A DNA stretch of 64,000 bases from an uncultured Nitrososphaerota archaeon. GTDB taxonomy: Archaea; Thermoproteota; Nitrososphaeria; Nitrososphaerales; Gagatemarchaeaceae. Under the pieces are notes generated by a model, which saw nothing but the letters and a program-made list of their open reading frames with translations, searched no databases and had not been told where the DNA came from. Numbering within the stretch: position 1 is the first letter of the stretch; every line of letters starts with the position of its first letter. This document shows positions 1 through 64,000 of the stretch, piece after piece. The stretch is from the NCBI GenBank assembly GCA_963718895.1, contig CAVRAG010000008.1, positions 800,001 to 864,000 on the forward strand, written 5' to 3'. A program made the position numbers and the translations under genes.

Positions 1-633
1 ACCCGAGCAGGAAGAGGCTCTCGAAGGATCTGTGCGAGACGATAGAGTTTCTCAAAGGAAGATTCCCGAAGGTCGTCGTGCTCGGGCACAGCCTCGGCGT
101 CCTCTCCGCCGTGGCCGCGGTAAACAGTTGCGGGGCAAAGGTGGATGGCCTCATCCTTCTCAGTGCTGGGAAGAAGGTCAGACCGGGCGCCTACGGCAAG
201 CCATCTGCGGGCGCCTCTCTGAAGACGCTCATCGGAATCACGCTGCTTCCCGGAAGCCGACTGATAGAGTACAAGAGGCGGGGGATGAGCGGCCGCGATC
301 GATCCCCTCTTCAATTTCCACTACTCGGCCAGGTTCTACTCTACCCTGTACGGTACGAGCGCCATGTCGGTCGTCAGGATGCTTGGGAAGAGTGTTATCG
401 ATTCACCGAACCTCGTCATCTCAGGAGGGCTGGACGTCCCCCTGCTGGTCGGTGTGGGCGACCAGGACGAGCTCTTCTCAGAGGACTCCGCAAGAGAGCT
501 CTTCGATGGCATCGAATCCCCCAGCAAGGAGTTCATCGTCATCCCGGGTGGACGGCACGCGGCATTTCCTGATGGTTCATGGGTGCCGCTCGTAGCGTGG
601 CTGGGAAAGAACTATCCCCCCGAACGGAAATGA
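1..633 (+). CDS. Alpha/beta hydrolase (lysophospholipase/S33-like), 5'-partial, frameshift near 300
   Basis: GHSLG nucleophile motif in ORF 78..572; GVGDQDELF and GGRHA (Asp/His) in ORF 364..633; frames join near 300. Confidence 0.8.
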
Positions 634-766
634 GGACTCGACAGGTACCCCTTCCCGAAACAAGACCGCGGCGACCTAGGAAGGTCCAGTCTAGACTGCC
701 GACAAACGCAAGAGCCAAGGGAGGTAGACTGGCCGGCAATGAGGTATAGTGGACGATCCGAAGGGA

Positions 767-895
767 TCAGGGCCCGGCCATCCGCTTCTCTATCTCCTGC
801 TCCTTTGCCCTCGCCTGCTTGACCTGCCTGCCAAGGCGGGTGGAGAAGAGATAGTTGACCGCCCCGGCGTCCGACTCCTTGAACTCGAACTGGCT
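767..895 (-). pseudogene. Orphan 3' end of an unknown gene (42 aa)
   Basis: Manual translation SQFEFKESDAGAVNYLFSTRLGRQVKQARAKEQEIEKRMAGP*; coding-like codon use; cut by TAG at 896-898. Confidence 0.5.
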
Positions 896-1304
896 CTACA
901 CAGTACAGGTTCAGAGCTCAGGCGCGTGTACCTTCGCGTACTGGGTGGGACTGGATAACGCGAACGATCCACTCGATATATCCATCATCGGTCCCCTCCA
1001 CCTCGTCGCCGTATTCAACTGCGGGGGTTCTCCGTCCAGCGTGACCGTCGTCTCGCAGATGATAGGTGGCGAGACCATCGCTGGGTACTACACCGTGACC
1101 TACAACTCCAACGGCAACATCATGTCAACGGGGTTCACGCCCAAGACGTACGGTGCCATGCCGGGGAACACCTACTGGGTTCTGGCAGACAGCTATGGAT
1201 CGTGCGCGTTCTCGCACTGGTCGGACGGAACGACCGCAAACCCGAGATCGGTCACGGTCTACAACTCGCCGGTCCTTCTGACAGCCGTGTACATGTGCGC
1301 GTGA
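855..1304 (+). pseudogene. C-terminal part of a surface protein with beta-sandwich repeats, 5' end missing
   Basis: Two repeats YTVQVQSSGACTFAYW / YWVLADSYGSCAFSHWSDG; no signal peptide; abuts the minus-strand remnant. Confidence 0.55.
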
Positions 1305-1337
1305 AGAGGTAGAGCCTACCTCTTCTCACATCTTTTT
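1303..1337 (+). terminator. Hairpin plus T-run
   Basis: GAAGAGGTAG-AGC-CTACCTCTTC perfect 10-bp stem, then TCTTTTT, at the stop codon. Confidence 0.6.
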
Positions 1338-1463
1338 GATCGACCGCTTCGCAAGCACTCTTCTGAGACCCAGGTCCGTGGACTCACGTGGCCCTGAGAG
1401 ATAATAAAGCGGGCCTCCTCGGAGTGTTAACATCCGGTACACTCGAATCAAGCGAGGGGCGTC

Positions 1464-1952
1464 TCATCTGGTGGCCGGGGCGGCTCCGGGGACATACTCT
1501 CTCCAGATCTTCAGCCTTGAGATCGTGTAGGCAAAGACGAAGCCAACTGCCACAGCGATGATGTAGGCTATCGTGTAGAAGATCACGGTTGAGAGCAAGA
1601 GAGTGAGGACGTACTGGATCGCCGTGGCGACCGAACCGTTGAGGAAGTATTTGGAGAAGCGGTGGCGCGACAGAAGGGGGCTTCGGAAGACGACCTCGGA
1701 CTTCCAGGTGTAGTCAGTGAAGATCGAGGTCAAGACGGCGACTAGGGTAGAGACGGGAAGAGCGAGACCCACGTCGTGAGTGAGGAGATAGAGCCACCCG
1801 TCGATAATCAGGGCGTTCACCGCTCCCGTCCCTGCGTAGACTATCGAGAGCCGGTTCACGTAGAACCTGAAGACCCTCCTGATCGTCACTGCAATCACAC
1901 CACGGGCTCGCTGCCAACGGTCAAAAAGAAGATGTATGTTTGCTTCTAGCAA
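1464..1952 (-). CDS. GtrA family membrane protein (true start probably ~1896)
   Basis: Four TM helices; GAVNALI...IFTDYTWKSEVVFR...YTISRLKIWR pattern. Confidence 0.75.
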   Translation of the reverse strand: MLEANIHLLFDRWQRARGVIAVTIRRVFRFYVNRLSIVYAGTGAVNALIIDGWLYLLTHDVGLALPVSTLVAVLTSIFTDYTWKSEVVFRSPLLSRHRFSKYFLNGSVATAIQYVLTLLLSTVIFYTIAYIIAVAVGFVFAYTISRLKIWREYVPGAAPATR

Positions 1953-1997
1953 TCGACTTCCTTGAGTCCCGGTGGGAGACCCATGGGCGTAACTTTG

Positions 1998-2645
1998 TTA
2001 CGCCTCTTCCATCTCGGCCTCAGACCGGCCAACCGTGACCGGAATCTCGGGGAACGTGCCCTGCATCCTCGATTCCGCCACTGCTGCCGCCTCGGAGAGG
2101 ACACCCTCTGCCTCCTCGTTGGCGACGCCGAAGTCTATCGAGGAGCCGCTCACCGAACCCGCGTCCACGAGGATTCCGCCGAGCAGGCTCGATATCTCGC
2201 TCATCCCACTCTCCGCCTCGGGCACGAGCCCCGAGAGGCTCTGCCTCATGCCGCTCAGGATGGAGGTGGCTGGAGCGAGAGTCGTTATGATGTCGCCCAT
2301 GTCACTTATCGTGTTGAGTCTCAGGTTGATCTGCTCGAGAGCGAGCCTCGACTGAGTCACCATCCTGTTCATCTTCCTTAGCTCTCCCAGCTCGTTCGCA
2401 TAAACGGACGCCCTGGCGGAATCGTGCTTCTGCGTAGCGGCCACGATCTTGTTGAAGAGGGCGGTGTCCTTTTCGCGCAGCTTCGCCATGGTCGAGTCGA
2501 GCCTCCCAATTACGCCTTGAATCTCACGGTTCGCCTGGTCAAGACGGGGCTTGAGAGGCGTACTCTGGTTGACGCTACCGCGCAGCCTCGTTCCCAATCC
2601 GGGTCCCTTCTTCTTTTCATTCCAATTCGCAGAGAACTGTGACAT
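1998..2645 (-). CDS. cdvB: ESCRT-III/Snf7 cell division protein, thaumarchaeal CdvB paralogue
   Basis: PLKPRL...ANELGELRK...ALEQINLRL...DMGD...EAAAVAE...FPEIP. Confidence 0.88.
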   Translation of the reverse strand: MSQFSANWNEKKKGPGLGTRLRGSVNQSTPLKPRLDQANREIQGVIGRLDSTMAKLREKDTALFNKIVAATQKHDSARASVYANELGELRKMNRMVTQSRLALEQINLRLNTISDMGDIITTLAPATSILSGMRQSLSGLVPEAESGMSEISSLLGGILVDAGSVSGSSIDFGVANEEAEGVLSEAAAVAESRMQGTFPEIPVTVGRSEAEMEEA

Positions 2646-2767
2646 AACAGCTATTCGATGGCCGAAGGAGGTTATACCGGCGAGGGTGAAGGAGACTTCA
2701 CGCTTAGATTAACCCTGCGTCCCGGAGAGTCGTTGTGGAACCGGCACCCGCTCGGTGTCGAGACCCT

Positions 2768-3238
2768 TCAGATCCACCGGCGCACTCTTGCCTTGTAGGC
2801 GCTGAACTCATCTCCGAACTTCGCCTGAAGATACCGTTCCTCGCGAGGTATCTGAATGCGGTCGAAGAGGACCAATACGATAAGGAGCATGACCAGGATG
2901 TACGCCGAATTGAGGATCAGGGCCACACTGAGGTACAACGTCCCGAATGCCAGATAGATCGGGTTCCTGGTGAACCTGTAGGGGCCGTCCTGGACCAACT
3001 TGGCGCTAGGAGTCCATGGCATTAGGGCCGTCTGGTGACGCTTGAACGAGAGCCTCGCAGAAGCGAACAGCCAGACTCCGGCGACCAGCGGGACGACTGC
3101 GGCGAGCCATGTCCATGCGCCGCTCCAGATTGGTACAGGGAAGAAGATGTTGATCACTGCGCCTCCTATGAGGCCACCCAGGAAGACCAAGGCAACTGGG
3201 ACGAAAGCGCCGGCGGCTTTCGATCGGGGCTCAGTCAT
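2768..3238 (-). CDS. Isoprenylcysteine carboxylmethyltransferase/PEMT family
   Basis: LVQDGPYRFTRNPIYL...REERYLQAKFGDEFSAYKARVRRWI. Confidence 0.88.
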   Translation of the reverse strand: MTEPRSKAAGAFVPVALVFLGGLIGGAVINIFFPVPIWSGAWTWLAAVVPLVAGVWLFASARLSFKRHQTALMPWTPSAKLVQDGPYRFTRNPIYLAFGTLYLSVALILNSAYILVMLLIVLVLFDRIQIPREERYLQAKFGDEFSAYKARVRRWI

Positions 3239-3357
3239 GAGATTCGCCGCATAAGAATTGTATATACGTACTCCCGAGGCGCTATGCTTCCCGCGATGGG
3301 CCTGAGCGTTACCCCCCGGGGAATCCTTAAGGTTCAACAAATCACCAAGAGGCCTTC

Positions 3358-3786
3358 GTGCACCTCGAGACCGCGGTCACGGTAAGAGCAGCCCGCGATA
3401 AGGTCTACGCGGTGTACACCGACTTCGATTCGATGTCGAAGTGGGCGAAGGTGCGAGGCGCCGTGACGGTGACCAAGAGGGAAGGGGACATGGTATACCT
3501 GGAGAGTGAGGGGAGACCCGACAGGAGAGGGCAGAAAGCTGCCCGGAGTCTGAAGCTCACGGAGCCGAGCTTGGTCGAGTCCGAAAGCGAGACGAGGTTC
3601 ACCCGGACGAAACGGACCGTATCCTTCGAGGAGGTCCCTGGGGGGACGAAGGTGACGGCCAGACTCGACGTCCATGTGAAGGGGTTGTGGGCTAAGCTCC
3701 TGTCAACAAGGGAGAGCGAGGAGTTTGAGCCTCAGATTCGGGAAGAATTGGCATCCTTCGCCCGCTACGTCGAGGGACTGCCCTGA
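3358..3786 (+). CDS. SRPBCC/polyketide cyclase family protein
   Basis: TVRAARDKVYAVYTDF...GGTKVT...LASFARYVE. Confidence 0.75.
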   Translation: MHLETAVTVRAARDKVYAVYTDFDSMSKWAKVRGAVTVTKREGDMVYLESEGRPDRRGQKAARSLKLTEPSLVESESETRFTRTKRTVSFEEVPGGTKVTARLDVHVKGLWAKLLSTRESEEFEPQIREELASFARYVEGLP

Positions 3787-3854
3787 CCCAATTCTCTCTT
3801 GGCTTGGCGACCGAACCGGGCAAGATTTATCTGATTCCCATAGCAACCTCGATC

Positions 3855-4150
3855 GACGACCTTCTGCATACATGCAAAATATCCAGGCAAAGATGGGGAA
3901 ATCTTCCGAAGATTTCTGGAAACTTGCCAAAAAAAGGGGCTTCGTCAAGAACTCCGAAGTTGTCGCAACGCATGGAGTGAGGCTTGCCTGGCTCAAGTCG
4001 AAAGAGGTCGGGTTGGGACACGTCCACGCGAACTTCGTCACAACATATCTTCACGTGAAAACCGACGACCCCAAGGTCAGCGCTCAGATGAGAGAGCGGG
4101 CCGAAACCACTGGACATGCGGCGTCTTCAGGATGGGGGAGAGTGGACTAG
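3855..4150 (+). pseudogene. DUF4287 protein, degenerate 5' end
   Basis: AYMQNIQAKMGKS...WLKSKEVGLGHVHAN; paralogue of 4576..4821; start region reads ACG ACC TTC with an indel. Confidence 0.65.
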
Positions 4151-4160
4151 AGCTTTGACA

Positions 4161-4478
4161 GTGAACAAGTCGTCGATCACCGGCCCCTTCGACACCACTG
4201 TAATCACAATCATCATCGTCATGGTAGTGGTAACCACGACGGTGGGCTACTCCGCGACACTCAACCCGAAGAGTTCGAGCACCGGACCCCTCGCTTCGAC
4301 AAGCACTTCTGGCGTCGAGACTTCCACCGCTCCAGCAGTCCTGGCGTGGAACCCGTCTGTCAGCTACCCGGTCACCGCTTTGACCCAGTCGTGCGTGGAG
4401 TCGGGCGGGTACATCTACTGCGTCGGAGGCGAGACGGAATCCGGCAGCGTCGTCAACAACGTCTGGTACTCTTCCTAG
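4161..4478 (+). pseudogene. Truncated membrane-anchored Kelch-like protein
   Basis: N-terminal TM, S/T linker, single blade YP...QSCVESGGYIYCVGG, then stop. Confidence 0.5.
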
Positions 4479-4575
4479 GGCCCTGCAATGATCAACAGGA
4501 CTCATCTGAGCGACACCCGCACTTGGTCATGGCTTCGCTCGGATAGGGTTAGGGCTTCTTGCACCCCGGAGTGTC

Positions 4576-4821
4576 TCACTTTGGCAGCTTCTTGCCGGTC
4601 AGCATTGGATCTTTGGTCTGGATGCGGAAGTAAAGAATCATCGCGTTTGCGTGGCCGTGTCCCAGACCCATGTCAGATTTGAGCCATCCAAGGAGCTCCG
4701 CATATTTCGCCACTATCTTTCCGTTCTTCACGAATCCCTTCTTCTTTGCCAGCTCTAGAAACTCTTCCGGTGACTTGCCCGTCTTTGCCTGGATATTCTC
4801 CAGATAAGCCTTGAATGTCAC
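4576..4821 (-). CDS. DUF4287 protein
   Basis: MTFKAYLENIQAKTGKS...WLKSDMGLGHGHANA. Confidence 0.85.
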   Translation of the reverse strand: MTFKAYLENIQAKTGKSPEEFLELAKKKGFVKNGKIVAKYAELLGWLKSDMGLGHGHANAMILYFRIQTKDPMLTGKKLPK

Positions 4822-4878
4822 AACCCTTGGGCAGTACGAGCCGTGACACTTATTACTTTCACATTCCCAACTCGACCT

Positions 4879-5274
4879 ATGCTAGACAAGGCAGGTTTCG
4901 TGACCTTTGTCCCGGTCCGGAAGATGGACCGTGCGATAAAGTTCTACACGGAGGGATTGGGAGGCAAGCTGGTGGCCGGGGGGGAGGGCGAGATGAAGGA
5001 CTCGTTTGCCTCGGTAAAGATAGGAAAGAAGGAGTTCTGGCTGATAAAGCCGTCCGCTTGGGAGAAGCGGGAGCTCACGTACAACGCATTCGTCGTGGAC
5101 GACATCTCGGCGGAGGTCTCTGAGCTGAAGAGCCGCGGCATCAAGTTCAGCCGGGCCGAGCGGTCCGGGCCGGAGACGAAGATCGAGGGCCCAATCTCCC
5201 GCGACCCGTGGGGGGCCGAGGCCTTCTTCAAGGACTCAGAGGGCAACCTTCTGATGCTCTGGCAGGCCGTATAG
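4879..5274 (+). CDS. VOC/glyoxalase family protein
   Basis: VRKMDRAIKFY...FVVDDI...PWG.EAFFKDSEGNLL. Confidence 0.88.
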   Translation: MLDKAGFVTFVPVRKMDRAIKFYTEGLGGKLVAGGEGEMKDSFASVKIGKKEFWLIKPSAWEKRELTYNAFVVDDISAEVSELKSRGIKFSRAERSGPETKIEGPISRDPWGAEAFFKDSEGNLLMLWQAV

Positions 5275-5352
5275 AAGCCCCCTGCCAAAGAACCGTCGGT
5301 GCGTGCGACCCCACTTTCGCCGGCACGATAGGTGCGAGCGTGCACCGCACCT

Positions 5353-5853
5353 TCACCTCTCTCTTGCCTTTGGGCCACGCCTTGGTGATTGCCCGACTTT
5401 GTCGACATCAAAGTCGCAGTTGAGCCACTCGTTGCTGATGGCCCCTGCGTGCTTCCCATAGAAGGAAATCGCATCCTTGTTCCAGTCAAGAACCTGCAGG
5501 CGCAGCCTCTTGCAATCCTCCCGCTTTGCAAGCTCAAAGACCTTCTCCAGGAGCATGCTACCGATCTTCTTGCGTCTGTGCTCGGGTTTGACGTAGAGGT
5601 CATCGAGGTAGAGGCTCTTCCCGACCCAGGTATAGTAGGCGAAGAAATAGACGGCTGCTCCCAGGACCTTCCCGTCCTCCTCTGCGACAAAGAAACCAAA
5701 CAATCGTTTCTCCCGTTTCATCAGCTCGATTGAGTTCCTGACCTCGTGCAGTGCCCCTTCAAAGGTCGCCAGCTCCTTGATCAGCCCCAGGAGAGCGGGA
5801 AAGTCCGCCTCATCCCCCTTCCTGATCCTGACTCCCGATGAACTGTTGGGCGT
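5353..5853 (-). CDS. GNAT acetyltransferase (SSAT-like), no canonical start codon
   Basis: YLDDLYVKPEHRRKKIG, VLDWNKDAISFY; frame stays open upstream as VRIRKGDEADFPALLGLIKELATFE. Confidence 0.8.
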   Translation of the reverse strand, partial: TPNSSSGVRIRKGDEADFPALLGLIKELATFEGALHEVRNSIELMKREKRLFGFFVAEEDGKVLGAAVYFFAYYTWVGKSLYLDDLYVKPEHRRKKIGSMLLEKVFELAKREDCKRLRLQVLDWNKDAISFYGKHAGAISNEWLNCDFDVDKVGQSPRRGPKARER

Positions 5854-5897
5854 GAAGCGATTCTTTCCTCAGTGCGTATAAAAGCCGTCCTCGCACG

Positions 5898-6105
5898 TCA
5901 CGCAGTCTCGACTATGATGTCGGCGCGGTGGGCCTTGTGCATGTGGCCCGCAAGCTCTTCGGTGCCGGTGAACTGCGTCGCGCAGCAGGAGAGCACAGCC
6001 GTGAACTGGTCGGTTGGCGGATGGACCGCATGTGGTCGGTGAGCGCCTGACCGTGACCGAACTTCATCCCGCAGTATTCGTACTTTGCCGAGCTTGCAGC
6101 ACGAC
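5898..6105 (-). pseudogene. Small double C2H2-type zinc-finger protein, frameshifted
   Basis: Manual translation EYCGMKFGHGQALTDHMRSI / SCCATQFTGTEELAGHMHKAHRADIIVETA*. Confidence 0.55.
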
Positions 6106-6196
6106 GGCGAACTGATGTGTTAGCGTTACCGCCGTGTTGTTCCGCTAGAATCTGTTTTCGCTCCCAGCCTGCCGAAACGGGATTGGCACCTCAGCC

Positions 6197-7063
6197 TCAA
6201 TGCGCATGGTCCGCGGGATTCCGCCAGCTGTGCTCTGGCTGATAGCCGAGCAGACGCCTCGCCTTCTCCAGAGAGAGCAGCGTCTCGTTCCTCCCGAGCT
6301 CCTTCCTAACGGGCACGCTTGGGAAGACCTCCGCCAGGAGTTCCTGGTCCGACCGGTCCATGACGGTCTCTGCGTTGGCTATGACGAACACCTCGGCGCC
6401 CTTTATCGGCGCCTCGAGCGCCCTGCGTATTGCCTGGGCGGCGTCGCGCGCATCGACGTAACCCCACAGATTCCACTTCCGAGAGCCCGGGTCATCGTTG
6501 AACGAAGGGAACCTCGCGTAGTCCTTCGGCTCCATGACGTTCGAAAATCTGAGCCCCACGATCTTCAGAGACCCGTCCCACCGGCAGAACTGCCTGGCCA
6601 TCTCTTCGCCCAGCAGCTTGGAAAGCGAATAGGAGCTCCCCGGCCGCGCCGGTGCGTCCTCGTCCAGTGGCAGGTAGTCTGGCGGCTCATCGAATGGCAG
6701 CCCGAAGATAGATTCGCTTGAGGCCCAGACGATGTTCTTGATGCCGAGTAGTCTGGAGGCCTCGAAGACGTTGTAAGTGCTCGTGACATTGTTCGTGAAC
6801 GTGACCGAGTCCGAGTAGATTCCTGGTGCGGGTATCGCCGCCAGGTGGACGATGCCGGCGACGTCCTTTGGATCAGAGTCCATGCTCGAGAGGACCCCGA
6901 CCGTCTGTCCGAAATCGGCGAGGTCCGCAAGGACGAAGGGAGAGAGTCTCGGTTCTGGCGGCACCCTGTCGACGTTCAGGACGTCGTATCCGTGGGCGAG
7001 AAGGTCCTTGACACAAGCCTTTCCCGCCTTCCCGCTGCCACCTGTGACGATGATTCTGGACAA
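6197..7063 (-). CDS. NAD-dependent epimerase/dehydratase
   Basis: TGGSGKAG, HLAA, YSLSK (YxxxK). Confidence 0.9.
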   Translation of the reverse strand: MSRIIVTGGSGKAGKACVKDLLAHGYDVLNVDRVPPEPRLSPFVLADLADFGQTVGVLSSMDSDPKDVAGIVHLAAIPAPGIYSDSVTFTNNVTSTYNVFEASRLLGIKNIVWASSESIFGLPFDEPPDYLPLDEDAPARPGSSYSLSKLLGEEMARQFCRWDGSLKIVGLRFSNVMEPKDYARFPSFNDDPGSRKWNLWGYVDARDAAQAIRRALEAPIKGAEVFVIANAETVMDRSDQELLAEVFPSVPVRKELGRNETLLSLEKARRLLGYQPEHSWRNPADHAH

Positions 7064-7164
7064 CTGTGATGACTCGGCGTCAATGCGGTGTCGGTTCTAA
7101 TAGAGTTTCCTGACGAGGCGCGGCCATCAACTCGCGAACCATTGAGATCCGGGCCCAGGAGGAG

Positions 7165-8055
7165 CTAGCCGAGGAATCTGTTCGCGAAGGCGCGGATGCT
7201 CTCGATCTGGTCCTGCGGCAGCGTCCTCCCCTCGGGGCTCGGGACGACGACAGCGTATGAGACTCCCAGGTCCTCCAGCTCCGTGAGCACCTTGGCGTTC
7301 TCGGCCGCGTTCCCAGTAAGCTTGAGGCGTCGGTCACCCTGAGGCCCTAGGTACTCACCCTTCTCAGCCCGCAGGTCGAGGGCAATTCTCACGCAGATTT
7401 CCTTCCCCTCCGCTTCCGGGGAGAGCTCGTGGAACCGGGCAACCATGGCGCTGAAGGTGTCGATAGGGTGGACATTCGGGTGCCACGCGTCGCCGAGGTT
7501 TGCGGCCCTCCTCATGGCGGCCTCGCTGTTCCCGCCTATCCAGATCTCGAGCTCCTTTGAATCGGGAATCGGATCGAAGACGGCATCCTCGAACCTCTGG
7601 GGCAGCCGCTTGGACTCGAACTTGGTCTCGCCCCTCCACAGGGACCTGATCAGCCTGATAGATTCATTGACTCTCCTCCCTCGGTCGTGAAAGTCGGTCC
7701 CAACCGACGCGAACTCCACCTGGCTCCAGCCCGCGCCGATCGCAAGGACGACCCTTCCCCCGCTGAAGGCGTCTATGGAGGCGAGCTGTTTCGCGACGAC
7801 CACGGGATTGCGCATCGCAATGATGAGAGAGGAGACGCCGAGCTTCACCTTCTTGGTCTGAGGGGCGAGGTAGGCGAGGGACGCGAGGCTGTCGAAGATC
7901 CTTTCGTAGGGGGTCCCGCTGTTCCGCGGCATCAGCAGGTGGTCGGTCGTCCAGACAGAGTCGTACCCCAGTGCCTCGGCCTCGACGGCTACCGCAGTGA
8001 GAGACTCGACCGAGGACGTGACTCCATAGTTTGGGACGCAGACGCCGAACTTCAT
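7165..8055 (-). CDS. LLM-class, probable F420-dependent oxidoreductase
   Basis: GYDSVWTTDH, SGGRVVLAIGAGW, IWIGG. Confidence 0.9.
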   Translation of the reverse strand: MKFGVCVPNYGVTSSVESLTAVAVEAEALGYDSVWTTDHLLMPRNSGTPYERIFDSLASLAYLAPQTKKVKLGVSSLIIAMRNPVVVAKQLASIDAFSGGRVVLAIGAGWSQVEFASVGTDFHDRGRRVNESIRLIRSLWRGETKFESKRLPQRFEDAVFDPIPDSKELEIWIGGNSEAAMRRAANLGDAWHPNVHPIDTFSAMVARFHELSPEAEGKEICVRIALDLRAEKGEYLGPQGDRRLKLTGNAAENAKVLTELEDLGVSYAVVVPSPEGRTLPQDQIESIRAFANRFLG

Positions 8056-8174
8056 GCTATCCCCCGGCGTCCTCTGCTACTTTACTGATTCCTTGCTTGG
8101 ATTCGCCGCGCGACCGGTGTTCGTGGGAGTCACCCGAAGGCTAATATGAGGAGGGATATCCGTTATGGCACAAG

Positions 8175-8537
8175 ATGCCCAAGATATACTGGATGTCTGG
8201 GTTCAACATAAGAGAGGAAAAGCACAAGGAGTACAAGTCATTCCTGAATTCAAAGAGATTCAGGAAGGTGTGCGCGGAGATCGAGAAGGAGACCGGCATG
8301 AAGCACTTGGAGACCTACTTCACGATTATCCCGTCGTCGAGCGAAGAGGGAGACTACGACGCCTACGATTTCTGGGAGCTGCCCAACCACGCTGCAATGG
8401 ACAAGTTGAGGAACTCGGCCGCCCTCGCTAGGCTCGCCGAAGCTTCATACGAGTTCACCGAACCGAGGCCATCGAAGAGCGTGGTGCTTAGAAAGGCCTC
8501 CGACACGAAGGTAGTCTTCGAGCCTAAGAAGAAGTAG
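8175..8537 (+). CDS. Hypothetical protein (possible ferredoxin-like dimeric barrel)
   Basis: Clean ORF with upstream AT-rich box; GDYDAYDFWELPN. Confidence 0.65.
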   Translation: MPKIYWMSGFNIREEKHKEYKSFLNSKRFRKVCAEIEKETGMKHLETYFTIIPSSSEEGDYDAYDFWELPNHAAMDKLRNSAALARLAEASYEFTEPRPSKSVVLRKASDTKVVFEPKKK

Positions 8538-8637
8538 CCCTCATCTCGGTTCTACCGCAGGAACCGGGCGGTTCAGTGCCGAGGGGTGGGGCTGCTAGAA
8601 CAGGCGACTTCCCGTCCGGCATGGAGACCTAGCTTGT

Positions 8638-11600
8638 TCAGGGATGCCATCTGGACCGGATGACCAGGATCAATGGCAATCCTACCAAAAGTACCACGAA
8701 CAGACCCGACGGGAATTCAGGAACCCCCTGAAGCGGGTTCGGGGTTCCGATGGCAATGGGGGTGCCAGTGAGTGCTGACACTGGTATGCTTCCGCAGATA
8801 TCGGTCGAGCTGAGGAGGACCACGTGCACCGAAGTCCAACTGCTCGAGGAGGAATCGTAGTAGTCCATGGTCGTCGCGCCGTTCGAGGGCGGGATGCAGG
8901 TCTCGGCTGTTCCATCGGTAGCTCCGCTGACACTCACGTCGTAGTAGTGGCCGGGCGCACCGAGTAGACTGGGGTCCGGACCGCTCGGAGGCGGGGTGCC
9001 TCCATCATCAATTATTGTCAGAGTGACTCTCCCTATGGCCGCCGTTCCTGAGATATCAACGCTGACTCCGGTCGCGCTCGAGCTGAAGGAGAGTGTTCCG
9101 CCAGGCTGGACGGGAATTCCGGCGCAGACATCGACGGGGGAGGTCCCGGCGCAGGTCGTCGAGGGAGTTCCTATCCCGATCGGGGTGCCCGTGAGCGCCG
9201 AGACGGGGATGTCTCCGCATATCATGACCCCTATCACCTGAATGTTGGCGGCGCTGGCCCAGGACACGCCGTTCCAGTAATCCATCGTGGTCCCAAAGTA
9301 GATGTTGTAATTCGTGATGCAGACCCGGGCGATCCCGTCGGAGGCGCCGCTGACATGGACATCGTAGTAGGCGCCTCCGCCGCCGAGATTCAGATCCGCG
9401 CCCGACGGTGGAGGGGCGCTTCCGTCGACAGAGATAGTCATGGTGACTGTTCCCGTGGCCGACGTCCCCGAGATGTCGATGCTGATCCCGGTCGAGGTCG
9501 AGCTCGCCGACAGGGTCCCGCTTGGCTGACTCGGGGTTCCGGTGCAGGTGTCCGTGGGGAAGGTACCCGCGCAGGCGGCCGCGGATGTCTGCTCGGAAGC
9601 ATAGGTTCCGGTGACGGTGGTGATGCCGGAAACGGTGAATGGGGACGTCAGCCCGATGACGGTCTGCAGCGCAAACTCGGTCCCGGAGGCACTCGTGTGA
9701 ACCGGGCTGGAGTAGACGTAGTGCAAGATCGCGCCTGAGTCAATCCAGTCGCCCACTGGGAACTGAGAGAATGTGAAATCTGAAGGTATGAGGCTGCTCG
9801 ACGAGGAGACTGACAGGACCGTGTTTCCGCCCGTCGAGCTGTCCAGGCCCGTCTCCCCGAAGGTGATGAGGTACTGGTGTGAGTACTCAGCGTACTGAGT
9901 GAAAGGGAGCAAGGGCTCGTAGAGGGTATTGCTCAGGAAAGTCGGGACACCCTCCCACCTCTCGGTGGAGCTCGAGCCGCCCAGCGGGTTCGGTGTTATG
10001 CTGTAGGACGCTCCCGCGTCCAAGAACACATAGTCGGGAGATGTCATTGAAAGTGTGGTTGCATAGGGTGACCCGAACTGCAGGCTTGAGAATGTCGGAC
10101 TTGATGGCGGAGTGACTCCATCCGAAGTGGTGAAAGAAAGCTCCTCGAAGTACTGATGGTAGTAAGTGAGCGAGCTGGGAATCTGGTCGGCCGAAGTGAT
10201 GGTCCAGGAGGTTGCCGTTCCGGGCAGGATGACCCAGGTCTCATCGCTACACACGGTTATCGGGCCGTGGAGCCCCGGGAGGGTTGTGGACGGCGTGCAG
10301 GCGGGTACGTCTGCGCCCGTCCCCCGCAACGCGTACAGCGTCAGAGGGCTGCCGCTGAGCGAGGCGTGAGTGGACTGCGGGTTGTCCGAGACGAAGTAGA
10401 GGGCGGGTGCAGTTGTGTAGTCCAGAGCGATCGTCGGAGAACCTCCGTCGACGATGTTTGCAGAGACTCTCTGTCGGAGGAGGTCAAAGTAGTAGTATGT
10501 GAGCGACTTGGCGCTGGAGCTCGCCGAGATGAAGAGGTCGAGAACATCGCACGAGCTCGTCAGACACCACTTTTCCTTGGCGCTGGAACCGGACGACGTG
10601 CCGCTTACCTTGATGTGAGAGTTCCCGTCCACGTGCAGCGTCAGCGTCGAGCCACCTGTGAAGTACGCCGTGTAGCCCGTCCCCCCTGAGGTGTAGTCGG
10701 CGGTGAAGTAGTTCGCACCCGAGATCGGATTGCTCGTGGCGTCGTTCAGGAGGGTGATGGAGACGGGAATAGTCACCGTTATCGTCCCGGCGTACACCCA
10801 CTCTCTCTGCTGGTCCTTCGTGCTCGACAGCGTCGAATCCGGCGACCATACCATCGGGAACCATGGATAGCCGGCCGCGGCTACCGTCTTGTAGTAGAAC
10901 GTGTAGGTCCCCGCGATGGTCGGGGTGAAACCCACGGTCATCGTGTGCACGACGCCCGGGCCCCAGTTGTCTGCGCGGCCCTCCACAAGGGGATGACTGA
11001 GAGTCACCACGCACTGGTCGTAGCACCCCGGGAAGGAAGAACCGGCACCCACTATGGCTGAGCCGAGGTCGCTCGATTCTATCGAGAGGTCACTCGCAGA
11101 GACACCGGGGAACGAAAGGGTCATGGTCTGTGTCACTGCTGCGGTGGCTCCCAGGTTCGAGGCGCTGAAGACGATATCCGCTGTCTGCCCCAGGTCCATC
11201 GACGAGGGGAACGAGACGCATCCGGTATCGCAGGTGTAAGGCGCGGGAAATGTGCCCGTCTGATACACTTCGAAATACCAGTCTCCTCCTCCTGCGGACG
11301 TTCCGTCATATTGGATCGTGCTCGTCGTTATTCCCGGCGGCTCGCCTGAACCCTGAAACCCCTCGGAGACCGGCGCGGTCTCTCCCGCCATTACCTTGAA
11401 CTGGACAGAATAGAAGTTGGACAGCGAAGTGGTATCCGTTGACGTGTACCCTTCGACCCCGCTCACCGGTGAGAAGCACGCGGAATTCACCACTATGTTG
11501 AGGGATGGAACCGCGAATTCGACCCACCAGAAGTTACCGTTTGAGGTATCCGTGACGAGAAACACTACGTTGCTGCCTGCAGTCGCATACAGGGACCAGG

Positions 11601-12391
11601 TGTACGAGTCTCCCGGGTTGTAGGACAGACCGCCTCCTCCAGAACTTGCGACCACGTCAGGGTCGACATCGCCGGGATTCGGCGGAGATGAGGAGATATC
11701 GTGTTGATGGAACTGGGACCCAGACGGATTACAGGTGGAGAGTCCCTCCGGGGAGATTATGTTCCAGATGTACCAGTCGATCCCGCTGGCGCAGTTGAGA
11801 ATGCCGCAGTCGTGGTAGTACTCGATGTCGAACTGGAACCAGTTCAGGTCGGTCGTCGAGCCCAGCGCTACGTTCATGGGAAGGAGGAGGACCTGATCAC
11901 CGCTGCTCAAACTATTGATCTGGTTGTTCTCCGCGATGAAAGATCCGGCGAAAGGAAGGGAGGCCTGCGAATAGGACCACAGGTCCCACCAGTGATTTGT
12001 AGGGTCTCCTGGTGGGGGCGAGAGGTTCGAGGGAGTGCTGAGTGGCGGCCCTGCAGGGGGAGCTGAGGTATCGGTGGTCGTCACATTGACTTTGGGAGGC
12101 GGTGACGACCCGGACGCGGTCGATGACTCTGCTGGGGTCGATTCAGGCCCTGATGATGTCTGGGGCTGCGCTCGTTGAAGAGGCTCCAAACCCGAGGGAG
12201 ACAGGCTGGGACTTCTGGCCGATGGCTGAACCCTGAGAGGCCGCCAGTGGTATCCTGTTTGCATTGGTGGAGGTATTGGGAGAGGATTGACCTTGAGTCG
12301 TCGGTTGTGCACCCTTCGGGGAGGCAGGCTGAGAACCGACAGCCATCATTGGGAAGAGTAACAGGAGCATCATGACGAGGTAGACGGACAA
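8638..12391 (-). CDS. Large secreted surface protein with PEF-CTERM anchor, frameshift near 12150-12200
   Basis: Signal peptide in ORF 12143..12391; S/T/G-rich beta domains; C-terminal GVPEFP + TM + basic tail. Confidence 0.8.
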
Positions 12392-12543
12392 ACCGAGTCG
12401 AAACGAAAGGCTGTTTCGGAATTCTCACCACCGATCGTTACCCCGAAGACGACACGCTGAGTGTGATGGAACCTGCCGCCGTATTTATCGTGCGTGAATG
12501 CGAGAATCACGTGCGTGTATCTGAAATTCATCCCCCTTGGCAC

Positions 12544-12574
12544 AGGATTCAGGCGCGGACATGACCTTGAATCC
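12544..12574. terminator. Possible hairpin terminator
   Basis: AGGATTCA...TGAATCCT inverted repeat just downstream of the 12596 stop. Confidence 0.35.
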
Positions 12575-12595
12575 TCGTTCGACCCCCAAACAGCC

Positions 12596-12793
12596 CTACT
12601 CTAACTTCGGACCTTGACGTGCGGGCATGGCCGCCTCTCTCTTTTTCTTCTGCACTTCATTCTCCTTTGCAATGTGCTCCAACAGGGACATCTCCTGAGC
12701 CGTCGTTATCACCGGGAAGGTCTTTCCGCAGACACACTGGGCGCGCGTATCCAGACCCTTGCCCTGAAAACTACCGTTGGCCTGATGAATCAT
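12596..12793 (-). CDS. Small hypothetical protein with CxCG motif
   Basis: QCVCGKTF followed by a charged helix; start uncertain. Confidence 0.45.
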   Translation of the reverse strand: MIHQANGSFQGKGLDTRAQCVCGKTFPVITTAQEMSLLEHIAKENEVQKKKREAAMPARQGPKLE

Positions 12794-12931
12794 CCGGTCT
12801 CTTGGTTCCCCGCATGGCTGCCCATGTCCGGTGTTCCGTATCCATGTCTGACTATAAAGCAGACGCGCGGACCTGTATCTGCGACAACAGATGGCCAGAC
12901 CCTCTCCCGACGAGAGAGACGGGGACTGCGT

Positions 12932-13735
12932 CTAGCGCTCGGCCTCGAACTTCTTCGCGACCCGTTCCGCGGCCCCAGTCGCGGCCTCGACGGCGTTGAT
13001 GACGCTCGTCCTGAACGACCCCTTCTCGAGCTCGTAGATTCCGGCGATGGTCGTCCCCGCCGGAGTGGTGACGGCGTCCCTGAGCTCCGTGACGCTCATT
13101 CCGGTCTCGCGCAGCAGCTTGGCGGTCCCGACGAGGGTCTGCGCTGCAAGCTTGAAGGCTGTGTCCCTCGGCAGTCCGACCTTGAGCCCGGCCGTCACGA
13201 GCGCGTCGATCAGGATTGCTATGTAGGCGGGGCCGCTTCCGCTCAAGGCGGTGACCGCGTCCAGCTGCGACTCTGGAACTTCCACTACCTCGCCCAGCCT
13301 TCCCAGGATGAACTCCACTTGTTGCACATCCGTCTCCGAAAGATTTACTCCGCGTGAGTAGGCGGTCACCGCCTCTCCGACCTGCGCGGCCATGTTGGTC
13401 ATGGCGCGCACCACCTTTGCCGTCGGAAGGTGCCGCCCAAGTCTCGAGAGCGAGATCGCCGCCATGAGAGAGATAACGATCTTGCCCTCGCAGTAGGGAG
13501 AGATCTTGTCGAGGAGCTCCCTCGCATCCGCAGCCTTGACCGAGAGGATGACGATGTCGGCACTCCTCACGGCTGCCTCGTTGTCGGTCGATGCCTGTAT
13601 CTTCGCCGGCAGAGGGCGGCGCAGCGTCGAGATGTTCCTCTTCGTCACGATGACCCGGGAGACTTTGGGGGACTTCGCAGTGGCTCTCGCCACCGCCTCA
13701 CCTATCTTTCCGGCGCCCAGGACTGCGATGATCAA
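12932..13735 (-). CDS. proC: Pyrroline-5-carboxylate reductase
   Basis: GAGKIG, TALSGSGPAY, VTTPAGTTIAG. Confidence 0.95.
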   Translation of the reverse strand: MIIAVLGAGKIGEAVARATAKSPKVSRVIVTKRNISTLRRPLPAKIQASTDNEAAVRSADIVILSVKAADARELLDKISPYCEGKIVISLMAAISLSRLGRHLPTAKVVRAMTNMAAQVGEAVTAYSRGVNLSETDVQQVEFILGRLGEVVEVPESQLDAVTALSGSGPAYIAILIDALVTAGLKVGLPRDTAFKLAAQTLVGTAKLLRETGMSVTELRDAVTTPAGTTIAGIYELEKGSFRTSVINAVEAATGAAERVAKKFEAER

Positions 13736-13767
13736 CGCTGCACGCCGGGAGGATGCACGATATTACT

Positions 13768-15165
13768 CTAGGCCTCTGGACTAATCCCGGCAGAGCGGCC
13801 GTGTGGATGAGGGCTCGTGTCCGTTGGAGACCCTTGAGCGGCCGCGAGGTCGGTCCGGCTCTCCCTGTGACCCAGGTTCCTGAGCGCAGCCTCCAGCACG
13901 AAGTAAGAGAGGAGCATGATGGCCGCGGCTACCGTGAAGGTCGTCGAGTAGCCCAGATAATATGAGACGTAGCCCGTGAACAGCGAGCCTGCGACCGTGC
14001 CGAGCGCCCCCAGGGCTGCGTACGCTCCTATGAGGCTCCCCTGGCGCGCCCGGCCAAGGCTGGACAAGAGGGCCACCGAGGTCGAGGAGTTCCAGACTGC
14101 GTAGGTAAGACCCATCAGGGCATAGAACATCATCGCAAGCAGGAACATCGTGAATCCGCGGACCTCCAGTGCAGCTACCGCGAGCACAAGGCAGAGAATC
14201 GTGCGCGGGATGATGGAGCAGGAGCCTGCCTTCGCGCTTCCAAACCGCTTGGCGAAGCTACTCATCCAGCGATAGACCGCGGTCGCGGCGATCGTGTTGA
14301 TCAGGGATATCGCGAAGACCTCATTGTCTCCGACGCCTGAGTGCACAAGGAAGGGCACGAACGGGGTGTTGAAGAACGCAGACCCAGTCATGAATAGGAA
14401 GGCCGAGAAGAAGAGGAGGGTTATGCCGGTCATCGCCCCGGCCCGGGTCGCGCGCACCATCCTCATCGCCTCCCTGGCCGTCCCCCTCGAGACGGCGAGA
14501 TGGCGGTAGAGGAGGATCGCATCGTGGTACAACCTAGAAGGGAGGCTCTCCGAGTTGTGCGGAAGGTGGCCGGTCTCCAGTGTCCGGGCCGGTTCCGAGA
14601 TCAAGTGGTAGGAGAGCACTACCGACGCGCAGGTCGCCGCCGCGCAGAAGACGAGGAAGGCCCCAAGGGGCAGCGTGCTCGTCCAGAAGATGCCGACCGC
14701 CACCCCGATGATCGACCCGAGATTGACGATCAGGTAGAGGGTCGAGTAGGAGGAGATCCAGTCTTTCTTCTCGGAGGTCTCCATCACAAGGAGGTTCGCC
14801 GCGACCGCGTTGGCGGTCACGACGAGCCCCAGAGCACCATAGAGTGCGGCCAGGTCGCTGAGATTGGGAAGCACAAACATCGCGGCGAAAATCGCCGTCG
14901 TCCCGGCGGAGGCAATCACGAAGAATACGCGCCGCCTGTCCAGCCTGTCGGTCATCCGGCCCCAGAATATCGAGGCAGGAATCAGGACGGCGTTGTAGAG
15001 CGTCGTGATGAGGGCGACCTGGACGACGTTCCCACCGAGGGAGAGGATGTAGAGCGGGACCATGGTGCCGAAACCAGCGACCCCGATGTTGAGCGGGAGG
15101 ACCGTCCAGACCCAGCCCTGCCGATTTTTCGTCGCTCCTGCGCTCTCTGGCTGGGTGCTTCCCAA
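13768..15165 (-). CDS. MFS transporter
   Basis: About 12 TM; WGRMTDRLDRRR motif A. Confidence 0.9.
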   Translation of the reverse strand: MGSTQPESAGATKNRQGWVWTVLPLNIGVAGFGTMVPLYILSLGGNVVQVALITTLYNAVLIPASIFWGRMTDRLDRRRVFFVIASAGTTAIFAAMFVLPNLSDLAALYGALGLVVTANAVAANLLVMETSEKKDWISSYSTLYLIVNLGSIIGVAVGIFWTSTLPLGAFLVFCAAATCASVVLSYHLISEPARTLETGHLPHNSESLPSRLYHDAILLYRHLAVSRGTAREAMRMVRATRAGAMTGITLLFFSAFLFMTGSAFFNTPFVPFLVHSGVGDNEVFAISLINTIAATAVYRWMSSFAKRFGSAKAGSCSIIPRTILCLVLAVAALEVRGFTMFLLAMMFYALMGLTYAVWNSSTSVALLSSLGRARQGSLIGAYAALGALGTVAGSLFTGYVSYYLGYSTTFTVAAAIMLLSYFVLEAALRNLGHRESRTDLAAAQGSPTDTSPHPHGRSAGISPEA

Positions 15166-15332
15166 GTGGATTCCCGAAGGTCGGATGCAAAATGGTTATG
15201 CGTTATCTTCCTTTCTCCGCTCCGGTCGGCGGGACGAGGTCCGGAGGCGCGCGGACGAGTCGATGTCAGAGGCGGTTGGGAGCTACCGGCCACTGGCAAG
15301 AAAAGCGGGGGTCAAGATCGACGTCGGGTCGG

Positions 15333-16097
15333 CTAAGACAGCTGCATGAACTTCCTCAGCGTGAAACCGGAAGGCACCACCGACCTCAAGCCGTTGCCCC
15401 CGAGGTGGACCCCGCTCCAGGTCAGGAACTTCCTGACACTGGTGAGATTCGGTCCGGCGACCACGGTCACGAGATTTCCCCAGGTCGAGTAGTCGTAGTT
15501 CCAAAACTGGCTGACACCTCCGTTGACGTGGAACGTGTAGGTGGACCCTGGGACGGTGGGCGTCGTCCAGGAGCCCTGCGTCCCTCCGGTGTTGATGTCC
15601 ACTCCTGCCATCTGTGTCCCATTCTGTGACCACCCCACAACGTACTTGTCGTAGCTCTTGGTTGAAGACCAGATCACCTTGATTGAGTTGCCCAGATTCA
15701 CGGAGGCAGGCTGCGGGATGACCTCGACGATCTGTGGCGGCGGCATCGAAGGAGGGACCGTCTCCTTACCCTGGGTCGTGAAGTACTGCATCGCGCAATA
15801 GGTGTCCCAGGGCTGACCGTCGGTGTAGTCGTCGGGCGTGGTCTTCGATCCGGTCCTCGGGCAGGCGTAGATTGCGAAGAAGCTCGCGGCAGGTAGGTTG
15901 ACCGTCTGGTCATATTGGGTCTGCTTGGGCACGATGCTCACCGTGGCAACTAGCTCGCCGGAGCCGACGCCGCCCCCGGCCGGTGCCGCGTAGATCTGCA
16001 CGAAATTCCCCCCTGATACGGTGAAACTCACTTTGACCTTAGCCGTGGTCGCCGTAATCGGAGGGACCTGGGTTATCCCTGTGATCTGAATCTGCAT
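15333..16097 (-). CDS. Fibronectin type III-like domain protein
   Basis: Two beta-sandwich-like halves; IKVIWS...PGSTYTFHVNG...YSTW. Confidence 0.6.
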   Translation of the reverse strand: MQIQITGITQVPPITATTAKVKVSFTVSGGNFVQIYAAPAGGGVGSGELVATVSIVPKQTQYDQTVNLPAASFFAIYACPRTGSKTTPDDYTDGQPWDTYCAMQYFTTQGKETVPPSMPPPQIVEVIPQPASVNLGNSIKVIWSSTKSYDKYVVGWSQNGTQMAGVDINTGGTQGSWTTPTVPGSTYTFHVNGGVSQFWNYDYSTWGNLVTVVAGPNLTSVRKFLTWSGVHLGGNGLRSVVPSGFTLRKFMQLS

Positions 16098-16127
16098 TCG
16101 CTCATCACCCGGAGGTCGTCCCGGCCT

Positions 16128-16958
16128 TTACTGCAGCGCGACGAGGATCGGTATCAACCCCACACCCGAATCCAGACTGGACATGGCCTTCCCTATGACC
16201 GCCCCGAATGCGAGTGAGGGTTCGGACGCCTTCATTGCGCAACCCGAGGTCGGAGAGGTCGTGAGTAGGTCCCCCACGCTAATCGGCCCGTAGCTGGCAT
16301 CGACTCTGCAGTAGACCCTGCCGGAAAGAGCCAGGGGCGCCCTGCGGCCTGATGTCTCCAGAGTCCTTCCCATGATGACGGCCGGCCTGAAGAGCCCGGC
16401 ACCGGAGATGACGCCTGCGACCCTCCTGTCGTAGGCCTTGGCGCCCTCTCGAAGCGCTCCGCTGTCGTCCATCACCACGACGCTCCCGGGCTCAATCTCG
16501 ACAGAAGCCGCAAACTCCTCCGCGCAGTCGCTTCCCGTGAGTGTGATGTCGCCCCCCACGGCTATGTTGCCCGCGGCGTTTATCGTCCCGGCGACGTTCA
16601 AATCCGCACTCGCCGAAAGCGTCCCGGTCACGGTGACCGGCCCGTCAAACTGCCCCGCCTGGGTCGATCCCTTCCCGTACACGCCGATGCCACCCCTGCT
16701 GACGCCGGAGACGCCCGTCCCGTGGCCGTAGGCTTCTCCTAACACCCCGCTGTCGGTCGTGACCTGCGACATGGAGATCCCGTGGATCCCGTTCGACCCT
16801 CCCGACCCAGCCACGCCTTCGCCTGTGGTACTCCTACCCGCGACCCCAGTTCCGGAGTTACTCACGCCGAGTACGCCTATGCCCGTGTCCTGAGTCCCCG
16901 TGAGTCCGGCGGGCATGTTTATCGGAGTGTTTGTTGGTAATGCGACTTTTTCGGCCAA
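16128..16958 (-). CDS. GVxG-repeat beta-helix protein with C-terminal peptidase G2/intramolecular-chaperone-like domain
   Basis: GVLG/GVAG/GIHG/GVSG/GVYG repeats; GSDCAEEF...GRVYCRVDA...GDLLTTS...VIGKAM. Confidence 0.6.
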   Translation of the reverse strand: MAEKVALPTNTPINMPAGLTGTQDTGIGVLGVSNSGTGVAGRSTTGEGVAGSGGSNGIHGISMSQVTTDSGVLGEAYGHGTGVSGVSRGGIGVYGKGSTQAGQFDGPVTVTGTLSASADLNVAGTINAAGNIAVGGDITLTGSDCAEEFAASVEIEPGSVVVMDDSGALREGAKAYDRRVAGVISGAGLFRPAVIMGRTLETSGRRAPLALSGRVYCRVDASYGPISVGDLLTTSPTSGCAMKASEPSLAFGAVIGKAMSSLDSGVGLIPILVALQ

Positions 16959-17065
16959 CTAGCTTCAAGCAAAGAGACCGGGTTTTCTATTTAAAATTTG
17001 GGCCAAATCTCGGGCATCTCCCTGGCCCCTCGACCCCGTCTCAGAATCGAGACCTGCGCTCAGCT

Positions 17066-19138
17066 TCAGGACAGGGGCACCGTCGCGACGGTGGCGAGAG
17101 AGCTAAGACTGCTGACCATCACCTCGCTCTGAGATATGGTGTAGAGGTAGTCCCCGATTATGACGGACCGGTCTATCTGCAGATTCCCGTTCGGGGAGTC
17201 GCCGTAATTCTGGCCTGCAGGGTATTGGGACACCCGCCCCAGGAGCGTGAAGCCTGTCGAGTTCACCCTGAAGACGTAGGCGCCCTGCCACACAGGGTTC
17301 CCGAAGGGAGGCGGGTTCTGCGAAGAGGTGCCGGTTGACTGCTGGCTCGCAGGGACCTGAGCGAGTAGGACCGGGATCACGGTGACGTTGTTCGCGGGGT
17401 CGTAGGTCAGGGCCAGGTGGTCTGTCAAGACTGGCGAGTCGGTGCCTCGGTCCCCGATCATGTAGTCGGAGACGTCCGACGAGGACCCGTTGGCCGCCAC
17501 GTGGAAGAGCGAGAGCTTCAGCCCGAGGTAATAGGCGAAGTTCCCCGTCGATGAGGCCACTGTGTCCTTGCCCACGCCGAGCAGGTACGAGCTGCCGAAG
17601 AGCGGCTGGAGGTAGTCCGAGTACCCGTTCACCTTCAGCGCGCTGAGGATGACGGGGTGGGCGACGTCCGCGAAGGAGATCGCGAAGAGCGGGTCGATCT
17701 GCTCGAAGGTCACCACGTATCCCATGTCGCCCGCGAACCTCACCGCATAGAGGTTCTCACCGGGCGCGATGTTCCTGAGGGCCGAGACCTGACTCATGTT
17801 CTGGTTCAGGACGTAGACGTCGTCGCTCTCGGTTGCGTTCCCGTCGATGGTCGCGACGCGGCTCGTCGCGACCCTGAAGTAGCCGTTGTACTCGTCCATC
17901 GAGAACTGGTTCAGGACGGATCCGGGCACAGTCCCGACCGCCTGCACGACGACGTTCCCGCTCGACGAATAGGATGCGCGGAAGATGGTGCTGTTCTGGT
18001 CCTGCTGGACGGAGGGCGAGGTGATGATGACCCCGCCGGTGAAGACGTCCCCAGGGATGTCATCGGCGTTGGCGAACATCCTGTAGTCGGAGTAGACGAC
18101 GTAGATGTTCGAGGTCGAGACGTAGACCGTCGAGGAAGGTCCGGTCAGGACCGAGACGGTCGTCTCGGCGCCCGAGGCCATGCTGACGCTGAGGATCATC
18201 GTGTAGTCGCCGATCTGCGAGTTGTTCGGCGTGTAGAGCACGGAGGACGGGGGCAACGCCACCCTCTGGCCGTTCACGGTCACGTAGGGCATCACACTGG
18301 TCGCGTTCCCCTGGTTGTTGAACCGGTAGGAGGGCTGCTGCACGATCGCGTAGAGGAAGCCCTGAGCCATGCGGGCGGCGACGTAGCTCCCCGAGACGGT
18401 CACGTTGCTGATGAGTCTGGGCGACGAGAGGCTCGAGGTGTTGTAAAGGAGGAGCCCCAGGTACGTAGTGCCGTTCGTGTACCCCTGGTCGATGACCATG
18501 AGGCGACCCTGGGCGATCTCGATCCCGATGGCCTGACCGGAGAGGCGCACCGTGGAGAGGACCGCGTTGGAGGTCGGCGGATAGGCCTGGATTATCGTGA
18601 CCGAGCTGCCTCCTGTCGGGGAACCTGAGACGGTGCTCGCGACGAAGAGGTGCGTGCCGTCGGTCTTGACGATGTCGGGCTCGTCGACGCCCTGGACCTG
18701 GACGTTGGTCCCCGTGAACGAAGGAGAGGAAGTAGACGAAACGGCAGACTGGTCGGTTGTCAGGGTGCCGGCCACGGCCATGGTCGCGCTCGACTCCATT
18801 GTGGCCGTCATGGTAACACCTGGAGCAAACATGATCGGACCGCCTATGAAGGACGACCCTCCGTAGGCGTCGTACTCCTGGGCGCTCTTGGCGTTTGCCG
18901 CCATGAAGCTCTGGAGCTGGGAGTAGTTCTGGAACGAGCGAAGCGGTCCGGAATGCGCGTTAGACGAGGAGGAACCGAACGAGGAGGAGCTCGTCGATGA
19001 TGGGATCGTGCTATTGCTCGTCAGCGTAGGAACAAACCCTATCGCCGCCGCGAGCACAAGAACTATGGCTACGAAGAGGACGGGCGTCCTGTCAGCCGCT
19101 CCCCGCCTTCTCGAAATCGCTTCGAGCCTGAGTTTCAT
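17066..19138 (-). CDS. Secreted beta-propeller domain protein (Beta_propel family)
   Basis: TNVQVQGVDEPDIVKTDG, LNQFSMDEYNGYFRVAT, YVVTFEQIDPLF. Confidence 0.92.
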   Translation of the reverse strand: MKLRLEAISRRRGAADRTPVLFVAIVLVLAAAIGFVPTLTSNSTIPSSTSSSSFGSSSSNAHSGPLRSFQNYSQLQSFMAANAKSAQEYDAYGGSSFIGGPIMFAPGVTMTATMESSATMAVAGTLTTDQSAVSSTSSPSFTGTNVQVQGVDEPDIVKTDGTHLFVASTVSGSPTGGSSVTIIQAYPPTSNAVLSTVRLSGQAIGIEIAQGRLMVIDQGYTNGTTYLGLLLYNTSSLSSPRLISNVTVSGSYVAARMAQGFLYAIVQQPSYRFNNQGNATSVMPYVTVNGQRVALPPSSVLYTPNNSQIGDYTMILSVSMASGAETTVSVLTGPSSTVYVSTSNIYVVYSDYRMFANADDIPGDVFTGGVIITSPSVQQDQNSTIFRASYSSSGNVVVQAVGTVPGSVLNQFSMDEYNGYFRVATSRVATIDGNATESDDVYVLNQNMSQVSALRNIAPGENLYAVRFAGDMGYVVTFEQIDPLFAISFADVAHPVILSALKVNGYSDYLQPLFGSSYLLGVGKDTVASSTGNFAYYLGLKLSLFHVAANGSSSDVSDYMIGDRGTDSPVLTDHLALTYDPANNVTVIPVLLAQVPASQQSTGTSSQNPPPFGNPVWQGAYVFRVNSTGFTLLGRVSQYPAGQNYGDSPNGNLQIDRSVIIGDYLYTISQSEVMVSSLSSLATVATVPLS

Positions 19139-19505
19139 TCATTAGGCTGATGAGCGTCGTTTCTGATTAATAGTTTTGTCCGACAATTCGGACATTCGTC
19201 TGAACAGACACTTCGCACTCTCCCTTCAAACGGGTGGCGCTGTTCAGTCTCTGTTTGATCAGGCGTAACCCATTCACCATCGAACGCCAACCCAATAGGA
19301 CTGCCACCGAGCCCATGAGGAAGGTCAGGGAGAGATTCCCGACGGCGCTAAACCTCTTTTTGTTTCGGATGGCCTCGGCTTCTACCCGAACCCTTCGGTG
19401 AGAGGCCGATTGATTCTGCTCTGGATACGGCAGCAATGGACCAAGACAGAACCGAACCCAGATATCTCTCTGAAGCGCTTCCGGGTCGGGGGCGAGGGAG
19501 CGAGG

Positions 19506-20081
19506 ATGAGACCGGATCGACCGCTGAGCACGAAGGACCTCGTTTTCACAGGGCTTGTCATCCTTCTGATCCTCGCTGTAACCTACTTGGTCGGCTACGC
19601 CATCTACACGCTCCTGGGGCTTCTTGTCGGGTACCAGCTCATCTTTGGACCCCCCATCGAGGTCAGGCTGCTCGGCGCGGGCCTGATCCTCGTTGGCGTG
19701 GCGGTCGCGGCTGACGCTTTCAGGTTCAGGCGCCCGTGGGACGTCTGGGTCTCCACATCTGTCACCTTCATGAAGCTGCTCGGGAGGCTGCCCCTTTCGG
19801 AGACTATGGCGAGGACCGAGCCGTTCGTCCCGCGGGGTCCCTATGTTTACGTGAGGAGCCCGATGTACTTTGGCGTGGTCGCGATCTCGTTCGGGTACGG
19901 TCTCGCGGTCGCGTCGCCCACTCTGCTTCTCTGGGGACTCATCCTTGCCTGCTGGTACTGGTTCTTCCTCATCCCGTTCGAGGAGAGGGAGCTCTTGGCC
20001 CTCTTCGGGGCGAGCTACGCGGACTACCGCCGGCAGGTGCCGAAGCTTTTCCCCTACGGCAGAAGGTACAGACAGAAGTAG
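19506..20081 (+). CDS. ICMT/PEMT family methyltransferase
   Basis: GPYVYVRSPMY...EERELLALFGASYADYRRQVP. Confidence 0.85.
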   Translation: MRPDRPLSTKDLVFTGLVILLILAVTYLVGYAIYTLLGLLVGYQLIFGPPIEVRLLGAGLILVGVAVAADAFRFRRPWDVWVSTSVTFMKLLGRLPLSETMARTEPFVPRGPYVYVRSPMYFGVVAISFGYGLAVASPTLLLWGLILACWYWFFLIPFEERELLALFGASYADYRRQVPKLFPYGRRYRQK

Positions 20082-20282
20082 CACGCCTGCCACACCAGCG
20101 ATATCTGAGTCCCCGAAGCTTCCGGGGTACCTACTGGGTTGCAGCGGTCTTCCTGTGAAGGTGCGCACTCTGAACTCCTTCGATTCCCTACTTGAATCCC
20201 TGCGTCCGCCCGCAAGTGGACTAGGTCCCAAACAAGGAGGAAATCCTATTAGAGCTCGCTCTCCGTCAACCGCCAGTCCGGA

Positions 20283-21143
20283 ATGTCGAAGATAGTCGTG
20301 ACAGGCGGTAGCGGCAAGGCGGGCAGGGCGTGCATCAAGGACCTCCAAGCCCATGGATACGAAGTTCTGAACGTCGACAGGGCGGCTCCCGAAGGAACGC
20401 CACGCCCCTTCATGCTCGCAGACCTTACCGACTACGGACAGGTCGTAGGAGTTCTCTCGGGCCCGGGGCTGGGATCGCAAGAAGTCATGGGGGTTGTCCA
20501 CCTGGCTGCCCTGCGTGTGAGGGTTTACTCGGATCAAGTGACCTTCTTCAACAACGTCGTGAGCACTTACAACGTCTTCCAGGCAGCCCGCCTCCTCGGC
20601 ATCAAGAACGTCGTCTGGGCCTCGAGCGATTCTGTACTGGGTGTCCCCTACGACGAGCCGCCCGCCTACGTGCCCGTTGATGAGTACTCGGCCTTGCGGC
20701 CGGAGAGCGACTACTCGCTCTCAAAGCTGCTCTGCGAGGAGATGGCCGAGCAGCTCTGTCGCTGGGACCCCACGATGAAGATCATCGGGCTAAGGTTCTC
20801 GAACATCATGGAACCACACGACTACGCCAGATTCGCAGCATTCCAGAATGATTCCCATCTCCGCAAGTGGAACCTCTGGGGTTACGTGGACGTGCGGGAC
20901 GCAGCCCAGGCCATCCGCAAGGCGCTGGAGGCCCCAATCAAGGGAGCGGACGTCTTCTGTATAGCGAGCGATGACACGGTCATGGCTAGGAACAGCTCGG
21001 AACTCATGGCTGACACCTTTCCAAGCGTCCCCATGAGGAAGGCGCTCGGCCCGGACGAGACCCTGCACTCAATCGAGAAGGCGAAGCGCATGCTTGGGTA
21101 TCAGCCAGATCACAGCTGGCGCAACCCGGCAGACCGCGAGTGA
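20283..21143 (+). CDS. NAD-dependent epimerase/dehydratase (paralogue of 6197..7063)
   Basis: TGGSGKAG, YSLSK, RKWNLWGYVD shared with the paralogue. Confidence 0.9.
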   Translation: MSKIVVTGGSGKAGRACIKDLQAHGYEVLNVDRAAPEGTPRPFMLADLTDYGQVVGVLSGPGLGSQEVMGVVHLAALRVRVYSDQVTFFNNVVSTYNVFQAARLLGIKNVVWASSDSVLGVPYDEPPAYVPVDEYSALRPESDYSLSKLLCEEMAEQLCRWDPTMKIIGLRFSNIMEPHDYARFAAFQNDSHLRKWNLWGYVDVRDAAQAIRKALEAPIKGADVFCIASDDTVMARNSSELMADTFPSVPMRKALGPDETLHSIEKAKRMLGYQPDHSWRNPADRE

Positions 21144-21329
21144 ACGGGGAGACCGCGAGGGCCCTCCTGGACTGGCTCGATGCGAAGTCATTGCTTCGGC
21201 GCTGCCTATTCGATCATCTGTTTACTCTGGGCGACTTCCGAGCCTACATGATTGTCTGTATGCGGACCTGCCTCTGCCCCTTGACGCGCGCTCCCGTCCC
21301 TGCGGTCGCGGATATCCGGCGAGGACTCC

Positions 21330-22607
21330 TCAGGACTTCTCTAATCTGTGCTTCTTCTGGAAATTGTGGAAAGACATCGAGTAGCTCTTTGAGACTGCTC
21401 GCGCAGTCCGCGTGCTGACGCCGTCAGTCGCGGACTCGACGGCTTTGTCGAGCAGGTTGAATCCGAGTCCTGACAACAACCCGACTCTCTCGGGAGAGGC
21501 AGATAGGACCTGCCCGGCCGCAACACCTCCTGCAGCCATGCCAAAGCTGAGCCCATATGAGACGCCCTTGATTGTCGTGTCCCTGTTTCTCGCCTCGTCC
21601 CACACATTTTGAAGGGCTTCCGTGAGTTCTGCTGAAGTCGAATTGATCACGTCGAGCTTCGAATCCGAGACCGCCGAGCCTAGGTCGCCTACGAGACGCG
21701 TCACGTCCTCGTGTCCGTAGAGGGCGGCGACGTCCCTGCACGCTTCGAGGCTTTCAGGTGCAAGCGTGACCGACTTCATCAGGGACGCCCCAATTTCGCA
21801 CGGGAATTGATCGCTAACCGAGTTCGTATCGGACCCGGAAAGCCTCTTCATGCCCTTGAGATAATCCCACGAGAAGCAGTATACGCCCTTCAGCGGGTCG
21901 AACATAGGACCCTGGACAAACTGGTTGTAGAGGTACAGAATCCGGTGCGCGCGGGGCGCATCCGAGAGTATGCATTCGTCAATCTGGGCCACGACCTTCT
22001 GGTATCCCAACAGTTTGAGCACTGAGTAGGCGGACCGTACCACGTCGTAGTTCTGGAGGGCATACTCACGGTCAAGGCCTGCGCTGGCCAGGTTCGCCTT
22101 AATCAGGGGCCAGAGGGAGAAAGCCGCCATCGTGTCAAACTCGATGTTCGATCTCTTCAGTGATGCCTCTTCAAAGACGGCAGAGGGCGGGATCGCTCGA
22201 ACGACGGGAGGCCGGAGCTCGTTCAGGAGAGGGTCCAGGTAATCCATGCCGGCAAACTGGGTCGGTCGAGCGGCCAACGTGAACTGGACCTGCCCCGTCT
22301 CTTTGCAGAAGTCGACCAGGCGAGCTATCTCTGAGACTTCAAACCGGTGCACCTTGGAGAAACTCTCGCGCTGAGTTGGGAATATCGGGATGATGAGCGA
22401 GCCAAAGATCGGGACCTGCGGCCAAAGACTCGAGTCGACGGCGCGCTTGGCGACCGGCCCGGTCAACCGCCTGAATCGCTCTGGACTTGGGTATTGGCTG
22501 ACTTCGCCTTTCTCCAGCTGTTTGACAAAGACATCAAATTGCTCGCTTTCGTCACTCTCGTAGTCTCTCAGCTTCTCGACGTTCAGTTCTATCGCTCCCC
22601 AGACCAT
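21330..22607 (-). CDS. Hypothetical protein with C-terminal Gly/Ala hydrophobic hairpin
   Basis: 425-aa open frame, less GC-biased than neighbours. Confidence 0.7.
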   Translation of the reverse strand: MVWGAIELNVEKLRDYESDESEQFDVFVKQLEKGEVSQYPSPERFRRLTGPVAKRAVDSSLWPQVPIFGSLIIPIFPTQRESFSKVHRFEVSEIARLVDFCKETGQVQFTLAARPTQFAGMDYLDPLLNELRPPVVRAIPPSAVFEEASLKRSNIEFDTMAAFSLWPLIKANLASAGLDREYALQNYDVVRSAYSVLKLLGYQKVVAQIDECILSDAPRAHRILYLYNQFVQGPMFDPLKGVYCFSWDYLKGMKRLSGSDTNSVSDQFPCEIGASLMKSVTLAPESLEACRDVAALYGHEDVTRLVGDLGSAVSDSKLDVINSTSAELTEALQNVWDEARNRDTTIKGVSYGLSFGMAAGGVAAGQVLSASPERVGLLSGLGFNLLDKAVESATDGVSTRTARAVSKSYSMSFHNFQKKHRLEKS

Positions 22608-22831
22608 GTCTTGAAAGCCGACTTTAGGCTTCCGTAGCGGAATAGCAGGCTAACACCATCGGACTGGCTGTGAGCCGCTGGATGTGCGTCCCTTCGCCGC
22701 TCCCGCGCAGAGCACGGCCACAACCTGCCGCGAGTGCCTTGTGCCCGCGGGTTCTCGAGGAAGGGGGTCCGGGTTTGACAGCGCTGCCGAACTCGTCGCG
22801 GCCCTTAAATAAAGTGAGAAGGCGCCCTCGA

Positions 22832-23296
22832 TTGGGCGAATCGGAATTGTTCTGCCCGAACTGCGGCAACGCAGTCGAGGAAGGCAACGCCTTCTGCCCC
22901 AATTGTGGGGCCCAGATTACGGGGAGTCCTGTAACCTCTGGAGCGCCGAACGCAGAGAAATATTCGCCGACGGCAAAGACAAGACCAAGAACCGGGTACC
23001 TTCTCAGCCTGGTTGGAGGAGCCCTCACACTTCTGAGCGGCATCGGCTATCTCGTCCTCGGAAACCCGGTCGCGGGGGTTCTCGGAATCATCTTCGGCAT
23101 CCTGATCATAACTCTATCACGGAGGTTGCACATGATAACAGACAGGAAGGAGATGGGGCTCTTTGGCTTCGTACCGTTCTTAATCGGGTGGTTTCTCCTG
23201 ATAGCCAGCGGAACCTTGCTTCCTTTCGACCTTGTGGTCAGCATCGCCGGCTTTCTCACGATAGTCGGCAGTTCCGGCATGTTCGCTGGAAAATAG
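22832..23296 (+). CDS. Zinc-ribbon membrane protein
   Basis: FCPNCG...FCPNCG followed by four TM helices. Confidence 0.8.
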   Translation: MGESELFCPNCGNAVEEGNAFCPNCGAQITGSPVTSGAPNAEKYSPTAKTRPRTGYLLSLVGGALTLLSGIGYLVLGNPVAGVLGIIFGILIITLSRRLHMITDRKEMGLFGFVPFLIGWFLLIASGTLLPFDLVVSIAGFLTIVGSSGMFAGK

Positions 23297-23380
23297 ACTC
23301 CGAAGAGTCACACAGACAAAGACGCGGTAGCAGAGAAGATTATTTATCGCTCGCATCCCTAAGAAAGGTAAGGAGATTCA

Positions 23381-24490
23381 ATTAAAATCACGAGGATTTC
23401 GGTGTACAGGGTAGACCTCCCCGTGGCCGAGGGGAGCTACAACTTCTCCGGCGGCAAGTCCGTCGCGGTCTTCGATTCGACCGTCGTCTCGGTGGAGACC
23501 GACGCGGGCATCGTCGGATACGGAGAGTTCTGCCCTCTCGGTTCTGCATACCTCCCCGCCTTCCCGGAGGGGGCGCGCGTGGGCATCGCTAGGCTCGCGC
23601 CCGCCCTGATAGGTGCCGACCCTACACAGCTCTCAGCCCTCAACGAGCTGATGGACGGCGAGCTCCTTGGGCACCCGTACGTCAAGGCGCCGCTCGACAT
23701 GGCCTGCTGGGACATCCTCGGCAAGGCCTCTGGGCTCCCCGTCTGCGTCCTGATGGGCGGCCGCTACGGGCCGGACATGCCCCTCTATCGTGCCATCTCC
23801 CAGGGTACTCCGGCTGAGATGGCGCGGAAGGTGGCCCGCTACGGCAGGGAGGGCTACAGGAAGTTCCAGCTCAAGGTCGGCGGGAGCGTGGAGGACGACA
23901 TCGGGAGGATAAGGGCCGTTGCCGCGGCGGCTCGCCCGGGGGACGTGGTGATCGCCGATGCCAACACGGGCTGGCTGACCCACGAGGCGATGGAGGTCCT
24001 GAACGCGACGAAGGACCTGCGGTATTACGTCGAGCAGCCGTGCAGGACCTATGAGGAGTGCCTCTCGGTGCGGAGGAGAACGGATAGGCCATTCATCCTG
24101 GACGAGGTCATCGACGGTGTGGTCCCACTCGTGAGGGCCTTCGGAGACTCCGCTGCAGACGTCGTCAACCTGAAGATATCGAAGGTGGGAGGCTTGACCC
24201 GTGCGAAGCAGATACGCGATCTATGCGTCTCTCTGGGGATAGCCCTGACCATCGAGGACACCTGGGGGTCCGACATCCTGACCGCAGCCATAGCGCACCT
24301 CGCGCACAGCACCCCGCCGCGCTTCCTTTTCTCGACAACCGACTTCAACAGCTACGGCACCGTCAAGACGGCAGATGGGGCCCCGAGGAGGAAGGAGGGT
24401 CGGTTCGCTGCCTCCACGGAACCTGGCCTCGGGATAACGCCGATCAAGAAGGTTCTGGGAGAGCCGGTCGCAGAGTACTCGAAGGAGTAA
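23381..24490 (+). CDS. Enolase-superfamily (MR/MLE) enzyme, hydroxyproline/proline-betaine epimerase-dehydratase-like
   Basis: [34 protein letters not shown]; N-terminus (I)KITRISVY from ATT. Confidence 0.85.
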
Positions 24491-24610
24491 CGGAGATTGA
24501 TAATCGATAGGTCACTTCGTGCGGTGTTGTGATTCTTCGGAAATCTTGCGATCTTCCCCGTGAACCTGTATATAGCACGGCTCCTCGGAAGAGTCAGGTA
24601 ATCACGAAGA

Positions 24611-25009
24611 ATGGAAAAGCCCTCAACCGTCTCAGACCCGTTCACGCCCCCGACTGACCTGATCATGGTCACGACGCCGTTCGTATCTGGATATCGCGTG
24701 ACCCGTGTCATCGGTGCGACGTTTGGGCTGATCGTGAGGTCCCGAGGGCTGGGACAGAACGTCTTTGCCTACTTCCGTGCGTGGGGTGGCGGGGAGATCA
24801 AGGTGTACACCACTCTCCTCGAGCAAGTGCGTCATCAGGCCCTGCAGCGGCTCGCCGATCATGCCAGGAGCCTTGGGGCGAACGCGGTCGTCTCGATCGG
24901 ATTTGACACGTCGGAGATGGGCGGGTCGATGACAGAGGTTCTCGCCTATGGGACGGCGGTGGTCGTGGAGCCTGACGGGTCACCTGCACAGCCGGTCGCG
25001 CTCCGCTGA
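24611..25009 (+). CDS. YbjQ/UPF0145 family protein
   Basis: GGEIKVYT...LGANAVV...EVLAYGTAV. Confidence 0.92.
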   Translation: MEKPSTVSDPFTPPTDLIMVTTPFVSGYRVTRVIGATFGLIVRSRGLGQNVFAYFRAWGGGEIKVYTTLLEQVRHQALQRLADHARSLGANAVVSIGFDTSEMGGSMTEVLAYGTAVVVEPDGSPAQPVALR

Positions 25010-25067
25010 GATAGCCCGCGGTTGCAACCTACATCTTTGAGATAGGCAGTTCGGAGAGACTGACCGA

Positions 25068-25240
25068 CTACCCGAGCGCTACCCTTCGCAGTCCCGCTAT
25101 CTTGTCGAACTCTCTGTCGGTGGAGACAATCTCGCCGTCGTGCTCAGTTGCCTCGGCCGCGATGAGGGAATCGAAGTAGTCCAGGCCAAACTGCTGCTCG
25201 TAGAGCGCCGCGAGGTAGACCGTGCGCGGACCGATTGGGT
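25068..25240 (-). pseudogene. PIN/VapC C-terminal remnant
   Basis: LDYFDSLIAA...IVSTDREFD; N-terminal Asp motif missing. Confidence 0.7.
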
Positions 25241-25261
25241 GGGTCGATGAGGCGGCGGCTC

Positions 25262-25384
25262 TCGACGGCGCTTGGGTCCGATGGAGTCTGGGTGCTCGAT
25301 GTGCCCGTCGACACCAAGGAGAACTCGCTGCTCTCAGGGCGCCTCGGGGAGAAGGTCGTCTGCCCGGGCGAGCGACAATCCTGA
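25262..25384 (+). pseudogene. C-terminal remnant of acetolactate synthase-like TPP enzyme
   Basis: Manual translation ALGSDGVWVLDVPVDTKENSLLSGRLGEKVVCP. Confidence 0.5.
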
Positions 25385-25457
25385 ATTGAGCCCCCCGCAT
25401 GCGAGACTGGCTGTCGATGGTGCGTCTCAGAGGATGGCCTGAAGTTCCTGAAGCATC

Positions 25458-25756
25458 TTACGCGTTCTCGTTGTACACCGATTTGACGCTCTCGGGACGC
25501 CTCCTCTGCATCACATAGGACGCGCCCAGCATTGCGATGCCCGGGACGTCGGCGATGGGCCCGAGGGGATCGGAGAGAGGAGCACCGCGACGCCTGCCTT
25601 CCTCAGATTCGCTGAGACCGAGTTTGGTCTCACGACCTGGCTGAGTCTCCTCCTGGTCTCGGTCTGGGCCATGCCACCTGCTACCTGCGCCCTATCCTGG
25701 GCGGTCCTTGCGAGAGCGCTTGCTCCTGCTTTAACCAGCCTCGCCCGGCCTTTCAT
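25458..25756 (-). CDS. Hypothetical protein, frameshifted near 25560
   Basis: LRKAGVAVLLSP continues in another frame as DVPGIAMLGASYVMQRR. Confidence 0.5.
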
Positions 25757-25896
25757 CGGCGGTCGTCCGGGCCTCGCCCGGTTAATCTAGGCTGGTCAAC
25801 AGTTCTTGTCGACCCGCTCAGTTACGGCAACGCAGGAGCTGGTCCACTCGGGCCTTCTGGTCTCCAGCCCTGCCGAACTCCCCCGTCGGGAATCCT

Positions 25897-26464
25897 TCAC
25901 CCAACGACCGAGGTGCCGACCAGCTTGTCGCTGAACTTCTGGTTGTACTGTTTCGAGGTGGCCAGACCGACGATGACGTCGAGGAGCAGCAGGATCCAGG
26001 TAGATCTTGCTCACGTTCCTCACCAGGGACTCGATGAGGGTGGGGTTCCCTCCTTTGGGGCCGACGACCTTCAGGTGCATCGCATGCTTGCCGACTGTCG
26101 CTCCCCTCGTCACCTCTGCCACGATGAAGTAGAGGAACAGGATGACCCCGGCTACAACCGCGAACGCCCCTGCGAAAAAGGAAGTCACGCCGGCTGATCC
26201 CGACAGGGCGAAGCTGGGAATCGCAACCGCTACTGCGACCACGACAAGGATGACGCCGACGATGACGGCATCGATGACGAAAGCCACGAAACGTCTTAGC
26301 CAGTAGTTCTGGGCGCCGGACTCTTTCATCAGCGCGTCGACGCCGCTCAGAGGGGCGGTTGTGGGGCCCGAGGCCTGTCCGACGGGAGCGCCGCAATTCG
26401 GGCAGAATGTGGACCCGGGCTGCAGCTGCGCTCCGCACTTACTGCAGAATTGGTTCTCCGACAT
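25897..26464 (-). CDS. Zinc-ribbon plus RDD family protein, frameshift near 26000
   Basis: CSKCG/CPNCG; RRFVAFVID; TVGK; shifted tail QKFSDKLVGTSVV. Confidence 0.85.
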
Positions 26465-26630
26465 GGGTTCGACTTGCGACCCTGAGTGATTTAAGACTTC
26501 GGCGCGATTCGCGGGCCTGGTCATCTGTGAGGGCATGACCGTCCAACTCGATCCCCAACCAGGGCAACGCGCTCTGTCGGCTTGCCGTGCCCAGTCGCCG
26601 GGTGGGAGAGCGAACGGCTTGTCGGCTGAC

Positions 26631-27176
26631 CTACCTGATTCCTGTGTCGACGCTGACGTTCACGACCAACTGCTGTCCGGCTTCGACTACGACGGACTTT
26701 GGAAATGCGGAGGGACAGCCGACCCAGTTGCACGAAGGGGAGAGGCCTGTTATCGTGTAGGTTCCGGGCGCGAGCAGGATGGAATAGTGACCGCTCGGCG
26801 CGATCTGCGCTCCGTAGGTCTGCCCTTGGCAAGGCGAAGAGGAGACGCCGCTCGTTCCTCCGCATGCCGAGGCAAACTCCAGGCTGTAGCCTGTGAGGTC
26901 TTCCGTGCATGACGATTGGTTCGCACTGCAGGTCGGTTGGGAAGGTCCGACGGTCACGTAGCCGGCTACAATTCCCTGTATCGTGGATTGCAACGTGGAC
27001 GAGGAAGATGAACTCGAAGTCGTCGAATGACCGGTGCCAGCGACCGCGACGTAGTAGAACAGCGACGCGGCGAGAATTATGGCGACGACCACAACAACGA
27101 TCAAGATGGACCTGCCAAGAGCGATGCGATGGCTCCTCTCCACTCCTTCAGGTTTCGATGGAACTTCCCGATTCAA
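26631..27176 (-). CDS. Membrane-anchored extracellular protein
   Basis: TM + poly-Ser + GYVTVGP..P.C, GHYSILLAPGTY, VDTGIR end. Confidence 0.75.
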   Translation of the reverse strand: MNREVPSKPEGVERSHRIALGRSILIVVVVVAIILAASLFYYVAVAGTGHSTTSSSSSSSTLQSTIQGIVAGYVTVGPSQPTCSANQSSCTEDLTGYSLEFASACGGTSGVSSSPCQGQTYGAQIAPSGHYSILLAPGTYTITGLSPSCNWVGCPSAFPKSVVVEAGQQLVVNVSVDTGIR

Positions 27177-27245
27177 GCCACGACATCAGGGATTCGAAGG
27201 CGCCAAATTTAATCCCGGGAGACGATTCTCATGGACTGAGAAGGG

Positions 27246-27302
27246 TCATTGGCAGACCTTCACCTTGGTCGCGGCGACTGGCTCAAGCGTCGAGACGCGC
27301 AA
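27246..27302 (-). repeat. ATPase-tail repeat copy A
   Basis: LRVSTLEPVAATKVKVCQ*; matches copies at 49451, 51465, 58754. Confidence 0.7.
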
Positions 27303-27540
27303 GAGCAGAGAGGACGCCGAAGAGAAGGAGGAGAGCTTGAGGAGCTATGGCGTGAAGGTTGTCCCCGTGGACGCGGTCTCGCCGCTCTGGAAGAGAGCAG
27401 CCTCCCTGAAGGCGGGGCTCAGCGTGTCGCTGGCTGACGCATTCGCGGCGACGACCGCGCTGGAGCTCCGCGCCAAGCTAGTGACGGGGGCGGATGTGGA
27501 CTTCGATGGCGTACGCGCTCTGCAGGTGGAGAGGGTGTAG
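27298..27540 (+). pseudogene. PIN/VapC C-terminal remnant
   Basis: AASLKAGLSVSLADAFAATTALE...LVTGADVDF; 5' end replaced by repeat copy A. Confidence 0.7.
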
Positions 27541-27664
27541 ACCTGCCGCCCAGGTACCTGTGACTTGTTGGGTGTCGGCTTCGCCCTTCTCGCCCAGAAC
27601 GCAACCTCAGACCTCTCAAGAACTCCTAAAAGTTTAACATAGACGTTCACTCCCACTGGACACA

Positions 27665-28630
27665 TTGGCGCCAAGAAAAGGCAGTGAGTCCGACACCGCA
27701 GCGAAGAGTTTGATCGGTCCGGAAATCCTTAAGCGGGTGGCGACCGTAAACGCGATAGAGGCGGAACTCAGGTCGCTCAGTCGCTTGGTTGGCGCGGCCG
27801 GCCAGAAGAACGCCCCGGTCGGGGACATGTCGTCCCGCCGGGGTGAGCTGATCCAGAAGCTGCGAAAGGAACAGTCGAAGAGCGCTTTCAGGCGCACCCT
27901 CGAAGCGAGACGGGCCTCCAACCCAAACATCCAGAGCGCTCTCAACAGCATCTCGCAGCTGCTTGGTTGGTGCAACACGCTGGCGGTGCCCGTGATGGCT
28001 GAGGGAATCAACCAGACTCCAGGGATAGCGGGAACCCAGGGGGAAATCGGGACTGCTGGGATCTTTGGGGGTGGCGTGGCTTTCGGGGGCACGCCTGAGG
28101 ACGATGGCACGCACGACCCCAACACCGAGAAGTGGTGGATCCACAACTGGAACTCCACGGCCGTGTTCCCTGCGGCAGCCTCGGACGGGACGATCTCCTA
28201 CAAGTTTGGGATAAGCAACGAGACGGATATCTATCAAGCCTACGGGAACTCTGGGAGCGTCACCGTCTTCGTCACGGTCGGGACGACGGGCGACGTGAAT
28301 CAGCCCATCTCCAACTGGCAGACGGTCGGATGGCCCACAGACATCCCCTTGCCTCAGGGGCACTACTACGGCGGAGGGGGCTTCCCCGTCACGGGGACCA
28401 TACCCGTCAAGGGCGGGAAGAGCGCCGCGCTCGGCTTGATCTTCGGTGCGATAGTGAGCGTGGCGAGCGGACTGTGCATGTTCCTTCCGACCTCTAACAT
28501 ATGGACGGGCATCATTCGCCCTCCGGGGCAGCAGAGCCAGCCCGGGGACTACGGAAAGATCGAGTACTGCTTCAACCCCACGTGGTGGTACCACGCACTG
28601 GAGCAGAGGATGCTCATTCCGCAGGAATAG
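27665..28630 (+). CDS. Hypothetical protein (helical N-terminus, beta-rich C-terminus)
   Basis: 321-aa ORF with coding-like codon bias and upstream AT-rich box. Confidence 0.7.
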   Translation: MAPRKGSESDTAAKSLIGPEILKRVATVNAIEAELRSLSRLVGAAGQKNAPVGDMSSRRGELIQKLRKEQSKSAFRRTLEARRASNPNIQSALNSISQLLGWCNTLAVPVMAEGINQTPGIAGTQGEIGTAGIFGGGVAFGGTPEDDGTHDPNTEKWWIHNWNSTAVFPAAASDGTISYKFGISNETDIYQAYGNSGSVTVFVTVGTTGDVNQPISNWQTVGWPTDIPLPQGHYYGGGGFPVTGTIPVKGGKSAALGLIFGAIVSVASGLCMFLPTSNIWTGIIRPPGQQSQPGDYGKIEYCFNPTWWYHALEQRMLIPQE

Positions 28631-28787
28631 CCGTCTTCTGCATCTTTCGACGCGCCGCGGCGTGGGCCGCGGATGTTCACGGCTCAGTCCTCAGCGCTAT
28701 CTCTCCATTCTTCCCAAGAGCTTAACGTGCATTCATCACAGCCGCGAAGCCGCTGCGCAGGGCGTTTCAACCCATGGTCGTCCCAGT

Positions 28788-29186
28788 TTACATCTCTTCG
28801 TGGATGCGCTCCGCTTCGACTCTTATCAGTATTCGCGGGTCCTTTGGTTTTCGATCCTCGTAAGGGTATTTTGGTTTCCCAAGGTACTTCATACTCATCT
28901 TGTCGATGTGCTCTTCCGCCCCCTCCTCCGTGATCTCGATGGCCTTTCCCCGTATCGAGACGTTCGAGTACGGGTTGTCCTGGTCAAAGATGGTAATCGC
29001 GACTCGCCGATCTCTCCTGAGGTTCTTGGTGCGCTGTCTGCTTCTGGTCGTGTTGAGTATGATGGTGTCTCCTTCACGGTCTATCCAGAGAGGTGCCACC
29101 TGGGGCGAGCCGTCCTGCATCAACGTTGCCACGCTCCCGAAGTTCTTTCCGTCGATGAGCTCCTTCGCCCTGGTTGACAATCTCAT
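28788..29186 (-). CDS. PPOX-class F420-dependent oxidoreductase
   Basis: ATLMQDGSPQVAPLW...NLRRDRRVAI...YLG..YP. Confidence 0.9.
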   Translation of the reverse strand: MRLSTRAKELIDGKNFGSVATLMQDGSPQVAPLWIDREGDTIILNTTRSRQRTKNLRRDRRVAITIFDQDNPYSNVSIRGKAIEITEEGAEEHIDKMSMKYLGKPKYPYEDRKPKDPRILIRVEAERIHEEM

Positions 29187-30011
29187 GGCGGCCCTGGTGT
29201 GGGATGTTGCTAAAATCAGTTGAATGAGTCGGAACTCTCACATCCACGTTTCCTGGGTGCCTGTCATTGGCTTGTTGTGGACTTGCCGCACTGCGGGCGA
29301 ATCTGGTCACGGATGCCTTGAAGGAATTCCATGATCCCCATGCCATTCGAGTCTCTGTCCGAGATCTTCGCTAACCCGTCGCACGGTGAGCGCCTACACT
29401 GCTTCCTCGCTCGATCGCCTCAGCTAACTGCGCCCCGTGACAGACCGCGGAGAGACGCGCCTTCTCTCATGAAAGGGCTTTCCTAAGAGTACTCCAGTCG
29501 ACGTATCAGCGCTTGTCCGCTTCTCCCCCAGAGGTCGACAACCTCGGTCGACGAGGCGTCGGGTCGGGCAGGGGCTGGAGCGAGCTATGCGCCTTCCGCG
29601 CGACGAGAGCCTGGCTTGCTGCGTAGGCACAGAAGGGCCCTGGGGTGGTTGGGCGCCGGGACCTACGGATGGCTTATGCTCTGTGCAATCTCGTAAGGGG
29701 TGACGCAGTCGACCTCGGTGAGCTCGCACGGGATCCAGCCTGGCACGCCCCATCCATCGCGCTCCTCATCGGGCCGGCCGGTTCGATGTTCTACCTCGCG
29801 CAGTTGATAACCTATGGAAGCGTCCACGTCTGCGGAACCTTCGCCTCGCCCTGCGCGTGGCCCAACACTTGGCCTGGACCGCGCCCCCTTCCGGTCGCAG
29901 TTTCGGGGTCGGCCCGTCTCCGGCGCCCGCTTCATGAGTGGGTTTTCTTGATTCCCGGGTTCAAACGATTAGGCTACGTCACCTTTATCGCCATGACGAC
30001 GATGGAGACTC

Positions 30012-30227
30012 ATGACCGAAGCATTCTGCATGAAGGAGAAAACGAAGCGTGAGATGAACGGAGTGTCCGAGGTTCAGATGAGGAACGGCCGAAGGGCTCT
30101 CCAGGGGACGTGCCCGAGCTGCGGGACCAAGCTCTTCAGGATCGTGGGTAAGGCGAATCAGGCCGCGCCCCTGATCGTGTTCACTGCCCCTCGCGACGAG
30201 CTAACCACCGTTCAAACGACATTCTAG
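30012..30227 (+). CDS. DUF5679 zinc-ribbon-like protein
   Basis: AFCMKEKTKREM...MRNGRRALQGTCPSCGTKLFRI. Confidence 0.85.
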   Translation: MTEAFCMKEKTKREMNGVSEVQMRNGRRALQGTCPSCGTKLFRIVGKANQAAPLIVFTAPRDELTTVQTTF

Positions 30228-30370
30228 CCAGCCGACGGCCTGCGGCGATCTCTGCCAAGTCCAGCGGGTAGTCACTGCGCGAGGAAGCAGGACCGTACTG
30301 ACTCTCAAAATGCCTCTGAGGCTCGCGCTGATTCTCGATTCCCGGGAAGGTTCCGCCGCGGAGGTTGCCT

Positions 30371-30505
30371 TCAGACTCGCATGAAGAAGTTGTCGCCGCT
30401 CGTGAGCGCCTGCGGGCTTCGCTTGTGCGTCGTTCCACAGCGCCTGATGTGCCTCGCGTAGTTCTTCGAGCTGATCAGCTTGTGGCACTTCGGACAGATT
30501 GGCAT
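30371..30505 (-). CDS. 44-aa C2HC zinc-finger microprotein
   Basis: MPICPKCHKLISSKNYARHIRRCG; purine-rich SD-like sequence upstream. Confidence 0.6.
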   Translation of the reverse strand: MPICPKCHKLISSKNYARHIRRCGTTHKRSPQALTSGDNFFMRV

Positions 30506-30692
30506 CGTCCGAACGCTCTCTCCCTTCCTATTACGCGTTTCGCGTAGGTCTCTCCGGCAGGACCGTGGTTTCCTGGCCGACCCGCATCGAGCCGGCCCTA
30601 CCGGTCCAGCCTCGGGACTCCCGGAGGCCGGGTGCCCGTTCCGCCTCCCTCCCAGAGACATATTAGCTGCGTCATCCTTGCGGACGGTGAGG

Positions 30693-31595
30693 ATGAGCGC
30701 CGTGGTCGCCTCGGCCGGTCACATGAGACGCAGGGTATTCGAGTTCATACTGATCCTCCTCGCCGCCCTGGCGGCGGCGCTCGTGGTGCGCTACCTGTCC
30801 GACCGCGGAGAGATCTCAGGAGGCTATGTCCCGCCGATCAACGCGGTCATAGTCCTCGTGGGGGGCTACCTGGCGATCAGGGCCGTCACCCGGGTGATCG
30901 GGCGTGTCGCCGAGCCGGCGTTCGGGATGACGCGCACGAGGGGGCTCGAGAACGTGTTCCAGGTGCTCGCCTGGATTGTCGTCTTCGTCTTCGTTTTCGC
31001 CGTGTTCGGCTTCAACCTCACGGCGGCCCTGATCGGGGCGGGCTTCCTCGGGATCGTCCTCGGCCTCGCGGCCCAGCAGGTCCTGGGCAACATATTCGCG
31101 GGCCTCTCGATGCTCGCCTCGAAGCCTTTCGAGATAGGCGACCGGGTAAAGCTGGCGACCTCATCCTACGGGCTGACCGGGTCGACCTACTCGCACGAGA
31201 GCGAGACCAGCGGCTTCACAGGGGTGGTTCAGGACGTCGGAATCTTCTTCACCCGTGTCCAGCTGGACAACGGGATCCCTGCGGTCTTCCCAAACTCGGT
31301 GGTCATCGGGGCCCTGATTCTGAACTACTCCCGGATCACCCTGCGAACGGTCAGGGTGAGGATGGACCTGGACAGGAAGACCGACTTCGACAGGTTCAGG
31401 GAAGGGCTCCTCGGATCCCTGAAGAAGCATGACGAGATTGACGGGCAGAGGTCGAGCGTGGAGATTGTGGGTCTCGGGGCCACCACCTACGAGGTCGTCA
31501 TCGAGGTCTGGACGAAGAGCGAGGTCGACGAGCCCATCAGGACGCTCGTGATACGGGAAGGCATGAAGCTTCAGGGAGACGTCTCAGGGGCCTAG
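30693..31595 (+). CDS. mscS: Small-conductance mechanosensitive channel
   Basis: GIVLGLAAQQVLGNIFAG...KPFEIGDRV...PNS. Confidence 0.9.
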   Translation: MSAVVASAGHMRRRVFEFILILLAALAAALVVRYLSDRGEISGGYVPPINAVIVLVGGYLAIRAVTRVIGRVAEPAFGMTRTRGLENVFQVLAWIVVFVFVFAVFGFNLTAALIGAGFLGIVLGLAAQQVLGNIFAGLSMLASKPFEIGDRVKLATSSYGLTGSTYSHESETSGFTGVVQDVGIFFTRVQLDNGIPAVFPNSVVIGALILNYSRITLRTVRVRMDLDRKTDFDRFREGLLGSLKKHDEIDGQRSSVEIVGLGATTYEVVIEVWTKSEVDEPIRTLVIREGMKLQGDVSGA

Positions 31596-31659
31596 GACTC
31601 GTTGCAGGACCGCACCCCGCGGCGGACATCCCTGGCGACCCCGCGCACGTCGAGGCAGT

Positions 31660-31944
31660 CTAACTTCCGCTTGCGCGCTCCTTCTCCCTGAGTTCTGTCC
31701 ATTCGTGGCCGCAGTTCTTGCACTTGAACTTGTACTCGTACGTAAGATCGTCCACTTCCGTCTCCCTGCCGAAAGACCCGGGCACGCGTCGGCTGAATGG
31801 AACGAGATTGTCCAGCCCCTCTTCTATTTTCTCCGGCACACTCTCCTTGATGTCCTCCGCCTTTTCATCATCGATCAGCTGCGCGCTCTCTTCGGTCACG
31901 ACGCTGAAGAGGTGATGACAGTTTGGGCACTCTATCTTCCACAT
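31660..31944 (-). CDS. Zinc-ribbon protein
   Basis: CPNCH...YKFKCKNCGHEW. Confidence 0.65.
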   Translation of the reverse strand: MWKIECPNCHHLFSVVTEESAQLIDDEKAEDIKESVPEKIEEGLDNLVPFSRRVPGSFGRETEVDDLTYEYKFKCKNCGHEWTELREKERASGS

Positions 31945-32023
31945 ATCGCGACTGGGACTCCGAGCAGGACGTGCGATTTATGGATTTGCCGTGGGCCCCG
32001 GTCGTCACCGGGGAGGAGGTCCC

Positions 32024-33426
32024 CTACCGTTGTGCCAGGTCGAAGAAACGAGCGTACGTCTCTATCCCCTTGAAGTATGACGGCAGGTGGAGCCCCTCGT
32101 TCGGCGCGTGGATGCGGGCGTCCGCGAGTGCGCACCCGAGAAGCACGCTATTGACACCCAGGCGGTTCTTGAGCATCGTGACCACCGGGACGCTTCCTCC
32201 CTCGAGCTCGAGGAACGGCTTGGCGCCGAATGACTCCTCCAGAGCCCTCGAAGCGGCCACGAGCTCTGCTGCGTCGCGCTGGACAATGGCGTAGGGCCCC
32301 GAGGCGAGCCTCTTGATCTCCCAAGTGACCGTGGAAGGGGCGTTCTTCTCGAAGTACTCGTGGAACGAGGCCTCGATCTGCGCCGAATCCTGGTATGGGA
32401 CCGTTCTCATGGACACCTTGGCCATGGCCGTGGCGGGCAGCACGGTCTTCGAGCCGGTCCCGGTGAACCCCGACAGCATCCCGTTGACCTCCAGCGTAGG
32501 CCGAGCGCCGGCCCTCTCGGTAGGCGAGAACCCCACCTCCCCGTAGAGCAGTGTCACGCCGGCCGCGTTCCGCCACTGCTCGTCGGAAGGCCCGTGGCGG
32601 ACCAGCTCCTCCCTCTCCTCCGGCGGGAGAGTCCGGACCTTGTCGTAGAAGCCCCTGAGAGTCACCCTGGCGTCCTCGTCGTGCAGCCCGGCCAGGAGCT
32701 GGGAGAGCACGACCGCCGGGTTCGCTACGACACCTCCGTACCTCCCAGAATGGAGGTCGGACTGAGCGCCGCGCACCCAGACCTCGAAGTACTCGAGGCC
32801 GCGGAGGCCGTAGACGATCGACGGCTTGTCCGCGCCCGCAATGGCCCCGTCGCAGTTGAGGCAGAAGGTGCAGGCCAGCTTCTCCCTGTTCTCCTCGATG
32901 AACGAATCTAGGTGGGCGGAGCCTATCTCCTCCTCTCCCTCGAAGAAGAACTTGACGTTGACGGGTAGGCCGCCGGTCGTCGCGATCCACGCCTCTAGGG
33001 ACTTCATGAGGCCGTGGCCCTGTCCCTTCATGTCCGAGGACCCGCGGCGTAGATCTCATCGCCCCTGACCGTGGGAGTGAACGGCGGCGAGACCCACTCG
33101 TCTAGCGGGTCGACCGGCTGGACGTCATAGTGCCCATAGATCAGGATGGTGGGTCGGCCAGCGGGCGCCTTGAGCCACTCGCCGTAGACGACCGGGTGAC
33201 CTCCGGTCGGCATGACCTCGGTCCTCTCCAAGCCCATACGGTCGAGCCGCGCCTTGATCCAGCCGGCGGTCCGCTCGACGTCACCCTTTCGCTCGGGGAG
33301 GGTCGAGATGCTGGGCATCGAGAGGTACTCCTTGAGTTCGGAGAGATACCTGTCGTGGTTCTCCCTCACGTAGCCGATGACCGCCGCGATGGGGCCATCG
33401 CCGTTGCCGCTGTTGTGGGTCTCCAA
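32024..33426 (-). CDS. M20 dipeptidase, frameshift near 33050
   Basis: YGHYDVQP, DMKGQ, EGEEEIGS, DLHSG, HAPNE split over two frames. Confidence 0.9.
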
Positions 33427-33650
33427 GCGCTCGCTTCCTTCGACCGCGCAGGCGAACCCGTTCAAAAGTCTTTGATTGAGGCCTCCTTTTTGCGCCCAGC
33501 TTCTGGAAGTGGAGCGCGTCGACTTGCAGGGGACGACTAGACTGATTTGCCCTCGAACTCGATCTTCACCGGAATGGGCTCCTTGAAGATGAACACGACC
33601 GGGCAGTTCGCCTCGGTCCTCCTCCGAGCGGCTTCCAGAGAAGGATCCAC

Positions 33651-34217
33651 CTAGGCGGGAACGAGCACGACGGGCACGCTCAGACCGGACATCGAGCTCA
33701 GCCTGAAGCCGCCCAATCCGAGCTTGGCCAGTAACGACTTTCTGGGGAGGGCAAGAACCACCATGAGGACCCGGGCGTCTCCCTGGCAGGCCCTTACAGC
33801 CTCGCCGAGGCTTCCCACGAAGGCGTAGCCCGTGCACTCCACGCCCTCCTCTTCGACCCTCCTCCGCAACCTCGCAATCGTACCGTCCCCGAGCGAGCTG
33901 AGGTACCTCGGGCCGTAGTCGCGTATCCCCTCCACCCTGGCGTACTCCGCGTATCCCTTGGGCACGACAGCTTCTCCGGTGACGTACATCAGGACCACCC
34001 TGGCGCCGTACGTCTTCGCCAGCTTGATCGAGTGCCCCAGGGCCGTCTCGGTCTCTGTCCGGCCGTCCACCGGGAGGACCAGGTCGCCTCCAGTGCCCCT
34101 TCCCCTCTGGGGGGAGAGACCCCTCCTGGCGTGGGGACGCATCTCGCCGGGTCGCTTATCGTCTCTGGCGCTCTCAAAGGGAGCTGGTTCGAACTCGATT
34201 TCCTGGACAGTTGACAT
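33651..34217 (-). CDS. Universal stress protein (divergent)
   Basis: LVLPVDG...ALGHSIKLAKTYGA...VPVVLV. Confidence 0.8.
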   Translation of the reverse strand: MSTVQEIEFEPAPFESARDDKRPGEMRPHARRGLSPQRGRGTGGDLVLPVDGRTETETALGHSIKLAKTYGARVVLMYVTGEAVVPKGYAEYARVEGIRDYGPRYLSSLGDGTIARLRRRVEEEGVECTGYAFVGSLGEAVRACQGDARVLMVVLALPRKSLLAKLGLGGFRLSSMSGLSVPVVLVPA

Positions 34218-34562
34218 CTTCTCTCGACTTCCGCGCGGGCCCTCGCCGAGAGCAACATAAACCAGTCACACGGGAAATAGTAATAACATATGGTGCAGGT
34301 CTCATTCGCAGATAGACGCAGAGCCAGGGCGAGTGGCACGCGGCGGAAGCCCCCGGCAGACGATAGCCGAACCGCTGTCCACATCGTCCAACTCCAGGGA
34401 AGAGGGATGAGTCGGGAGTACGGCATGGCTGGTTCCGCCCCCGGCCTGACCGAGGGCATGCCAGCGTCCCGGGATTTACCCCGGTCCCTCCTTTCTCGAT
34501 CCCCCGTTTGCTAATGCCCGGTAATAACGGATAAATGACGGCCGTCCCGTGCTAAAAGGTTT

Positions 34563-35813
34563 GTGGACTCGACGAGGACGATTCCGTGCCGGGGTATCTA
34601 CGTGCGGACGGCATACTCCTTCGCCATCCCCGAGGTCCTGATCGCGGAGGACGGCGTCCGCAGCGAGTTCCACCAGGACAGCTTGCTGAAGAGGCTGCAC
34701 CAGAGCCAGCCCATCTCGGTGCAGTTTCAGGACTTCCAGATAGCAAAGCCGATCTACGACTTCAGCAGGCCCCGCCAGCAATACAACGAGCAGTTCTGGG
34801 GCTCCTTCTGGCCCCACACGAACGACGTCTACCCGATCCACTTCCCGTTCCAGGCGAGGTACGCCAAGTCAATGACGTGGCCGGTCGACGAGTCCCCGTC
34901 GCCGCTGCTGTCTCCCGAACCCCGCGCTCCCCTCGTCAAGTGCAGGTACTTCCCCTACGGGGCCGCTTCGATACACCTGACGCAGTACCTCGACTTTACG
35001 AGGCAGCCCACGGCGAGGGAGATCGTCGACCTGATGTACTCGCCGGTCATCTCAGGCTCGACCCGGACGACGCTGCCCGCGTTCTTCCAGAGCATACGGC
35101 AGAGCATCACCGGCCAGGTCGTGCGGAAGACCGAGAACTTCTATCAGCCGGACTGCCGTCCCCAGACCCTGGTCCTTCACCTGATGCCCGACGGCCCGTA
35201 CGACCCCGTCGCGGCGTGGCCCGACATGGCGACCCTGCTGGCGATGGAGAGGTACGACAACCCCGACCACGTCGCGCGGTACACGCAGCAGAACAGCGCG
35301 AATCAGGGAAGGGCCGGGCAGTACATCGCGTTCAGCCCGTACACGTGCCTCCTGGTCGCCCCGAACCTCGACAAGGGATGGAGGAGGAGACGGCTAAGGA
35401 ACCACGTCGGCAGCGTGGCGGAGCTGGTTGCGATACAGGAGTCGTACCTGGAGCAGCTGTACGGGACCTACAGGCAGAGGATGAGGAACACGACGAACAA
35501 GATGGGGTACCCGGGCGAGGAGCTGAGCGCCTTCTTCCACAACTACGGCGACAAGCTCGGAAAGGGCCTGGCAGGCCTCACGTGCGTCCTCGACCTGCAG
35601 AGCTCGCTCCAGCAGCAGTCCAAGCGCCGCTGGTACACATGGTACCAGTCTATTGCCGCGAGGATGGGCGACGACCTGAAGCAGTTCGACGACCTTCTCG
35701 CCCAGCTCAACGTGCAGAACAAGGCGGTCGGTGACGACCTCAGGAAGATCGTCTCGGGGCTCATCGACAAGGTCTCAGGACTGATATCGTCCCTCCCCCT
35801 GCCGGGCAAGTAG
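34563..35813 (+). CDS. Hypothetical protein
   Basis: 416-aa ORF with strong GC3 bias; helical C-terminus. Confidence 0.75.
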   Translation: MDSTRTIPCRGIYVRTAYSFAIPEVLIAEDGVRSEFHQDSLLKRLHQSQPISVQFQDFQIAKPIYDFSRPRQQYNEQFWGSFWPHTNDVYPIHFPFQARYAKSMTWPVDESPSPLLSPEPRAPLVKCRYFPYGAASIHLTQYLDFTRQPTAREIVDLMYSPVISGSTRTTLPAFFQSIRQSITGQVVRKTENFYQPDCRPQTLVLHLMPDGPYDPVAAWPDMATLLAMERYDNPDHVARYTQQNSANQGRAGQYIAFSPYTCLLVAPNLDKGWRRRRLRNHVGSVAELVAIQESYLEQLYGTYRQRMRNTTNKMGYPGEELSAFFHNYGDKLGKGLAGLTCVLDLQSSLQQQSKRRWYTWYQSIAARMGDDLKQFDDLLAQLNVQNKAVGDDLRKIVSGLIDKVSGLISSLPLPGK

Positions 35814-35836
35814 CGCCTATTTCTTCCGGTCTTTGA

Positions 35837-36259
35837 TCATGCAGCGAGGGGATCTGCGAGTATCACCCCTCGGCCGCGATATTCCAGCTTCCCGATTCGC
35901 AGGAGTTCTCGGTCATGGGTCAGCACTCGCTCGATTCCACCCTTCAAGTAGCACCCAAGGATCAGGGAGTCCCTTCCGCCCACGTCGAACTCCGAAGCCA
36001 GTTCCATCGAGTAGAGCGAAATTGCCTTGGTGGGGTTAGGGAATGCGGTTCGGCTATCCCTTACCAGTGTACCTAACTTCAGTCTTGAGTCTGCTGATGA
36101 AAAGCCTCGCTTGAACACAAGAGTATGGTAAACCTCATGCACAACCGTCGCGTTTACGGCCCATCTCTGTATGGAGAGGATTGAATCCTTAGGTTTCCCG
36201 TGTTCCTCGGTCGTCGGATCCAGCGCGTACACGACGATGCTGGGGTCGAGCCCGTTCAA
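35837..36259 (-). CDS. vapC: PIN-domain VapC toxin
   Basis: LDPSIVVY, HEVYH, RDSLI, THDREL. Confidence 0.85.
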   Translation of the reverse strand: MNGLDPSIVVYALDPTTEEHGKPKDSILSIQRWAVNATVVHEVYHTLVFKRGFSSADSRLKLGTLVRDSRTAFPNPTKAISLYSMELASEFDVGGRDSLILGCYLKGGIERVLTHDRELLRIGKLEYRGRGVILADPLAA

Positions 36260-36495
36260 CTTGTCTTCCAGACCTCCTTGATTTCACGCTCGTTCACCGG
36301 CCTCTGTTTTCCTACCCTCCGGGGGTTTCATGACATCATCTCGCCCAGCGGGTCGCCGGTCTTCTCGATCTTCTTGACGAGAACGCTGTCCCCGTCTCCG
36401 GTGAAGGAGACCCTGCTCCCTTCTGTCAGCCCCAGCTGTTCAGCGACATCCCTGGGAAGCACGATCCTCCTCTTATCGTCTAGAACCGACGTCAT
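36256..36495 (-). CDS. AbrB/MazE antitoxin with in-frame TGA at 36328-36330
   Basis: LDDKRRIVLPRDVAEQLGL; frame continues past TGA to a stop overlapping the vapC TTG. Confidence 0.75.
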
Positions 36496-36598
36496 GTCCC
36501 ACCATAATTGGAGGGACAGATCCAGATAAGGACTGCGAATGCCCAAGTCCCAAATCTATATCAAGATCGTCGCGCCGCTTTCCTGCGGGTCGACGACC

Positions 36599-37453
36599 TC
36601 ACACCTGGCCGATCAGCGTGCCACCCACCGTCTCGATGAATCTCTCCACTGCCCTCTCATCCGCATCCTGTGGAGGGACGAGGTTCAACCGATGGACGCC
36701 GAGGTCCGAGAACCGCTGAGCGGTCGCCTTGTCCACGGACACCCTGGGGGCTACGCTGATCTCGAGCTCCCCCAGCTCGGCGGGACGCGAATGCCTGCTC
36801 GCAGCATCTCGCAAGCCCGCGACGGCGCGCCTGGTATCCTCGAGGTCCAGCCCGAAGCCGAACCATCCGTTCCCCTGCCGCACGGCTCGACGGTAGGCCT
36901 CCTCTGAGAGTCCGCCTATCACGATCGGAGGGTTCGGCTGCTGCGCGGGTCGAGGGTTGGCCTGCAGGCCGTCGAAAGAGACGAACTTTCCGTGGTAGAC
37001 CGGCTTGTCCTGGCTCCAGAGGGCCTTCATCGCTCTCAGGTAGTCGTCGGCCCGGCTCCCGCGGTCGTGATAGGGAATCCCCAGCACCTCGTACTCGTGC
37101 TCCGACCAGCCGACCCCGATGCCCACCGTCAGCCGACCGCCAGCGAGGACATCGAGACTGGCGAGCTGCTTCGCCACGATCACCGGATTGAACTGCGGAA
37201 GCAGGAGGATGCCGGTGCCGAGCCGGACGGTCCGGGTGTGGGCCGCGATGAAGGTGAGCGCCACTATCGGGTCGAGCATCCGCAGGCTCGGCGGCATGCG
37301 CGTCTGTTTCTCTGAGAGGAAGGGGTGGCCGCCCGCCCAGATGGAATCGAAGCCGGCCTTCTCAGCGGCCTGGGCGAGCCGGGCCATCCGTTCAGGGTAG
37401 CTGTTGTAGCCGGAGTTTACAGAAGTCAGCCCGAATTTCATGTGGGTGGTCAT
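36599..37453 (-). CDS. LLM-class F420-dependent oxidoreductase
   Basis: GFDSIW, LDPIVAL, GRLTVGIGVGW, NPRPAQQPNPPIVIGG. Confidence 0.9.
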   Translation of the reverse strand: MTTHMKFGLTSVNSGYNSYPERMARLAQAAEKAGFDSIWAGGHPFLSEKQTRMPPSLRMLDPIVALTFIAAHTRTVRLGTGILLLPQFNPVIVAKQLASLDVLAGGRLTVGIGVGWSEHEYEVLGIPYHDRGSRADDYLRAMKALWSQDKPVYHGKFVSFDGLQANPRPAQQPNPPIVIGGLSEEAYRRAVRQGNGWFGFGLDLEDTRRAVAGLRDAASRHSRPAELGELEISVAPRVSVDKATAQRFSDLGVHRLNLVPPQDADERAVERFIETVGGTLIGQV

Positions 37454-37621
37454 ATCGATCCTCTAGGAGAGGACGAGTGTCCGGCATAGTCGGTTATAAG
37501 CTCGGCTCGCTTTTGGCTGTAATCGACAAACATTCAGACCTTCAGCTTGGTTGCGATGACCGGCTGTGGCGTGACGGCGGCCGGTCAACCGTTAAATCCC
37601 TCCCGGGCTTGAAGATGGGCA

Positions 37622-39225
37622 TTGGAAGCCCCGGGTCGTAGCCTCAGCGCCGGCGCGCCGCCCATCCTTCATCTGGGCGGAGACGAGGAGGGGCCTTTCG
37701 ACGTGGACGCCAACGTGATCGCGACGGGGCGGACCTGCGTGATCGGGGCCTCGGGGTCGGGAAAGAGCTACGCGGTCGGGGTGATCTGCGAGGAGCTCTG
37801 CAAGAGCGGAGTGCCCTTCGCTCTCGTGGACACCGAGGGCGAGCACTCCGGGCTCAAGGAGAAGTACGACATGCTCCTGGTCGGCGACGGACAGGGGTGC
37901 GACCTCAGGTGGTCGAGCCTCGATCTCAGTGATCTGGGCCGTCAGGCGCCCGACCTCGCCCCGCTAATCCTGGACCTCTCCGAGACGGACGAGCCCAGGC
38001 AGAAGGTCTCGGACCTGCTCTCGAGCGTGTACGCGGAGGTCGAGAAGAGGAGGACGCCCTACCTGATCGTGGTCGAGGAGGCCGACAGGTTCGTCCCGCA
38101 GAACGGCGAGAGGGTCGCGATCTTCGGCGAGATAGCCAGGAGGGGGAGGAAGCGCGGCGTCGGGCTAATGGTCTGCACCCAGCGGCCCTCGCTCGTCGAC
38201 AAGAACATACTGAGCCAGTGCGGGAACCAGCTCATCGGGAAGCTCGTCATAAGGAACGACCTGCAGGCCGTGAGCCAGTTCTTTCACGGCCGTGACCTCC
38301 CCAAGGAGCTCACCGCGCTCTCGGCAGGAAGGTTCTACGCCATGGGAGGGCTCTCCCCGCGGCCGAGGCTCGTCACGATAAGGGAGAAGGAGACCCACTA
38401 CCGAGGGGGGACCCCGAGGATCGTCCCGCGGGTCGTGAGGGCGTTCAGACCTTCTGGCGTCGCGCCATGGCGGGACGGCTTTGGAATCCGCCCCCGCTGG
38501 GCCCGTCCGGGGGCCATCCCTCGTCGGGTTCAGCCCCACGTTCGGGCTCGAGGACATCCCCTCCATGGTCAGGCGCGACAAGGCGTTCATCTTCTTCGGC
38601 GGCAAGGAGACCGTCGCCAGCGCTCGGCTGGTCCTCCGGCCGATGGTCGAGCTCGGCGTCGCCGTCAGGACAGGGGTCCTCAGGAAGAGGGTCGGGCTGA
38701 GGTACCTCCTGCTCGACGGGCCGACGGGCAGGTTCGTCGAGCTCTGGGACGCTCCCGTCGGCCCGCGACGGGTTGCAGGGCCTAATCGGGCTGACCGCGG
38801 AGCAGGTCGAGGTCCTCCGGGAGACCAGCACCGACAGGGACAGGGGGGCCCTGGAGATAGCCAGCAAGGTCGGCGTCTCGGTCCAGACGCTCAGGCGCGA
38901 GATGAGGGTCCTGGAGGGGAGGAGGCTCGTCAGGTCGGTCCAGGCGGGCAGGTCACACCTCTACAGGCGCGTCTACGACTTCCCCGAGCTCGCATGGCAC
39001 GACTCGGAGCAGGCACTCGAGCCGGTCGACGCGCCCGGGACCGCGGAGGCGAGCGTCCTCGCCGAGGAGAAGCTCCGGGAGCTGATCAAGGGCCTCGTTC
39101 CGCACTCCGAGGTCCAGGCGTACAGGGAGTTCGTCTATCCGCTCTACCGCGTCGAGATGGTCCTCAAGAGGAAGAAGAGGATTGTCTGGCTCGACGGCCG
39201 CACGGGGAAGGAAGTCGGTCCCTAG
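37622..39225 (+). CDS. HerA-like ATPase with C-terminal winged helix, frameshifts near 38470 and 38760
   Basis: GASGSGKS, VVEEADRF, RGRKRG, TQRPS; then EIASKVGVSVQTLRREMRVLEGRRLV. Confidence 0.8.
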
Positions 39226-39250
39226 GGACGCACGAATTTGCGCGGAGCTT

Positions 39251-40606
39251 CTATCCTGTCGTGCTAGGCTCTTCGGCCATCCTAGCCTTTGATATCACGG
39301 GTCTGAACTTGGCCCTGAAATCTGTCCTCCCGCTATCTGAGACCTCTATCTCCGCATCCTCGCCCAGAACCCTGCGGCACCTGGCAACGAGCTCTTCTTT
39401 GGCCACGTCAGGCTCACCCTTTCTCTTCATCAGCTGTATCCTGAACTGGCCCATGGTCTCCTGCACCGCCTGGTATCTTGACACCCCGGGAGATCCTTGT
39501 ACTGCAGTCATGATGGTCCTCGGGGTGACCAGCCGACCGCCAGGGAGGGCAAAGCAGTCAGACATCCTTCCCTCGATGGACTTCAACAGGGGTAGGCCTC
39601 GCCCGCAAGAGCAGTACTTGTCGTCGAGGACACCGATGTCCCCTACCCTGTATCTTATCAGGGGCATGGCGTAGTTCAGGAGATTTGTGACGACGATCTC
39701 TCCCCTCTCGCCAGCCGAGATCCGTTCGCCTCCCCTCACCACCTCCATGATGAGCATATCCGCATCGATATGGTAGCCCTCCCTTTTCGTGCACTCCCAA
39801 GCCCCATTCCCAAAATCCCAGGAGGAGTACTCGTCGAAGACCCTGCACTTGAACGACGACTCGAGGTATCGCCTCGTCTCGCCGTCGGTGAGCTCCCCTT
39901 CGGTCCTCACGACCTTGTCGGCGAGGCTTTCGATTCCCCTGTCAGCCATCGCCTCCGCAAGCAGCCTGAGATAGGATGGAGAACCGCGGACGAGCTTCGG
40001 ATCGAACTTCAGCATGTGGGTCAACACCTGGTTCGCATCATCGAACAGAGGGATGCTCCTCCTTCTATCGTGCAGCAGACGGACTATCGGCCCCAGACTC
40101 TCTCTCCCGCGGGATAATCTCCTCCCTTCCGCCGGCTCCCTGGTTCGGTCTTGATCTCTCTTGGGGGGCGCGCCGAATTCTATCACCAGGACCTTCCGCC
40201 AGGGTTCGACCCCGATCGCCCACTGCTTCCTGAATATCCAGGCGGCCTGACAGTAGTCCCAGAACCTCTTGTCGTAGAACACGGGCATCGGGCCGCCGCT
40301 TGTCCCGGAGGTCGAGGCCCGGATGCAGTTCCGGAGATCGAATCCCCTGGCTATGCTCCGGTGGGGTATGCCGTCCCGGACCTCCTGCTTCGTCGTGAAG
40401 GGAAGCTTCTGGAGGTCCTCCAGCGACCTGATGTCTTCCGGCTTGATCCCTTGGGCGTCGAACTTTTCCTTGTAGAGAGGCACGGCATTGTACGCGTGGC
40501 TGATTATCTCCCTCAGCCTCTTCTCTTGAAGCCGTCTGAGCTCGCCGGGCCGGAGCCACTGGTTTCTTGACAGCTCGTAGCAGTACCAGACGACCCGGCG
40601 GAGCAT
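39251..40606 (-). CDS. Phenylacetate-CoA ligase/CapK family protein
   Basis: LPFTTK, TSGTSG, GEIVVTNL, MPLIRYRVGD. Confidence 0.9.
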   Translation of the reverse strand: MLRRVVWYCYELSRNQWLRPGELRRLQEKRLREIISHAYNAVPLYKEKFDAQGIKPEDIRSLEDLQKLPFTTKQEVRDGIPHRSIARGFDLRNCIRASTSGTSGGPMPVFYDKRFWDYCQAAWIFRKQWAIGVEPWRKVLVIEFGAPPKRDQDRTREPAEGRRLSRGRESLGPIVRLLHDRRRSIPLFDDANQVLTHMLKFDPKLVRGSPSYLRLLAEAMADRGIESLADKVVRTEGELTDGETRRYLESSFKCRVFDEYSSWDFGNGAWECTKREGYHIDADMLIMEVVRGGERISAGERGEIVVTNLLNYAMPLIRYRVGDIGVLDDKYCSCGRGLPLLKSIEGRMSDCFALPGGRLVTPRTIMTAVQGSPGVSRYQAVQETMGQFRIQLMKRKGEPDVAKEELVARCRRVLGEDAEIEVSDSGRTDFRAKFRPVISKARMAEEPSTTG

Positions 40607-40740
40607 CCGGCGCGGCGATTTCAGCCGCGGATATAACGACTCGCCAGAGCCGGCCTTTGGGAGGTGCGCACGTACCACCGTTGGACCCTTGGCGCTCGGT
40701 CAGGTCGAATGGAGGACCTCGAAGATCAGCGTGGCCGATT

Positions 40741-40880
40741 TCAGTCAGTGCCATCAGCCAGCTCGACAGCAGCAGTATCAGTGGGCACGATTCCGAGCTT
40801 GTTGGCCGTAGATTCATCTATCTTCGTGAGAGTCGAACCCGTGTCAGCCAACATCCCCACCTCGGCGCCACCCAAGGTCC
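40741..40880 (-). pseudogene. Clan AA aspartic protease remnant
   Basis: Manual translation MLADTGSTLTKIDESTANKLGI...VELADG. Confidence 0.6.
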
Positions 40881-40946
40881 AACGAAGATGTCGATGACGG
40901 GAGCCTTATTAGGAATTCATCTAGAGAAGCTACTAGAGACGATAGA

Positions 40947-41435
40947 ATGTCAGGCGACAAACTCCCGCTCGCCATATCAATCTTCAACGAGGTTCAAGAT
41001 CAATCCAGTGCCGTCTACCACCTTCTTATGGAACTTGAATCCAATGTGAAAGGGAGGAGCCTCACCGTCGAAGAGGCCACGCGGGCCCTTGACTGTGTTG
41101 CGGGATTTCAAAAGCTCTTGGAATCGAAAGAACTTGATCTTGCGGCCTACAAGGGAGCCGAGCATTTCGAGGCAGCTTCAGCGACGCTTCATACTATGCT
41201 AGAGATAGCGCGAACAGAGAGCGTCTACGTCGGAGGTAGGGTAGGAAGAGGACTCACTCCTGAAGCGAGGCTATTGCTTGAAGCATGCAAGAACGCCAAT
41301 CGCGACGACCAGTCTTTCCACATGGACACGCTCGTAACCATTTCTTGGGAAGTGAAAAGTCACTTTGTCGACTTGGCCATGAATCTGATACCGCTCGCTG
41401 GAGAAGGCAACAGGTTAGGTCTGGCCAGGTCGTGA
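40947..41435 (+). CDS. Hypothetical helical protein
   Basis: 162-aa ORF, lower GC than flanks. Confidence 0.55.
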   Translation: MSGDKLPLAISIFNEVQDQSSAVYHLLMELESNVKGRSLTVEEATRALDCVAGFQKLLESKELDLAAYKGAEHFEAASATLHTMLEIARTESVYVGGRVGRGLTPEARLLLEACKNANRDDQSFHMDTLVTISWEVKSHFVDLAMNLIPLAGEGNRLGLARS

Positions 41436-41700
41436 CCCAGCGCCCAAGGTCGGTTTTCGACTGATCGTGGGTTCTGCTTCTTCAGACAGTCCTTCAAGTG
41501 ACGGGAAGGCGCGGCTCCGAGACATGGGCGACCAGCTGGGCCATCGGCCGCTGGGAGCCCTCCCTCTTGAAGCGGTAGCCGAAACCTGGGATGCGTGCCA
41601 TGCCCGCGCCGTACGCTAGGGACGAGTGCTTGAGTGTGAACGACGTCCCCGGCTCGATTGCACGCGCTGGTCCAGACGTCGCAGCTGGCGCTGCGGTCGA

Positions 41701-41970
41701 CTACGCGAGCGACAGTTTGACCTTGAGCTCCAGTACCTCGTTGAGAGCCTCGATTTCCTCCGAGAGGGTCTCCGGACTGCGGTCCCCTGCCCTTGGTATT
41801 CTGGTCAGGAGCTTCTCTTCGAGCGCGCCGAGGACTTCCCTGACTTCCCTTGCTTTCGCTTGATCCGCGCATCGATCACCCTGTCGGCCCACTCGCTTCT
41901 CTTCTTGGGGTCGTCGAGCACGCGTTTTTCGAACGCCTTCCAGTCCTCTTCGGTGTACTCGTCATCCATC
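41701..41970 (-). CDS. Small hypothetical coiled-coil protein, frameshift near 41860
   Basis: MDDEYTEEDWKAFEKR joins AREVREVLGALEEKLL. Confidence 0.5.
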
Positions 41971-42470
41971 ATTCGCACCGAATGCTGTCGCGATGATATA
42001 AGCACCATGGGCCTCTAGGATCTTGAGAGGCGGCTTTCATTGGCGGTCAAGAGCACCGATGAACTTCTGCTTAGTTACTTGAAGCGCCGAATGAACCTCG
42101 AAGGGACGTCGTAGGCGTCCGGGAGAATTGTTCTAGACTTAACGCTGAGTCCGTCGACTCGGCCGGTGAGACTGGAGATGTGGCGAACGAGGACGATTTT
42201 AGATTCACAGTATGATCTCACCCTTCATCATGAATACATGCGGGGGTCACGCTCTCAAGTCAAACAGGATGAGTGGATCGAGTTCGCCAAGACTCATCTT
42301 TCCTGCTGCGGTGCTGACGCCGCTCGTGATTATGCTGTTTCATGGCGACGCCCTTCCCACCACCTCCACCGGTACCGCAATTCCCTCTCGGCGGAGCCCT
42401 GCTGGTAGCGCTCGCTTTTCCCCTGGTACTGCTTCTGAGAAGAAGCAAGTTGCGGCAGATTTGATGACTC

Positions 42471-42597
42471 GGCCTATCCCAGGACTATCCTCCGATAGAG
42501 CATGACCGAGCAGGCCAGCTGGACGAGCGCAAGTTAGTTCTCCGCCTTCTCCCATCCTAGCTTGGGATTCCCGGCTGTGTCATGGAGCCGTACGCGC
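42471..42597 (-). mobile_element. Degraded IS5-family transposase 3' end
   Basis: RWEKAEN*LALVQLACSVMLYRRIVLG* resembles the IS5 tail; ends in GGGATAGGC. Confidence 0.6.
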
Positions 42598-42602
42598 GCC
42601 TG

Positions 42603-43289
42603 TTAGGTATCGTCGCTCTTCGGACTTCTGAAGAACGTTGCGTTGATGAGAATCGTCCCTATCAGGGGGATCCACCACAGAGCGAACCGGAGGGGGACAT
42701 GGTCGTATGACCAGTCCCAGGCCTGCGGCAGGACGGTGAACAGGAACAGGACCGCGAAGAAGGCGTTCGCTTTAGCCGCGAGCCTCGCCTTGCGCAGGTA
42801 TCCCCGGGGGATGAGGTGCTTCTCTTCGACCGAGAGGTTGTAGCTGAAGAAGCCGAGTATCCCCGCGACCCCGGCCAGGACCAATCCGTAGAGCTGCGAG
42901 GAATAGTCGACCAGCGGCGTGGGCGCGGGGATGGGGAGCGGCGGGCTCTTGAACTGCACCCCGTTGATGAGATAGGACATCAGGATTATCAGGAGGAGCA
43001 GGAAGGCGTTCGCGAAGACCATCTTGCCCGTCTCCACGGGCATCCTGGACATGACCATCGTGTACTGGAGCCAGACCGCGATGAGGACGACGAAGTTGAA
43101 GATGAAGGCGATCAGGCGCGGGGTCAGCTCGTCTGGGGTCGTGGGGGGCTGGGCGACGAGGGACAACGCGCCGACGGACAGGGCAAGCCCGAACATCAGG
43201 TCGGAGAGCGACTCGATGCGCCTCCTCGAGATGGGGCCCTGGGGCTTCCCTCCATCCTCTTCCTTCTGGTCTCTTTCGTCGTCGGGCAA
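42603..43289 (-). CDS. TMEM175/DUF1211 family channel
   Basis: RIESLSDLMFGLALSV variant of RxxxFSD; about six TM. Confidence 0.8.
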   Translation of the reverse strand: MPDDERDQKEEDGGKPQGPISRRRIESLSDLMFGLALSVGALSLVAQPPTTPDELTPRLIAFIFNFVVLIAVWLQYTMVMSRMPVETGKMVFANAFLLLLIILMSYLINGVQFKSPPLPIPAPTPLVDYSSQLYGLVLAGVAGILGFFSYNLSVEEKHLIPRGYLRKARLAAKANAFFAVLFLFTVLPQAWDWSYDHVPLRFALWWIPLIGTILINATFFRSPKSDDT

Positions 43290-43615
43290 AGAGCAAGACA
43301 GGGCATCAGGGCGCGCCCAGATTTAAGGTGCTTGTGACTGGTCGAACGCGGGTCTCTTCGCAGTTCCCGCCGAGAGCGCAGCCGGCAGCCTGGGGCTCGT
43401 AGCCGCCTGTGCGCTCGAGGGCGTGCGCAAAGTTCGCGACGAAGCGCTCGTCATGCGGAGTGATCAGGGGCTCAAGAGTCGTTGAAAAGGTCCGTCGAGT
43501 CCAAACATCTTTCAAGGTTCTACGGCCGCTCTAATCGCGGTTCTAGCAGATTCCGATTATGCTCGAGGCAAGCATATAACCGCCGGTCCCCATACCAATC
43601 CACGCCGAAACTCGA

Positions 43616-45166
43616 ATGCAGCGAAGAGATTTCCTCAAGGCGAGCCTCGCGGCGGCGGCCGTCTCGGTCGCGGGTCTTTATGGACTCGACCAGCTTGCCT
43701 CGGTGAACGCGGCCGCCCTGGCCCTTCCGAGTCTGGCAAGGAATGCGGGGTCGGCGGTCCATGTCTTCACCTCGACGATCGAGAGCATGCAGTCCCTCCA
43801 GACCAGCTACGACGTCCAGACTACGTCAACGACGAGCACGACCACGTCGACGACGAACTCTGACGTAATCCCCGACGAGCTTCAGGTGCCACACCTCCTC
43901 AGGAGGGCGAGCTTCGGGGGGACCCCGATAGAGCTCCAGAACTATCAGGACATGGGTTTCGAGGGCGCCGTCGACTACCTCCTGAACTACCTCGACGTCA
44001 CCTCGAACGACGTCCCCGCGGCTCCTAACATAGTGCTGTCTTATTCCGGGCAGCAGACCGGGAACCCCCTCCAAGCCCTGCAGACCTGGTGGCTTCAGAG
44101 GATGGTCGGGACGTATCGCCCCCTCGAGGAGAAGATGACCCTCTTCTGGGCCAACCACTTTGCTACGGGGTACTCCAAGGTGGAGAACGCCTACCTGATG
44201 TACAAACAGAACGACTTCCTGAGGCTGAACGCCCTCGGCAACTTCGAGGACATCCTGACTGGCATCACGGCTGACGGGGCGATGCTGATCTGGCTCGACG
44301 GGAACCAGAGCCGGAAGGGGAACCCGAACGAGAACTACGCCAGGGAGGTGATGGAGGTCTTCTCGACCGGAAGGGGTCCATACACGCAGGACGACGTGAC
44401 GAACGGCGCCCTAGCCTTCACCGGGTACGAGATCGATGCGAACGGCAACGGGTACTTCAACCCCGCCCTGCACGACAACTCCACCAAGACCTTCATGGGC
44501 GTCACGGGGAACCTTGGCCCCGAAGACATCATCGACATACTCGTGGCGCATCCTGCCACGGCCGCCAACCTCTCGACTGAGCTCTTCGAGTTCTTCGCAT
44601 ACCCCAACCCCTCGCAGGACACGGTGAACGGCCTCGCGCAAGTTTACCTCGACAGCGGGTACGACATCAAGGCGCTGGTTCAGGCCATTCTCACCTCCCC
44701 TGAGTTCGTCTCCTCGTCGGCATACCTCGCCAACGTGAAGAGCCCAGCGGAGTACATCGCCACCTCGATGCGCTCCCTAGGAGCTACGGCCAACATGAAC
44801 GGCGCCGTCTCCGCGATGGGGAACATGGGGCAGGAACTCTTCAACCCACCCTCCGTCTTCGGATGGCCATCGGGGGAGGGGTGGATCAACACGGCTTCGG
44901 TCCTCGAGAGATACAACTTCCCTCCGATGATCCAGACGACGCAGGACAACCCCGACAGCCTCCTCGATGCTACGAAGTACTTCGCGCCGAAGAGCCAGAA
45001 CTCCGCTGACGTCGAGGCGATCGCGAACATCCTCTTCCCCGATGGGGTCCCAGCACCTCTGCTGCAGGTGATACAGAACTCGACCTCGGGATTGACGACC
45101 CCGGTCCTTCAGACCCTGGACGCGGTGAGGCTCGTGATGGCCACACCGTTCTACAACCTGAACTGA
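43616..45166 (+). CDS. DUF1800 family protein with Tat signal
   Basis: RRDFLK; HLLRRASFG, LEEKMTLFWANHF, NENYARE, PPSVFGW. Confidence 0.92.
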   Translation: MQRRDFLKASLAAAAVSVAGLYGLDQLASVNAAALALPSLARNAGSAVHVFTSTIESMQSLQTSYDVQTTSTTSTTTSTTNSDVIPDELQVPHLLRRASFGGTPIELQNYQDMGFEGAVDYLLNYLDVTSNDVPAAPNIVLSYSGQQTGNPLQALQTWWLQRMVGTYRPLEEKMTLFWANHFATGYSKVENAYLMYKQNDFLRLNALGNFEDILTGITADGAMLIWLDGNQSRKGNPNENYAREVMEVFSTGRGPYTQDDVTNGALAFTGYEIDANGNGYFNPALHDNSTKTFMGVTGNLGPEDIIDILVAHPATAANLSTELFEFFAYPNPSQDTVNGLAQVYLDSGYDIKALVQAILTSPEFVSSSAYLANVKSPAEYIATSMRSLGATANMNGAVSAMGNMGQELFNPPSVFGWPSGEGWINTASVLERYNFPPMIQTTQDNPDSLLDATKYFAPKSQNSADVEAIANILFPDGVPAPLLQVIQNSTSGLTTPVLQTLDAVRLVMATPFYNLN

Positions 45167-45176
45167 TGGCGAGAGA

Positions 45177-46445
45177 ATGAAGACATCGAGACGAACCTTC
45201 CTGAAGGAGATGGCAAAGTCGTTCGGGAAAATCCCGTCGATAACGCCCATGAGCTTCGGTCCGACGGTCGTCGAGGCGAGCGACCTGGGGCTCGGACCAC
45301 TTCAGAGTGCGTCGAATCGCACACTCGTCGTCATACAGCTCATGGGAGGGAACGACGGCATCAACACCATCGTGCCCTACGGCCAGCCCGCGTACTACAC
45401 CAACAGGCCGACGCTGGGGCTCTCAGGGAGCCAGATACTCCCCATCGACGGCAACGTCGCTTTCAACGCGAATATGTCGGCGCTCTCGCAGATATACAGC
45501 AAGAACAACGTCGCGATAGTCCAGGGCGTCTCCTACCCGAACCCCAACCTCTCGCACTTCGAGGCCACGGCGATCTGGGAGAGCGGCTCCCCGGACAACC
45601 CCCAGACGACTGGATGGCTGGGGCGCTACCTGGACGCTGCGACTCAGGCGGACTCCACTACGGTGGCCGTCAACCTCAACGACCTTCTCCCGCAGACCCT
45701 GGAGGGCGTCTCCTCGAGTCCCCTCTCGATCGGGACCCTGACCGGCTTCAAACTCTCGCCGCTGGGGAAGATACCGGCCGCGAGCCAGCAGAACGACATC
45801 CAGACGCTGAACAACGTCGGTCTCAACCAGTCGGGGTGCGTCGCGTGCCAGGAGTACAACTCGCTCGTCTCTCAGATGATGCAGTCGGGCCTCGATGCGC
45901 TCAGCGCTTCCACGCTGATACAGACGGCGGCGAGCGCCTACCAGGCCACGGTGACCTATCCCAACAACGACTTCGCGAACAGGCTCAAGCTGGCGGCGGC
46001 GATCGTCACGTCGAGCCTGACCCCAAAGGTCGTCTACGTGACCCTCGGCGGGTTCGACACCCACGCGTCCCAGCTCGCGACTCAGAACGGTCTTCTCAAG
46101 ACCCTCTCAGACGGGCTCGCCGCGTTCTACGACGACCTCTCCGGTCAGGGGGTGGCCAACAGCACCGCGATCATGACCTTCTCCGAGTTCGGCAGGAGGG
46201 TCAAGGAGAACGGTAGCAAGGGAACGGACCACGGCTCGTCGCTCCCTCAGTTGATAATGGGCGGGCAGGTGAGCGCCGGTCTCTACGGCACCTATCCCGA
46301 CCTCACCAACCTCGACTCCTCCGGCAACCTCCTGTTCGACATAGACTATCGGCAGGTGTACGCCTCGGTCCTCGACGACTGGCTCGGGGTCGACTCGACC
46401 AGCATCCTCGGCTCGCAGTGGAACAAGGTCTCGGTCTTCAAATAG
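45177..46445 (+). CDS. DUF1501 family protein
   Basis: GGNDGINT, NLSHF, GGFDTH, FSEFGRR, GTDHG, DYRQVY. Confidence 0.92.
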   Translation: MKTSRRTFLKEMAKSFGKIPSITPMSFGPTVVEASDLGLGPLQSASNRTLVVIQLMGGNDGINTIVPYGQPAYYTNRPTLGLSGSQILPIDGNVAFNANMSALSQIYSKNNVAIVQGVSYPNPNLSHFEATAIWESGSPDNPQTTGWLGRYLDAATQADSTTVAVNLNDLLPQTLEGVSSSPLSIGTLTGFKLSPLGKIPAASQQNDIQTLNNVGLNQSGCVACQEYNSLVSQMMQSGLDALSASTLIQTAASAYQATVTYPNNDFANRLKLAAAIVTSSLTPKVVYVTLGGFDTHASQLATQNGLLKTLSDGLAAFYDDLSGQGVANSTAIMTFSEFGRRVKENGSKGTDHGSSLPQLIMGGQVSAGLYGTYPDLTNLDSSGNLLFDIDYRQVYASVLDDWLGVDSTSILGSQWNKVSVFK

Positions 46446-46470
46446 GACGGCCCTCCGCAGGAGGGCAGAG

Positions 46471-47127
46471 ATGAAAGGAAGGCTCATCGTCGCGGCCGCG
46501 GGGGTACTGATCATCTTCGCCGCCGCAGCCTTCGTCGGTGCGTCCTTTGTGCGCCACTCGACGACGAGCACCAGCCAGTCCATCACCACCGCCTCTTCCC
46601 CGAGCACTTCATCGTCATACGCCCAGTCCGGCTCGACGACGACATCCACGCCTTCCTCCACGACCTTGACCACGACCTCCGCCTCCACGAGCTCAACTTC
46701 GACGGCTCTCTCGAGCTCCGCTTCGTCGGCGTCCACGACCAGCTCGAGCACCGCTTCATCGACATCGTCCAGCTCGACGACCTCGAGCAGCCAGAGTTCC
46801 ACGACGACCTCTAGCTCGAGTTCATCCCCCACGCCAACGATGATAGTGATCCCCTATGACACGGGGGACAACGAATCCTTGAACTTCACTCCCTCAAACG
46901 TCACCGTGGTGATTGGGGTGAACAACACCATCACGTGGGTGGACGAGGATGCGATACAGCACACCGTCGTCTCCCTCTCCGTTCCGCAGGGCGCGCAGAG
47001 GTGGAACTCGGGTATCCTCAACCAGGCCCAGGAGTTCACGGTAACCCTCACCGTCCCGGGCAAGTACCTGTACTACTGCGACATCCACCCGACCTGGATG
47101 AGGGGCACGATCATCGTGAAGCCCTGA
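46471..47127 (+). CDS. Membrane-anchored blue copper (plastocyanin-like) protein with S/T stalk
   Basis: QHTV...YYCDIHPTWM type-1 Cu ligands. Confidence 0.9.
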   Translation: MKGRLIVAAAGVLIIFAAAAFVGASFVRHSTTSTSQSITTASSPSTSSSYAQSGSTTTSTPSSTTLTTTSASTSSTSTALSSSASSASTTSSSTASSTSSSSTTSSSQSSTTTSSSSSSPTPTMIVIPYDTGDNESLNFTPSNVTVVIGVNNTITWVDEDAIQHTVVSLSVPQGAQRWNSGILNQAQEFTVTLTVPGKYLYYCDIHPTWMRGTIIVKP

Positions 47128-47215
47128 TTGAAGGTTTGATCGAGATGAAACAACCCGCGAAGAATTCGACGAAGAGCGAATGAACGCGCAGTCGACGAGT
47201 CGTCTTAGCGAGGAC

Positions 47216-47932
47216 CTACCGGCCGAGGCCTATGAAAGCAGGGGCCATCTTCCTCAGCACCAGAAGCGCGGGGACGAGGAAGACGAAGAGGAGGGCGAAC
47301 CCGAACGGGAACTCCGGGACGCCTACGGTGGAGCACCCCCTGGTTATCTGGATGAAGTTAGAGCCGGATTCCTCAGTTATGCTAGCGGCCGAGGGTGCTA
47401 TCGTTCCACCGCATTCGTTGGTGATCGTGCCGAAGTTGTCGACGCCGGTGCCGCCGGTGTTCTCGATGTTGATCGTGCCGTAGTTGTAGATGACGCCACC
47501 GGGGGTAAAGTTGGCGATGCCAGTGGTCACCGCGCCGGAGGTCTCAATGTTGATAGTGCCGTGGTTGGTGATGGTGCCGAAGCTGGAGATGCCATCGCCG
47601 TCGTTGTCCTGGATGTTGATTATGCCCCCGCTGTCGACCGTGAGAGAGGCGCCGCCGGCGACCGATATGAAGCCATTACTTGTTGTCGTGAGGGTCGTCC
47701 CGGAGGGAACTTCAAGGGTGTCCCCTGTACTGATCGTATAGCCCGAGCCCCCCGAAACTGTGCACGTCCCGGAGCTCCAGGACCCTCCTATCGGGGAGAC
47801 GCATGTAGAACTATTGAGAGTAATAGTAGTCGCCGCGTGTGCGGCCGGGACAACGCCGAGGGCGAAAATCCCCACCAGGGCGAAAGCGACCGCGACCCTA
47901 ACGTGCGCGGACCTGCTGCCATGTTGGAACAT
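47216..47932 (-). CDS. Secreted beta-helix-like protein with PEF-CTERM
   Basis: Signal peptide (AHA); GTINIE repeats; GVPEFP + TM. Confidence 0.8.
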   Translation of the reverse strand: MFQHGSRSAHVRVAVAFALVGIFALGVVPAAHAATTITLNSSTCVSPIGGSWSSGTCTVSGGSGYTISTGDTLEVPSGTTLTTTSNGFISVAGGASLTVDSGGIINIQDNDGDGISSFGTITNHGTINIETSGAVTTGIANFTPGGVIYNYGTINIENTGGTGVDNFGTITNECGGTIAPSAASITEESGSNFIQITRGCSTVGVPEFPFGFALLFVFLVPALLVLRKMAPAFIGLGR

Positions 47933-48004
47933 GTTCTGGGCGTTTTTCGCACGTCTTGGATTTAAGGGTTCAGGCTTTGAAGTTCAGGGCGATGAATCCC
48001 AGAT

Positions 48005-48385
48005 TCATGTCCCGCAAGAGACTCTGGCCATCCAGGTCTGGATGTGAGTCTCTTCGCAGTTCTCGCGGAGGTTGTAGCCGGGTCGCCGGGCGGTGCCCCT
48101 GGTGAATATCGCCAGCTCATCCGACGGCAGGAGAAACATCGTCCTTCTCATGCACCACGCCCTCACCAGCGTCCTTTCCTTCCACAGCGCAGTGTCCACG
48201 TCCTGGATGCTGGGCACCTCGACCCGTGTCCAAAGCGACATCTGAGCCGCCAACAGCACCTGTGCCTGCGCCCCCATCATGTCGCCGGCTGCCGAACCCA
48301 GGGCTGCGGCAGGGGCCCGCTTTGAGAGATGGTGCCGGGAAAGCCTGAAGGCGGCCACCTAGTTCCAAGAGGCTCGGATGGCGTC
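48005..48385 (-). pseudogene. AlkZ/YcaQ-like winged-helix DNA glycosylase, N-terminal remnant
   Basis: FRLSRHHL, GAQAQ, LWTR, LVRAWCMRRTMFLL; TAG at 48359-48361; C-terminal two thirds absent. Confidence 0.75.
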
Positions 48386-48491
48386 TTCCCCGGAAGAAAG
48401 AGCAGCCTCCGAGATATAAAATCGCCCGGCTCTCGACAGGTCCAAGTTTTGGTTCCAGATGATTTGAGACTTCGGCGCGATTCGCGGGGAA

Positions 48492-48941
48492 TCACGTCTC
48501 TCGTTCGACCCGCTGCCCGAAGAAGCCCTTCGCAGAGAGGAGCAGCCCCAGCACCGCCGGCAGGGTGGAGAAGAGCCCGGTGTACCAGCCTCCCCAGCTC
48601 AGGTAGTCGAAGGCGCTGGTTACCAGTCCCACGACGACGAAGAGCAGAATCGAGTACCATCCCCACTTTTCGCCCCGTCTGAAAGCCTTGATGCCGATCA
48701 GGACGGCGAACAACCCGATAGCCGCGGCGTAGAAGTTGATGTAGAGCTGGTTCCATGTGAGGCTAGTCAGGGCCTGAGCCGAGTAGCCGGCGACCGACCC
48801 GCTCACCGCCACACCCCAACCGCACGATGGAAAGCAGGCGGCCGCCGTCGCGCCGAACACGATCCCTGCGACGGTCCAGGCCGCACCGCCAAGCACGACG
48901 AGCGCGACCGCGTACCTCGAGACCACGGCCTGACCGGCCAT
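48492..48941 (-). CDS. Membrane protein
   Basis: Four TM; AFRRGEKWGW. Confidence 0.7.
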   Translation of the reverse strand: MAGQAVVSRYAVALVVLGGAAWTVAGIVFGATAAACFPSCGWGVAVSGSVAGYSAQALTSLTWNQLYINFYAAAIGLFAVLIGIKAFRRGEKWGWYSILLFVVVGLVTSAFDYLSWGGWYTGLFSTLPAVLGLLLSAKGFFGQRVERET

Positions 48942-48948
48942 CGCTGTC

Positions 48949-49359
48949 TCACTTCGCGCCGGGACTTTCCTGCGTCCGCACCTTCACGGAGATGACGGCA
49001 GTCAGCCGTTCCCCCCTCAGCCGGGCGACTCGATCCACGATCGCGCTCCCGATCGCACCGTATTCTTTCCTGAAGAGTTTCTGTATCCGGACGACTTCAT
49101 CCCCCTCCACCGCGTGCGCGTCTCCGTCGACCCAGGGTCCGGTCGGCTTTCCGTTCCTGTCCGAGAGCGCTATGCGGACATGAGCGTCCCTCCTGATCCT
49201 CTTTACCTTCCATGTCCTCGGGTCTGTGCGGAACCAGACCAGACCGCCGTCTTCGATGGACTGGACGGGAGTCAGTTTCGGGGTCCCGTCCTTCTTGTAC
49301 GACTCTACGGTGATGTACCTTCGCCCTGAGAACTGCTCGACGGGATTCCCTGGTTCCAT
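48949..49359 (-). CDS. PPOX-class F420-dependent oxidoreductase
   Basis: YITVESYKKDGTPKLTPV...WKVKRIRRDAHV. Confidence 0.88.
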   Translation of the reverse strand: MEPGNPVEQFSGRRYITVESYKKDGTPKLTPVQSIEDGGLVWFRTDPRTWKVKRIRRDAHVRIALSDRNGKPTGPWVDGDAHAVEGDEVVRIQKLFRKEYGAIGSAIVDRVARLRGERLTAVISVKVRTQESPGAK

Positions 49360-49450
49360 AACGGTCGTCTGGCGAGAATTTGGTCTGCTTCGGTTAATAA
49401 AGGAGAGATGCGATTCCCAGCAATGGGAGCCGGACTCGCCCGCGTCGCGC

Positions 49451-49495
49451 CTACCCGGAGATTTTCACCTTGGTCGCTTGGACCTGGTCCGGCGT
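49451..49495 (-). repeat. ATPase-tail repeat copy B
   Basis: TPDQVQATKVKISG*. Confidence 0.7.
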
Positions 49496-49576
49496 CTAGG
49501 TTGGTGAGGGTTGGGAACGTGACAGAGATCCTGTTCAGCAGCGTGCTCGAAGCTCGGTGCCTCTACACGGAGATGT

Positions 49577-49735
49577 CGGAAAGGCATAAACGGGACGAGA
49601 AGAGGTTGAGGGAAGAATGACCTCGGCGAGGCTAACGAAGAAGAAGGAGGCTGAGCTTAGGCTCGTCGCGGACTCCACTCATGACGCCCTGCTAGCGACT
49701 GCGGCCAAAGTAACAAAGGTCGCCAAGAGCTAGGG
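49577..49735 (+). repeat. ~160-bp direct repeat copy 1, includes 38-aa ORF 49617..49733
   Basis: MTSARLTKKKEAELRLVADSTHDALLATAAKVTKVAKS*. Confidence 0.85.
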
Positions 49736-49747
49736 CCCCAGTGCGGG

Positions 49748-49957
49748 TCAGCGTCTGCCTGAGATTTTTGATACTATCAAGGGGGCATCCTCCTTGAACG
49801 AGCGCTTGGCTCCGAGGATTTCTATTCCGATGATTTCGCCCTTGGCCGATAGATCAACGACGACGTTCTTGGACACCTCTACGCTCTTCCAGTATTCGCG
49901 ATTCTTCAGCTGTATGCCGAGAATATCCTCCTTCTCGTCGTACCAGGTCTCGCTCAA
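49748..49957 (-). CDS. DUF2283 putative antitoxin
   Basis: YDEKEDILGI...VVDLSAKGEIIGIEILGA. Confidence 0.85.
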   Translation of the reverse strand: MSETWYDEKEDILGIQLKNREYWKSVEVSKNVVVDLSAKGEIIGIEILGAKRSFKEDAPLIVSKISGRR

Positions 49958-49966
49958 GGTGTTCGA

Positions 49967-50212
49967 CTAATCGAGCCAGTACGCAGTTATAATCTTATAC
50001 CTTCTCGGACCGATGATTCTGTATGCGACCTTGAGCGTTCGACCCACAGATGGGACGCGAAAGGTCGCGTTTAGTGCATCCTCCCATCTCGCGTCCCTTC
50101 TTGTTGTTCCGCGAAGGATCGTGGCGAGTATGAATTCATCAGTGACCGTGGACCTGTACTTCCTCTTTCGCTTCCAGTGCTCGGTCGGCTCTAGGCTCGT
50201 GTCCTTTCGTCT
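49967..50212 (-). pseudogene. DUF4258/RelE-like toxin without canonical start
   Basis: Manual translation SLEPTEHWKRK...GRTLKVAYR...YKIITAYWLD*, directly upstream of DUF2283. Confidence 0.7.
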
Positions 50213-50296
50213 CTAGGATGAGATTCGGGCTGATAAACCCAACCAAGCTCGGCGGGTACCACCTCATATCGCGACGCTCGAGTACACTTAGCTCAG

Positions 50297-50455
50297 CGGA
50301 AAGGCACAAACGGGACGAGAAGAGGTTGAGAGAAGTATGACCGCGGAGAGGCTAACGAAGAAGAAGGAGGCTGAACTTAGGCTCATCGCCGACTCCACCT
50401 ATGACGCCGTCCTGGCCACTGCGGTCAAGGTACCAAGGGTCGCCAAGAGTTAGGG
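50297..50455 (+). repeat. ~160-bp direct repeat copy 2, includes 38-aa ORF 50337..50453
   Basis: MTAERLTKKKEAELRLIADSTYDAVLATAVKVPRVAKS*; offset 720 bp from copy 1. Confidence 0.85.
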
Positions 50456-50698
50456 ATTCGGACGGGAAGCCGTCTGGCCCTCCCAAACAGCTCAATTCCG
50501 ATTCTACACCCTGATCAAGCCTGAATCACGGCATTTGCCCCAGGCGGAGCACATAGACGCGACTCACGACACTCACCGGTATGGCTCGCCACTTCTCATG
50601 CTCGCAACCCTTACGGCCATTCTCATCGCCTTCGCGAATGAAGGCAAATGGTCGCTGCGCTTAAGTAGTACCAAGCGCATGTAGTACTGCGAGAGATT

Positions 50699-50929
50699 AT
50701 GGCTGAAGAAGTGGTAGTAACCCGGAAGGGCCAGACAACAGTTCCGATTAGACTGAGGAAGAAATATGGCATATCCGAGGGAACGAGACTTGTAGTTGAG
50801 GACACCGGTACAGGCATCCTGTTCCGGAAGGCGTCGAGCGTCCTGGACTTGGCAGGCACGGGCGCCAAGTCTGCTACTGTGGACGAAATGAAGAAGCTGC
50901 TGGACGAGATGAGAGCCGAAGAGGATTGA
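50699..50929 (+). CDS. vapB: AbrB/MazE antitoxin
   Basis: VTRKGQTTVPIRLRKKYGI. Confidence 0.9.
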   Translation: MAEEVVVTRKGQTTVPIRLRKKYGISEGTRLVVEDTGTGILFRKASSVLDLAGTGAKSATVDEMKKLLDEMRAEED

Positions 50930-51315
50930 AAGGCAGTTCCTTCGACACAAGGTTTTTGGTGGAACTGTTCTATTCTACAGATGAAAACACCCAGAGCAAG
51001 ATCAGAGCCATACTTCTAAACTCGAAGCCGAATATCCTCTCGACCGCTGCTCTTTCAGAAGTCTACAAGCTCACCCTAGAAAAGGAGGGCGAGGATGTGG
51101 CTGAGATCCGAGCGAATTCCCTAGGTAAGGACTTCCGGTTGGTAGACGTGGACAAAGAAATCGCCATTCAAGCGGCAATCATCAAGCACAGGTACGGGAT
51201 ACCCTTTGCCGATAGCTTGATCGCGTCTACCGCCACGGTCCTCGGCGTACCTTGCTACACCGACGACCCGCACTTTCACGACATCTCGGGTTTGAACGTA
51301 AAGTGGCTTCGCTGA
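50926..51315 (+). CDS. vapC: PIN-domain VapC toxin
   Basis: FDTRFL, SEV, ADSLIA, TDDPHF; 4-bp overlap with antitoxin. Confidence 0.9.
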   Translation: MKGSSFDTRFLVELFYSTDENTQSKIRAILLNSKPNILSTAALSEVYKLTLEKEGEDVAEIRANSLGKDFRLVDVDKEIAIQAAIIKHRYGIPFADSLIASTATVLGVPCYTDDPHFHDISGLNVKWLR

Positions 51316-51464
51316 AGACGAGAAGCTTGCTGATTCCCACCATTCGAGACCCTGCACCAGGCTCTCCTCATCAGGGACCTGAAGAGAGGCCTACGGGCGT
51401 TCGCGAAACCATAATCGGCCAAGCGGGGCAATGACTCCGGCCCGAACGTCTGAGAGTCGTCTGG

Positions 51465-51580
51465 TCACGCCGAGACCTTCACCTTGGTCGTCTGGACCTG
51501 GTCCGGCGTCGAGACGCGCACCATGGCCCCGCCGATCTTAAGGAGACCTCGTTCAGAGATGGACTCGTCCTCTCCAATGT
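51465..51580 (-). repeat. ATPase-tail repeat copy C
   Basis: LLKIGGAMVRVSTPDQVQTTKVKVSA*. Confidence 0.75.
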
Positions 51581-51588
51581 CCACAGAA

Positions 51589-52317
51589 TCATGCAGGCAC
51601 TTCGATACGCTTCGATCGGCCTGCCTCCAGCCCCAATCGAAGATGTCTCTTCTTCGTTGGCGCATTCTCCAGCCGCGCCTCGACGAGCTTCCTTAGGCGC
51701 TTGTACTGCTTCCGGACCGTCACTTCTCCTACCCCAGCCGCCTCTGCAGCCTCACGCTGGGTCAGCGCGCTGCCCTCAAGCATCGAGGCCAGATAGAGGG
51801 CCGAGGCAGCGAGCCCCCGGGGGTAGACGCCGTCGGTGATTCCCGCTCTCTCGGCTTGCGACAGTATCTCTCGAGCATCCGCCTCCACCTTCAGCCCCAC
51901 ATTCGTTCGGTATGCGACCCTCGCCAAGCACTCCGTTGGGTCGCCGACGGGGATCTTCAGGTCGAGCTCGTTGACCAGCGACCTGTACCACCTAGCTACC
52001 GTTATGCTTCCCACGCCGCTGGCCGCGGCCACGTCATCGAGGGTTGTTGCGATGCTCCTCTCCCTGCAGGCGGCATAGAGCGATGAGACGGCGATTTTGG
52101 CGAGTGGCTTCCCCTTCGCCAGACCCGTTTTCAGACTTCTATTGTAGATAGAGGTCGCTTCGTCTGTCACCTCGTGGGGGAGGAGAAGTTTGTCGGAGGC
52201 CTTCTTGATTTCTCTGAGAGCAACTCCTGCTGCTTCAACCCTGTTCTCTGTGATCAATGCCTTCAGCCTCCTGGGCTGAGAACCTCCTGACCAAGTTGTC
52301 CATTCCAACCACGGCAA
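51589..52317 (-). CDS. TFIIB/TFB-like cyclin-fold protein lacking zinc ribbon
   Basis: LYAACR...TLDDVA...LYLAS...TQREAAEAAGVGEVTVRKQYK. Confidence 0.8.
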   Translation of the reverse strand: MPWLEWTTWSGGSQPRRLKALITENRVEAAGVALREIKKASDKLLLPHEVTDEATSIYNRSLKTGLAKGKPLAKIAVSSLYAACRERSIATTLDDVAAASGVGSITVARWYRSLVNELDLKIPVGDPTECLARVAYRTNVGLKVEADAREILSQAERAGITDGVYPRGLAASALYLASMLEGSALTQREAAEAAGVGEVTVRKQYKRLRKLVEARLENAPTKKRHLRLGLEAGRSKRIEVPA

Positions 52318-52385
52318 TCAGTCATCCCGCAGTTTCGGCCGCTGCTGTGAAGATCCAATCTTGCCGAGCGCGGGCTGATTATGTG

Positions 52386-53345
52386 CTATTTCGACCGAGC
52401 TCCCCTAGACGCGAAGATCACTCCGGCTAACACAATGGCGACAGCCACCACAACGTAGCTCGCGTCATTGCCGAACGACGAGGAACCCGAGGTCGTTGAC
52501 GATGAGGTAGACGAAGTGGTCGATGACATGGAGGTTGAAGTGGTTGTGGAGCTTGAGCTGGCACCACTTGAGACCATGGAACTGGTCGTACTCGTTGAAG
52601 GTGTAGTGTTGGTGGTGCTCGAAGTCGCAGTTGTGCTTGCCGTGTAGGTCTGGCTGCTCAGGCTCAGCAGATATGTGTTCATGTCAGTTGCCGCGTGGGC
52701 CCCGGGTTCGGAGAACTCTCCCACCGCAAAGCCAACCTCAATCGAAGTTCCTGAAGCGAGGCCGAGGAACGGGTCGTGAGGCGAAGCGTTGGTGAGATGG
52801 AGTGGCCGATAGCATTCTGCCGTGTAGACGGTCCCTGAGAGGGCCAGTGCACAGGTCGACTGGGTCTTGTAGCCGTCGGTTTCGACCGATGTCGGAGTGG
52901 TCTCAGCCTGAGATATGAACTCGTCGTAACCTCCCTTGAAGGAGGGACTGACGAGAAGCATGATGGCTGGGTTGAGCGCAGTTCCCATTACACCGACGTT
53001 GCTCGCGTTATCGAACTCGACGCCGCCGTAACAGTACTGGTCGGTACAAAGTCCGCTGGTGATCATCTCGGGCCACTGCATGAGAATGAACAATCCGGTC
53101 GCGTTGTGTTTGAAGGCGACGCCCATGCTCGAGACCGAATCGTTAATCATCTGGGCATCGCTCCATTCACCAGGAGAGACCTTCCCGTCGAGCTTCACCG
53201 GCGCTTGAGCCTGATAGGCTACGAGGGTCTGGGCTGCGCTCACGTGTGGAACGGCCGCTGCCAGCAGAAGGGCCAGGAGGAGCGCCAGAGGGAGGGTACC
53301 GAATCTTCGTTTACGGAGCACAGCTAACCTATCTTCCAATGACAT
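52386..53345 (-). CDS. Secreted, membrane-anchored DOMON/CBM9-like protein
   Basis: Signal peptide; PVKLDG..SPGEWSDA; YTAECYRPL; S/T stalk; C-terminal TM. Confidence 0.65.
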   Translation of the reverse strand: MSLEDRLAVLRKRRFGTLPLALLLALLLAAAVPHVSAAQTLVAYQAQAPVKLDGKVSPGEWSDAQMINDSVSSMGVAFKHNATGLFILMQWPEMITSGLCTDQYCYGGVEFDNASNVGVMGTALNPAIMLLVSPSFKGGYDEFISQAETTPTSVETDGYKTQSTCALALSGTVYTAECYRPLHLTNASPHDPFLGLASGTSIEVGFAVGEFSEPGAHAATDMNTYLLSLSSQTYTASTTATSSTTNTTPSTSTTSSMVSSGASSSSTTTSTSMSSTTSSTSSSTTSGSSSFGNDASYVVVAVAIVLAGVIFASRGARSK

Positions 53346-53557
53346 CCACCCTGAGGTCAGGAGGACATTCCCAATGGTCTACTCGTTCCGACCTGTCCGA
53401 AGCTCTCCACGGGGAGAGTGCATCGCCTACTGCATGCCCGTTAGCGGACCGTTTGCTCCTGTAATTTCCTCGCTGACCCTTCATGTCTACATCTAGGTCC
53501 CTCTGGTCTCTTCTCCAGTCCTCTTGGTTCTCGCTGTTGAGTCGTAGCTTGTGGGTG

Positions 53558-55220
53558 CTATGACCAGGCGGTCTCCGCTGCTGCATTGGTCCCCGCGATG
53601 CGACCGGAGATGAAGGTCCAGATCATGTGTGTGCCGTGACCTGCGGGCATCGACCCGCCCTTGCCACTGTCGCCACCGGCATACAGCCTGGGGATTGGTT
53701 TGCCGGCTTCATCCACCACGTGCAGGTCTGGGAAGGAGATGTTCAGCGTACCGTTAGTCTGCTGTGTCGAGTACATCGACGACTTCATGCCGTAGAAGGG
53801 CGGGGTGAGTATTCCGGGCCCAAGTGTCGACCTATTGAAGTCGGCGTCCTTGCCTGCAGTGCAGTAGCCGTTATACTTCGTCACCGTGGCCGCCAGACCC
53901 GTCGCGCTTATGCCAAGGGCATTGGCCAGGTCTGTCAAGGTGCTGGCTTGCGACAGCACCCCCTGGGCCAGCCATTCATTGAAGTATGTGTGCCCCGAGC
54001 TAATGTGCATCACCACATTGGCTTTGGCTGGAACGCTGTCGAAGATCATGTAAGCTGTGCTATTCGTCTGCGCCAGCGTGTCTGTAGCAGTGGTGCTCCC
54101 TATCTCGTTCGTGAATCTGACCCCTTGGTTGTTGACCCATATGGCGTACGACATGATTGCTGGCTGATACTGGTAGGCTGTCAGCTTCGCGTTGGGGTTG
54201 GTGGAAGTCGACGGGTATCCATATGAGGTGTCAGGGTTGATGTGAGTGTTCACTACGTCCCACTTGAGCTGGGGCGCAGGCACGTTGTCGAGGCAAATCG
54301 GCGCGCCTCCGATAGCCATCGCCTCTATGATCGCATCGCCAGTGTCCCCTGGACATGCGGAGCTTGGCAATGAGAAGTAGCTCGGAGTCGTTCCAAACAT
54401 CCCAAGGAACTTCTTGTTGGCGGATGGGTCACCCGCGGCCAAGACCACGGCTTTCCTTGCCTTGACGTTGATGACTTTGTTTGCGCTCTGCGCAGTGACA
54501 CCTATGACACCGTTGACGGGATCTCGGATGAGAGACGTCACCGGGGTACTGTACAGGAACGTGACGCCTTTGGCGGTCGCGGCTCGCATTGAGAGTCGTT
54601 GGGTATGTTGAGGAGTTCGGTACGGCCGCCATGAGACGAGGGGCGGTGCTCGTCCCGTCAAGAAGTGGGCTGTACGGCTGCCAAATCACTCCCTGCGCAG
54701 TCAGGAAATCGATTGCCGCGGCGCCGTTGTTGGTGATAAGCGTCGCAAGCCCCGGGTTGATTCTTGGGTCGGTGCCAGGGCCCGTCAGTTCGGCAAAGTA
54801 TTGGGCGGGTGAGTCCGTTATGCCCGCTGCAGCTTGGTACTTGGTGCCGCATCCTGATAGCGTGCCAGCGCAATGGCCAGAATCCGCCAATAGCGAACTG
54901 GGCTCCTTCTCCAGGACGAGTACCTTGGCTCCGGCACCAACTGCTTCTATCGCAGCGGATAGGCCGGTTGTGCCTGCGCCCATTATGACGACATCTGCTG
55001 TGTAGTCCCAGGTTGAAGGGATTCCCAGAGTCGTCGTGGCCGTCTGCGTCTGGGTGACAGCAGGCTGCGTCGTGGTCTGAGTCGAAGTCTCTGTCGTCGT
55101 CGAGGCGGACTTCCCCAGGTATCCGCCCGTCGCACCTATCACAGCGCCGACCGCAAGGCCTGCTACTGTTCCAGCTACGAATCTCCGCCGTGTTAGTGTG
55201 CCTTTTGATTCTTCAGTCAA
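53558..55220 (-). CDS. Tat-exported FAD_binding_2 flavoprotein 1, frameshift near 54585
   Basis: TRRRFV; GAGTTG; VVLAAG; DTGDAI; IPRLYAGG; SGRIAG. Confidence 0.85.
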
Positions 55221-55253
55221 TCTATATCTGAGTAACGAGTTGTGTCCAGTTCG

Positions 55254-55297
55254 TATTAAGGTGGGACGTAACATGTGCAACCAATCCGACATCATTT
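55254..55297 (-). promoter_or_regulatory. Conserved promoter/operator of flavoprotein 1
   Basis: TATTAAGGTGGGACGTAACATGTGCAA, 22/27 identical to 58461..58487. Confidence 0.65.
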
Positions 55298-55536
55298 GCA
55301 CCCGCAATTCGAGATGAGTGCGAGAATCGTAAACGAATCCTGTTCTAGGCATCCGGAACGAGCAGGCTCGAAACCCCTTCATCGGCTTCGCCTGTTGGGG
55401 CGCTTGCCTTGTTGCCCTTTTGGGTCTGCGGACGTGAGGAACTTCGTAAGAATCGACCGGAAACGAGGGTCAAAGTCCGTTCGAATTGGAACCGATTCAT
55501 CAGCAGCCTCGGCCAAAACCCACCCGGCACTGCGCT

Positions 55537-55880
55537 CATACGCGAGTCAGGAATATCAGGTTGTTGAGGACCGGGGCGATGGCCCCAGCTAGGAGGGCAA
55601 GGGAGAGCACCAGATAGAAATCAAAGATATACTCGTTCATCCTGTGCCACCACCGCCACACGACGATCGACACTACCGCGAAGAACAGCGAGACGACGAT
55701 CTTTGCGATTACGTATCCTTGGACCCCTACACTGGCGATGACATAGGCAGAAATCCCGTTGATCTCCGTCCTCCGTTCGAAAGGCCGACTTCGGTCGTGT
55801 ATGCGTCGACTGCGTTGAGGATGCAGAAGACGGCGATCATCGCTGAGGCCAGCTTGATGCGGGTACTCACGGTAAGTTGC
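55537..55880 (-). CDS. DUF5658-like membrane protein, frameshifted
   Basis: LNAVDAYTTEVGLSNGG / EINGI...AKIVV...VLNNL. Confidence 0.6.
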
Positions 55881-55935
55881 TGAATCCCGCCATCAGGTCG
55901 GGCTCTCATGACCTTGTCACACAATTGGCTCGTCG

Positions 55936-56484
55936 TTAACCCTTTCGCTGGACAAATAGCCTCACCAAGGATTCTCTTGCCTGCGCCGGACCCCGCGACC
56001 TGTCTTCCGCATACTCGTGGTGCCTTTTGTTCAACTTATCCTCTTGCCCAGCGGCTGCAGCCTCCAGTGCCGTGGGGTAAACGCCGCCTGTGATCCCCGC
56101 CTTCTCGGCCTTCGACAGCATCTCGAGAGCGTCAGCCTCCACCTTCGGCCCCACTTTCGCTCGGCACGCCACGCTTGCCAGGCACTCCGCTGGGTCGGCG
56201 ACGGGGATCTTCAGGTCGAGCTCCCCGACCAGCAATCTGTATCGCCTGGGTACTGCTTCCTTTCCACGCGGCTGGCTGCTGACACGTCTCCCAGCGTCAC
56301 CGGGGCCTTCCTCTCCCTCCAGGCGGCATATAGGGGACGCGGCAGCGATTTGGGAGAGCGGCCTCTCTCTGGCGAGACTTCTATCCAGACTCTTCTTGCA
56401 TATGCGAGCAGCCTCGTCCGAGACCGCCACTGGGATTGAGAGTTTCTCGGAGAACTGACCGAGTTCCCCGAGCGCGATTCCCAC
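55936..56484 (-). pseudogene. Second TFB-like gene, degraded
   Basis: ELDLKIPVADPAECL...KVEADA...AGITGGVYP matches 51589..52317; indels and truncated ends. Confidence 0.75.
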
Positions 56485-56668
56485 TTCAGTTCTGCTTAAT
56501 CGACAGTCTCTTGACCGTGTACCCTATTACCAGCCCAATCAGCAGGAGGACGACCGTCGCGCCGAAATTCGCAGTGGTCACCAGTCCACTTTCACTTGTC
56601 TCTAGCTGTTCAGGAATTCGCGGGCATGGGGAGAGATGCTCCAGTGAGGAGCACCTCGCGGAGTGGGC

Positions 56669-58426
56669 CTACGATGTCCAGGGGACCTCGTTGGTAGCGT
56701 TGTTCCCGGCGATCCGGCCGAAGGCGACCAACTCGCCTAGGTTGCTGCTTCCCGTGGGATAGAGGAACGCCACGCCTGACCCGAGCTCTCCCGCAGAGTA
56801 AAGTCTTGGGATAGCTGTGCCATCGTAGCGGCAAACCTGAGCTTTCTCATTCCGTATGGGTCCTCCGTTCGTGTTTGGTCCTCCGGGCCACACCGCAACG
56901 GCATAGAAGGGCGGGGTCACAATCGGAGCCATCGTGCTAGCAGCCCTACCGAACTGGGCGTCACTCTTTGCTGCGACCGCTTGGTTCCATGTGTTTACCG
57001 TGGCTGTCAGGACCTTCGGATCGATGTTGAAGCTTATCGTGGTCGCAGGCCCCCCAATACCTGACCCAGGATACACGTCCACGATTGTCGCGCTGTTAAT
57101 GGCGTTCGCCAGGTCTGCAATGCTCGTTTGCCCCTTTATGATCCATCCCTTCGCTATCTCTGGAAGGTTGGTCGTGCTCCACGCAGGAGCACCTCCCAAC
57201 TGGGACGGAAGCTCGCACTGCGCAGCTGTCGGCTGTGGTCCGATTGGTCCGGCCAGCCTCAAGGTCTCGTCGAATATTATGAAGCTGGGGATTCGAGTGT
57301 ACTCAGGTACATCTGGATTGAAGTCTTCCATCCATATCCATCCTCCGTGGCCAGTCATGGTAGAGTCAACTTCATTTACGTACCTGTATCCGTACTTGTT
57401 TACGTAGATGTAGTTGTTGCTAGGGGTTGAAACGTTCGTAGCCGTGGGGGACCATGCCGCATTCCAGAGAATTGGGCGTCCCGCCATCGAATTGGTGTGC
57501 CATAACCCCGCCCCGACTTTGAGACCCATCTCTATTCCGTCGCCTGTGTTGAATTGCCAGCCGTAGAAGTGAACTGGGTACGACCTGAGGTAATTCAGCT
57601 TCATGTCCTCGTTGTACTCGAAGCCCCCAGTGCACAGAACCACCGCCCTCTTCGCCTGGATGTTCACCATTTCGCCCATGTTCTGAATGGCTTGCACTCC
57701 TAGAATCTCATTGGTCTTCGGGTCTTGGACGAGGTCGGTTGCTCGGGTGTTGAAGGCAACAGGAATGCCCCGACTCTGGACGAGCCCATCTAGGGCTTGG
57801 AAGAATCCAGCACCCGCGCCTGCAATCATGTACGACGTTGTCATACCTGCGTATATGCCCGGAAGCCCTGGGTACTCTTGGGCTCGTAAACTGCCGGCAT
57901 ACTTGATACCCATCGCATCAAGCCAAGCTTTATTCTGGTATGCCACTGCATCCCACGCTTGACAGTACGGCATTGGTGTTGCTCCCCAGGCTCCATTGTA
58001 GAGTCCCTCAACCGCGGCGACAGGGTCGTTTGGGCTCTCTACGCCGCCACCAGACATGTGAGTGTTTCCACCGCCGCCAGAGATCTGAGTATAAGCTGTA
58101 GTTCCGTTGGTTACTCCTAAGCTAGCGAGGCTCGGAGTCTTCTCGAGTATGAGTACTTTGGCTCCCATGTCGAAGGCGGTGATTGCGGTGATGGCGCCCG
58201 CGCCTCCGTAGCCCACGACGACGACGTCGGCCGACATGGTCCAGTTCGATGGTACCGGGACTGGTTCACTTCGGGGGGCCGCGGAGCCTCTGCCGATTGG
58301 CACCGCCCCGACCTTCGGAACAAAACCTGCTGCCCCTGCCACAGCGCCGAAGGCCGCCGCACCAGCTACCGCTGATCCCATGAACTGTCTCCTTGATAGT
58401 TTCGTACCCGATATTGGATCTGTCAA
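56669..58426 (-). CDS. Tat-exported FAD_binding_2 flavoprotein 2
   Basis: SRRQFM; GYGGAG; LCTGGFE; NTGDG; IPRLYSAGE; FGRIAG. Confidence 0.92.
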   Translation of the reverse strand: MTDPISGTKLSRRQFMGSAVAGAAAFGAVAGAAGFVPKVGAVPIGRGSAAPRSEPVPVPSNWTMSADVVVVGYGGAGAITAITAFDMGAKVLILEKTPSLASLGVTNGTTAYTQISGGGGNTHMSGGGVESPNDPVAAVEGLYNGAWGATPMPYCQAWDAVAYQNKAWLDAMGIKYAGSLRAQEYPGLPGIYAGMTTSYMIAGAGAGFFQALDGLVQSRGIPVAFNTRATDLVQDPKTNEILGVQAIQNMGEMVNIQAKRAVVLCTGGFEYNEDMKLNYLRSYPVHFYGWQFNTGDGIEMGLKVGAGLWHTNSMAGRPILWNAAWSPTATNVSTPSNNYIYVNKYGYRYVNEVDSTMTGHGGWIWMEDFNPDVPEYTRIPSFIIFDETLRLAGPIGPQPTAAQCELPSQLGGAPAWSTTNLPEIAKGWIIKGQTSIADLANAINSATIVDVYPGSGIGGPATTISFNIDPKVLTATVNTWNQAVAAKSDAQFGRAASTMAPIVTPPFYAVAVWPGGPNTNGGPIRNEKAQVCRYDGTAIPRLYSAGELGSGVAFLYPTGSSNLGELVAFGRIAGNNATNEVPWTS

Positions 58427-58460
58427 TTTAAGACGTCTGAAAATTTGCGATCTGCAACTC

Positions 58461-58513
58461 TATTTAGGCGGGACGTAATGTTTGCAAGCAATTTGGGTGC
58501 AAGTGACATCATT
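58461..58513 (-). promoter_or_regulatory. Conserved promoter/operator of flavoprotein 2
   Basis: TATTTAGGCGGGACGTAATGTTTGCAA and GACATCATTT shared with the 55254 region. Confidence 0.65.
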
Positions 58514-58753
58514 TCCCCGGATGAGCGAGAGCGGTCAGCATAATCGAGACTTCTGTTGGGACCGCTCCCAATTCATCAGTGTCTTATCTCGGGGCGCCAA
58601 CGCTGGTCACTAAAGCCGGGCCAGGGCGCTTGTTTCTCATCTGTACATGCCTTCCCCTGATTCTCCCCGATATCCCGTTACCCATTACAATCTGAGCGTC
58701 GGGCCTGTAGAAAGATGTGCTCAATGTCGCCTCTCATCGACTCTTATCATTGT

Positions 58754-58930
58754 CTATTCGGCGACTTTCACTTTGGTCGTCGCGACCTGCTTTGGCGTCG
58801 AGACGTGCACCATGGCCTCGCCGATCTTCAGGAGCATGAACTGGGAGATGAACCTGTCGGCCTCGTGCTTGTTGACCATGAACCGAAGCATCAGGTCGAT
58901 GTCCGACCTTCGAAGATCGCAACCCCGTTC
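58754..58930 (-). repeat. ATPase-tail repeat copy D (longest)
   Basis: SDIDLMLRFMVNKHEADRFISQFMLLKIGEAMVHVSTPKQVATTKVKVAE*. Confidence 0.75.
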
Positions 58931-59075
58931 TCGCAGAGCTCCTCGCAGAGTACCCCGACGGCGTAGGAGGGGAGACTCGCGAAATTCTGTGTCCGCCTCC
59001 AAGGGGAGAAGTTCTCCAAGCAGGACCACCTTTAACTAGGCAAAAAAATTCAATGATGTAAAAGGAGTCTATAGC

Positions 59076-60513
59076 TTGAGTGAATACAGCGCCTGGTCTG
59101 CAACCGCCGCCGCGACCAGCACCATCGCCGGCCAGAATTCCCTTTCCTTCAACTTCAAGGGGAGTCTTGCGTTCAACGTTTACCTCTCGCAAGTCTCGAA
59201 TCCGGAGGGGGCCGCAGTTTCGGCCATTCCAAAGAACTCAGTTCTAGGAAGGATGGTAGGGGTATTCGACGCGGAGCTTTCGACCCCGACGAGGAAGGTG
59301 AGGGGGGAGGGGACCGTGGGGTGGATTGTCGGGGGGGTATACGACCCGACGACGGAGACGATCAGCATCGCGATTCGAAGCTGTGACGTTGATGCGACCG
59401 GAACTGACACTACCTTTGGAGACGCTGTCCAGAGGTCGGCTTCTGCGGGAGTGCCATTCTCGACAACTCTAAGCTGGGGATGGAAGGCCCCCAGAGACTA
59501 CTTGGGGCAGATTGCATGGAATTTGGATCCCTCGAGCGTCCTCGAGGCCATGAAGGTTCCTGCAGCGCAGTTCACTTCGGGACGCGAAATCGATACCTAC
59601 GTGGTGAACAGCATTCCCCTGACCGGCGTGAGAGGGTTGGAGCCTTTGGTATTGGATCTTAAGGAGCCCAAAGCGCAGACGCTCACACAGACGTTCCAGG
59701 ACGAGACCGGATTGGGGACCCGGACAACGACGTGGTCGTTCACCCTCATGCCGCACTTCAGCATCGAACGGGATGGGCGGACGGCTGATGCAAGCCATTC
59801 GTTTGTCTCGACGGATTCAATCAATCTTCAATTGGCCATTCCAGGGGTGACTCTCTCAAGGTCGGGTTGGGCAAACCTTCATTCATGGGAGGTAAAGGGA
59901 ACAGGACCGTACAGCGGGAGCGGGATCCCCAGTCAGATGCTTCGCAGCACGACGTTTAGCTTTAGGCCTAATCCAGGAGAACGGCCGACGGCCGGTTCGA
60001 TATATCGCAATCGTCCACTTCAGTACACCGTGTCGGCAACACTCAGCGGTAGAATGGAGTTCTTCATCCTCACCCAGGATGAAACAGACATCCTCCGTCA
60101 GGAGTACATCGACCACGGCGAGGGCTTCGTCCCAACGCGTGGCGACTGCGTGGACCACCGGATTGACGACTCCTTCAATGAAGGCAACTACAACTTGGTG
60201 CTAGACGGCGGGATGCAGGCCGCCTTCGACAAGGTGGTTTCGGAGTTCGGAGAAGAGCACGGTAATGTCCAGGTGGTCGGAGGGTTTCGATCCCCCCAGA
60301 GGAACAAGGCAATCGGCGACGCTCCATCCCAATAACAAGCACACTCTTGGCAGGGCCCTGAATCTGACGCCTCAGCCACTAAGCCCCAGCTCCCTGGTGG
60401 CGCTGTACCAGGCATGTGTGAGAGCTGGGTACCAAAGCAGCTGCGAAGCGGCGCCGGGCAGAACAGTTTCTCCGGGCAGCCCAGAAGGGAAGCACGTACA
60501 CATAGACTGGTAA
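59076..60513 (+). CDS. Protein with C-terminal peptidase M15-like domain, frameshift near 60325
   Basis: GFRSPQRNKAIG / NNKHTLGRALNL...HVHIDW. Confidence 0.65.
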
Positions 60514-60776
60514 GGACTGTTTCGAGATTACGGGTATTGCTCCTCACAGCCAGTGTGAGTCAGCCGATCTACGCGGTCAATACCACGACGACAATCAGGA
60601 GAGTCATGCGAGCGTAACGTGACTAACATGCGAACGACTTTGCCCACTTCGTCGGTTACGGTGAACTTCGCCGACTGTCATGCAACGGAAATTCACCAAT
60701 TCATGAAGCACTTATGGTCCTCATAAAATTTGGGAGGGGAAAGCTCCCTGGTCCTGGAGCTTTCCGGCCGTGAAAT

Positions 60777-62630
60777 CTACGATGTCCACGGGTTCTCTGC
60801 GGCGGCGTTGTTGCCCGCGATGCGCCCAAAGGCGCAGACCTCTCCCAGGTTGGACCCACTATAGATCTCGGCGAAGACGGACCCGAGTTCCCCGGCGCTG
60901 TACAGCCTCGGTATCGGGTTGTAGTCCGGGTCGCACACGCGAGCCATCTCATCCCGAATAGGACCTCCATTTACGTTGGGCCCCTCCGGCCAGAGGGGGA
61001 GCGCGTAGTATGGCGGAGTCGATATTGCGGCCATGGTCGACGGGGCCCTGCCGAAGACCGTATCACCCTTGCCAGCCGCGACGTCGTTGTTCCACTGGTT
61101 TATGGCTGCAGTCAGGTTCGCAGCGCTGAAGTGCGGGCAGCTTGTGCCTTGCGGCAGGGTTACGTTATCCATGCTTTCGGAGGCGTTCCAGCCTGGTGGA
61201 GTCGCCATCCCCTGGTTCGAACCGATGATTGTTGCCGAGGCAATATTCGCGGCCAGCGTTGGTATGTCCTGCCCCTTGAAGATGATTCCTGCCGCCACCA
61301 GGGCGTCGTTGGTCCAAGCAGTTCCTGCCGCTGAGCCTGTGAAGTTGCCGTTTGAACCCCAGCCTCCCAGCTGGACTGGTACCGCTCCGCCCCCGTTGGC
61401 CACCCCTCCTTCGTAGCCAAACACAGGTCCGGCATTGTACATCTTTGAATCGAAGATCAGCATGGTCGGGACGCGGGAGAACTCACCATATGTGAAATTC
61501 CATTCCGTGGCTACCTTCCAAGTGCTATGACTCGGAAGGCCAGTCTCACCCGCGAATCTATTGCCGTACCTGTCGGTCCAGATCCAGTTGTTTGACGGAG
61601 TGTTAAAGGCCCCGCCCATGTTGTGGGTGGGTTCCCAAGTCCCAAGACGTCCGCCAATCGAGGTCATGTGCCACAGACCCGCTCCTGCTTTCAGTGCCAT
61701 TTTGACCCCGTCGCCTGTGTTGTACTGCCAACCACCGAGGTGACAAGGTTTCAGACCCAGATAGTTCGCCTTCATGACCCCGTCGTATTCGAAGCTCCCT
61801 GTAGTGAGGACGACCGCCCTGTTGGCCTGGACTGTCACGACCTGGCTCTCGTTCTGCAGCGCCTGTACTCCTAGTACTTCACCCGTCGTGGGATTCTGGA
61901 TCAGGCCGGTTCCCCTGGTGCTGAAGAGGACGGGGATGCCTCTCGTGACGGTTACCAGTTGGTCGAGATCGTGGAAAAGTTGCCTGCCCGCGTTCGGGGG
62001 TGTGACGGTTGTCCACCCTGCTGTGGCCCCGCCTGGCCATATTGTACCATACTCCACGGAACGTGAAGTACCGGGATAATTGTATGTGAGCCCCAGTGAA
62101 TGCATGTACGCCCCGTTTTGAGCGTACATTTCTGCGAAGGCCTGACACACCTTCATCGGAGTCTGGCCGAACCAGCTGTAGTAGAAGAATGTCGCGGCCG
62201 AGACCGGATCGCTACAAGAGTCGGTATTCCCACCGCATATGTGCGTGTTACCTCCGCCACCGCTGATTTCGGTTTCGAATGTCTTGTTGTTCGCAACCCC
62301 AAGGGCAGCGAGACTCGGGGTCTTTTCGAGTATGAGCACCTTGGCTCCCGCATCGTAGGCGCTGATGGCTGCATAGGCCCCCGCCCCCCCGTAGCCCACT
62401 ACGACCACGTCAGAGGAGTACGTCCACCTAGAGGGAACCGGTATCGGGGCAGCCTTGTTACTAGGAAAGGAATCTGGAAACAGGAGATTCGTCCTTCGCT
62501 CCAGCGGTCAACGCATTGAGAGTTGACCCAGTTGCGGCGTGCGGCGCAAGAGACGTTGCTACCACTGAACCACCGATTGCGGCTGCGCCGACGGCAGCCG
62601 TCCCGAGGAAATTCCTCCTCGAGACCTTCA
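60777..62630 (-). CDS. Tat-exported FAD_binding_2 flavoprotein 3, frameshift near 62465
   Basis: SRRNFL in ORF 62461..62661; GYGGAG, NTGDG, IPRLYSAGE in 60777..62408. Confidence 0.88.
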
Positions 62631-62683
62631 TATCGCTAACACTCTCCTTCTCGTTATGCATGAAATTCGCGTTTGTTAGAACG

Positions 62684-62733
62684 TTATTTACGGATTAGGA
62701 CGATTCTCAATTATGAGAATACACGTTGCAACG
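62684..62733 (-). promoter_or_regulatory. TATA-like box with two palindromes
   Basis: ATTCTCA-ATTA-TGAGAAT (62703-62720) and CGTTGCAACG (62724-62733) upstream of TAAATAA. Confidence 0.55.
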
Positions 62734-62855
62734 ATCCACATCCAGCCCGCCTTAATGGAATCCGCCATCCCATTGAGGATCAGTCCTGCTTTAAGATTCA
62801 TACTCCTCAGGCCGCAGAAAGGGGCAGAAGGCCGAGGCGGGATTTTAGCGTCTAA

Positions 62856-64000
62856 CTAGACGCCCGAATCGTCAAGACAGCCCGGTATCACCAAGATGCT
62901 TCGCGATGAGGGCGATGCCGTGGGACTTGCCCGCGCCTTGCGCCTGCCTAGCAACAAAGACAGGCCGGCGACTACGAGTATGGCGCCCACTCCTATCCCG
63001 AAGTAAGGCGAGACGCTGGTGCTGCTGGAGGACGTACTCTGACTGCTCGTCGTCGTGGTCGTTGTCGTTGTGGACGACGTTATCGATGGGGACGTGCTAG
63101 ATGTTGTTGTGGAGGGAGAAGTGGTTGAAGTGGTTGTCGAGGACGCGGTCGACGACGATGTGGTAGTTGGGTTCGTGACTGTGAGAGACGGGAACTGCAG
63201 CTGGAACGTGACCACCGCGTTAGCACTCCCCGTATTGTTCACCGCGATGGTCACCGGGTCGTTGCCAGAGGGGCTGATTAGCGGTATCGGCATCTCGGTT
63301 GGAATGCCAGAAAGAGCCATGACTCCGCTCGCGGAGGTGGAAGTCTTGTTTTCGCCGCTCGCAAGTATTGCGATGGCGGAGGAGTTGCTGGTCGCGGTGT
63401 AGAGACTTATCATGTTCTGAAGTGAAGGAGGTACGGAGAATTGCAATCTGGTCACCTTTCCCGCAGGGACGCAGAATTGAATCGTATTCAAATCACCAGA
63501 TATGGGTTGCCCGGAGTTGAGAAGGATCGTGCCGCTGTTGCATGTCCGTGGAACGGTCGTGTAGGTCGTGGTGTCGTTCTTCTGCAATGTCGTGAAGCTT
63601 TCATTGGCGTTCACCGTCACCCTCTGACTGTATGTTCCGAGAGCTCCCGACAGAAAGACGGTGCCACCGCTGTTTAGAGCCCCGACCTGGACAATGCCGT
63701 CGAGATCATTCACAGTGAGGTGATTCCCAGCAGCCGAAAGAGAAAACTCTGCTCCACTGATAGCCGTTATTGTTGCACAGGGGCCCGAAGGGCAGTCCAC
63801 ATTCACAATCGTGCCCCAACTTCCTCTTAGGAAGTTGAAGGAGTCTGAGGCGCAGGTCTGCGGACAGTTGAGGGTGAAGTTCCCCCTTGAACTCCAGGAG
63901 AGCGTGCTCCCTCCTAGGTGGATAGTGCTGCCGTCCGAGAGGGTTACCATGTTCGGGGAAGGAATATTGACTGGCGTAGAAATCGGGCCTTGGTCGTCTT
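62856..64000 (-). CDS. Membrane-anchored extracellular protein, 5'-partial
   Basis: Frame open to the window edge; beta-rich domain, S/T stalk, C-terminal TM + RRK. Confidence 0.75.
   Translation of the reverse strand, partial: DDQGPISTPVNIPSPNMVTLSDGSTIHLGGSTLSWSSRGNFTLNCPQTCASDSFNFLRGSWGTIVNVDCPSGPCATITAISGAEFSLSAAGNHLTVNDLDGIVQVGALNSGGTVFLSGALGTYSQRVTVNANESFTTLQKNDTTTYTTVPRTCNSGTILLNSGQPISGDLNTIQFCVPAGKVTRLQFSVPPSLQNMISLYTATSNSSAIAILASGENKTSTSASGVMALSGIPTEMPIPLISPSGNDPVTIAVNNTGSANAVVTFQLQFPSLTVTNPTTTSSSTASSTTTSTTSPSTTTSSTSPSITSSTTTTTTTTSSQSTSSSSTSVSPYFGIGVGAILVVAGLSLLLGRRKARASPTASPSSRSILVIPGCLDDSGV

Follow-up and report, generated by a model that had tools for sequence, protein, structure and literature searches.

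An island of about 83 kb in the genome of Candidatus Gagatemarchaeum, a soil archaeon of the Nitrososphaerales, has probably grown by serial insertions, each replacing the 3′ end of a gene and moving the old end downstream. The organism is one of those Nitrososphaerales that do not oxidise ammonia. We analysed a window of 64,000 nt, positions 800,001 to 864,000 of contig C8 (CAVRAG010000008.1) in the 3.13-Mb genome; positions on the contig itself are marked C8. The island (C8:822.7–906.2 kb) begins at the 3′ end of a radical-SAM core gene and occupies the same chromosomal site, in synteny, across the genus, with hypervariable content. Two repeat families are interleaved in it: T, tail copies of a DUF87/HerA ATPase gene, and R, copies of the radical-SAM gene 3′ end. 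Paralogues from other families (TFB and Tat flavoproteins, for example) are also abundant there.

Under the explanation that we favour, blocks of DNA, roughly 0.4 to 22 kb long, would have been inserted repeatedly at the extreme end of a gene. Every arriving block would itself supply the final 50–250 nt of that gene anew, with a stop codon, leaving the gene whole, and the former end would be displaced downstream as a 5′-truncated orphan. There would be two targets, the radical-SAM gene (R) and, within the island, a 373-aa ATPase gene (T). The likeliest reaction may be a single crossover of the Campbell type that joins a circular incoming DNA to the resident gene end, with the enzyme presumably encoded outside the blocks: either a recombinase acting in trans or host homologous recombination on the 50–250-nt repeat. 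The circular intermediate, the order of events and the enzyme are what we infer here; the repeats themselves are described below.

Tail copies of the ATPase gene

The first-pass annotation had described four minus-strand tails in the window, and all four are there, in frame and closed by a stop codon. T827 (27246..27301, E 2.6e-10) holds the last 17 codons and stop, its peptide ending in VSTLEPVAATKVKVCQ; T849 (49448..49499, E 8.2e-8) the last 13 codons and stop, with the peptide at 49451 ending in TPDQVQATKVKISG; T851 (51462..51579, E 6.2e-32) the last 34 codons and stop, with the peptide at 51465 ending in VSTPDQVQTTKVKVSA; and T858 (58750..58906, E 4.3e-35) the last 49–50 codons and stop, with the peptide at 58754 running from DIDLM to KIGEAMVHVSTPKQVATTKVKVAE. 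When the four longest copies were made into a DNA profile and the whole genome was searched with it, eight significant T copies emerged, including the parent's own end (nhmmer E 2.9e-37 to 8.2e-8), and the next-best match had an E-value of 0.0099. With these values chance is excluded, T827 and T849 being the shortest two copies in the window. All eight lie on the minus strand of C8 within a 66-kb span (827–893 kb), with none elsewhere in the genome, and the seven orphans all share the parent's strand (chance 0.008).

Outside the window, all nearby, are a further three tails and the full-length parent (C8:879198-880319, minus strand, 373 aa), which lies 15 kb past the window edge. The profile search that the annotation had proposed thus yielded both further copies and a parent, and it extended to relatives (three T copies in G001, one in G010, two in G011 and one in G007). 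The suspected resemblance to HerA/FtsK-type ATPases was borne out by a match to PF01935 (DUF87, Pfam), which places the parent in the DUF87/HerA superfamily. The annotation had also expected the parent to sit inside a mobile element; none is recognisable, and the parent is an accessory gene within a chromosomal, hypervariable island.

As first described, the copies are diverged (82–88% nucleotide identity to the parent), lack the gene body and are cut at different 5′ points. The 5′ extents of six tails are 52, 53, 88 and 153 nt in the window and 96 and 249 nt outside it. These six sit downstream of the intact ATPase gene, and in five of them homology to other copies ceases no more than about 5 nt from the stop codon; the tail at C8:874526 is the exception, with homology continuing for about 30 nt beyond the stop, the same as in the parent. 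A further copy, at C8:892420, is upstream of the parent and adjoins a paralogous ATPase. Among 14 downstream flanks compared, no 9-mer was common to three or more.

Cargo differs behind each copy, and the neighbours of the window tails had been correctly named. T827 is followed by the presumed secreted protein, 181 aa with a hydrophobic N terminus and no Pfam family, and T849 by a PNPOx-family gene (48949-49359; PNPOx_N, Pfam), the PPOX enzyme of the annotation. T851 has a TFB paralogue (51589-52317) on one side and, on the other, a convergent vapBC-like pair on the plus strand (50699-51315), in which a PIN/vapC gene follows a 76-aa ORF (Pfam). T858 is followed by a Tat-signal flavoprotein gene (56669-58426; FAD_binding_2, with an SRRQF twin-arginine start). 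Concern over junctions lacking read support is answered for the copy at 51465, where independent short-read contigs from three public runs span both junctions.

The sequences of the two long tails show that they diverged as orthologues do and that each formerly ended a working gene. Compared with the parent, T875 has a dN/dS of 0.31 (dS 0.26, synonymous excess p 0.008) and T858 a dN/dS of 0.28 (dS 0.40, p 0.012); the ATPase orthologues of this genome and G001 give 0.29 (dS 0.27). The values of 0.28–0.31 therefore indicate divergence under purifying selection, while the tails were parts of working genes. In the short tails, of which 20 and 34 codons were compared, the signal is unusable.

A dN/dS of about 0.3 is equally compatible with former whole genes and with replaced ends. 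Several complete ATPase genes might have been acquired separately or with their neighbours and then eroded by deletion and rearrangement, with no site-directed insertion, which we regard as rather unlikely. It would suit the patchy distribution of close ATPase homologues (7 of 22 same-genus genomes) and an island full of other paralogue families, TFB and Tat flavoproteins among them. It would also suit several fragments. Three pieces of the ATPase are non-terminal (residues 15-40, 42-62 and 264-278); the second of these, at 62875..62943 (minus strand, E 0.007), reaches to about residue 65, after Walker A, matches C8:880141-880196 at 89% nucleotide identity and is fused to the end of a 364-aa ORF. 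A 45-nt fragment of a different HerA-like ATPase (58922..58966, minus strand; compare the gene at 37622-38782) lies 18 nt upstream of T858, and tails in G010 and G011 (C295) are truncated at the 3′ side as well, hence on both sides. The 5′ edge of T827, finally, abuts a PIN/vapC gene of which only the 3′ half is left (27298..27513, plus strand, profile positions 49-117); at this vapC site G001 has about 480 nt extra, with ORFs of 133 and 111 aa, and the edge is a deletion product and not a capture. Because of these fragments, the 3′-cut tails and the deletion edge, we conclude that ordinary decay and rearrangement also shaped the tail copies. All the tails are what is left of a single gene family; some 5′ cuts, however, reflect later deletion and not the repeated capture that the annotation had proposed. 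Random erosion by itself leaves unexplained why 7 of the 10 ATPase fragments in this genome contain the last codons, why homology stops at the stop codon five times and why all ten lie on one strand.

The radical-SAM gene end as a second repeat

The R family comprises ten copies of the last 50–80 nt of the radical-SAM gene (C8:822,668-906,150), nine of them on that gene's strand. In six copies with the frame kept, a stop codon (TGA, TAA or TAG) stands at the same position and the 5′ extents vary; a seventh copy examined has no stop and reads on. Four copies, all on the minus strand, are discussed for the window. The weakest (22668..22728; nhmmer E 0.0082 genome-wide, 0.00067 within the island set) is the low-coordinate limit of the island as observed. 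The copy at 27549..27611 (E 8.2e-7) has an orthologous copy in G001 (L015 16019-16080), that at 43322..43383 (E 4.2e-6; also found by blastn-short) lies upstream of a TMEM175-like gene, and that at 48036..48068 is short (E 0.0005).

The radical-SAM gene is a single-copy core gene with 89–97% amino acid identity across the genus. R matches occur in 15 of 23 genomes, making R more widespread than T, and same-strand arrays recur in relatives: 7/7 copies in G007, 8/8 in G014 (spacing 0.6–2.1 kb), 6/6 in G018 and 4/4 in G010. In the relatives examined these arrays delimit cassettes as small as about 0.4–2 kb. Across six species, homology stops at the end of the radical-SAM gene in 15 of 15 pairs compared, and the first cassette after the gene is different in each species. 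Erosion of separately acquired ATPase genes accounts neither for these different first cassettes (6/6) nor for an unrelated core gene having the same stop-terminated, 5′-truncated, same-strand copies.

Synteny with G001 is broken at T 3′ ends three times: at the parent, at T827 and its counterpart G001_b, and at a marginal, degenerate T copy (37535..37572, minus strand; nhmmer E 0.02 genome-wide, below 0.01 in the island set) and its counterpart G001_c. The orthologue of T827 in G001 (L015 16809-16876) has a different downstream flank. The marginal copy precedes a luciferase-like monooxygenase gene by 18 nt, and the G001 orthologue of that gene has a tail 1.6 kb upstream. These breaks favour the proposal that the tail marks a cargo slot or recombination site, but it is not the sole junction sequence, R being the more widespread.

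Cassettes also change position between genomes. In G001 and G011 the PPOX cassette has a T on one side and an inverted R on the other; in G010 it is directly behind T. A PaaK-like acyl-CoA ligase gene (39251..40678, minus strand) differs in placement among three genomes, directly following the parent ATPase tail and an R copy in G001 and directly preceding a tail in G011; it is no integrase but cargo. Many blocks are 0.4–1.5 kb with one small gene, and others hold several genes, on both strands.

Searches for an enzyme or a structured site

A recognisable recombinase or tyrosine integrase is absent from every island examined, in agreement with the first-pass statement that no integrase is visible. 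A six-frame search with PF00589 gave four matches in the genome and none between 820 and 900 kb, PF16795 gave no match, tblastn with the genome's own four integrases against the island reached a best E of 0.018, and Pfam searches of 123 and 91 ORFs found no recombinase. Among ten relatives, no integrase was found in the G007 island interval or in the island contigs of the other nine, and G014, with eight R copies, had no integrase match genome-wide at 82% completeness. We saw no circular or free form and no empty ATPase-gene site.

These searches bear on the idea that each block once had its own tyrosine integrase and an attP copying the gene end, with all integrases since lost. Direct repeats resembling attL and attR, together with an incoming stop codon, are seen in thaumarchaeal elements too (PMC6563490), and tyrosine recombinases are encoded elsewhere in this genome. 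Yet about 50 repeat copies, mapped in island pieces of nine genomes, share their stretches with no integrase gene or fragment; many of the one-gene blocks of 0.4–1.5 kb are too small for an integrase plus cargo; and Prochlorococcus islands, as far as the published description goes, still show integrase fragments (bioRxiv 10.1101/2020.12.28.424599). We therefore consider such self-encoded elements distinctly improbable.

Alternatively, an endonuclease of the block could cut the gene end, with repair from a template that bears the block installing it and a resistant end and displacing the old one. The yeast WHO elements at FBA1 offer a precedent of repeated 3′-end replacement with downstream clusters (PMC7282813). 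Many island proteins have no assigned family, and PIN-domain genes lie within 150 nt of four of the eight T copies. These PIN genes, however, are placed in three different ways with respect to the tails, and VapC proteins usually act as RNases. No LAGLIDADG, HNH, GIY-YIG or intein-like gene was detected among the island ORFs (Pfam), and the first cassettes behind the radical-SAM gene encode unrelated small proteins, all of which makes nuclease homing very hard to credit.

Least credible of all is that the repeat is a functional non-coding element (for instance a folded attC-like site, RNA, DGR template or terminator) copied for its function. The copies are 80–95% alike, although most are untranslated. 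But no Rfam family reached its gathering score in the window, and five copies folded on both strands (z −2.15 to +1.53) had no structure in common and no attC-like fold. Pfam found no reverse transcriptase, differences between copies are not adenine-specific, and the longer copies extend as plain parent coding sequence.

Comparison with known systems

When e14 or phage 21 integrates into E. coli icd, the attP carries the 3′ end of the gene as a long copy, so that icd is restored and a 3′ pseudogene fragment remains on the far side. Each is a single bacterial prophage with its own integrase and forms no array. Integrons share with the island small, mostly unrelated cassettes, repeats of about 50–80 nt, a fixed anchor and an anchor-side slot that is the most variable. 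They depend on IntI, attI and attC, whereas no IntI or other tyrosine recombinase is near here; their repeats are structured imperfect palindromes, and ours are copies of coding gene ends; and some cassettes here are multi-gene blocks whose genes lie on either strand. The annotation's term integron-like is therefore apt for the architecture and not for the machinery.

In the yeasts Torulaspora and Lachancea, WHO elements at FBA1 (Coughlan et al. 2020, PMC7282813) also replace a housekeeping gene's 3′ end and form clusters downstream. These elements are eukaryotic, each carries an HO-like endonuclease gene, and they move through cleavage and gene conversion; the island yielded no nuclease of this kind. 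In the Prochlorococcus tycheposon islands, successive integrations leave scattered partial copies of the target, newcomers displace older arrivals inward and the cargo is adaptive or defensive, all as here; the target in that account is a tRNA gene, with tyrosine recombinases in intact elements and integrase fragments in remnants, neither of which we found (bioRxiv 10.1101/2020.12.28.424599).

From the same phylum come the cryptic integrated elements and casposons that Krupovic et al. 2019 (PMC6563490) described in Thaumarchaeota. Of 68 elements, 14 lie in 3′-distal parts of protein genes; as here, the arriving element provides the gene with a new end and stop codon, the insert stands between direct repeats, and tandem insertions use one site again. 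Those elements are described with integrases or casposases and short att sites (median 17 bp), whereas the island has no recombinase and repeats of 30–270 nt. Arrays of 8–10 copies, many single-gene units of 0.4–1.5 kb and a gene inside the island as second target also set it apart from the elements as characterised there. To speak of an undescribed family of integrative elements, as the annotation did, is thus too strong: 3′-end insertion and site re-use are already described for Thaumarchaeota (PMC6563490), and the analogy with integrons is one of architecture.

Copies of an ATPase gene end and their parent gene

All four minus-strand tails that the first-pass annotation had picked out in the window are present in the sequence, and a DNA alignment of the four gave a shared core of about 45–50 nt whose 3′ limit is the stop codon. 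Using a six-frame motif search, tblastn with the longest tail and a DNA profile, we found the further copies and the full-length gene that had been anticipated. The profile returned eight significant copies of this family (T) in the 3.13-Mb assembly (E 2.9e-37 to 8.2e-8; next match 0.0099), all on the minus strand of contig C8: at 827246, 849448, 851462 and 858750 within the window, which spans C8:800001-864000, and at 874526, 875861, 879210 and 892420 beyond it. The copy at 879210 is the tail of the intact parent gene (C8:879198-880319), which lies 15 kb past the window's right edge, spans 373 codons from its ATG, encodes Walker A and Walker B motifs and has a GC3 of 0.89. On the parent's strand, six tails follow it downstream, with 5′ extents of 249, 153, 96, 88, 53 and 52 nt. 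For five of these tails (875861, 858750, 851462, 849448 and 827246), homology to the other copies reaches no further than about 5 nt from the stop codon, and no 9-mer was common to three or more of 14 downstream flanks.

The suspected resemblance to HerA/FtsK-type ATPases was borne out by Pfam, in which the 406-aa frame of the parent matched PF01935 (DUF87, the central domain of the helicase HerA) at 33.9 bits, with a gathering cut-off of 23.2; the same domain was found in its homologues. Across 23 aligned members, G39, G42, G44, K45, S46, D259, E260, A261 and H262 of the Walker A (GxxGxGKS) and Walker B (hhhhDEAH) motifs were invariant. The top NCBIfam match was the DNA-translocating ATPase CedD, at 87 bits compared with a cut-off of 600; HerA models reached 27–37 bits compared with cut-offs of 800–970, and the top PADLOC matches were mad8 and HerA models. 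We judged membership in the HerA repair helicases, CedB/CedD or VirB4 by NCBIfam equivalog cut-offs and by full length (about 490–590 aa or more), and rejected all three for the parent, which has only 373 aa and scores far under the cut-offs. Together, the DUF87 match and the sub-cut-off CedD and HerA scores indicate that the predicted protein is a small member of the FtsK/HerA superfamily, related to HerA, CedB/D and VirB4 and not one of them.

The parent has 39 database homologues (E 1e-10 or better), with source names such as Nitrososphaerales or Thaumarchaeota archaeon, and the usual C terminus of the 23 aligned members is TKVKVxx followed by the stop. The parent itself has lost this stop, which is TAG or TGA in the other copies and CAG here, and reads on for five more codons (L001 15201-15215, that is, C8:879198-879215). 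The orphan copy at C8:874526 has kept the usual stop, and its next 30 nt or so are common to the parent. Within the genus the gene is accessory, with close homologues (33–88% identity) in 7 of the 22 other genomes; in G003 and G021 the ATPase (52–53% identity) occurs without any tails and in another gene context. A paralogue 32% identical to the parent lies at C8:893387-894526, and a third HerA-like gene with a DUF87 domain at window 37622-38782. The latter is followed, within window 37622-39225, by a gene whose 150-aa winged-helix product shows weak Csa3/CasR-like matches; in comparison with G001, the closest relative, and G011, this pair appears inserted downstream of the PaaK gene. A 381-aa protein (L002 11311-12453; C8:895311-896456) had no match in Pfam, NCBIfam, PADLOC or the PDB. 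Relatives of it (23–29% identity) lie within about 3 kb of the ATPase or its fragment in G001, G003 and G021, where the other neighbours differ, and it may be a functional partner of the ATPase family.

The two longest tails, T875 and T858 (named by their kilobase position on C8), gave dN/dS values of 0.31 and 0.28 and dS values of 0.26 and 0.40 against the parent. These are close to the values for the orthologous ATPase pair from this genome and G001 (dN/dS 0.29, dS 0.27); both tails therefore diverged inside functional genes rather than as decaying local duplicates. For the shorter tails dN/dS was uninformative. No donor could be named, as the best of the 39 database homologues was only 75–88% identical to each tail, and an IUPAC pattern of the tail had no match in viral contigs. 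Apart from the G001 contig and the metagenome twin of that contig, a search for related loci yielded just two short contigs, one of which (L024) presents yet another downstream context. Ahead of T858 lie 45 nt that belong to another ATPase, and T827 adjoins a vapC gene without its first half, at a point where G001 is longer by about 480 nt.

Three ATPase fragments are not 3′-terminal: 881556 (residues 15–40), 862875 (residues 42–62) and 893332 (residues 264–278). At the first, the ATPase's first 40 or so codons and upstream sequence recur (L001 17556-17719; C8:881556-881719; 76% over 169 nt), 1.3 kb upstream of the parent and separated from it by hicAB and a SnoaL-like gene. Thus, the 5′ end of the ATPase also appears to have been displaced once.

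Radical-SAM gene ends in the same island

A second repeat family (R) occupies the same island of about 83 kb. The last 50–80 nt of a core radical-SAM gene (Radical_SAM and Zn_ribbon_HMPTM domains; C8:906078-907769), which encode ...GENGEEIHIQPITGT and the stop, are copied ten times. All ten copies fall within C8:822668-906150 and none elsewhere in the genome; nine are on the strand of the radical-SAM gene, and those inside the window are at 22668, 27549, 43322 and 48036. A stop codon (TGA, TAA or TAG) occupies the same position in the six in-frame copies compared, and the copy at 905513 has no stop and reads on. As with T, the 5′ extents vary, reaching about 270–280 nt in G018 and G014. T and R copies are interleaved, and in G001 an R copy lies 70 nt past the stop of the parent ATPase. 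Both target genes are intact, and direct repeats copying the target's 3′ end flank the blocks. A possible common core of T and R (about 8 of 12 matches, at different offsets, in a by-eye comparison only) was taken as chance.

R matches were found in 15 of the 23 genomes of the genus, with same-strand arrays in G007 (7/7), G014 (8/8, spaced 631–2,106 nt apart), G018 (6/6) and G010 (4/4); the smallest R-bounded cassettes in relatives measure about 0.4–0.6 kb. The tails had been read as marking junctions of captured DNA. They do so, not as the sole marker but as one of two scar families in an additive island found genus-wide. The accompanying proposal that they are the signature of a distinct element family was not upheld, and later decay has also shaped the tails.

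Blocks between R copies carry a methyltransferase, an ABC-transporter pair, vapBC, aldo-keto reductases, a glyoxalase-like protein, endonuclease V, a GNAT and a helicase-based defence set, and many of this genome's blocks contain more than one gene. A C-5 cytosine methylase accompanied by a Vsr endonuclease, and a DpnI-like restriction protein of the Dam-replacing family, are encoded in the gene-proximal portion of the island (L030 768-3632, L002 14952-15743). Of six PIN-domain (vapC-like) genes or gene fragments seen between about 825 and 893 kb, four are no more than 150 nt away from a copy of the ATPase tail (window 50926-51315 and 27298-27513; L001 14638-15072; L002 8553-8921), in convergent, divergent and co-directional geometries; this proximity may merely reflect toxin–antitoxin pairs settling at block junctions. 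The island also contains three TFB (TFIIB-repeat) paralogues or fragments (window 51589-52317 and 55936-56484; L001 5972-6694) and four genes or fragments for Tat-signal FAD_binding_2 flavoproteins, both families being multicopy in related genomes. A small, conserved plus-strand ORF of about 39 codons (MT..RLTKKKEAELRL...) occurs twice, at window 49566-49685 and about 50350-50470, with 88% nucleotide identity, and also adjoins a tail in G011:C28.

Block differences at gene ends across the genus

The position of the island is conserved, its flanks matching G010:C4 62.8–97 kb and G007 1.125–1.182 Mb. Homology was lost at the radical-SAM gene end in 15 of 15 pairwise comparisons among six species. 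The first block, next to that gene, was different in each species, and another R copy then followed in the five whose contig is long enough. Compared with G001, synteny of this genome breaks at three T 3′ ends. Some blocks reappear among different neighbours. In G001 and G011, T and an inverted R flank the PPOX gene, which in G010 comes immediately after T; the PaaK gene is found behind the parent tail and R in G001, ahead of T in G011 and away from both in this genome. The same junctions hold different blocks in relatives, and none of the sites seen in the island lineage was truly empty.

As a check on the assembly, G001, a genome from another study, has the same architecture. Both junctions of T851 were bridged by short-read contigs from three public runs; the organism is present in the available runs at low depth only, as contigs of 150–300 nt, and the junctions of the tail at window 49451 had no cover and those of the tail at 58754 almost none. 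One short-read joint (52097>56385), which links two TFB paralogues with 33 foreign letters, most likely derives from another paralogue or organism. An aldo-keto reductase gene (L001 626-1735; C8:864626-865738) is 94% identical at the nucleotide level to its G007 counterpart (L034 10422-11375), compared with 88.5% for the radical-SAM core gene and about 73–83% for other genes shared with G007. This similarity could stem from recent transfer or conversion; the match covers the gene only, without the spacer to the repeat, so that transfer of the cassette as a unit is neither shown nor opposed.

Proposed mode of capture and relation to known systems

The copy pattern is the product expected of serial replacement of a gene's 3′ end, in which arriving DNA would bring a copy of the target's end, a crossover would restore the target gene and the old gene end would shift downstream. 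As the first-pass annotation had noted, no integrase is visible: a six-frame search of the genome with PF00589 gave four matches, none of them between C8 820 and 900 kb, PF16795 gave no match, and tblastn with the genome's own integrases found nothing in the region (best E 0.018). This genome has a tyrosine recombinase at C8:1338882-1340267 that is probably conserved in the genus, judging by similar matches in relatives. Pfam scans of 123 + 91 ORFs identified metabolic enzymes, TFB paralogues, Tat flavoproteins, vapBC, hicAB, restriction-modification and other defence-like genes, and no integrase, resolvase, transposase or Cas1. Among ten relatives, PF00589 was absent from the G007 island interval, from the island contigs fetched from the other nine and, genome-wide, from G014 (completeness 82%); no recombinase was found among 61 proteins scanned between R copies. 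Rfam families and tRNA genes were absent from the window, and the repeats themselves match no Rfam family.

The 475-aa ORF right after the parent tail in G001 (window 39251-40678), considered as an integrase, is a PaaK/F390-synthetase-like ligase, and a 425-aa ORF lying upstream of the parent encodes a surface protein rich in repeats. PDB sequence searches with three proteins of no known family gave no match, and an Atlas look-up of the G007 first-cassette protein gave hypothetical or HEPN_Apea-like leads only. A diversity-generating retroelement was rejected, as the Pfam ORF scans contain no reverse transcriptase and substitutions between the parent and T875 hit T, G, C and A alike.

Neither integrases nor fragments of them turned up in the island pieces of nine genomes, which together hold about 50 repeat copies, and many blocks are small. 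For this reason we lean towards an enzyme that the blocks do not carry, either a recombinase acting in trans or homologous recombination on the repeat. Alternatively, the blocks may once have carried integrases that have since been lost. Nuclease-driven homing, of the WHO type described in PMC7282813, is a further alternative; Pfam detected no homing-endonuclease family in the blocks, and many block proteins are without any family match. We raise only tentatively, and as a rather doubtful reading, that the radical-SAM end (50–80 nt), and secondarily the HerA-like ATPase end, might be the recombination site of a working gene-capture platform independent of a cassette integrase, with single genes or small blocks inserted, excised and exchanged between species by an unrecognized trans enzyme or short-homology recombination.

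Genome expansion in Gagatemarchaeum has been attributed to early lateral acquisition followed by gene duplication, and the words islands, mobile elements and integrases do not occur in the main text of the paper on the family's genomes (PMC10640624). The locus provides a physical address and a readable record for this expansion: an 83-kb island in which displaced gene ends are the block boundaries and the cargo comprises metabolic enzymes, toxin–antitoxin pairs, transcription-factor paralogues and defence genes. Should insertion be independent of any integrase encoded in the blocks, an archaeal route of gene capture is yet to be identified, and the repeats defined here make it testable. If the copies are only old scars, the locus nonetheless offers a clear case of two nested hotspots for insertion at the ends of protein genes.

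Precedents exist for such serial replacement. A survey of thaumarchaeal elements reports 14 of 68 in 3′-distal parts of protein genes, with sites re-used in tandem (PMC6563490), and the tycheposon preprint describes scattered partial targets retained in islands (bioRxiv 10.1101/2020.12.28.424599). The present island differs from both in its repeat copies free of integrases and integrase fragments, and in the small size of many blocks. It shares direct repeats and a restored target gene with integrase-mediated elements at gene 3′ ends, but not an element-encoded integrase or its remnant. An integron has a tyrosine-recombinase integrase beside its array, whereas none was found here in C8:820-900 kb or in the island sequence of ten relatives; its attC sites are imperfect palindromes that fold single-stranded, whereas five copies analysed on both strands gave z-scores of −2.15 to +1.53 and no common hairpin. 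Of the integron-like character originally proposed, the cassette-array layout stands, with short cassettes between repeats (eight repeats 0.6–2.1 kb apart in G014) and an anchor-side slot that varies in six of six species. Should the platform reading prove true, the island would be an archaeal functional analogue of the integron, made of different parts.
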